Origin: Planctomycetota bacterium | GTDB taxonomy: Bacteria > Planctomycetota > Phycisphaerae > WQYP01 | Direction: 5' to 3' | Assembly: GCA_023489375.1 (NCBI GenBank) | Contig: JAMDCX010000100.1 | Location: 773 to 33,862, forward strand | DNA: 33,090 nucleotides | Shown here: positions 1-33,090 of the stretch, in pieces | Layout: each line of letters begins with the position of its first letter | Position numbering within the stretch: position 1 is the stretch's first letter | Notes under the pieces: model-generated | What the model was told of the DNA's origin: nothing | Seen by the model: only the letters and a program-made list of their open reading frames with translations | The model's database searches: none | Position numbers and translations under genes: made by a program

Positions 1-3000
1 AGGATTCATTGGCGTCAAAAAGTTCTTCCTGTCCGGCATACACGTTGCGCATATCGCCGGCGCTGGCCACCCGCATGCGGAAGATCACATCGGTGACTTT
101 TTCGCGCAGATTTTTCAGAAAATCATCAAACAGCCGCGAACCTTCCCGCTTATATTCAATAACCGGATCGCGCTGCGCAATACCGCGTAAACCAATGGTA
201 TCGCGCAGCTGATCCATCGCATACAGGTGGTCTTTCCAGGTAACATCGTAAATCTGCAACAGCACCGTCCGCTCTAATTCCGTCAGTTCGCGCCGCAAAA
301 ACGCATGCGCCAGTTCACCAATGCGTTCACGGCGTTCCTCCGGTGGTTCACCTTCAAATTCATCGGGCGCGGCCTGCGTAACAAACCGATCCGCCACCCA
401 GGCGGCCAGCATGCGCGATTCGGTAAGTTTAGCCAGCGCCTCATCAATCTGTTGATCGATGGTTTCATGCGTCCGGCGGGAAATATCCAGCAGCCGCTGG
501 CGTAATTTTTCCACGCCCAGGCTCCGTATTTCCTCGCCCGAAATCGCCGTGCCAAATTTGGCCTTCACCCACACGGCCAGCTGTTCCGACGCATAGACAT
601 TTTCCAGGCCGCCGGCGCCCAGCGTGGCTTCAAGGGCGTAATCAACGGGATAACTTATTTCCCTTTGCTGATAAGCCCGACGGGCATTGTCGAGAATCAA
701 TTCCACGGCCTGATCCTGGGTTTTACCGGTCAAATCCGTCGCCGGTATGGTCAGTTCAAATTTGTCATTGGCCCACTGCGCCAGTTGCTGCTGCGCATAG
801 CCCTTTACCAGATATTTCGCCAGCGGGTTGCAATCCCGGTGATCGATAAGATCCAGGGCCTTTTCCACCATGGTTTCAATGATTTCTTCGCGTTGCATGG
901 TCCGGAGCTGCCCGGCGCTGATTTGCACCTGGAACTGACTTAAAGCCCAGGCGGCCATGCCCGCGTAGTCATAATCCTCCGGGTGGGCATCCGGGTCCAT
1001 GAATTCCGCAATAGCGCTGCGGATATTACTGCGGGCGTCTTCGCGCGCTTTATCCTTGATGGTCATTTCCAGCACCGGCAATTCCGTGTCGCGCAGCTCC
1101 TGCGGATCGATGACCGTGTTGAAGCTCACACGCACCCATTCCGCCACACAGGTTGGAACATAATCCCGATCCAGATAATGCCCCACGGCGTCGCGCACGG
1201 ATTCGCCGATGGTTTCAAAAATAATTTCCCGCAGATTCCGCCCTTCCAGAATGGCCTGGCGCGACGTGTAAAAGAAATTACGCTGGTAATTGCGGACTTC
1301 GTCATATTCCAGCAGATTTTTCCGGATTCCGAAGTTACGCTCCTCCACCTTTTTCTGCGCCCGCGCCACAGCCCGGGAGACCATGCCATGCTCAATGGCT
1401 TCATCCTCCTTCATGCCCAGACGCTGCAGGGCCTTGAGCATGAAATCACCGGCGAACAGCCGCATCAGATCATCTTCCAGGCTGAGAAAAAACCGTGACA
1501 TGCCCGGATCACCCTGCCGGCCCGAACGACCGCGCAACTGATTGTCGATGCGCCGCGATTCATGGCGCTCGGTACCCAGTACAAACAAGCCCCCCACTTC
1601 CAGCACCCCCGAACCCAGGGAAATATCCGTACCGCGGCCGGCCATGTTCGTGGCGATCGTAACGCGACCGACCTTGCGCCCCTGTTTGTTGATATTTTGC
1701 GTGCCCGCCTTGGCGATGATCTCCGCTTCGCGCTCGTGATTCTTCGCGTTAAGCACTTCATGTTCAATGCCATGCTGCTGCGCAAGAATCTGCGACAGCC
1801 GCTGTGATTTTTCCACACTCGTGGTGCCCACCAGCACCGGCTGTCCGCGGTCCGATACCTCCTTGATCTGTTCGACAATGGCATTCCACTTGGCGTTCTC
1901 ATTCATGAAAATCAGGTCTTCAAAATCCTGCCGGCACAGCGGGCGATTGGTGGGAATCGTCACTACTTCCAGATTATATATTTTGCTGAATTCCTCGGAT
2001 TCCGTCATGGCCGTTCCGGTCATGCCGGCCAGACGCTTGTACAATTTGAAAAAGTTCTGCAGCGTAATGGTGGCCATGGTCTGCGTTTCCGGTTTGACCG
2101 TGACGCGCTCTTTGGCCTCCACCGCCTGATGCAGGCCGTCGCTCCATTGCCGTCCCACCATCAGGCGTCCGGTGGACTCATCGACAATAATCACTTCGCC
2201 TTTCTGCACCACATAATCTTTGTCGATTTCATACACCACGTGGGCCCGCAACGCCTGTTCCAGCAGATGCGGCCAATCCATATTACCGCCGACATAAAAA
2301 GATCCGACCCCCGCGAATTCCTGGGCTTTGCGGATACCCTCATGCGTTAAATGGGCGCTTTTACGGTCCAGTTCCACTTCATAAAGCTGCACCTCTTTGG
2401 CCAACGCCGCTTCCGCCGCCACGAGCTGCTTTTCGGTGTCCACAATGAGGTTCTGCAGGGCGGTGATTTTCTCCGCATCGCCCCGGGCATTTTTTATTTC
2501 GCCTTCCGCGCCCTTGATTTTGCGCTTCAACGTTTCCACATTGTTGTTAGCCGCATCCCAGGGGCGTTGCGCGGCGATTACTTTTCTGATAACTTCATCG
2601 GCCTGGCGATAACGCGGGGAATCGTCGTGGGCCGGGCCGCTGATAATCAGCGGCGTGCGCGCTTCGTCAATCAGTACGCTGTCGACTTCATCGACAATGG
2701 CGAAATCCAGTGGTCCCTGCACCTGCTCGGCCAGCGATTGCTTCATATTGTCCCGCAGGTAATCAAAACCAAATTCGCTGTTGGTGCCGTAAGTGACCGT
2801 GCATTGATACGCTTTTTGCCGCGGTTCATTATCCATATTGACCTGGATGAATCCCACCGACATGCCCAGGGCATAAAAGGCCGGCGCCACCCATGCGGCG
2901 TCGCGCCGCACCAGATAGTCATTAACCGTGACGACATGACAATGTTTACCCGCCAGCCCCATGAGAAAACAGGCCAGCGGCGCTACAAAGGTTTTACCCT

Positions 3001-3514
3001 CGCCGGTGGCCATTTCCGCAATTTTCCCGTCGTATAAAACCATCCCGCCGATCAATTGCACATCAAACGGACGCGCCCGGTACGGAGGCCGGGCATCCGG
3101 CACCGCGTCCCGGATGGCCTGGTAAAGTTCCGGCGGAATGTCCACGAATCGCCAGTCATGTTCGCCCACACATTTGACTTTCACCTGCTGGTAGCCGGCC
3201 TGGGCCTCCGTGGAAAGTTTGGAGCTGTCAAATGGTATCGCTGGATTAAAGGCGTTCCGCAAACCAATATTGCGATCCATGGATTCCCGCATCAGCGCAA
3301 AGGCTTCCGGAAGAATGGCCATATCCGATTCTCCGTCCGCCATGCGCCGGCGCAGTTCCTCCGCTTTAGCCCGGAGCTGGGCATCGGTTAAAACCCGCAT
3401 CCCCGCTTCCAGTACGTTGATGGCTTCCACCCGGTGGCGATAGGATTTAATTAACCGCCCATTGCGGGAGCCAAATATTTTGGTCATTGATTTATTGAGA
3501 AATTGTGTAACCAT
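1..3514 (-). CDS. secA: Preprotein translocase ATPase SecA; the N-terminus is present and the C-terminal end runs off the window start (at least 1171 codons visible)
   Basis: Absent from the ORF track because it is open to the window edge. Minus-strand translation from the ATG at 3514-3512 gives MVTQFLNKSMTKIFGSRNGRLIKSYRHRVEAINVLEAGMRVLTDAQLRAKAEELRRR. Walker A EMATGEGKT lies at about 2990-3016. In the same frame near the window start it reads ERTVLLQIYDVTWKDHLYAMDQLRDTIGLRGIAQRDPVIEYKREGSRLFDDF, the conserved SecA C-terminal signature. The + strand ORFs in 9..3443 are antisense shadows. Confidence 0.92.
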   Translation of the reverse strand, partial: MVTQFLNKSMTKIFGSRNGRLIKSYRHRVEAINVLEAGMRVLTDAQLRAKAEELRRRMADGESDMAILPEAFALMRESMDRNIGLRNAFNPAIPFDSSKLSTEAQAGYQQVKVKCVGEHDWRFVDIPPELYQAIRDAVPDARPPYRARPFDVQLIGGMVLYDGKIAEMATGEGKTFVAPLACFLMGLAGKHCHVVTVNDYLVRRDAAWVAPAFYALGMSVGFIQVNMDNEPRQKAYQCTVTYGTNSEFGFDYLRDNMKQSLAEQVQGPLDFAIVDEVDSVLIDEARTPLIISGPAHDDSPRYRQADEVIRKVIAAQRPWDAANNNVETLKRKIKGAEGEIKNARGDAEKITALQNLIVDTEKQLVAAEAALAKEVQLYEVELDRKSAHLTHEGIRKAQEFAGVGSFYVGGNMDWPHLLEQALRAHVVYEIDKDYVVQKGEVIIVDESTGRLMVGRQWSDGLHQAVEAKERVTVKPETQTMATITLQNFFKLYKRLAGMTGTAMTESEEFSKIYNLEVVTIPTNRPLCRQDFEDLIFMNENAKWNAIVEQIKEVSDRGQPVLVGTTSVEKSQRLSQILAQQHGIEHEVLNAKNHEREAEIIAKAGTQNINKQGRKVGRVTIATNMAGRGTDISLGSGVLEVGGLFVLGTERHESRRIDNQLRGRSGRQGDPGMSRFFLSLEDDLMRLFAGDFMLKALQRLGMKEDEAIEHGMVSRAVARAQKKVEERNFGIRKNLLEYDEVRNYQRNFFYTSRQAILEGRNLREIIFETIGESVRDAVGHYLDRDYVPTCVAEWVRVSFNTVIDPQELRDTELPVLEMTIKDKAREDARSNIRSAIAEFMDPDAHPEDYDYAGMAAWALSQFQVQISAGQLRTMQREEIIETMVEKALDLIDHRDCNPLAKYLVKGYAQQQLAQWANDKFELTIPATDLTGKTQDQAVELILDNARRAYQQREISYPVDYALEATLGAGGLENVYASEQLAVWVKAKFGTAISGEEIRSLGVEKLRQRLLDISRRTHETIDQQIDEALAKLTESRMLAAWVADRFVTQAAPDEFEGEPPEERRERIGELAHAFLRRELTELERTVLLQIYDVTWKDHLYAMDQLRDTIGLRGIAQRDPVIEYKREGSRLFDDFLKNLREKVTDVIFRMRVASAGDMRNVYAGQEELFDANES

Positions 3515-3943
3515 AAAATCCTTTGATGTTTATCATTGGCCTGAAATGACTGCCATTACTGGTGACTGTCTGCCGGACCGCTGCATCTTTCCGCCGCTAC
3601 CATGAATACCCACCATATTATACGCGCCGCCACGCATAGCGCATACCTTGACGCTCCGCTCCGGTTTGGCGGGTTGCGGCCGTTTTGATCGTCAAACCGC
3701 CAAGCCCAAAAGAGTTTCTCCGAGTAACATGAGCTGCGGCGACGGGCCGGAAATTTTCTCGGCGTGGTCGAGAATCAAGCCGCCGCCGGACGAGGGCTTT
3801 ACTTGATCCAACAATACAAGCTCATGCGGCCTTTCCTCAGCATTTCACGGAACGGCGTGCGGCCATAATTAGAGAAAAGAGGCGTTGCGGGTTTCATCAA
3901 ATCGTCCCGGAGATTTCATATTAAAAATCGCTAAGGTTCGATT

Positions 3944-6318
<2,375 letters not shown>

Positions 6319-6406
6319 TTTTGCCGTAATTTGCTAAATAGGTTACACTTATGAGCATTGGTATCAGCCGGTGAACCGGTGGACGCTTGGCACGGAGTGC
6401 ACAATT

Positions 6407-6694
6407 ATGTCTTTAGATCGAAGCCTCAAGGGCAAAAGTACGTTGGAACGGCATCGCAATGTCCTCAAACGGGCGGAGCGTATCAGCCTGCTGGAAGATA
6501 ATGATAAATGGACGGAAGGAAAGTCCGGCGTATTTAATCTTCCCAAGGTGGCGCATCGCAAGGCGGTGGCGGCGAAGAAAGCACCTAAGGCTGAGGCCGG
6601 CGAGGCTGGGGCTACCGCAGCCGTTGTGCCTGGTGCCACAGCTGCGGCGACACCCGCAGCCACGGCGGCACCGGCGGCCAAGGGCAAAAAATAA
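6407..6694 (+). CDS. Small, highly basic protein with an Ala/Pro/Lys-rich tail; resembles the 'small basic protein' family seen in PVC-group bacteria
   Basis: The track ORF 6371..6694 begins at a GTG. The ATG at 6407 is preceded by GGAG 9 nt upstream and gives MSLDRSLKGKSTLERHRNVLKRAERISLLEDNDKWTEGKSGVFNLPKVAHRK followed by an alanine-rich tail. The family assignment comes from memory of the motif HRNVL.RAERI....W.....V.GLPKV and was not searched. Confidence 0.6.
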   Translation: MSLDRSLKGKSTLERHRNVLKRAERISLLEDNDKWTEGKSGVFNLPKVAHRKAVAAKKAPKAEAGEAGATAAVVPGATAAATPAATAAPAAKGKK

Positions 6695-6770
6695 TTCGTA
6701 ATCGTTTGCGCCTGCGGTGTCCCACCGCGCATCTGAAATCTGAGATTTGAGATTTGAAAATGGACACCAG

Positions 6771-6870
6771 CCGTCGCAAGGCGTTGGGATGTTGCAAGGC
6801 CTTGATACAGGTATGTGGACGCCAACATTGCAATTAGGCACCAGCATCGCAATGCGGGTGGTGTGCACCG
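6771..6870 (+). repeat. Repeat module X, copy A
   Basis: Aligns by eye at roughly two-thirds identity with 18831-18960. Shared blocks are CGCAAGGCGTTG, ATG(T/C)GGACGC, TTG(C/T)AAT, GCACCAGCATCGC(A/C)ATGCGG(G)TGGT. Confidence 0.6.
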
Positions 6871-7083
6871 GCTTGGCAATGCGACCGAAAAGTGAAAAGT
6901 GTTCTATGTCCGGAGGTGGATTTAGCCGGTGGCATTGTGCCGCCGTGAATCCTCCACCAGGCGAAGTCAATGTTCGCAAGTGGAAACTAAACCACCGTAG
7001 CGTGTTATGGTGTTGGAGCCGTGCTTCACAGCAATTCAATCAGGATGGTGTTGAAGTGGGCATCAAGCCAGGCAGACGTTATG

Positions 7084-7227
7084 AACGAGATCGCAATAAT
7101 TTCCACAAAGTGGCGGTACTGGTTGGTGCGTGGATTCCGGAGTACTGTCCGTCAAATAGCCACAGGCTTGGCCGGTGGTGGAGTATTCAATAGTAATGCC
7201 AATCGGGAAGTTATTACGGTTCCATTG
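7084..7227 (+). repeat. Repeat module Y, copy A (~145 bp)
   Basis: About 90 percent identical by eye to 18656-18800. It contains the hairpin CCACAGGC-TTG-GCCGGTGG (7160-7178). It is closed by the long-range inverted repeat AATAATTTCC (7095-7104) / GGAAGTTATT (7206-7215). Confidence 0.85.
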
Positions 7228-7266
7228 CTTATTCACAGAGGTGCCTGATTTTACGGAGTGATATTT

Positions 7267-7926
7267 ATGGCACGCCGTAGTTCCGCCATGCCGGGGCTGT
7301 TGCGCCCAGAAACACTGATTCTCGCGGCGGCCTGTTTGATGGCGGGTATCTGGCTGGGGCATCTACGCCCCGCAAGTCCTCAGGCCCGGCTCCAATCCAC
7401 CAGTTCGCTGCGGGTATATTTTTCTCCGGATGGCGGAGCTACACATGAATTAGTGCGCCTTATCAATGCCGCACAAAAAAACATTGAAGTTCAAGCCTAC
7501 AGTTTTACCAGCAAACCGGTCATAGCGGCGTTAATCCGTGCCCGGCAACGAGGCGTCAAGGTTGCCATTATTCTGGACCGCTCTAACGTGGAGCGCAGAA
7601 ATTATCGTACCCGGACTTATCGTCGTTTCATCAGTCCCGGTCTGGAGGCTGTGTACACCGCCGGTATTCCAACTTACATTGACGATCGTTATCTTATTGC
7701 CCATAACAAAGTTATGCTGATTGACGGCCACATCATCATCACCGGCAGTTTTAACTTCAGTTACGCCGCCGCGCATTTTAACGCTGAAAACATGCTGGTA
7801 ATCCGGAATGTCCCCGCCTTGTTTAACCGATATGAGAAAAACTTTCTGTTTCATGAACACACCAGCGCACGGTATCAACCCGGGCTGGTGCTGGAACATC
7901 AATTTCATTTTCCAGATGGTCATTAA
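7267..7926 (+). CDS. Phospholipase D-family protein with a single HKD motif, Nuc-like nuclease type, with an N-terminal signal/anchor
   Basis: HKD motif AHNKVMLIDGHIIITGSFNFS. The N-terminal hydrophobic segment LILAAACLMAGIWLG follows a basic stretch. The track start at 7258 is a GTG, whereas the ATG at 7267 has GGAG 9 nt upstream. The size (~220 aa) is typical of single-HKD Nuc-like enzymes. Confidence 0.8.
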   Translation: MARRSSAMPGLLRPETLILAAACLMAGIWLGHLRPASPQARLQSTSSLRVYFSPDGGATHELVRLINAAQKNIEVQAYSFTSKPVIAALIRARQRGVKVAIILDRSNVERRNYRTRTYRRFISPGLEAVYTAGIPTYIDDRYLIAHNKVMLIDGHIIITGSFNFSYAAAHFNAENMLVIRNVPALFNRYEKNFLFHEHTSARYQPGLVLEHQFHFPDGH

Positions 7927-8054
7927 ACTGCACCCCACGTAACCGGTCGGGGAGATGTTGCCGGCATTGGTGGCGGCGATCAATTGCTTCGCCACGGCAA
8001 CCGGCACCGGCACACTAAGCTTGGGCGGTAGAATTTGTGGATTCTGTATGATAA

Positions 8055-8074
8055 AAATTTGTAATCGTTCACGG
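8055..8074 (+). repeat. Intergenic motif copy (aaatttGTAATCGTTCACGG)
   Basis: 13/14 match to consensus GTAACCGTTCACGG, with an A/T-rich 5' flank. It is the left arm of an inverted pair with 8171-8189. Confidence 0.85.
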
Positions 8075-8170
8075 CCATGCCGAAGGGCCATAGTGAGGGC
8101 GGTTTTGGTGTACCCCAAAGTGGGGGCAGCCCTTGTGGTGTGGGCTGCCAGCCTGCTGCAGTCACCTCAT

Positions 8171-8189
8171 CGTGAACGGTTACAAATTT
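8171..8189 (-). repeat. Intergenic motif copy, reverse orientation (CGTGAACGGTTACaaattt)
   Basis: Its reverse complement, aaatttGTAACCGTTCACG, matches 8055-8073 at 18 of 19 positions. Confidence 0.85.
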
Positions 8190-8215
8190 CGCGTAACGGC
8201 GATCATTGGGGCCGG

Positions 8216-8225
8216 GAACGGTTAC
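8216..8225 (-). repeat. Partial motif copy (GAACGGTTAC)
   Basis: gggAACGGTTACaccaatt shares the core and the A/T flank. A still weaker copy, ggACGGTTcCcaaattt, lies at 8347-8363. Confidence 0.4.
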
Positions 8226-8246
8226 ACCAATTAATTGTAAACAGTT

Positions 8247-8295
8247 AAAAAAAGCATGGCCGGCAAGGGAAGCTGCTACCCTTTACCGGCCATGC
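8247..8295 (-). terminator. Intrinsic (Rho-independent) terminator on the minus strand
   Basis: On the minus strand the sequence is GCATGGCCGGTAAAGGG - 9-nt loop - CCCTTGCCGGCCATGC, a 16-17 bp GC-rich stem with one bulge, followed directly by T7 (the A-run at 8247-8253 on the + strand). It lies about 245 nt downstream of the M48 peptidase stop. Confidence 0.75.
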
Positions 8296-8539
8296 GAGGG
8301 CAAGATGGATCATCACAACCGTCCGCATGCCCCCATAGGCATCCTGGGACGGTTCCCAAATTTCACGATGATTATCATCGCTTATTGCAAGTGATTTGTG
8401 TATCAGTAGTTCACTGAATCGTTCCTAGGGAATTCTCCGATACAGAGTCTAGGAAATTAGCTGTTATTTTCTTGCCATATAAGTATTTCAAGTGGGGCTT
8501 GATGCGGTATAGGCCTGAATTCAGCGGTGATTGGCTTCA

Positions 8540-10024
8540 TTATGGGTGTATCGCCCAGACCGCCAAAGCCATACCCGTGGCGGCGGCGAGCAGAATACCG
8601 ATGCGCATCGACACGATCTGACGGTTGAACCGTCGTTGCATTTCTGGGGATATGGCCAGAGCGGCCAGCAGGTTCATACGATTTTGCAGACTTGGGTGCA
8701 GCCATCCGGCGCGATCCGGTGGGTGGTTGGCCAAGTCCACCAGTGTGCTTAAACTTTCGGAAAATATTCTGGCCCCGGCCTGTGCGGGCGTTTCCAAATT
8801 ATCTTCGTTGATGTCCGAATGATCGTAATGACTGTCGGCGATCATAACTACGGTCGCACCGGAAGTCTGTGTTTTATGTGCGGCGGCGATACGCGCGGCC
8901 ATATAACGGGCCGCAAACCAGTCCGCCTGATGTTCACATAACCGGCTTACACGCGAAAAAGCAAATACAATCAGCAGCGCCACAATGGAAAAATTCAGCA
9001 GCATGACGGTGTTATCTCCCAGAGACCAGATATTCCCGGCCCACAGAGAAAGGCCCGTGCCCAGAAGATCAGCGGCGACAAAGGTTAACAGATACCACCA
9101 TATATGCCGGTGATGCCCATGCCCCACTTCATGCGCAAATACGGCCTCCACCTGTTGCGGTTCCAGCCGCTCAATGAGTAAATCCGTCAGCAGAAAATAA
9201 CGACACCAGGGCCACAACCCCAATATGGCAGCATTGGGAATGCGGTAATAGGTGTTCCATACACGTATGTCCACAAAGCCCACCTTGTGGCGGCGGGATA
9301 GCTCTTCCAACCGTGTGCGCAACGGTCCGTCCGGTAAGGGAGTGGTACGCCAATAACGTACCACCACGGCCGGCAGTATGACCAGCAGCACCAGCGCCGG
9401 CAGCACGGTGACAACTACGGACCAGTTGCCCAGATGCCAATGATTCATCAACGTTGTGATCGGAACGGTTAGAAAATCAAAAGCCAACAGCACAATCAAC
9501 AGGGATAGCCCATGTCGGAATTGCATGTGGACGTACTGCCAGCGCGTAGGCGGCTGGTGCATGGGATGAGTTGAAGCCTCTGACAAAATTTCGGCCTGAT
9601 GCTGGAGTATCAGTTCCAAGGGATATTCCAGAGACCATATCGCCAACCACGTCAGCACCGGGGCGGTTAACCAGATCACTGAAGACAACACCGGAATTCG
9701 CCCGGCATTCCATTGATATTTTACCAGCCAGCCCAGGCCGAAAATCCATAAATCCGCCGCCAGCAGAGCGGTGTTCAATGCCAGCAACCGGCGCACCACG
9801 CGTTGAATGGCCCTGTTGATAGCTGCGGGCGATAGCGATCCGGTTTGCCATTGCCGGCACATCCGGGCGAACCGTTGCCGCGCTGTAATCAACAGTGTTC
9901 CGTGCGCCAGTATCACCAGTAAAATCACGGTACCGGCGGATAGTGGAACGGCAGGCCGCTGCGGTGCGCTGTCAAAGGCTGCCACGATTAAAAGAAGAAT
10001 AATAACCTGCAGGGGTGCAATCAT
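8540..10024 (-). CDS. Integral-membrane M48-family zinc metallopeptidase
   Basis: 494 aa with multiple hydrophobic spans. HExxH zinc site in FAHEVGHGHHRHIWWY. Confidence 0.8.
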   Translation of the reverse strand: MIAPLQVIILLLIVAAFDSAPQRPAVPLSAGTVILLVILAHGTLLITARQRFARMCRQWQTGSLSPAAINRAIQRVVRRLLALNTALLAADLWIFGLGWLVKYQWNAGRIPVLSSVIWLTAPVLTWLAIWSLEYPLELILQHQAEILSEASTHPMHQPPTRWQYVHMQFRHGLSLLIVLLAFDFLTVPITTLMNHWHLGNWSVVVTVLPALVLLVILPAVVVRYWRTTPLPDGPLRTRLEELSRRHKVGFVDIRVWNTYYRIPNAAILGLWPWCRYFLLTDLLIERLEPQQVEAVFAHEVGHGHHRHIWWYLLTFVAADLLGTGLSLWAGNIWSLGDNTVMLLNFSIVALLIVFAFSRVSRLCEHQADWFAARYMAARIAAAHKTQTSGATVVMIADSHYDHSDINEDNLETPAQAGARIFSESLSTLVDLANHPPDRAGWLHPSLQNRMNLLAALAISPEMQRRFNRQIVSMRIGILLAAATGMALAVWAIHP

Positions 10025-10122
10025 GATTTTATTCTACACGCGGATCGATTCTAATGAACAACCCCGCAACATCTTTCCAGGAACTGGACCCGACACGATC
10101 TCGGGGCACTAATTCTGACGCA

Positions 10123-10200
10123 CCGTCCCGCAGATAACCACAGGCTTGGCCGGTGGCGGCTTCATCGCGTGTTGCGCCCATCGGGACGTTCTCTCGCGGT
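10123..10200 (+). repeat. Repeat module Y, truncated and divergent copy C
   Basis: It shares the identical 19-nt hairpin CCACAGGCTTGGCCGGTGG (10138-10156) and the flanking GTCC(C)G ... ATCGGGA(C) segments, which can pair (CGTCCCG 10124-10130 with CGGGACG 10182-10188). Confidence 0.65.
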
Positions 10201-10234
10201 TGTCGGTCTGCGGGGCTGCTGTGCCGCAGCTGGT

Positions 10235-11293
10235 TTAAAAAGTCATACGAATAAATAAGCCCACGATGGTGGCATCGCTATGCGTGCCGGCGGGTTGCGC
10301 ATAGCGCGTGCCGGCGAAGATGCTGTTGATGACCGCACCGATTTCGTAGTGGCCGCGATTTTCCGGTATATGGCAGATTCCATTAAGCGGATAGGTAATG
10401 GTGGTGCCGACAAACGTGCCCAGATAGCCATCACGGTAACTGCGCCGGTTGACATCCAGCCGTTTTTCATCGTGAATGAAGGAAACGCTCAATGGCGAAT
10501 AAATCGTCAGGCCGCCGGTATGGGGCACCACAAAAATCGGATCCACACCAACTTCAAAGTATTGCCCGGCGCCGCTGGTGTAGTACGCACCGTTATAATC
10601 GAATCCAACCATAATAAACGGATGGAAGGCGAACTGGCCGAAATAGCGATCATCGTTGAGACTTAAGCGTATATAGGCCTCCTGGCTGTCTTCCTGCCCA
10701 TGACCTGTGACCGTATTGCCGATGGGGTTATTTGAAGGTACGAAATACCGGCTTACCGGAGTGATGTAATTGGTATAACCGGTATCAACTCTAAGCAGAT
10801 CCATAAGGTCATATTGATAGCCTATGGTGACATCCGCCTCCGTAAAATTGCTGGATGGAACAAACCCGATATTGCCCCCCGCGACGGGTGTTCCCGCGGT
10901 GCCCTGGGCCAGAGAGTTGATGTAGACATTACGGATGTCATAGGAATAGTCCGTGAAGGTGCGTAAATAAACGCTGCCTAATTTGTGCAGGCTGAAACTC
11001 AGACGCGTGATATTTTGCAGATTCAGGCGATTGGGGGCTACGTCATGATAACGGAACCAGTAATCATTAAAGTAGCCGAATTGCGTCATCAGGCGAATTT
11101 CTTCCGGATGGGTGTGATAAGCGGCCCATGAAGGCAACCCTCCGGAGTTTACAACACTGGCTGGATTATTGGGGGCAAAGGTTGGTGTCGGCAGCGGCAT
11201 AAGGCCATTATCCACACCGGCGGCGGCCGCCGGTCCGGCGATGGTCAGAGTCAGAAGACCACCGAAGGCAACTATGCTTAGTATTTTTATCAT
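10235..11293 (-). CDS. Putative outer-membrane beta-barrel protein of unknown function
   Basis: Signal peptide MIKILSIVAFGGLLTLTIAGPAAAAG. The sequence has alternating aromatic/Gly-rich beta-strand character and a C-terminal ...GLFIRMTF ending in Phe. It lies 25 nt downstream of the LptD-like gene on the same strand. Confidence 0.6.
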   Translation of the reverse strand: MIKILSIVAFGGLLTLTIAGPAAAAGVDNGLMPLPTPTFAPNNPASVVNSGGLPSWAAYHTHPEEIRLMTQFGYFNDYWFRYHDVAPNRLNLQNITRLSFSLHKLGSVYLRTFTDYSYDIRNVYINSLAQGTAGTPVAGGNIGFVPSSNFTEADVTIGYQYDLMDLLRVDTGYTNYITPVSRYFVPSNNPIGNTVTGHGQEDSQEAYIRLSLNDDRYFGQFAFHPFIMVGFDYNGAYYTSGAGQYFEVGVDPIFVVPHTGGLTIYSPLSVSFIHDEKRLDVNRRSYRDGYLGTFVGTTITYPLNGICHIPENRGHYEIGAVINSIFAGTRYAQPAGTHSDATIVGLFIRMTF

Positions 11294-11318
11294 CGATGCG
11301 CTCCATGGCTCAACGTCG

Positions 11319-14300
11319 TTAAGGTTCGACCGCCAGCAGCGCCTGTTGCTGCATAATGCCCACTTGCGGGAAGTTGGCGGGCCATATACTCACCATCGCC
11401 GCGCTGGAAGCAGTATCGGCATTGTACGCCAGAGTAATGCCGACAAAAAACCGTGGTATTTCACGCACAAGACTTACTTCGCTTAAAACATTCTGTCCCA
11501 GGGCAAAGTCATAACTTTCCGCCGCCGCTATCGAGTATTTACTCGTTAATTTGTATGAAATGGCGGCCGTCCATTGGTCTGAATCCACCGCCCGGATGTA
11601 CCGGTTACCAAGAAAATAACTCAAATTCGGAGTTTGATTTACTTCCACACCCGAATCCAGTTCCTCCAGCTGTTGCACATTTATATTCCAGCTTTCATCC
11701 GCCAAAAACTCCACGTTGGCCCCAAGGCGCCACTTAAAATTGGCATTGATGCTGTCGGCGATCTGGCTGAGTTCCGGGCGGCTCCAATCATAATATCCTA
11801 TGACCGGCGTGCCAAAATCACTGGTGGAAAACGGTGCCCCGGCGTACTGCGGATTATTAGGATCAAACGGCCCGGAGAGATGATTGTTCCAGAAAACATC
11901 CGCCGCCACATTGAAGGTGATCCAATTCACAATCTGCCGTTGGCCCGGGCGGCCGCGCTTGGTCTGCAACATCTGCCGTAACGCAAATTCCGCACCGCTG
12001 GCATCCGTAATGCCTTCCACATTACGGTCAAATGGCTGCAGATACCCCTGTTGAATATTGGCTCCGGTGACGAACATGCTGATCTGCGGCTCGATAATGT
12101 GCCGCAGCTGATCAATATCCAGCAAATCAGATTTTACATCCGGATAAAGTTTAGAAAAGGTGGTGGAACTGCGGAAGCCCACCGTCCCCCAGACACGTGT
12201 GGTACCACCGCCGATCTGATTATTAACCGCTGGGAAAGTGGTATCCCAGTAGGTCAAGCGTCCGCTGACAAACGGGTCAAACTGCACCGGACCTGCCGCC
12301 ATGGGAAAATCAATTTCCTGGCGGGAATCCACCCGGGCTACGGGCTGGTCCGTCCAGCCGTTACTGAGATAATATTGGGAAAAAGTTTCATTGGGATTCA
12401 AGCCGGGAAAGTTCAATTGCAGCGCCCGAATGCCGGAAGTAGTGTCGCTGAACTGGTCATTGATCATACCGCCGCTGGTATCGCTGTAATAGGTAAACAA
12501 GCCCAGTAGTTTATCGCCTTCGCGATAGTAATGCGCTTCCGGATAGCGCTGCACGGTGTATTCATTGTTTTCCAGATCAGCATTGGTGATAAAACCCGTG
12601 AGATTCCATTTGCCCAGTACGGTGAATGCCTCGGTATGGTGCTGTTGTTCAACATAAACGGAAGTTTGTTGCTCCGGCGCGGTTGCATATACGTAAGGAA
12701 AGTATTGTTCCAGATAATTTGGATCGGAAACGTAACTTCCCTCCACCGCCACACTCCACTGCCTGGATAATTGCTGTAAATACCGCGCAAATATATAGCC
12801 GCGCGTGTGCTGCGGCACCGGCAGATTATCGCGGTTGGCGCCAAGTTGATCGGTCCCGGTGTCATACATCAGTGAACTGTTGACCACGCCGCGCATGGAG
12901 CCGACATCATATCTCGAATTCAGCCCCACCGCCGGGCCGCGTTTGGAGTATTCGTTAACGCTCACGTCCGCTTCCACGCCTCCAGGCGGTGTGATACCCA
13001 TGAGTTCCAGCAAATTCCAGTCGGTAGTGGCGGTAACCCCGAAGATATTGGAATCGCCGATGCTGGCCGCCTTCAATGGTGATGGGCTTTGTTGCGTCGT
13101 GCCGGAAACATAGGGCCAATAGAAAAAAGGAACCCCGAAAAAGTTGGCGGTGGTTTTCGTTGCTGTAAAGGCATAATAGGCAGTCTTGGGTTTCCCACCC
13201 GGTGGTGTCGGTGCCGCAATACTCCGTACCGTCATGGCACTGGCGCCGATATAATAGTGGGGTTGATAAAATTCATCGGTGGATAATTTCACCGATTTCG
13301 CCTCAAACTGTCCCTGTGCTTCCTGGATAATTTCTCCCGCCCGCATATACAAGGGCGACTTCGCCTGCACAATTTCCGAGCTTAACACCGCATGCAGCAG
13401 TATGGCCCGGTTGGTGGTGAAATCATAATAAACCTGATTCGCATGGAGTGTCTGATGGCCATAGGTGATCGTTACATCGCCGTCCAGATACACTCCCAGA
13501 ACCTTTTGGGTAATGGAATGGTTGGTAATTTTTGTCGGCACCGGCGCGCCGGCCGCGCCGCGCGTACGGATCGGACTGAACATCACCGCATTGTTGGCGC
13601 GCAACTCCAGGGCATTATGCCCTGGCAATTTCCGAAAGAGGAAAAATTCTCCTTTGGCCACCGTTACCCGCTGCCGCCCAATGACCTCTTCGGTAATGAT
13701 GTTGCCCGTGGCCATGACGATGGGCGTTGGAGGTGCCCGGTGGGGAGGCTGTCCCGGCTTGAGGTGCAGCGCCACTGGTGGGCCGGGCTGGCGCGGCGCC
13801 GGGGGCGCCGGCAAACGTGATCCCCTGGCAAACCAGCCATTGCTTAAGGCCAATTCGGTCGGTGATATCTCAATGGTGGGGATGGCTTCTGGAGCCTGCG
13901 GTGCCGTCGCGATTTCTTCGATCAGTTTTTTTCCCCGCAACACGATGGGATTATGAGCTTCATTTTTCGCCAGCGGCGGTGGGCCGGAAAGACGTACCCG
14001 TGCCGTGATGCGCGTTGTTACCAGCATTTCTTCAGCGGTGCTTACCGCCGCATTCCCGGCGCCTTCCCGGATCACGACCTGACCGGCAAGATAAATCTGC
14101 ACTTTATAAAATCCGGATTGCCCCTGTCCCTGTGGATGCAGCCAGATCACCGCATGATCCGCCGCAATCCGGCGATAGCCGACCTCAATGCGCACCTGAC
14201 CCTCGGCTAAAATATGGATGGTTCCATCATTATTCTCCCAGGTTGTCGTGTGGTCCGCCGCCACCTGCAGCGGCACACTGATAGACCCGGTGGGTTTGAG

Positions 14301-14513
14301 GATTGGATAAATGGTCGGCGTAATGGGTTGTTCCAGTATCTGGCTCCGGACCATACATGGGCCGAGAACGATGGTGGCCAGAATGGCGGCCATGGCGGCG
14401 CGGCGAAATATGCAGATGAAAGCGGGATTCGCCTGATACGTCGATTGTTTGTTTCTTCGTGTTGCTGTCACAATCCCGCTCAAGTACATTCCACCACGGA
14501 TACCAGACGACAC
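11319..14513 (-). CDS. LptD/OstA-like LPS-assembly outer-membrane protein
   Basis: OstA-like N-terminal repeats include ILAEGQVRIEVGYRRIAADHAVIWL and VTITYGHQTLHANQVYYDFTTNRAILL. These are followed by a junction resembling the LptD barrel start (KLSTDEFYQPHYYIGASAMTV) and a ~600-aa aromatic-rich barrel. The likely true start is the ATG at 14393 (MAAILATIVLGPCMVRSQ, signal-like). Confidence 0.6.
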   Translation of the reverse strand: MSSGIRGGMYLSGIVTATRRNKQSTYQANPAFICIFRRAAMAAILATIVLGPCMVRSQILEQPITPTIYPILKPTGSISVPLQVAADHTTTWENNDGTIHILAEGQVRIEVGYRRIAADHAVIWLHPQGQGQSGFYKVQIYLAGQVVIREGAGNAAVSTAEEMLVTTRITARVRLSGPPPLAKNEAHNPIVLRGKKLIEEIATAPQAPEAIPTIEISPTELALSNGWFARGSRLPAPPAPRQPGPPVALHLKPGQPPHRAPPTPIVMATGNIITEEVIGRQRVTVAKGEFFLFRKLPGHNALELRANNAVMFSPIRTRGAAGAPVPTKITNHSITQKVLGVYLDGDVTITYGHQTLHANQVYYDFTTNRAILLHAVLSSEIVQAKSPLYMRAGEIIQEAQGQFEAKSVKLSTDEFYQPHYYIGASAMTVRSIAAPTPPGGKPKTAYYAFTATKTTANFFGVPFFYWPYVSGTTQQSPSPLKAASIGDSNIFGVTATTDWNLLELMGITPPGGVEADVSVNEYSKRGPAVGLNSRYDVGSMRGVVNSSLMYDTGTDQLGANRDNLPVPQHTRGYIFARYLQQLSRQWSVAVEGSYVSDPNYLEQYFPYVYATAPEQQTSVYVEQQHHTEAFTVLGKWNLTGFITNADLENNEYTVQRYPEAHYYREGDKLLGLFTYYSDTSGGMINDQFSDTTSGIRALQLNFPGLNPNETFSQYYLSNGWTDQPVARVDSRQEIDFPMAAGPVQFDPFVSGRLTYWDTTFPAVNNQIGGGTTRVWGTVGFRSSTTFSKLYPDVKSDLLDIDQLRHIIEPQISMFVTGANIQQGYLQPFDRNVEGITDASGAEFALRQMLQTKRGRPGQRQIVNWITFNVAADVFWNNHLSGPFDPNNPQYAGAPFSTSDFGTPVIGYYDWSRPELSQIADSINANFKWRLGANVEFLADESWNINVQQLEELDSGVEVNQTPNLSYFLGNRYIRAVDSDQWTAAISYKLTSKYSIAAAESYDFALGQNVLSEVSLVREIPRFFVGITLAYNADTASSAAMVSIWPANFPQVGIMQQQALLAVEP

Positions 14514-14603
14514 TTGTCGACATTTTTACGCCGGCACATCAACGCCACGTGCAGAGATCATAGAGCGCCTGAGGAATACTGAAAAGTCCCACTCCGTTAA
14601 TAG

Positions 14604-14617
14604 ATAACCGTTCACGG
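14604..14617 (+). repeat. Intergenic motif copy (ATAACCGTTCACGG)
   Basis: 13/14 match to consensus. It lies 91 nt from the annotated start of the LptD-like gene. Confidence 0.8.
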
Positions 14618-14833
14618 TATGATCACCAGCATCGCCCGATATTATACTGTATACGTCTATTAATGATACATCTGATACACATTATTGCTCTAAAATCAGT
14701 ACTTTTTCGCATTATTCACTTCTCCCCATGTATCATTAGAAGCCGCGTTGAGTATAGCCACCTGATGAAACGCTTTTGAAACGCAAGACGTGAAAAACCC
14801 GGAATAATATATTCATGGATCGTTAGATATTGT

Positions 14834-14845
14834 GTAATCGTTCAC
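14834..14845 (+). repeat. Intergenic motif copy (GTAATCGTTCACaa)
   Basis: 11/14 match to consensus, inside the AT-rich spacer. Confidence 0.6.
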
Positions 14846-15011
14846 AAATAAGATAACAACCGTCATACGCATTGCTGCTTTGGGTAATCTATTATGAAAA
14901 GTAAATGATGCGGGACAGTGCCAAGTTGGGGCCATCATGTGGATCAGATGTCTCCTTGATAGCCGCATATAGTATATAACCGCATGCAATGGTGGTGCCG
15001 GGTAGCCGTTG

Positions 15012-15025
15012 TATCCAATTGGATA
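15012..15025. promoter_or_regulatory. Perfect 14-bp palindrome TATCCAATTGGATA (candidate protein-binding site)
   Basis: Exact dyad read from the sequence. It lies in the 565-bp spacer about 55 nt beyond the stop of the 1128-aa gene. Function unknown. Confidence 0.3.
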
Positions 15026-15078
15026 AAAGTTATGCTGTCAAGATACTTTATCCATAGTAGCTCAACGTCATACCCCTG

Positions 15079-18000
15079 TCACCGTCCGGAAGCCTGGGAG
15101 AGTTTTTCAAAATACGCTTTTACCGGATTGGCGTATCCTCTGGGCATGCTGCCGAGCATGGTATCCGAAACTTTGCGCAGAGTTTTGCGGCCCCCGGTGG
15201 TGTTGTCCATGGTTAACCGCGCTTCGGCCTGGTTAATAACCCTGGCCGTATTCAGACTCTGATTCGCCAGTTTCTGGTATAACAGTGCGGTATGATACTG
15301 ATAGGCATTTAAGGCCTTTTGTGCATCCTGCATTAACACCGCGGATTCAATAAGTTTGAAGTTGTTAAAGCCGGCCGCGCGTAACTGGATACGCAGCCGA
15401 TCCGCCTGATTCAATAACTGGGCCTGAATACCGGCCATGCGCTTTATATCTTTCTGCATTCCCTGTGGAGCCGGACCTTCCAGGCCTTCACCTCCGTAGC
15501 CGGAGATTTTGCCGCCACCGGTGGCGCCGCCAGGCGGCTGTTTGGAGGAATCCTTCACCTGCCCGGAACTGAACTGGTCGCCGGTAAGGCGGGTGGGCGT
15601 GCGGCGACCACCTTTATCACTGGCGGTGGCGCCGACCATTTCACCGCTGGCCCGGCCTTCGCGACCGGAACCGCTGCGGCCCTGAATTTCATCATTCTTG
15701 GGCATGGTATTGCCGGTAATACCTTGCGCGCTCATATCGCTGATGGGTCCATCTATGGCGCCCCATCCATTACCTTTGTTGATGGAATCGTTCCATTTGC
15801 TGCCGAGACTTTCCATATCACTGGTGAGGTCTTCCTCATGCTGGAGCAGTTTTCCGATCATATCGGAAAGCTGGGAAGGCAGTGGTGGCGCGGGAACATC
15901 ATTTTGAGTCACCGGCTCTTCCATTTCCCATTTGTAGGTATCAGGCTGTTGAGCCAGCCATTTTTCGATATTGGAGGTTATTTTTTTCGCATCTTCCAGC
16001 CCTTCCTGTTCCAGCGGCACCACGATTTTCATCGCTTTGGCGGCCAAGGCTCCTTTGGACAGGGCCAAAGCCACATTCATCTGCGCTAAATCATCTTTCA
16101 AGGATGCGTCAGCCTGGTCCTGTTCGGTCAGGTTGCTGAGGTTCACAAGTTTCTGGCTGAGAAATTTCGACCATTTATCTTCAATGGCCTGGGCTTTGAG
16201 TAATTCATTTTTATCTTTGGCATCAAACTGATTGATGGGTTTTTGCGCCAGCTTCATCGATGTATTCATCACGCCCATTTGTTGCTTTTCCATTTTCTTC
16301 AGGGCCAGCGCCAGTTGCCGCCATTGTTCTCTTCCCTGATCCGGAAAGTTCGTACCCTGATGGGAGACCACGGAATTTACGCTCTCTGCCTTCGCTCCCG
16401 CCATGGCCAATAAAGCCTTAAGCGCATTAAGCACATTGAGTTGATGCGTGTGCAGTTTTATAAATTCCAGTTTCACTGCCCCCATATCAGAAACCAGTCC
16501 CAGATCATCCGCTCGCGCTACCGCCGCCGTCGCATCACCATGGACCATCACGTCCAGTGCCTGTTGCACGGTGGCCATGGAATGAATGAATGGGAAATGT
16601 TTATAAGTACCGTTCATAAACTGCCGCAAATGACGCTGCCCTTCCGCCACTTTGGCCGCCGTTTGATGAACGATGGCCAGCGGTGGTAAAAGATGTATGC
16701 CGTTACCCAGCACAATAAGACCCTGCTGTTGCGCCAGCATTTTTTCCAGCCGCTGTTCCAGAGCGGCCCAGCGACTGTGGCCCATGGCACTGGCTGCGGT
16801 AGATTGTAATTTGACGGTATACACCCGCCCCAACGCGGTCTGCGGGCCATACTGATTCACCCCGATATTAAGCTGCCGATTGTCGGTGGCGGTAAAACGG
16901 TAATGGATGTTCTGGCCCAATCGATATTTCCGCGCCGGTAGTGCTAACAGGGCGCGCACCGTGGAAACCGTTGCCGGTTTGCCATTTTCGGCCATCGGAA
17001 TCTGCCATTGACGCAGGGTGGTAAAACTTCCGTTGTTGACGGCAATCTGCAGGGCCATCGCGGTCAGGCCGTAGTCCGCAGTGGCTTTGGCTTCCAAAGG
17101 GATATTGGCTCCGGGAAGAGCTGATAAATCTTTATGGGGAATCAGCACATGAACCATGGGCGGCGTGTCCGCGGCCACCCGCACCAGCAGCTGGTCCGGC
17201 GCGGAGGCGGAAGAAGCCGGAAAACGTTGCAGGGCATTGCCGCGCGCATCATTGAGCAACCAGTGATAACGGACGGTTTGTTCCGCAATCCAGGAAACAG
17301 TAAATGTTTTCTGATTGCTGGAGCTGGCCGGGATGGTTTTTCCACCGGTTTGTTCTACCAATGCCGACGCCCCGATAATCGTGTGATCCAGTGTGGCGGA
17401 CAGATTGATTTTGCTGCCGAAAGGAACCGTAACCGACGCGGCGGCGGGATCGAATGTTTTTCCTGTCAATATGATATGGCGGGCCGGCAATTGCGTGTAG
17501 GCGGGGGGGGTTATATTGATCTGATATTGCCGCAAGGCAATTTTGGGCAGCACGGTCAGATGGTATTTCCGGCTTTGCGTTCCTCCGGCCGCCACAAGGT
17601 AAGTAACATTTTCCGCCACACTGGCCAGGTGAAACCGAAAAGAATGAAAATGTCGTCCAAATGGTATCATCGCTACTTTCTGGCGCGCACCGCTTTGGAA
17701 ATGCAGATACAGATTCGTGGCCACCAGTTGATGACCGGGCGTATTGATGCGGACCATAAAATCCACCGGTTCCCCGGCCAGAATTGTTTCATTACCGGGC
17801 TGAACCGACAGTATCTGGGCGATTCCCTGCGTTGGAATAAACCGCCCCGGTGCGGATAATACCTCCAGGCCATACCCCATCTGGTGGTGAAAAAATAATC
17901 CTGCCAGTACACAAGCCAATACAATAACCCCGGCGCGCACAGTAGCCTTACGCTGCTGCGGCCAGGGGGCGACTGCGGAAAGATTGTCCGTTTCCACGGA

Positions 18001-18465
18001 AGAGCTGATTTCCTTGAGCACCTGCGGAATCAGCACCCGGCGCATATCGGCAGCACCGGAGGAGGCTGGAGACAGTTTTTCCAATTCGTCGGCCAGAAGA
18101 ACGGCATTGATGAAATGATTATTCAACGGCAATTGCTGCGCGGCGGCTTGTTCTTCCACCCAGCGTGCCATTTGACCATAAGCGGGGCGTTTCCAGATTA
18201 TATCATGAAGAAACCACCAGTAGCCGATGGCCATGGAAGCCGGAATGGCGGCCAGCAGCAGCCAAATCAGCCAGTCCCCGGCGTACGACCCAAGCAATCC
18301 CGCTGTAAGCAACGCTATTGTGCTTACTGGAAAAACCAGCGCCGCGAACCGCGCCATGGCGCCGATGAACATCGCCAGACGAAAACGATTTCCAGCTTCC
18401 TCCAGTTTCTGCAAAATCGCCTGAAATTCTTCCGGCAACGGACTGGAAGCATGGATGGCCGTCAT
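15079..18465 (-). CDS. Large membrane-anchored protein, DUF4175-like (N-terminal TM bundle, long extracytoplasmic region, Gly/Ser-rich low-complexity segment)
   Basis: 1128 aa. N-terminal TM helices are FRLAMFIGAMARFAALVFPVSTIALL and WLIWLLLAAIPASMAIGYWWFL. A low-complexity stretch reads GRSGSGREGRASGE...GGATGGGKISGYGGEG. The C-terminal helical tail ends in PVKAYFEKLSQ. The family call is from memory and the coding status is clear. Confidence 0.55.
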   Translation of the reverse strand: MTAIHASSPLPEEFQAILQKLEEAGNRFRLAMFIGAMARFAALVFPVSTIALLTAGLLGSYAGDWLIWLLLAAIPASMAIGYWWFLHDIIWKRPAYGQMARWVEEQAAAQQLPLNNHFINAVLLADELEKLSPASSGAADMRRVLIPQVLKEISSSVETDNLSAVAPWPQQRKATVRAGVIVLACVLAGLFFHHQMGYGLEVLSAPGRFIPTQGIAQILSVQPGNETILAGEPVDFMVRINTPGHQLVATNLYLHFQSGARQKVAMIPFGRHFHSFRFHLASVAENVTYLVAAGGTQSRKYHLTVLPKIALRQYQINITPPAYTQLPARHIILTGKTFDPAAASVTVPFGSKINLSATLDHTIIGASALVEQTGGKTIPASSSNQKTFTVSWIAEQTVRYHWLLNDARGNALQRFPASSASAPDQLLVRVAADTPPMVHVLIPHKDLSALPGANIPLEAKATADYGLTAMALQIAVNNGSFTTLRQWQIPMAENGKPATVSTVRALLALPARKYRLGQNIHYRFTATDNRQLNIGVNQYGPQTALGRVYTVKLQSTAASAMGHSRWAALEQRLEKMLAQQQGLIVLGNGIHLLPPLAIVHQTAAKVAEGQRHLRQFMNGTYKHFPFIHSMATVQQALDVMVHGDATAAVARADDLGLVSDMGAVKLEFIKLHTHQLNVLNALKALLAMAGAKAESVNSVVSHQGTNFPDQGREQWRQLALALKKMEKQQMGVMNTSMKLAQKPINQFDAKDKNELLKAQAIEDKWSKFLSQKLVNLSNLTEQDQADASLKDDLAQMNVALALSKGALAAKAMKIVVPLEQEGLEDAKKITSNIEKWLAQQPDTYKWEMEEPVTQNDVPAPPLPSQLSDMIGKLLQHEEDLTSDMESLGSKWNDSINKGNGWGAIDGPISDMSAQGITGNTMPKNDEIQGRSGSGREGRASGEMVGATASDKGGRRTPTRLTGDQFSSGQVKDSSKQPPGGATGGGKISGYGGEGLEGPAPQGMQKDIKRMAGIQAQLLNQADRLRIQLRAAGFNNFKLIESAVLMQDAQKALNAYQYHTALLYQKLANQSLNTARVINQAEARLTMDNTTGGRKTLRKVSDTMLGSMPRGYANPVKAYFEKLSQASGR

Positions 18466-18541
18466 ATCCGATCCCCTAAACGCTCAAGTAAAGGAATGGC
18501 AAAAGTTTCCCTTTCCATTACCCGACTTATTAGTGCTTTTT

Positions 18542-18550
18542 ATTATACCA
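18542..18550 (-). promoter_or_regulatory. Candidate extended -10 promoter element (TGGTATAAT) for the 1128-aa gene
   Basis: The minus strand reads ...gttctgtcggtggccaaacaTGgTATAAT... about 77 nt upstream of the ATG at 18465. The -35 is weak. This is a prediction by eye using the E. coli-type consensus. Confidence 0.3.
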
Positions 18551-18575
18551 TGTTTGGCCACCGACAGAACATCCG

Positions 18576-18590
18576 GTTAACCGTTCACGG
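18576..18590 (+). repeat. Intergenic motif copy (GTTAACCGTTCACGG)
   Basis: 13/14 match to consensus. It lies 111 nt from the start codon of the 1128-aa gene and faces the copy at 18983-18993. Confidence 0.8.
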
Positions 18591-18655
18591 CGTGATAAAT
18601 TACGAAATATAGAAATATAAAAGACATAATATGGATACATTTTCTATACATAAAG

Positions 18656-18800
18656 GAACGAGATCGCAATAACTTCCACCAAGTGGCTGTACCGGTTGGT
18701 GCGTGGATTCCGGAGCACTGTCCGTCAAAATAGCCACCGGCTTGGCCGGTGGTGGAGTATTCAATGCTCATACCAATCGGGAAATTATTACGGTCCCATT
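18656..18800 (+). repeat. Repeat module Y, copy B (~145 bp)
   Basis: Same orientation as copy A. The internal hairpin is perfect here: CCACCGGC-TTG-GCCGGTGG (18734-18752). Confidence 0.85.
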
Positions 18801-18830
18801 CCAAACCTGTTATTGGTGGGCGTACTACGA

Positions 18831-18960
18831 ACCACCGCAAGGCGTTGCGGGGCTGCATGGGCGTTAATCTTCCAATGCGGACGCAAAAGTTGTAATAGAG
18901 CACCGGCATGGCATTGTGGCAGGCGAGCACCAGCATCGCCATGCGGTGGTCGACACCCGC
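18831..18960 (+). repeat. Repeat module X, copy B (with an internal ~20-nt duplication)
   Basis: See copy A. Here X follows Y, whereas in the 6695-7266 spacer X precedes Y. Confidence 0.6.
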
Positions 18961-18982
18961 TCATGTATAATTCTCAGCTATA

Positions 18983-18993
18983 TGAACGGTTAC
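18983..18993 (-). repeat. Intergenic motif copy, reverse orientation (aTGAACGGTTACttttt)
   Basis: Its reverse complement is aaaaaGTAACCGTTCAt. It lies about 40 nt beyond the HAD gene stop. Confidence 0.6.
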
Positions 18994-19034
18994 TTTTTCC
19001 CACTTTTGTCCTGTTGTGGGCGGTGGAAATTCTC

Positions 19035-19679
19035 TTACCGCGACTTGGTTTTCGTCAGTCGATGCCAGGGGCGAACGTCGATGCCGACCATGCCCGCGGC
19101 GGCGGCAGCCTGGAATCCAAGTTCACCATCTTCATACACCACACATTGATCCGGCTTTACCCCCATGCGCCGGGCCGCCAGCAGAAACGAATCCGGGGAT
19201 GGTTTGCCATGTTCAACATCATCAACACAGATCACGACAGGAAATAATTCCGCCAGCCCCGCGACCTGCAGTTGCCGGTCCACAATACGGTGGATGCCGC
19301 CGCTGGCCACAGCTAAACCGCGCCGGCCACGTTCACGACGTGCAATGTCCACCACCGGTTCAATGCGTTGAATTTCCGGTATTCTATGGATATAGGCTTC
19401 TTCCTTGCGGTGCGCTATTTCTTCGCCGGTCATCGCGGATTTATGGTTCCGGGCCAATGCCTGAGCAATTTTCAGCGTAGGCATGCCGGCAAGGCGATAA
19501 AACTCCTCTTCCGCCAGCGGGATACCGGCCTGACTCAGGGCCATCTGCCAGGCGTGATAATGAACGGGCATCGTATCTACAAGTGTGCCATCACAATCAA
19601 AAATCAGCCCGCGGATATGGTCGGGAAGAGGGGCCAGAGGATTGGTTTGCCATTCCGATTTAATTTGAGATGTCAACAT
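19035..19679 (-). CDS. HAD-superfamily hydrolase (subfamily IA, phosphatase / beta-phosphoglucomutase-like)
   Basis: Motif I is LIFDCDGTLVDT. The cap region reads HYHAWQMAL and the C-terminal acidic motif reads VVYEDGELG. Confidence 0.85.
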   Translation of the reverse strand: MLTSQIKSEWQTNPLAPLPDHIRGLIFDCDGTLVDTMPVHYHAWQMALSQAGIPLAEEEFYRLAGMPTLKIAQALARNHKSAMTGEEIAHRKEEAYIHRIPEIQRIEPVVDIARRERGRRGLAVASGGIHRIVDRQLQVAGLAELFPVVICVDDVEHGKPSPDSFLLAARRMGVKPDQCVVYEDGELGFQAAAAAGMVGIDVRPWHRLTKTKSR

Positions 19680-19748
19680 TCATTACCTTTCCATACTATC
19701 GCCATTCTCCGGTTGCCTGCTTCTCTGCCGCCACACCAGCATGAGGTG

Positions 19749-21866
19749 TCAGGCATGAATCAATAAGGGAATATCCCGCGGCAGCTGATCGGCTACGGCG
19801 GTGAGGGTATCCCCGTGCAAAGCCCGCAGCATGGCACCCCGCCGCGATACGCCCATGAGCAGTGCATTGACGCTGTAGGTTGCCGCGAAATCCAGTATCG
19901 TGTAGGCCACATCAGGAGAAACGGCATAAATCGGCACCAACGGTACTCCCTCTTTGCCGCAAACTTCCTGTGCCCTGCGGAACGTGGCAATGGCTTCATG
20001 GTCTTCCTCCAGAGTTGGCCCCTGGCTGTCGGCGGCAAAGGCCAGATTCAACTGTCGCACAAAAATAACAAAAAGGATGGCGCCAGTTTGTTTGGCATAT
20101 TGGGCGGCGAAGTCCAACAGCCGTGGCGAACCACGGGTCGCCACGAGCACTTTGGGCATGGACATTTCCAATTCTCTCGCCGGCGTGCCGAACGCCAATT
20201 GTTCCGGAGCTTCTTCCCGGACCGGAGTCGGGGTGACCGTGGCGCGTAACGCAACGGTCAGCTGTCGTAACTGGTATATCGCCGCTACGGCCAGTGCCAG
20301 AAAAAAAGCGGCCCCGGCGAACAGCCAACCGCCGTAAACAGGATGATGCCTTAAAAACATGAAGCCCAGTTTTAGCAGTCCCAGCGCCATGACCGCCCCG
20401 GCGGCGCTGCTGGCAGCCAGAACTCGGACCCGTGTTTTCACACTTAAGACAGGATATTGTTTGGTGTAGAACCGGGCCAGCAATCCAGCGGCCAAAACAC
20501 TTAAGGCAAATATCAGGGCTTCATGCTTTTCAAGCGCCAGCGTCAACTCAATGCCGGCCATAATCAGACCGACGGCAGCCAGAAAAATCCGCTCCCAATG
20601 CTGGACTTTAAGTTCCCGGTTCAGCGCAGCGCTGGACAGATTAATGGTAATGGCTCCGACCACGCCGATGGCATACAAATCTCCCAGTGTGCTTAAATCA
20701 TGGAAAATGCTCAAGATCAATACCGGTACTATTACCGCCGGTACCAGAGCCAGCCAGGGCACTCCGAACATATTGAGTTTGGCCAAAAACCGCGGTAACT
20801 CGCTGTCCCGCGACATGGTGTACTGGATGCTCATCATGGCGCCAATGGCGGTATTGACCGCGGAAATCAGCAACACGCCGAAAACAATACCACAAATCCA
20901 ACCAAACGTGCGGCCGACAAAATCGCTGGCCATAACACGCAAAACCTCATTTTGTATCTCATTTTCACGTTTGTAATTGGTATCCATCCTGTGGATCTGC
21001 GCGATCAAAAGGGGATGGCTTTTCCAATCCTGATGCTGCTGCTTGAATTCACGCACCTGATGATGCAGGATTACCGCCGGTGTTGTAAATCGCTCTTGGG
21101 GTTGACTGGCTTTTGGACTTAATGCGCACATACCCACCGCCAGTATGGCGTTAAATACGACCACTTCCATCAAGACCGGTAAAATCGTCTTGCGGGCCGT
21201 GGTCTTGACGGGGCGTACCATGACCCCGGTCATGTTGGCCACCGCTTCCACACCCGATAGCGCCAGCACGACATTGACAAATGCGAACCAGTGATTTCCC
21301 AGATTTCCGCTAAGCTGTCCGTGGGCCATAATTCGGTGCCATCCGACAGCCAGATGGGGCACACTGAACGCGGCAATAATTAAAGTCAGCACGAATGTGG
21401 CCAGTGCCGCAATCAGTGCCAGAACACCCACTTTGCGCAGACCGAAGTAATTCAGAATACCGATAATGATAATGGCCCCAATGCCGCACATGGGCACCAA
21501 TGGACCATCATTGGGCACGCCGATGTATTGCATGCCGTCATAAGCGGACATGGCCGCCGTGACGATAAAATCGGCGCACAACAAAAGCGCCCCGATAACC
21601 GCCAGTTGTCGGCTCAGGTGTTTGGCTGAGGAGTACACCCCGCCCCCATCCGGAAAGCACCGGCAAATAATGGTATAGGCCCAGCCCACCAGCGCCACCA
21701 GTACACCAACCGCCAGGACATACCAGAAACTCTCATAGAGCGAATAGAAGAACGCTAATCCGAGTACATAAAAGCGGCTCGTGCCCCAGTCGCCATACAA
21801 AATACCGGAAGCGTGGTACCACTTGAGTTCACGCGGACGTTCGTTATGTCGAACGGAATGATCCAT
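19749..21866 (-). CDS. APC-family (amino acid/polyamine-type) permease fused to a C-terminal universal stress protein (UspA) domain
   Basis: 705 aa. A polytopic membrane domain of ~12 or more helices is followed by a soluble tail, KVLVATRGSPRLLDFAAQYAKQTGAILFVIFVRQ...LLMGVSRRG, typical of Usp domains. Confidence 0.75.
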   Translation of the reverse strand: MDHSVRHNERPRELKWYHASGILYGDWGTSRFYVLGLAFFYSLYESFWYVLAVGVLVALVGWAYTIICRCFPDGGGVYSSAKHLSRQLAVIGALLLCADFIVTAAMSAYDGMQYIGVPNDGPLVPMCGIGAIIIIGILNYFGLRKVGVLALIAALATFVLTLIIAAFSVPHLAVGWHRIMAHGQLSGNLGNHWFAFVNVVLALSGVEAVANMTGVMVRPVKTTARKTILPVLMEVVVFNAILAVGMCALSPKASQPQERFTTPAVILHHQVREFKQQHQDWKSHPLLIAQIHRMDTNYKRENEIQNEVLRVMASDFVGRTFGWICGIVFGVLLISAVNTAIGAMMSIQYTMSRDSELPRFLAKLNMFGVPWLALVPAVIVPVLILSIFHDLSTLGDLYAIGVVGAITINLSSAALNRELKVQHWERIFLAAVGLIMAGIELTLALEKHEALIFALSVLAAGLLARFYTKQYPVLSVKTRVRVLAASSAAGAVMALGLLKLGFMFLRHHPVYGGWLFAGAAFFLALAVAAIYQLRQLTVALRATVTPTPVREEAPEQLAFGTPARELEMSMPKVLVATRGSPRLLDFAAQYAKQTGAILFVIFVRQLNLAFAADSQGPTLEEDHEAIATFRRAQEVCGKEGVPLVPIYAVSPDVAYTILDFAATYSVNALLMGVSRRGAMLRALHGDTLTAVADQLPRDIPLLIHA

Positions 21867-22064
21867 GCTGCTCCGACTTACAATTCACCCCTCACCAGAC
21901 GGTTTTCCACCGCCATACAGCGGCAGTGAAGAGAGTTAAAAAATGATGGTATACTGTTCATGGCCCCCGTCAAGCCCATGGGAGGGTTGCGGCCCACGCG
22001 TTAACTTTTCTTTTCTTCGGCAGAGAGATATAATAAATGTTGGTTATTAAGGAGTACTAACATA

Positions 22065-22394
22065 ATGGCTATTGAATTAACAGAAACGGCGGCCAAGGAA
22101 ATTAAGAATATCATCAAAGAGCAGGGATTATCAGCAAATACGGCCTTGCGGGTCGGTGTTAAAGGTGGCGGTTGTTCCGGGTTCAGTTATGTCCTGGATT
22201 TGACGGAAGATACATCCGACACGGATGAAGTCATGGAGTCGCAGGGCATTAAGGTACTGTCGGATCGAAAAAGCTATCTGTATCTCAACGGCACGGAAAT
22301 CGACTTCAAAAACGAGGTCATGGGGCGTGGATTTGTATTTAAAAATCCCAATGCCACTCATACCTGTGGTTGCGGGTCGTCTTTCAGCGCCTGA
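22065..22394 (+). CDS. Iron-sulfur cluster insertion / A-type carrier protein (IscA/ErpA/HesB family)
   Basis: 109 aa. LRVGVKGGGCSGFSY and the C-terminal CGCGSSFSA supply the three conserved Cys residues of A-type carriers. Confidence 0.9.
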   Translation: MAIELTETAAKEIKNIIKEQGLSANTALRVGVKGGGCSGFSYVLDLTEDTSDTDEVMESQGIKVLSDRKSYLYLNGTEIDFKNEVMGRGFVFKNPNATHTCGCGSSFSA

Positions 22395-22444
22395 TGCCAC
22401 TGACATCGCCGTTGGGATACCGTGTATAGAACAATAAGAGGCTT

Positions 22445-22456
22445 GTAACCGTTCAC
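22445..22456 (+). repeat. Intergenic motif copy (GTAACCGTTCACag)
   Basis: 12/12 match to the core. It lies 50 nt after the stop of the IscA-type gene. Confidence 0.8.
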
Positions 22457-22715
22457 AGTCTGACCACCTTGTGAACCACTGTTGAACCGCAAATGGGAAC
22501 AGGTTACGGGGGACAGGTTACAGGTTATAGCACCGTTGTTGTTCATTAATCTTTGATCATTGTTGTTCACAACAGAGGAATCAGAGATAACTGCCCCCAG
22601 TAATTCTGTAACCTATAATCTGTAACCTCCGTTATATCGTCGTGTCGTTGTGGTGGTGAAATAATTTTGTTTATATTCATTATTTAATTGCCTTATGATT
22701 TTTCACAATATGACC

Positions 22716-22730
22716 CCGTGAACGGTTACC
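22716..22730 (-). repeat. Intergenic motif copy, reverse orientation (CCGTGAACGGTTACCattttt)
   Basis: 14/14 match to consensus plus the A/T flank. It faces the copy at 22445. Confidence 0.85.
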
Positions 22731-22907
22731 ATTTTTAACCGCAGATTCGCTTATACCATCCGGATAAGCGTGGCGCAAATTCGCGGCGGCACTCTGCCGC
22801 CGGATAAATGCAAATTTCAAACTACCGCATTCTCGTCCTGTCCCCTGTACCATACAACCTGCAACCTTTATCGCCCACCGACTCGCATTTTCCCCGTCTC
22901 CTGTCTC

Positions 22908-22935
22908 CTAAATGCTAAATACTAAATACTAAATG
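22908..22935. repeat. Tandem heptamer CTAAATR x4
   Basis: ctaaatg ctaaata ctaaata ctaaatg, read directly from the sequence. Confidence 0.9.
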
Positions 22936-22944
22936 TATTCCTGC

Positions 22945-22965
22945 ATTCTACTCATTACTCATTAT
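22945..22965. repeat. Heptamer array attctac tcattac tcattat
   Basis: 19 of 21 positions match 25241-25261. In both loci a reverse-orientation motif copy follows within 20-35 nt. Confidence 0.85.
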
Positions 22966-22996
22966 CCACTTATATTTTAATTTATCGCGATATAAA

Positions 22997-23012
22997 CCTG
23001 TGAACTCTTACC
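22997..23012 (-). repeat. Degenerate motif copy (CCtGTGAACtcTTACC)
   Basis: 13 of 16 positions match the copy at 22716-22730 plus the preceding C at 22715. It lies 82 nt upstream of the ruvA ATG. Confidence 0.4.
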
Positions 23013-23036
23013 GATCCCCATGGCTCCGAGTATACT
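23008..23036 (+). promoter_or_regulatory. Candidate sigma70-like promoter for ruvA (TTACCG - 17 nt - TATACT)
   Basis: The hexamers lie at 23008-23013 and 23031-23036. The -35 overlaps the degenerate motif copy. Prediction by eye only. Confidence 0.25.
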
Positions 23037-23093
23037 ATCTTCGTTGGCTCGCGGTGTTGGTTTTGCTGGAAACTCGAACAGGTTGCATACACA

Positions 23094-23714
23094 ATGATTG
23101 CCAGGATTCAGGGGCGTATTGATGCGGTAAGCGAAACGGCGGCGATTATCACCGTTGGTGATATCAGCTATGAGATTCTTACGCCCGCCGTGGATATTCC
23201 CCACCTGCAGCGGCATATCGGGCAGAGAATTACCTTTGTCACCCTGCATTACATGGAGGGCAATGCCTCCTTCGGCCAGCTTACTCCCCGGCTTATTGGT
23301 TTTATCCGCCAGCAGGATAAAGATTTCTTTGAACAGTTTATCACGGTTAAAGGTATCGGCCCGCGCCGGGCGTTAAGAGCACTGACACAAAGCGTGGACT
23401 GTATCGCGGCGGCCATTAATCAGAAGGATTCGCGTTTTCTCACCAGTCTGCCGGAAATCGGTAAACGCACCGCGGAACAGATTATCGCGGAACTTTCCGG
23501 CAAGGTGGATCGGTTTGCCGGTACCGTCGGTGGCGTTACCGCCCCGGCTGCCCGCAGCGATCAGCAGATTGCGGCCATTGAAGCCATGATCGCCTTGGGT
23601 GAGCGCGTCGCCGAAGCTGAAAATTGGGTGGATCGCGCCTGCCGGGCGGATCCGACGCTGACGACTTCCGCCAGCATTATGAAAGCGGCGTATAAATTAA
23701 AGGCGGGTGGATGA
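23094..23714 (+). CDS. ruvA: Holliday junction branch-migration complex subunit RuvA
   Basis: The N-terminus MIARIQGRI... resembles the OB-fold start of RuvA. The two helix-hairpin-helix motifs are FITVKGIGPRRALRAL and LPEIGKRTAEQIIAEL. ruvB lies downstream. Confidence 0.9.
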   Translation: MIARIQGRIDAVSETAAIITVGDISYEILTPAVDIPHLQRHIGQRITFVTLHYMEGNASFGQLTPRLIGFIRQQDKDFFEQFITVKGIGPRRALRALTQSVDCIAAAINQKDSRFLTSLPEIGKRTAEQIIAELSGKVDRFAGTVGGVTAPAARSDQQIAAIEAMIALGERVAEAENWVDRACRADPTLTTSASIMKAAYKLKAGG

Positions 23715-23909
23715 TGAGAAAAATTCAAACCGTTTGTCTTGACCAGCTGAATGACGCTGGACGGGTCAACACCGCTTCCCTTTGGACGAGGCCGTATTTT
23801 TGCTTTACCGCCGGCATACGATCTCAACTCCGTCCGGCAGAATGTGTGGCGATAAAACGCCCCTGCGCGCCGGGAATAATACCAGCATTGGATACCAGGG
23901 AACCAGACC

Positions 23910-24956
23910 ATGGCACGTGAGCGGATTATCACAGCCCAGAGCCTTCCCGAAGATCAGGCCGCAACGCCTGATCAACCCACGTTGCGCCCCAGAACGCTCA
24001 ATGATTATATTGGCCAGCGCGAACTTATTGAAAAGTTGCGCATCAGTATTGCCGCCGCCCGTCAGCGCGGCGAAGCCATGGAGCATGTACTGCTCCATGG
24101 CCCGCCGGGCCTGGGAAAAACGACGCTGGCATACATTATCGCGTCGGAACTCAACGGCACAGTTCCGAAAATAACCAGCGGCCCGGCCTTGGCCCGCCCG
24201 ACTGAACTGGTCAGCATGTTAACGAATATGCAACGCGGAGAAGTACTGTTTATAGATGAAATTCACCGCATTCCCACCGCCGTGGAAGAATATCTGTATC
24301 CCGCCATGGAAGATTTCTGCATTGACGTAGTGATGGGCACCGGCACGCACGCGAATTCCCTGCACATGGAAATTCAGCCTTTTACGCTCATCGGAGCCAC
24401 CACGCGGGCAGGCTTGCTGTCCGGGCCGATGCGTTCCCGTTTTGGCATTGTGCATCATCTGGCGTATTACGATCTGCCTGATCTTTTGAGTATCGCCACA
24501 CGCTCCGCCGGGGTATTGAACCTGCCAGCCCGGAAGGAAGCGTTGGAACTTCTGGCTCGGCGGGCGCGCGGCACTCCGCGCGTGGCCAATCGGCTTTTAA
24601 GGCGCGTGCGCGATTTTGCCCTGGTAAGGGGGGAAGGCCAATTGACGCCGGAAATTGCCGTTGCGGCGTTGCAACTTGAAGGCATTGATGAGCAGGGTCT
24701 CGATGCGCTGGATCGCCGGTTTATGCAGGTTTTAGCCCGTGATTATGAAGGCGGACCCGCCGGCATCGAGGCTCTGGCCGCCACCATGGGCGAGGAATCC
24801 GACACCCTCGAAGATGTTATTGAACCCTTCCTGCTGCAAATTGGTTTTATCCGCCGGACCCCAAAAGGCCGACAGCTTACCACGGCCGGTTATGGCCATC
24901 TGAAACTCACACCACCCGCCCGCCCGGCCATCGCTGACGATGGTTTATTTCAATAA
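23910..24956 (+). CDS. ruvB: Holliday junction ATP-dependent DNA helicase RuvB
   Basis: LRPRTLNDYIGQRELIEKL, Walker A GPPGLGKTTLA, Walker B VLFIDEIHR, sensor GATTRAGLLSGPMRSRFG, and a C-terminal winged helix. Confidence 0.95.
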   Translation: MARERIITAQSLPEDQAATPDQPTLRPRTLNDYIGQRELIEKLRISIAAARQRGEAMEHVLLHGPPGLGKTTLAYIIASELNGTVPKITSGPALARPTELVSMLTNMQRGEVLFIDEIHRIPTAVEEYLYPAMEDFCIDVVMGTGTHANSLHMEIQPFTLIGATTRAGLLSGPMRSRFGIVHHLAYYDLPDLLSIATRSAGVLNLPARKEALELLARRARGTPRVANRLLRRVRDFALVRGEGQLTPEIAVAALQLEGIDEQGLDALDRRFMQVLARDYEGGPAGIEALAATMGEESDTLEDVIEPFLLQIGFIRRTPKGRQLTTAGYGHLKLTPPARPAIADDGLFQ

Positions 24957-24977
24957 AATGTACCTTCTCGGCATGCC

Positions 24978-25035
24978 ATCTACCTTGCCGCGGTTGACCG
25001 CATCCGAGCACTGCACCCCCGCGGGCAAGGTAGAT
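24978..25035. repeat. Inverted repeat ATCTACCTTGCC(G)CGG ... CCGCGGGCAAGGTAGAT downstream of ruvB
   Basis: 12 perfect bp plus 4 more across a 1-nt bulge, with a ~25-nt loop. The left arm context (GGCATGCCATCTACCTTGCC) resembles the left arm of the 25156 repeat. No T-run follows. Confidence 0.7.
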
Positions 25036-25070
25036 ACGCTATCACAACGTATATCTAAGATTTGAAATTT

Positions 25071-25085
25071 GGTAATCGTTCACGG
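25071..25085 (+). repeat. Intergenic motif copy (gaaatttGGTAATCGTTCACGG)
   Basis: 13/14 match to consensus plus the flank. It lies 115 nt after the ruvB stop. Confidence 0.85.
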
Positions 25086-25155
25086 ACACACGGCTTAGCC
25101 AAACGGGTTATGGTTGTTGTTGCGTGGTTATGTAGGATAAATACAGGAGTTCCGT

Positions 25156-25237
25156 GGCATGGGCATCTTGCCAATGAACAGTGCGTTCCGGTTGCCTGAT
25201 AACATGGCCATAGCGTCACGGGCAAGATGCCCATGCC
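25156..25237. repeat. Perfect 17-bp inverted repeat (GGCATGGGCATCTTGCC ... GGCAAGATGCCCATGCC) with a 48-nt spacer
   Basis: Arms at 25156-25172 and 25221-25237 are exact reverse complements. Confidence 0.9.
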
Positions 25238-25240
25238 ATA

Positions 25241-25268
25241 ATATTACTCATTACTCATTATTCATTGA
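25241..25268. repeat. Heptamer array atattac tcattac tcattat tcattga
   Basis: Four tandem 7-mers. This is the partner of 22945-22965. Confidence 0.85.
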
Positions 25269-25283
25269 ACGCCGTGGCCATGT

Positions 25284-25297
25284 CGTGAACAATTACC
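25284..25297 (-). repeat. Intergenic motif copy, reverse orientation (CGTGAACAATTACCtatttttt)
   Basis: 11/14 match to consensus plus the flank. It abuts the stop codon of the DUF4340-like gene and faces the copy at 25071. Confidence 0.6.
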
Positions 25298-27249
25298 TAT
25301 TTTTTAAGCAGTGTTTGGACTGCTGATACCAGGCTGTCATGGGGCTGGAAACTCCAAACGGGAAGCCCTCTGGCAACTCCAGTTTCCGAGAGTTCAGCAC
25401 GCCATTGAAATGTGGGTGCCGGAGCCGAGGTTTTCCCCTTGACCGTTGAGCGTGGCGATTTTGGCAATGTGATCCGCCAGAGCGTTAATACATCATGCTT
25501 CCAGATATAGTTCATTTTGGAGGGTGTTGAAGGCTTTTTCTTATTCGCCGGCGTGGCGGTCGGAAGCGCCGGCTTGACCGCATGCCGCAGTGCAAGATCA
25601 ACTATAATGGGTGGAACGGAGGAAACCGATCGCATATTGATAAACCATTTTTTGGCCCGCAGTGGTCTCCATGCGGACAGGAGGTTATTCACCGCGCCGG
25701 CGGGAGCGGGTGTTGACCCCCGTAACCATCGGCCTTTGACCTTATGGATTGTAACTGTGGTTCCCGCCCGGCGGATCGTAATACGGCGAGGGTTCGCTGC
25801 GGCAAGATCAGTCACTTTTTTACCGCGCAAGCTGGTAAGTTGAGGCAGCAGTGGTTTGATGGCCACCGGACTGACCATATAAATACTTGGCCAAGGCGAT
25901 ACTTTTACCGGAATCAATCCCGAATGTTGTACCGCGCCAAAGGTCAAGGTGATGGGATGAACATGGTCGGGTATGGTAATTTCCCAAGTCGCGGATGGAC
26001 TGGTCAAACCCAAAGCGACCATATTCGTGGGTTTATCAAGGAACCTTTTGGCCGTTACTGTATGCACGTCTGCAAGTAATTTGGTTACCGCCCCGGTACC
26101 GGCCGGAACGTTGCGGTTGGCGGCCTCTAATATCTGCCATTGGCCGTGCGTCCTGGCCAGGGTCAGGGTGGCTGGAGTATTGCCGGTAATACCATTTCTG
26201 CGGGTAATGACGATATGTGAAGCCTTGCTGACATCGGCCGCGAGCAGATGGTAATCGCGCAGCGCGGCGAAGGATTCATAAAGTTGCTGGAAAGAGGTGT
26301 TTCGCACCACGCACACGCCGGGATTATAACTGCTTTGGGTATAGAGAAATTTTCCCGTCAGATCCGTCTTAATGCCAAATTGAATTACCAGCGGCGCCGG
26401 AGCGGGCGGAGTTTTAACTGGAGCGGTTTTATTTTTATTCGGTGTGGCCACAAGAGGATGCGGCGCCTTGAAATCCACCGTGATGGTAAGTGGACCATGA
26501 GTCAGTCCGGCGCGGGCGGCGGGAATATTGGCGAAGCGGTGCGCGGTGAGCAATTGCAGATTACTGATCCAGGTAGTGACCTTGGACTTGTCCACCGGCG
26601 CCGGCAGCGGCTGGTTGAAAGCCCAGGTTTTTCCATGCGGTACCAGGCGCATGGTTCCGGAGTCCGTACGGAGGGTGATGGCGGCGATATTCCGCGTGTG
26701 GAAGGAAGTCAGTGAGCGGTTCCGGAATTTTCGTACCGGGCGCTCCAGGCGACGCAGCCAATCCGCTTTCACAATATCGATATATGGATCATGTACCCCC
26801 GCCAGATGGACATACAACCGCCCGGTGGCATTGAGCGAACCGATATTCAAGGTAAAGGTTTTCCCCGCCTGATTGACCACCGTGAGAACAGCCTTTGGTT
26901 TTTCCAGACCGGTGTGTGCCAGAGTATGATGTCCGCGGGATGCTATTCTGGCGCGATAACGCCACTGCAAATCAGCCAGCGTGCCTGCCAGATCGCCAAT
27001 GGCATAATCCCGGCCCCGGGCTTTTATTGGGCTGACAATAAACCAGTGTGTACCGACGCGCTTAAACGCCAGCTGAGGCCCATGGGCTGATTTAAATGAA
27101 AAACGATCCAGGGCCGTGGGATGAGGGAGAAATACATAATGATGTTTTGCCGGTGATGTGGACGCATGAGGCTGGCGGTTCACATAGGCCACCACCCCCA
27201 CCAGAACAATCAGAACGAGAAGTACCGCTATGGTCAATCGCAAATTCAT
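25297..27249 (-). CDS. DUF4340-like signal-anchored protein, the terminal gene of the ABC/GldG-like cluster
   Basis: 650 aa. The N-terminal anchor reads MNLRLTIAVLLVLIVLVGVVAYV. Its position directly after a GldG-like gene is the usual context of DUF4340 proteins. No enzymatic motif was recognised. Confidence 0.6.
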   Translation of the reverse strand: MNLRLTIAVLLVLIVLVGVVAYVNRQPHASTSPAKHHYVFLPHPTALDRFSFKSAHGPQLAFKRVGTHWFIVSPIKARGRDYAIGDLAGTLADLQWRYRARIASRGHHTLAHTGLEKPKAVLTVVNQAGKTFTLNIGSLNATGRLYVHLAGVHDPYIDIVKADWLRRLERPVRKFRNRSLTSFHTRNIAAITLRTDSGTMRLVPHGKTWAFNQPLPAPVDKSKVTTWISNLQLLTAHRFANIPAARAGLTHGPLTITVDFKAPHPLVATPNKNKTAPVKTPPAPAPLVIQFGIKTDLTGKFLYTQSSYNPGVCVVRNTSFQQLYESFAALRDYHLLAADVSKASHIVITRRNGITGNTPATLTLARTHGQWQILEAANRNVPAGTGAVTKLLADVHTVTAKRFLDKPTNMVALGLTSPSATWEITIPDHVHPITLTFGAVQHSGLIPVKVSPWPSIYMVSPVAIKPLLPQLTSLRGKKVTDLAAANPRRITIRRAGTTVTIHKVKGRWLRGSTPAPAGAVNNLLSAWRPLRAKKWFINMRSVSSVPPIIVDLALRHAVKPALPTATPANKKKPSTPSKMNYIWKHDVLTLWRITLPKSPRSTVKGKTSAPAPTFQWRAELSETGVARGLPVWSFQPHDSLVSAVQTLLKK

Positions 27250-27312
27250 GGTGCCGAATCCTTCAGAATCTTGAATGGTAATGACGGTTCGACCGTCTCG
27301 TTTATACTAGAT

Positions 27313-29451
27313 TTAAATACGCCGCCGCGCCACATACACCATTAAACCAATGGCCACGGCCAAAATCGCCGGCATGGCAAAACTGGACAGGCGAACCAAG
27401 GCTTCTTCACTGCCGCTCATGCGTTCAATACGCAAAGCTACGGTAGCACGCGGGCTGGCCGCAATCAGATGCGATTGGTGCGCCAACCAGTAAATGCTGT
27501 TCATGAACAATTCCGCGTTACCCGGAAAATTGGAAATCATGGTCAAAGCGCCATTGGCGATCGCCGGAGTTCCGGAATTGATCAACTGGTCGGTGATAAA
27601 CATCACATTGCCGATGGCAATGATGCGCCGCCCACCCTTGCTGGCCATCACTCCCAGGGGCACGGGAGATTTGAGATCGGCGGAGGGATTAAACGCCGCA
27701 TCTGGCGCCGCCGGCTGCGTTTGTCCAAAAATATCCGGACTGGACGCGGTTTGCAGAAATACGCTGGTCCGTACGCCCTGCGGCTGCGGCACCATGGTGC
27801 CGACATACGTAGGCGAGAGAATAAAGGCCCCATTTTGCGCCGGCGCTCCGGCAAGCATGGTGGCCAGCGATTCCACGGGTTTCGTGATGATGGTATCCGG
27901 GTAACTACTGATTTGAATTTGCGGTACATCCACATGCTGACCGCCCTGCACAGCCATACGCTGTACTACCTGATACGTACTGCGTAAACGAACTCCATAA
28001 CCCGCCAAAATGCTTTTGTAGGGAATCTGTCCCTGGGTCATCATCATTAACTGCGGCGGCATGGCGCTGAGTAAAAACAGCGCATTGCCGCCATCCGCCA
28101 GCTGCACACTGATTTTCTGCTCCAGCAGAGAATAGATCATGGCTCCCATTTGCGCCATCTGACCCGATGGCGGTAAATCCAGAATCACCCAGATGACACC
28201 TTTTCCGATAGCCGGCGGTGTTTCACTGCTGGTCGGCGATTGTGGATTGCCGCCCGGTCCGGGCGACCACTGATATACTTTGAAGTTATTTTGCCGCAGC
28301 ATTTTCGCCGCCGCCGAAAATGGTCCGCCCGCGGAAATAAGATTCATGGCATTGGCACTGACAAAGACGACTTTGGTGCGGTGGGTTTCCGTCATGGCCA
28401 GGAGGGCGGAATTCACCGCTTGTTCGCCTTGAAAGAGATACTGTACACGCCCCAGGCCGGCATTTCCCTGCGGTATAAACAACTTATCACGCCGCAGCAC
28501 CTGAACCGTCCGGGGTCCAATGACTATTAAACTGTCGGCCCGCAGCGCACTTAATACATGGCTGGATTTTACGGGTTTCAGGCCGTTGAGAAGGTCCATA
28601 TAGGCTTTTATTTTCGCGGCTTGTGCGGCCAGCAGGCCGGCATCTTGTTTTAGAAGTTTCTGCACCAGCGGACTGAAGGCGGACAGAACATTCTTCTTGC
28701 TTAAGGCCTCAAACTGCTGGCGTATACTGCGGAGATTGGAGACCAGAGACCCCGTCAGCTCTGGCCAGTCCGGCAGCGGATTTTTCCGCGTCGCCGCAAC
28801 TTTTCTCTCAAGACGCTCGACCAGTCGCGGTACCCCGGCACTGCGGCTGAAGCTCAATTGCAGGGTGGCAAAATTCTGCGATTGATCGCTGGTGGTGGCC
28901 ACAGCCGGGTTGTTGGCCAGGGCGTTAATTTTCTTCGCTTCCGAGGTCGAGAAGGTGATCAGTTCCGCGGCCAGGGGTGTGAATTGATTTACCACTTGCC
29001 GGTAGGAAGCAAACTGTCCGCCAAAACGCCTGCGTATTTTCAACTTCAAGTCGTTAAGTGTGGCGGGCTTGTATTGAACAATATGAGAAGATTGGTCCGT
29101 ATACTCGCGGATGAGGCGTTGAATTTTCAAGCCCTGGGCGCGTTCCCCGGGGTCCGCGTCCAGGGAAGTTGGAAATTCATTAACCAGGTAAAACTTTTTT
29201 CCGGTCTTATCCACGAGCTTCAACAAATCCAGGGTTTTGGGCGACAGCGAATATATGCCGCCGGTGGTGCAGTCTTTGGAATAGTTAAAGCGTACCGACA
29301 GCCAATCCACAAACACCACGACCAGCACCGCCGCGATTATCAGAATTGCGGTGTTGGAACCATAAATGGATCGGCGTTTACCGGCATTCCAGACCGGCTT
29401 TCCGGTTGTGGGGGTCCCCGTCGGTTTGTCTTTATTGTCTATGTGCGCCAT
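27313..29451 (-). CDS. GldG-like auxiliary component of an ABC-type transport system (ABC_transp_aux-like)
   Basis: 712 aa. An N-terminal TM (AILIIAAVLVVVFVDWL) and a C-terminal TM (FAMPAILAVAIGLMVYVARRRI) bracket a large extracytoplasmic domain. The gene follows the ABC-2 permease with a 43-nt gap. Confidence 0.65.
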   Translation of the reverse strand: MAHIDNKDKPTGTPTTGKPVWNAGKRRSIYGSNTAILIIAAVLVVVFVDWLSVRFNYSKDCTTGGIYSLSPKTLDLLKLVDKTGKKFYLVNEFPTSLDADPGERAQGLKIQRLIREYTDQSSHIVQYKPATLNDLKLKIRRRFGGQFASYRQVVNQFTPLAAELITFSTSEAKKINALANNPAVATTSDQSQNFATLQLSFSRSAGVPRLVERLERKVAATRKNPLPDWPELTGSLVSNLRSIRQQFEALSKKNVLSAFSPLVQKLLKQDAGLLAAQAAKIKAYMDLLNGLKPVKSSHVLSALRADSLIVIGPRTVQVLRRDKLFIPQGNAGLGRVQYLFQGEQAVNSALLAMTETHRTKVVFVSANAMNLISAGGPFSAAAKMLRQNNFKVYQWSPGPGGNPQSPTSSETPPAIGKGVIWVILDLPPSGQMAQMGAMIYSLLEQKISVQLADGGNALFLLSAMPPQLMMMTQGQIPYKSILAGYGVRLRSTYQVVQRMAVQGGQHVDVPQIQISSYPDTIITKPVESLATMLAGAPAQNGAFILSPTYVGTMVPQPQGVRTSVFLQTASSPDIFGQTQPAAPDAAFNPSADLKSPVPLGVMASKGGRRIIAIGNVMFITDQLINSGTPAIANGALTMISNFPGNAELFMNSIYWLAHQSHLIAASPRATVALRIERMSGSEEALVRLSSFAMPAILAVAIGLMVYVARRRI

Positions 29452-29494
29452 AAGAAATTAAATCTCCGATCATGCGTTGTTCGTGGTACGTCGG

Positions 29495-30301
29495 TTATCT
29501 CCATTTGCGACTTTCCAGCACAATGTAGGTCAGGAATAAAAACAGCCCGGCTCCGGAGAGAAAAAATACGACATTTCGGCTGTCGACCAGGCCGCGGGAA
29601 AAGTTGACCATGTGCGGTTCAATAGCCAGATAACGCAACACATGCCGCAGCGTTCGCAACCAGGCCCAGGAAACACCCAGGGCTGCGCCGAGAAAATACG
29701 AGATTGCCTGGAACAGAATGCCCAGCGCCACCAGGGTGACACAACTGCTCATGGCGGCGAGTATCTGGTGTTGCGTACAGGCGGAGAAAAATAAACCAAT
29801 GGCCACCATCAGCAAGCCCATCAGGAACAGCCCCAGGTAACTGGTCAGCACGGTCATATAATCCGGTCGGCCGAACAAAGACAGAATAATTATAAAAATC
29901 AGGCTGGAGGCAATAACCACGCAATAAAAGCCCATGGCCCCCAGAAATTTTCCCAGCAGCAGCTGCCAATCCGTAATGGGGCTGGTGCGGAGCGTTTCAA
30001 TACGACCGGATCTGTATTCCTCGGAAAAAAGGGACATGGTCATAAACGGCACTACGAATATTAAAATCAGGTGGTTCCATTGAAACATGGGGCCGGGATC
30101 GGCAATGGCCCCCGGCTGCATGACCAGCAACGCAAACAGCAATCCCACAAAAAGCAGATAAATCGCCAGAACGATATATCCAATGGGGGAATAGAAAAGT
30201 CCTGAAATTTCACGTTTGGCCAGCGCCAGAACTGTTGACATATCTAATTCTCCATACCACTTCACCACGGTTCTGTTCATCTTCCGGTGGTGAATATGCA
30301 A
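29495..30301 (-). CDS. ABC-2 type transporter permease (GldF-like)
   Basis: About six hydrophobic helices. The gene lies 6 nt downstream of the ATPase gene. The likely true start is the ATG at 30241 (MSTVLALAKREISG). Confidence 0.8.
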   Translation of the reverse strand: MHIHHRKMNRTVVKWYGELDMSTVLALAKREISGLFYSPIGYIVLAIYLLFVGLLFALLVMQPGAIADPGPMFQWNHLILIFVVPFMTMSLFSEEYRSGRIETLRTSPITDWQLLLGKFLGAMGFYCVVIASSLIFIIILSLFGRPDYMTVLTSYLGLFLMGLLMVAIGLFFSACTQHQILAAMSSCVTLVALGILFQAISYFLGAALGVSWAWLRTLRHVLRYLAIEPHMVNFSRGLVDSRNVVFFLSGAGLFLFLTYIVLESRKWR

Positions 30302-30307
30302 TTTCCA

Positions 30308-31276
30308 TCATGCCGCCGCCGCAGCGCCCGGATCAGTAATTTGAACGAAAAACTCTTCCAAGCTCGCCCCGCTGCTGCGCATTTCCCGCAAGGCCCAGCC
30401 CCGCTGCTGAATTAACGCCGCCATCTGCTCCCGCAGGGCGCCATCCAGTTTGCCCGTCAATTCCAGCGTGGCTACGGTCGTATCGGAAATTATCCGAACC
30501 TGATCCACCCCCGGCAAGGCCGCCAGGGCAGAGCGTATCTGATCCGCGGGACCGCGTATTTCCAGCACCAGCTTCGCCCCGGCTCCGCGTTGGGCACATT
30601 GCTGTTTTAATTCTTCCGGCGAGCCCTGAGCCAGAATTTTTCCGCGCCCGATGATAATAACTTTCTGACACACCAATTCCACTTCCGAGAGTATATGCGT
30701 GGACAGCAGCACCGTATGCATCCCCGCCAGATTGGCGATTAATTTGCGCGTTTCACGAATTTGCGCGGGATCCAGCCCCACCGTCGGTTCATCCAATATC
30801 AGCACGGGAGGGTTGTGCAATAACGCATCGGCGATTCCCAACCGTTGCCGATAGCCTTTTGAGAGCTTGGAAATGGGCCACCGCCGGCGATCCGCCAGCC
30901 AGCATAGTTCTGTAACTTCAGCAATCCGCTCTTTGAGACGCGATCGATCCATACCGCGCAACCGTCCGCGGAATTGCAGATATTCCGCGACACGCATTTC
31001 CATATACACGGGGGCATTTTCCGGCAGATACCCCAGATGGCTCCGCACCTTTAATGAATCATGAAAAACATCAAAACCCGCCACGCGCGCCGACCCGCTG
31101 GTGGGCGGCATAAAACAGGTCAGCATACGGATGGTCGTGGTTTTTCCCGCACCGTTCGGCCCTAAAAAACCCACCACCATGCCTTTGGGTACCGCAAAGC
31201 TGATGTTATCCACGGCTAAAAATTTGCCGTAGGCTTTCGTCAATTCTTCGGCGACGATTTCCGCGGGTTGCGACAT
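30308..31276 (-). CDS. ABC transporter ATP-binding protein (ABC-2/GldA-like exporter type)
   Basis: Walker A GPNGAGKTTT, signature LSKGYRQRLGIA, Walker B VLILDEPTVGLD, H-loop STHIL. Confidence 0.92.
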   Translation of the reverse strand: MSQPAEIVAEELTKAYGKFLAVDNISFAVPKGMVVGFLGPNGAGKTTTIRMLTCFMPPTSGSARVAGFDVFHDSLKVRSHLGYLPENAPVYMEMRVAEYLQFRGRLRGMDRSRLKERIAEVTELCWLADRRRWPISKLSKGYRQRLGIADALLHNPPVLILDEPTVGLDPAQIRETRKLIANLAGMHTVLLSTHILSEVELVCQKVIIIGRGKILAQGSPEELKQQCAQRGAGAKLVLEIRGPADQIRSALAALPGVDQVRIISDTTVATLELTGKLDGALREQMAALIQQRGWALREMRSSGASLEEFFVQITDPGAAAAA

Positions 31277-31471
31277 TCATTTCTCCTCATAACCGTTATT
31301 TTTCAAGCCCCCCTTATTCCGTCGGGGATTCCACCGCCCCTTTTACTACATGGAGCCATACGAATTGTCAAACATTCCGGTTTGCTATTTCCATTCCGAC
31401 GGTTCCCATGGACATCGGTATTGGCGGTTGCCCACCGCCTTGCCTTTGGGCCTCTTTACGCAACTTCCGTA

Positions 31472-32845
31472 TCATCTCCGGCGGCGTGTCGGAAAACGTC
31501 CGGAAAGGGGACGTCGAGCCGTGGCTGGAGCGGCGGTGAAAGACGTTGGAGCATAGCCGTCGGTGGCGGCCGGGGCTGGAGACATGGCCAAGGAAACACC
31601 GTCCGCCACGGGCGTATCGGTATGGGACGATTCCATACTGCCTGGCGCCGCGGAGCCGGGACGTTTGCTGGGTTCCAAGGACGGCATAAAACCAGGAATT
31701 CTATATTCTTCCAGCAGGCGATTGATGAGTTTCTCAATCTCCGTCTGCTGTTGCGCCTGTCCGATGGAAACAAACGTAAAAGCCTTACCAGTGGCCCCCA
31801 TGCGTGCGGTGCGCCCCACACGATGTACATACGCTTCAGGATCTTCCGGAACATCATAATTTATGACATGGCTGATCTCATGAACATCGATGCCACGGCT
31901 GGCCAGATCCGTAGCTACCAGAACGTTGATTTTTCCGGTGCGAAATCCGCGCATGACCCGCTCACGCTGAGTTTGCATCAAATCCCCATGGATGGGGGAG
32001 GCGTTGACACCGCGTTCGCACAGGGCATGGGCGACTTTATCGACGCTGCGTTTCGTGCGGCAGAAAACGATAGCCAGTGTTGGCCGCTCATGCTGGAGCA
32101 ACAAACGCAAGGCCCTCAATTTATCCCACGGTTGTACACCGACAACATATTGTACCGCCTCCGGATTGGTGAGTGTTTCATCGGCCCTGGCGGTAAAAAA
32201 ACGTTGCGGATGATTCATGTGCTGCTGTACCATTCGCTCAATTTCATCATTGATGGTGGCGGAAACAAAAATGGTTTGCCGCGGACTTTTACACAAGGAT
32301 AGTATCTTGCGCACATCATCGCGGAAGCCGATATCAAACATCCGATCTACTTCGTCAAATACAACGAATTTCATATTGCCCAGCGGCAGATAGCCGCGTT
32401 CATTAAGATCCAGAATACGGCCCGGCGTACCCACCACAACGTATGGATGGCGCTCCAGCAGTTTGATTTGATGCTGAATTTTTTGTCCGCCATAGACCAC
32501 GACCATGTGGTAGGGTTTATGCCGGGCGAAGCGCACCATTTCGGCTTCCACCTGAATGGCCAACTCGCGGGTCGGTGTGACTATCAGTGCTTGCAGAGGT
32601 TGGGCGGGGTCCAGCCTCTGCAAAATAGGCAGACCAAAAGCGGCGGTCTTACCGGTACCGGTCCGCGCCTGCCCGATAACATCCGCACCCGTCAGTGCCG
32701 CGGGAATCATCAGTTGCTGAATCTCTGATGGCGCAACAAAGCGCAATTCATTGAGAGCCATGACCAGAGCCGGTTCCAATCCCAAGGCGGTAAAGGCGTT
32801 AGACGATTCGGTTAGTGACATGCGATCCTTGCTGATTTCTTTCAT
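31472..32845 (-). CDS. DEAD-box ATP-dependent RNA helicase with an Arg-rich C-terminal tail
   Basis: Q-motif region FTALGLEPALVMALNELRFVAPSEIQ, motif I ARTGTGKTAAF, Ia PTRELA, motif II as VFDEVDRM (DEVD variant), III SAT, VI HRVGRTARMG. Confidence 0.92.
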   Translation of the reverse strand: MKEISKDRMSLTESSNAFTALGLEPALVMALNELRFVAPSEIQQLMIPAALTGADVIGQARTGTGKTAAFGLPILQRLDPAQPLQALIVTPTRELAIQVEAEMVRFARHKPYHMVVVYGGQKIQHQIKLLERHPYVVVGTPGRILDLNERGYLPLGNMKFVVFDEVDRMFDIGFRDDVRKILSLCKSPRQTIFVSATINDEIERMVQQHMNHPQRFFTARADETLTNPEAVQYVVGVQPWDKLRALRLLLQHERPTLAIVFCRTKRSVDKVAHALCERGVNASPIHGDLMQTQRERVMRGFRTGKINVLVATDLASRGIDVHEISHVINYDVPEDPEAYVHRVGRTARMGATGKAFTFVSIGQAQQQTEIEKLINRLLEEYRIPGFMPSLEPSKRPGSAAPGSMESSHTDTPVADGVSLAMSPAPAATDGYAPTSFTAAPATARRPLSGRFPTRRRR

Positions 32846-32919
32846 ATATCATCATGTTTATCATACGACTTCGCCGGCAGGGGTCAACCTGATATACCTT
32901 CCGCCGGCCAAAGGCAATC

Positions 32920-32934
32920 GGTAACCGTTCACGG
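32920..32934 (+). repeat. Intergenic motif copy (GGTAACCGTTCACGG)
   Basis: 14/14 match to consensus. It lies 75 nt from the helicase start codon. Any facing partner would lie beyond the window end. Confidence 0.85.
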
Positions 32935-33090
32935 CCTTGCGGTCAGTCAGACTCCCAACGAGTCTAGTGCTCTGTCACGCCTACAAATTAGGGTTGATTG
33001 GCGGCAAACGCTCCAGATGCAAGAAGCCGCGGTGAAAACTGGGTCCGTTGACCCTTTGAACCGCGGCGACGCCGCAGATGGGGCGTTGGC

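Follow-up and report, generated by a model that had tools for sequence, protein, structure and literature searches.

Insertion sequences (ISs) of the canonical IS66 / IS679 type have terminal inverted repeats (TIRs) with a GTAA start and 8-bp target duplications. For ISDge4 from Deinococcus geothermalis, a member of the ISBst12 group, the TIR is GTAACTGCTCAGCA and the direct repeat is 8 bp long, and there is one ORF, of 449 aa (PMC12898284). ISAva2 has the TIR GTAAGGATTCAGGT and the 8-bp duplication CGATAAAG. Here we analyzed a 33,090-nt stretch of a Planctomycetota genome (contig JAMDCX010000100.1, positions 773 to 33,862; ‘the window’ in short), whose intergenic DNA holds many copies of a 14-nt motif, GTAACCGTTCACGG. 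The motif is very probably the 14-15 bp TIR of ISBst12-like single-ORF IS66-family ISs, with its facing pairs being MITE derivatives of 123-417 bp and its solo copies leftovers of such elements.

Nine matches to GTAACCGTTCACGG with at most one mismatch were found in the window (8061+, 8170-, 8212-, 14604+, 18577+, 22445+, 22716-, 25072+ and 32921+), compared to 0.01 expected from shuffles. An earlier note on this DNA had listed eight of them, and all eight were recovered at positions off by 0-1 nt; the ninth, 8212-, is the site that had been described as a degenerate candidate at 8216(-). With at most three mismatches, 18 matches were found against 2.4 expected, which also take in 14834+, 18980-, 25283-, 7939+ and 22998-. 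The first three of these had been listed before as three-mismatch copies, the latter two of them at 18983 and 25284. The four remaining three-mismatch matches (4451, 16964, 26710 and 30958) lie in coding DNA, in a number that chance predicts. To score the sites, a weight matrix (PWM) was derived from validated transposon ends of other genomes, and a score of at least 12 was taken to define a strong site. All 13 strong sites in the window lie in spacers, mostly as facing +/- pairs (Table 1), with spacers making up ~16% of positions 3944-33090 as summed from the gene map. Both counts bear out the intergenic enrichment that had been claimed. Among the seven candidates put forward as degenerate, four or five are inseparable from noise: 6698 (PWM 6.9) and 7939 (8.1) score at chance level, and 8347, 21948 and 23726 are below the threshold.

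Table 1. Copies of the motif and the elements they bound in the window. Lengths are those of whole elements; paired scores are given as left and right.
Feature	Position	Strand	Repeat	PWM score	Context
MITE, 123 bp	8061..8183			21.0 and 20.8	Between two convergent genes
Left TIR of 8061..8183	8061-8074	+	GTAATCGTTCACGG
Right TIR of 8061..8183	8170-8183	-	GTAACCGTTCACGA
Solo TIR	8212..8225	-	GTAACCGTTCCCGG	19.9	Without convincing partner
Solo TIR	14604..14617	+	ATAACCGTTCACGG	20.0	Upstream of LptD-like gene
Solo decayed TIR	14834..14847	+	GTAATCGTTCACAA	15.0	Points the same way as 14604
Element, 417 bp	18577..18993
Left TIR of 18577..18993	18577-18590	+	TTAACCGTTCACGG
Right TIR of 18577..18993	18980-18993	-	GTAACCGTTCATAT
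Element, 285 bp	22445..22729			21.7 and 26.9
Left TIR of 22445..22729	22445-22458	+	GTAACCGTTCACAG
Right TIR of 22445..22729	22716-22729	-	GTAACCGTTCACGG (perfect)
Solo decayed TIR	22998..23011	-	GTAAGAGTTCACAG	14.5	82 nt upstream of ruvA
Element, 225 bp	25072..25296			21.2 and 12.1	Between two convergent genes
Left TIR of 25072..25296	25072-25085	+	GTAATCGTTCACGG
Right TIR of 25072..25296	25283-25296	-	GTAATTGTTCACGA
Perfect left TIR	32921..32934	+		24.6	75 nt upstream of DEAD-box helicase start codon
Doubtful relic	6698..6711	+	GTAATCGTTTGCGC (4 mismatches)	6.9	Score in the range of coding-DNA hits

The extent of the motif was determined from 46 ends of 23 elements, comprising 21 elements with flanks matching at 6 or more of 8 positions and the transposase-ORF carriers L049 and L045. 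Positions 1-14 are conserved at 87-100% and hold 1.3-2.0 bits, there is no conservation past position 15, and the information content is ~0 from position 16. The conserved block coincides exactly with the 14-nt length proposed earlier. The TIR consensus is GTAACCGTTCACGG(G), opening with 5'-GTAA as in the IS66 family, and copies from the same genome (L040/L093 and L031/L039) are alike only on the CACGG side, from GGTAAC exactly.

The elements in the window differ in their interiors. The 123-bp MITE is adjoined by AAATTT at either end and folds into a single long hairpin closed by the TIRs and AAATTT (-63.5 kcal/mol, z = -3.8). The interior of 18577..18993 has a 145-bp repeat in common with 7083-7226, that of 22445..22729 holds ACAGGTT heptamer repeats, and that of 25072..25296 holds a 23-bp hairpin and an ATTACTC array, with its right TIR adjoining the TAG stop codon of a DUF4340 gene. 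Heptamer arrays of CTAAATA and TACTCAT lie directly inside the TIR at 22998..23011. Five strong copies are without a partner in the window. One of these, at 32921, has its - partner ~370 bp downstream in strains L001, L002, L003 and L010, while in the window another MITE, unrelated to it, interrupts the element at 32967. The solo TIR at 8212..8225 may have an outer partner, as yet unproven, in the weak 7939+ site; no nested insertion was demonstrated in spacer 7927-8539. The doubtful relic at 6698..6711 is located 3 nt past the stop of a small basic protein gene.

As is typical of MITEs, the four window pairs are short, TIR-bounded and without a transposase gene. No IS66 transposase homologue was found among window ORFs of at least 50 aa, and the window copies are therefore non-autonomous. 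None of the four pairs has an intact 8-bp target-site duplication (flank identity 4, 2, 1 and 4 of 8 in the order of Table 1, with 6 bp of AAATTT common to both sides of 8061..8183), so that a single clean insertion is undemonstrated for any of them. The missing duplications are consistent with decay or rearrangement. With 0-3 mismatches in their ends, no intact duplications, no transposase and identity across the sampled strains, including the element at 22445..22729, the window copies are old decayed relics.

The copies are located at the edges of spacers, their A/T-rich side facing the nearest gene, and the A/T-rich 5' flank reported in the earlier note is real. Such placement, together with the partial dyad GTnAnCGnTnAC in the 12-nt core, could also be read as a boundary or insulator site at transcription-unit edges, recognized by a host DNA-binding protein (a nucleoid-associated or termination factor); a boundary site for a DNA-binding protein was the alternative offered in the same note. 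No role could be demonstrated for the dyad. The rule that + copies lie on the left and - copies on the right of a spacer was kept in all four spacers for which it had been stated, but is broken in 14514-15078, which has two + copies and no - partner.

To look for the repeat elsewhere, the 15-mer GGTAAYCGTTCACGG was scanned against 185,579 species genomes, and at least 120 loci matched. Among the matches listed, 49 loci belong to many families of Planctomycetota, as counted from record titles, and others to Desulfobacterota, Lentisphaerota, Proteobacteria and Cyanobacteria. A source of false positives is SecA, in which the codons for VTVNDYL read GGTAATCGTTCACGG across bacteria. Within the listed loci the motif forms repeated facing +/- pairs, mostly 35-400 bp apart. 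Target-site duplications of 8 bp, identical at 7 or more of 8 positions, flank 19 of the 53 facing pairs among the matches listed, and 14 of these are perfect. The duplications directly abut GTAAC...GTTAC; in the control, mismatched flank pairs give 0.35% at the same threshold, and flanks shifted by 1-2 nt lose the signal. These other genomes thus present the 8-bp duplication by which the IS66 family is recognized.

In other genomes the repeats also enclose full-length elements, 1.5-1.6 kb long, in which an IS66-family transposase is encoded. The 1,502-bp element of L049 (433-1936) has TIRs enclosing one long ORF (497-1927; 476 aa), which matches Pfam DDE_Tnp_IS66 (PF03050, 4.9e-28), zf-IS66 and DUF6444 as well as NCBIfam NF033517 ‘IS66 family transposase’ (1e-79). 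A homologous transposase ORF adjoins the TIR at five more Planctomycetota loci (L030, L086, L024, L045 and L106). On plasmid pB of Chroococcidiopsis sp. CCNUC1, a RefSeq IS66 family transposase lies between GTAACCGTTCAAGG and GTAATTGTTCACGG, in a 1,585-bp element with one CDS and the perfect 8-bp duplication GTGAAAAC. The transposase stop codon, TGA, sits within the right TIR of the autonomous elements. In the ~35 kb read from the species of the window no full-length IS66 copy was found; the autonomous partner that the earlier note had called for is present in other genomes, with an IS66-family transposase and 8-bp duplications. Its reading of the motif as the TIRs of MITE-like elements inserted into spacers is supported by these elements.

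The same loci bear on REP/REPIN-type repeats moved by a RAYT (HUH tyrosine) transposase, which have been reported, as REPs, in the PVC superphylum (PMC3733652) and resemble the copies here in being intergenic, numerous and often arranged as hairpin-capable inverted pairs. The single unit here is, however, non-palindromic and without a GTAG or CGTC head, and the gene linked to it encodes a DDE IS66-family transposase rather than a RAYT. Moreover, 8-bp target duplications border the pairs, and these are not expected from HUH single-strand transposition. The probability that we assign to a REP/REPIN origin is close to negligible.

Ten strain loci, ~99.5% identical, have the same copies, and no presence/absence polymorphism of the motif family was seen among these strains, which are too similar to inform on it. 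Tandem heptamer arrays inside the elements do vary between strains (CTAAATG, 3 to 8 copies). In sister species of equal G+C content (~90% RuvB identity), no intergenic copy was found in ~85 kb. Synteny with these species is broken, and no clean orthologous empty site was therefore recovered. At the sole orthologous junction compared, ruvA/ruvB, the relatives have a TAATG overlap as opposed to a 195-bp insert here, the ends of which are very degenerate. A housekeeping boundary signal is expected to be common to such close species, and the absence from the sister DNA thus argues against a host boundary site, as do the copies elsewhere, which have 8-bp duplications and lie around or next to an IS66 transposase gene, and the one spacer in which the orientation rule is broken. 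The identity of the 15-mer in distant phyla, which might seem to favor a host site, is accounted for by a conserved transposase, and many matches lie at contig ends, as read from the listed positions and as multi-copy repeats would. A boundary site is accordingly very unlikely.

The absence from the ~85 kb of sister DNA also speaks against a transcription signal or a part of a structured RNA (promoter element, terminator stem or sRNA 5' end). Such a signal would suit the reverse strand, in which CCGTGAACGGTTAC precedes a T-rich run, the close facing pairs, which form strong hairpins between A and T runs like those of bidirectional terminators, and the location of some copies 75-110 nt upstream of start codons. 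It would not suit copies that occur at 5' and 3' gene ends alike and also between convergent genes, nor conservation that ends after 14-15 nt, and no Rfam family matched at E<=1. We regard this explanation as exceedingly unlikely; a terminator-like effect, if any, would be incidental to the TIR hairpin.

For the IS66-type TIR, a mechanism can be proposed from known DDE ISs. The IS66-family transposase would bind both GTAACCGTTCACGG ends and join them to target DNA cleaved with a stagger of 8 bp, the repair of which would leave 8 bp duplicated on each side. Any DNA retaining both ends should be movable in trans, and since this needs just the two ends, only 14 bp would be conserved and the interiors would differ. 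Insertions would survive in intergenic DNA, and insertion beside A/T-rich sequence in the genome of the window would give the A/T-rich outer flank. If ancestral spacers were short and are now filled by elements, the outer ends would come to lie beside genes, with + copies on the left and - copies on the right, and no more than such filling is needed to account for the spacer-edge geometry. What is directly observed in other genomes is the identity of the TIR, its 8-bp duplications and a transposase linked to it, and the absence from the sister species is likewise observed; we infer that the window copies are products of the same transposition and no longer active. It is conceivable, but improbable, that IS66-type MITEs have been co-opted here, with TIR hairpins flanked by A and T runs that insulate gene ends or terminate transcription there in both directions and heptamer arrays that tune the expression of neighboring genes, and, more broadly, that one 14-bp TIR is the mark of a MITE superfamily extending across phyla, in which interiors are rebuilt time and again from heptamer arrays like the TIR's inner half (GTTCAnn).

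Several spacers of the window are largely old IS66-type MITE insertions, with other repeat families also present, which accounts for the long repeat-filled spacers here compared to the tight or overlapping genes of the sister species. With the 14-mer as a simple marker, this IS/MITE clade can be annotated in environmental phyla such as Planctomycetota and Desulfobacterota, in which such repeats break up metagenome assemblies. It also cautions that abundant intergenic motifs are not to be taken for regulatory sites: the repeats, although real, are the ordinary debris of mobile DNA in a planctomycete and bring to light no new kind of biology.

Among known systems, the elements found here share with the ISBst12 group a length of ~1.5 kb, a single transposase ORF of ~450-480 aa with IS66 DDE and zinc-finger domains, GTAAC-initial TIRs and an 8-bp target duplication. 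The TIR of ISDge4 equals the window motif at 9 of 14 positions (PMC12898284), and the inner half differs (CCGTTCACGG against TGCTCAGCA). The transposases of the present elements come from Planctomycetota and Cyanobacteria, their membership of the ISBst12 group is putative, and the window holds only decayed non-autonomous derivatives. The Chroococcidiopsis pB element (WP_250013550.1) has nearly the same TIRs, with the stop codon within the right TIR, and its right end closely resembles the window copy at 25283-. Unlike the window copies, it is a full-length, apparently intact, cyanobacterial IS, and its transposase is only ~35% identical to the planctomycetal transposase of L049. Canonical IS66 / IS679 (tnpA, tnpB and tnpC; ~2.5 kb) has a transposase that Pfam and NCBIfam place in one family with those found here. 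The three-ORF type was rejected as a candidate, as the 1.5-kb elements of L049 and Chroococcidiopsis have one ORF each and no room for accessory tnpA/tnpB. Bacterial MITEs such as the Correia elements of Neisseria are likewise short, non-coding, TIR-bounded, multi-copy, intergenic and hairpin-forming, and are presumed to be mobilized in trans by a related IS. In contrast to these, the parent here has an IS66-type TIR and an 8-bp duplication instead of TA targets, and the interiors are very heterogeneous and often contain tandem heptamer arrays.

The 14-mer GTAACCGTTCACGG was found in nine copies with at most one mismatch in the window, against 0.01 expected from dinucleotide-preserving shuffles, and in 18 copies with at most three mismatches, against 2.4 expected. 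Its occurrence here is real and highly non-random. A weight matrix was constructed from independently validated transposon ends of other genomes, and all 13 sites with a score of at least 12 (strong sites) fell in spacers, which make up ~16% of the window's annotated part. The confinement to intergenic DNA described in the earlier note was thereby borne out, and its motif coordinates were correct to within 1-3 nt. Among the candidates it regarded as degenerate, 8216(-) is really a one-mismatch copy (8212-8225), those at 6698 and 7939 scored no higher than chance matches in coding DNA, and those at 8347, 21948 and 23726 were under the matrix threshold. The window, from a Planctomycetota MAG with a G+C content of 54%, encodes a PLD-like protein, an M48 peptidase, an LptD-like protein, a HAD hydrolase, an amino-acid permease with a Usp domain, IscA, RuvA, RuvB, DUF4340, a GldG-like ABC transporter set and a DEAD-box helicase.

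Coordinates of motif sites, elements and associated repeats (window positions unless a locus from another genome is named)
Feature	Position	Remark
Strong weight-matrix sites	8061+, 8170-, 8212-, 14604+, 14834+, 18577+, 18980-, 22445+, 22716-, 22998-, 25072+, 25283-, 32921+	
Heptamer arrays	22908-22934; also 22499-22527, 22949-22964, 25243-25266	
145-bp repeat	7083-7226 and 18656-18800	91% identity; two spacers
145-bp repeat, third copy	10122-10159	weaker, partial
Second common block	6766-6884 and 18827-18946	order reversed relative to 145-bp repeat
82-nt inverted repeat	14643-14724 and 14896-14976	73% identity
ruvA/ruvB insert	23715-23909	195 bp
Second MITE, window	32967-33090	
Second MITE, sister species	L140 9052-9319	complete, 268 bp
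Autonomous element	L049 433-1936	1,502 bp
Transposase ORF end in right TIR	L049 1915-1936; L086 1285-1303; L142 1770-1790	

One genome from each of 185,579 species was scanned with GGTAAYCGTTCACGG, and at least 120 loci matched. The matches formed two classes, a T variant in coding DNA (SecA) and a C variant in non-coding DNA. T-variant matches in other phyla were rejected as elements, as they are SecA coding sequence; GGTAATCGTTCACGG represents conserved SecA codons for VTVNDYL and was seen in four loci (L017, L019, L021, L022) and ~30 more from many phyla, and any genome-wide scan with the T variant will pick up secA. The C variant often had an A-rich outer flank and was often located at a contig end. 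Among the matches listed it was concentrated in Planctomycetota (49/120, many families, counted from record titles) and also occurred in Desulfobacterota, Lentisphaerota, Proteobacteria and Cyanobacteria.

Facing +/- pairs recurred within the C-variant loci, mostly 35-400 bp apart. The 8-bp flanks outside GTAAC (left) and GTTAC (right) were identical at 7 or more of 8 positions in 19 of 53 pairs, 14 of them perfectly, compared with 0.35% of mismatched flank pairs used as control, and a register shift of 1-2 nt abolished the signal. These matching flanks are target-site duplications. An alignment was made of 46 ends from 23 selected elements (21 with flanks matching at 6 or more of 8 positions, together with L049 and L045, two loci from other genomes). 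Positions 1-14 were conserved at 87-100% and none past position 15, so the 14-mer delimited in the earlier note is exactly the terminal inverted repeat (TIR). A hairpin, GGGGAC(A/T)GTCCCC, was common to many interiors of planctomycetal miniature elements (MITEs; short, TIR-bounded, without a transposase gene), in most followed by ATTTTCG (L050, L055, L071, L088, L108, L110); this terminator-like module recurs across families.

In L049 and L045 the facing pairs were ~1.2-1.5 kb apart. The L049 TIRs surround a 476-aa ORF that matched the Pfam families DDE_Tnp_IS66, zf-IS66 and DUF6444 as well as NCBIfam NF033517, 'IS66 family transposase' (1e-79); L045 contains a shorter relative of 344 aa with a weaker IS66 DDE match. 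When the L049 protein was compared with all ORFs of the fetched loci by phmmer, homologues adjoined the repeat in L030, L086, L024, L045 and L106, and none was found among the ORFs of the window or its relatives. The right repeat contains the transposase stop TGA (read CCG TGA ACG GTT AC), which may help to conserve the TIR; in three loci the ORF was seen to enter the right TIR and stop at the TGA in CCGTGAACGGTTAC. The nearest matches in the plasmid collection were cyanobacterial single-ORF IS66-family transposases. On plasmid pB of Chroococcidiopsis sp. CCNUC1, a RefSeq-annotated transposase gene lies between GTAACCGTTCAAGG and GTAATTGTTCACGG, flanked by a perfect 8-bp duplication, GTGAAAAC. 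An autonomous element with these termini, which the earlier note had proposed to look for, thus exists in other genomes. Because of the linked transposases, the 8-bp duplications and a pattern common to ISAva2 and ISDge4, we are confident that the motif forms the terminus of elements in a single-ORF clade of the IS66 family, and that the short pairs are MITE derivatives of this clade. The MITE reading of the facing pairs was accordingly correct, and its parent family is found. A REP/RAYT repeat does not fit, as the unit is not palindromic and carries no GTAG/CGTC head, duplications are present, and the linked gene codes for a DDE transposase.

The same copies were present at the same places in ten contigs of the window's species (~99.5% strain identity in one spacer aligned across five strains). 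No intergenic copy was found in ~85 kb of sister species, which have ~90% RuvB identity to it and the same G+C content, and their spacers were tighter. The site for a host boundary protein, offered in the earlier note as an equal fit, is contradicted by this absence, by the target duplications flanking copies and by the transposase linked to the repeats. The ~40% share of Planctomycetota among the matches listed had also raised a phylum-wide functional signal, which was dropped for the same three reasons. The ruvA and ruvB genes of three sister species overlap (TAATG) where the window has a 195-bp insert; the insert starts with AAAAATTC-AAACCGTTTG, has an only vaguely TIR-like end, and may be a very decayed insertion.

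The MITE origin also bears on orientation. The rule in the earlier note, + on the left and - on the right, held in the four spacers it named and failed in 14514-15078, which has two + copies. Such a rule would arise because MITEs inserted into originally short spacers and now fill several of them, leaving their outer ends next to genes. Target sequence outside the repeat makes up the A/T-rich outer flank. In the 225-bp element, the right TIR directly follows the TAG stop of the DUF4340 gene, and the 'A-rich flank' at 25283-25299 is the final codons of that gene (..L L K K stop). For 14604+ and 14834+, a search for a - strand partner found none, and the spacer showed just an 82-nt internal inverted repeat, which suggests a rearranged or composite element. 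Several features show that the copies in the window are old: their ends carry 0-3 mismatches, none of the four pairs retains an intact 8-bp duplication (flank matches 4, 2, 1 and 4 of 8), five of the strong copies stand alone, and every copy is fixed across the sampled strains.

The 123-bp element at 8061-8183 folded as a single long hairpin that the repeats close, as is typical of MITEs. Apart from this hairpin, which any TIR pair forms, nothing speaks for a transcription or RNA signal; an effect of TIR hairpins on transcription could be at most secondary and co-opted. A structured RNA or tRNA-derived motif was rejected, as the window gave no Rfam match at E<=1 and no tRNA with ARAGORN.

After the 32921 copy, the strains split into three continuations. 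These were rejected as an IS66-type polymorphism: the window continuation is an 87% match to an unrelated, TA-flanked 268-bp MITE (TIR GTGCTCTGTCAC...TTAGG.TTGA), so this second MITE sits at a TA within the first element in some strains. In the window the second MITE starts 33 nt into the IS66-type element, at a TA. Its TIR reads in full GTGCTCTGTCAC(G/A)CCTA(C/A)A(A/T)ATTAGG(G/A)TTGATTGG. The second MITE was present in strains L005 and L007 and absent from L001, L002, L003, L010 and L004, and several contigs stop at its site.

Tandem heptamer arrays (CTAAATA/G, ACAGGTT, TACTCAT, ATTACTC) occur inside or beside the elements, and the CTAAATG array varied from 3 to 8 copies between otherwise near-identical strains. 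In other phyla, too, the TIR is followed by arrays of this kind, and the Desulfobacterota version (GGTTCAA/GTTCAnn) resembles the inner half of the TIR. The 145-bp repeat, with its hairpin CCACCGGC-TTG-GCCGGTGG, may belong to the interior of the 417-bp element as a module or be a repeat in its own right.

Full-text literature searches with 12-mers of the motif gave just unrelated primer matches, and searches on planctomycete motifs and IS66 MITEs turned up no account of this TIR; the elements of the REP, Thiomargarita MITE and P. syringae MITE papers are different ones. To our knowledge, the motif fits none of parS, sigma-54/ECF promoters, LexA, Rex, DnaA boxes, Ter sites, integron attC cores or DNA-uptake sequences, by sequence or distribution. 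IS66-type MITEs here are ordinary biology, and the motif is of some practical use in the annotation of environmental genomes, those of planctomycetes included. Among named relatives, ISAva2 shows the same pattern, with TIR GTAAGGATTCAGGT and duplication CGATAAAG. ISDge4 of the ISBst12 group has the TIR GTAACTGCTCAGCA, an 8-bp direct repeat and a single 449-aa ORF (PMC12898284), and thus resembles the motif's elements in TIR pattern, repeat length and possession of one ORF.
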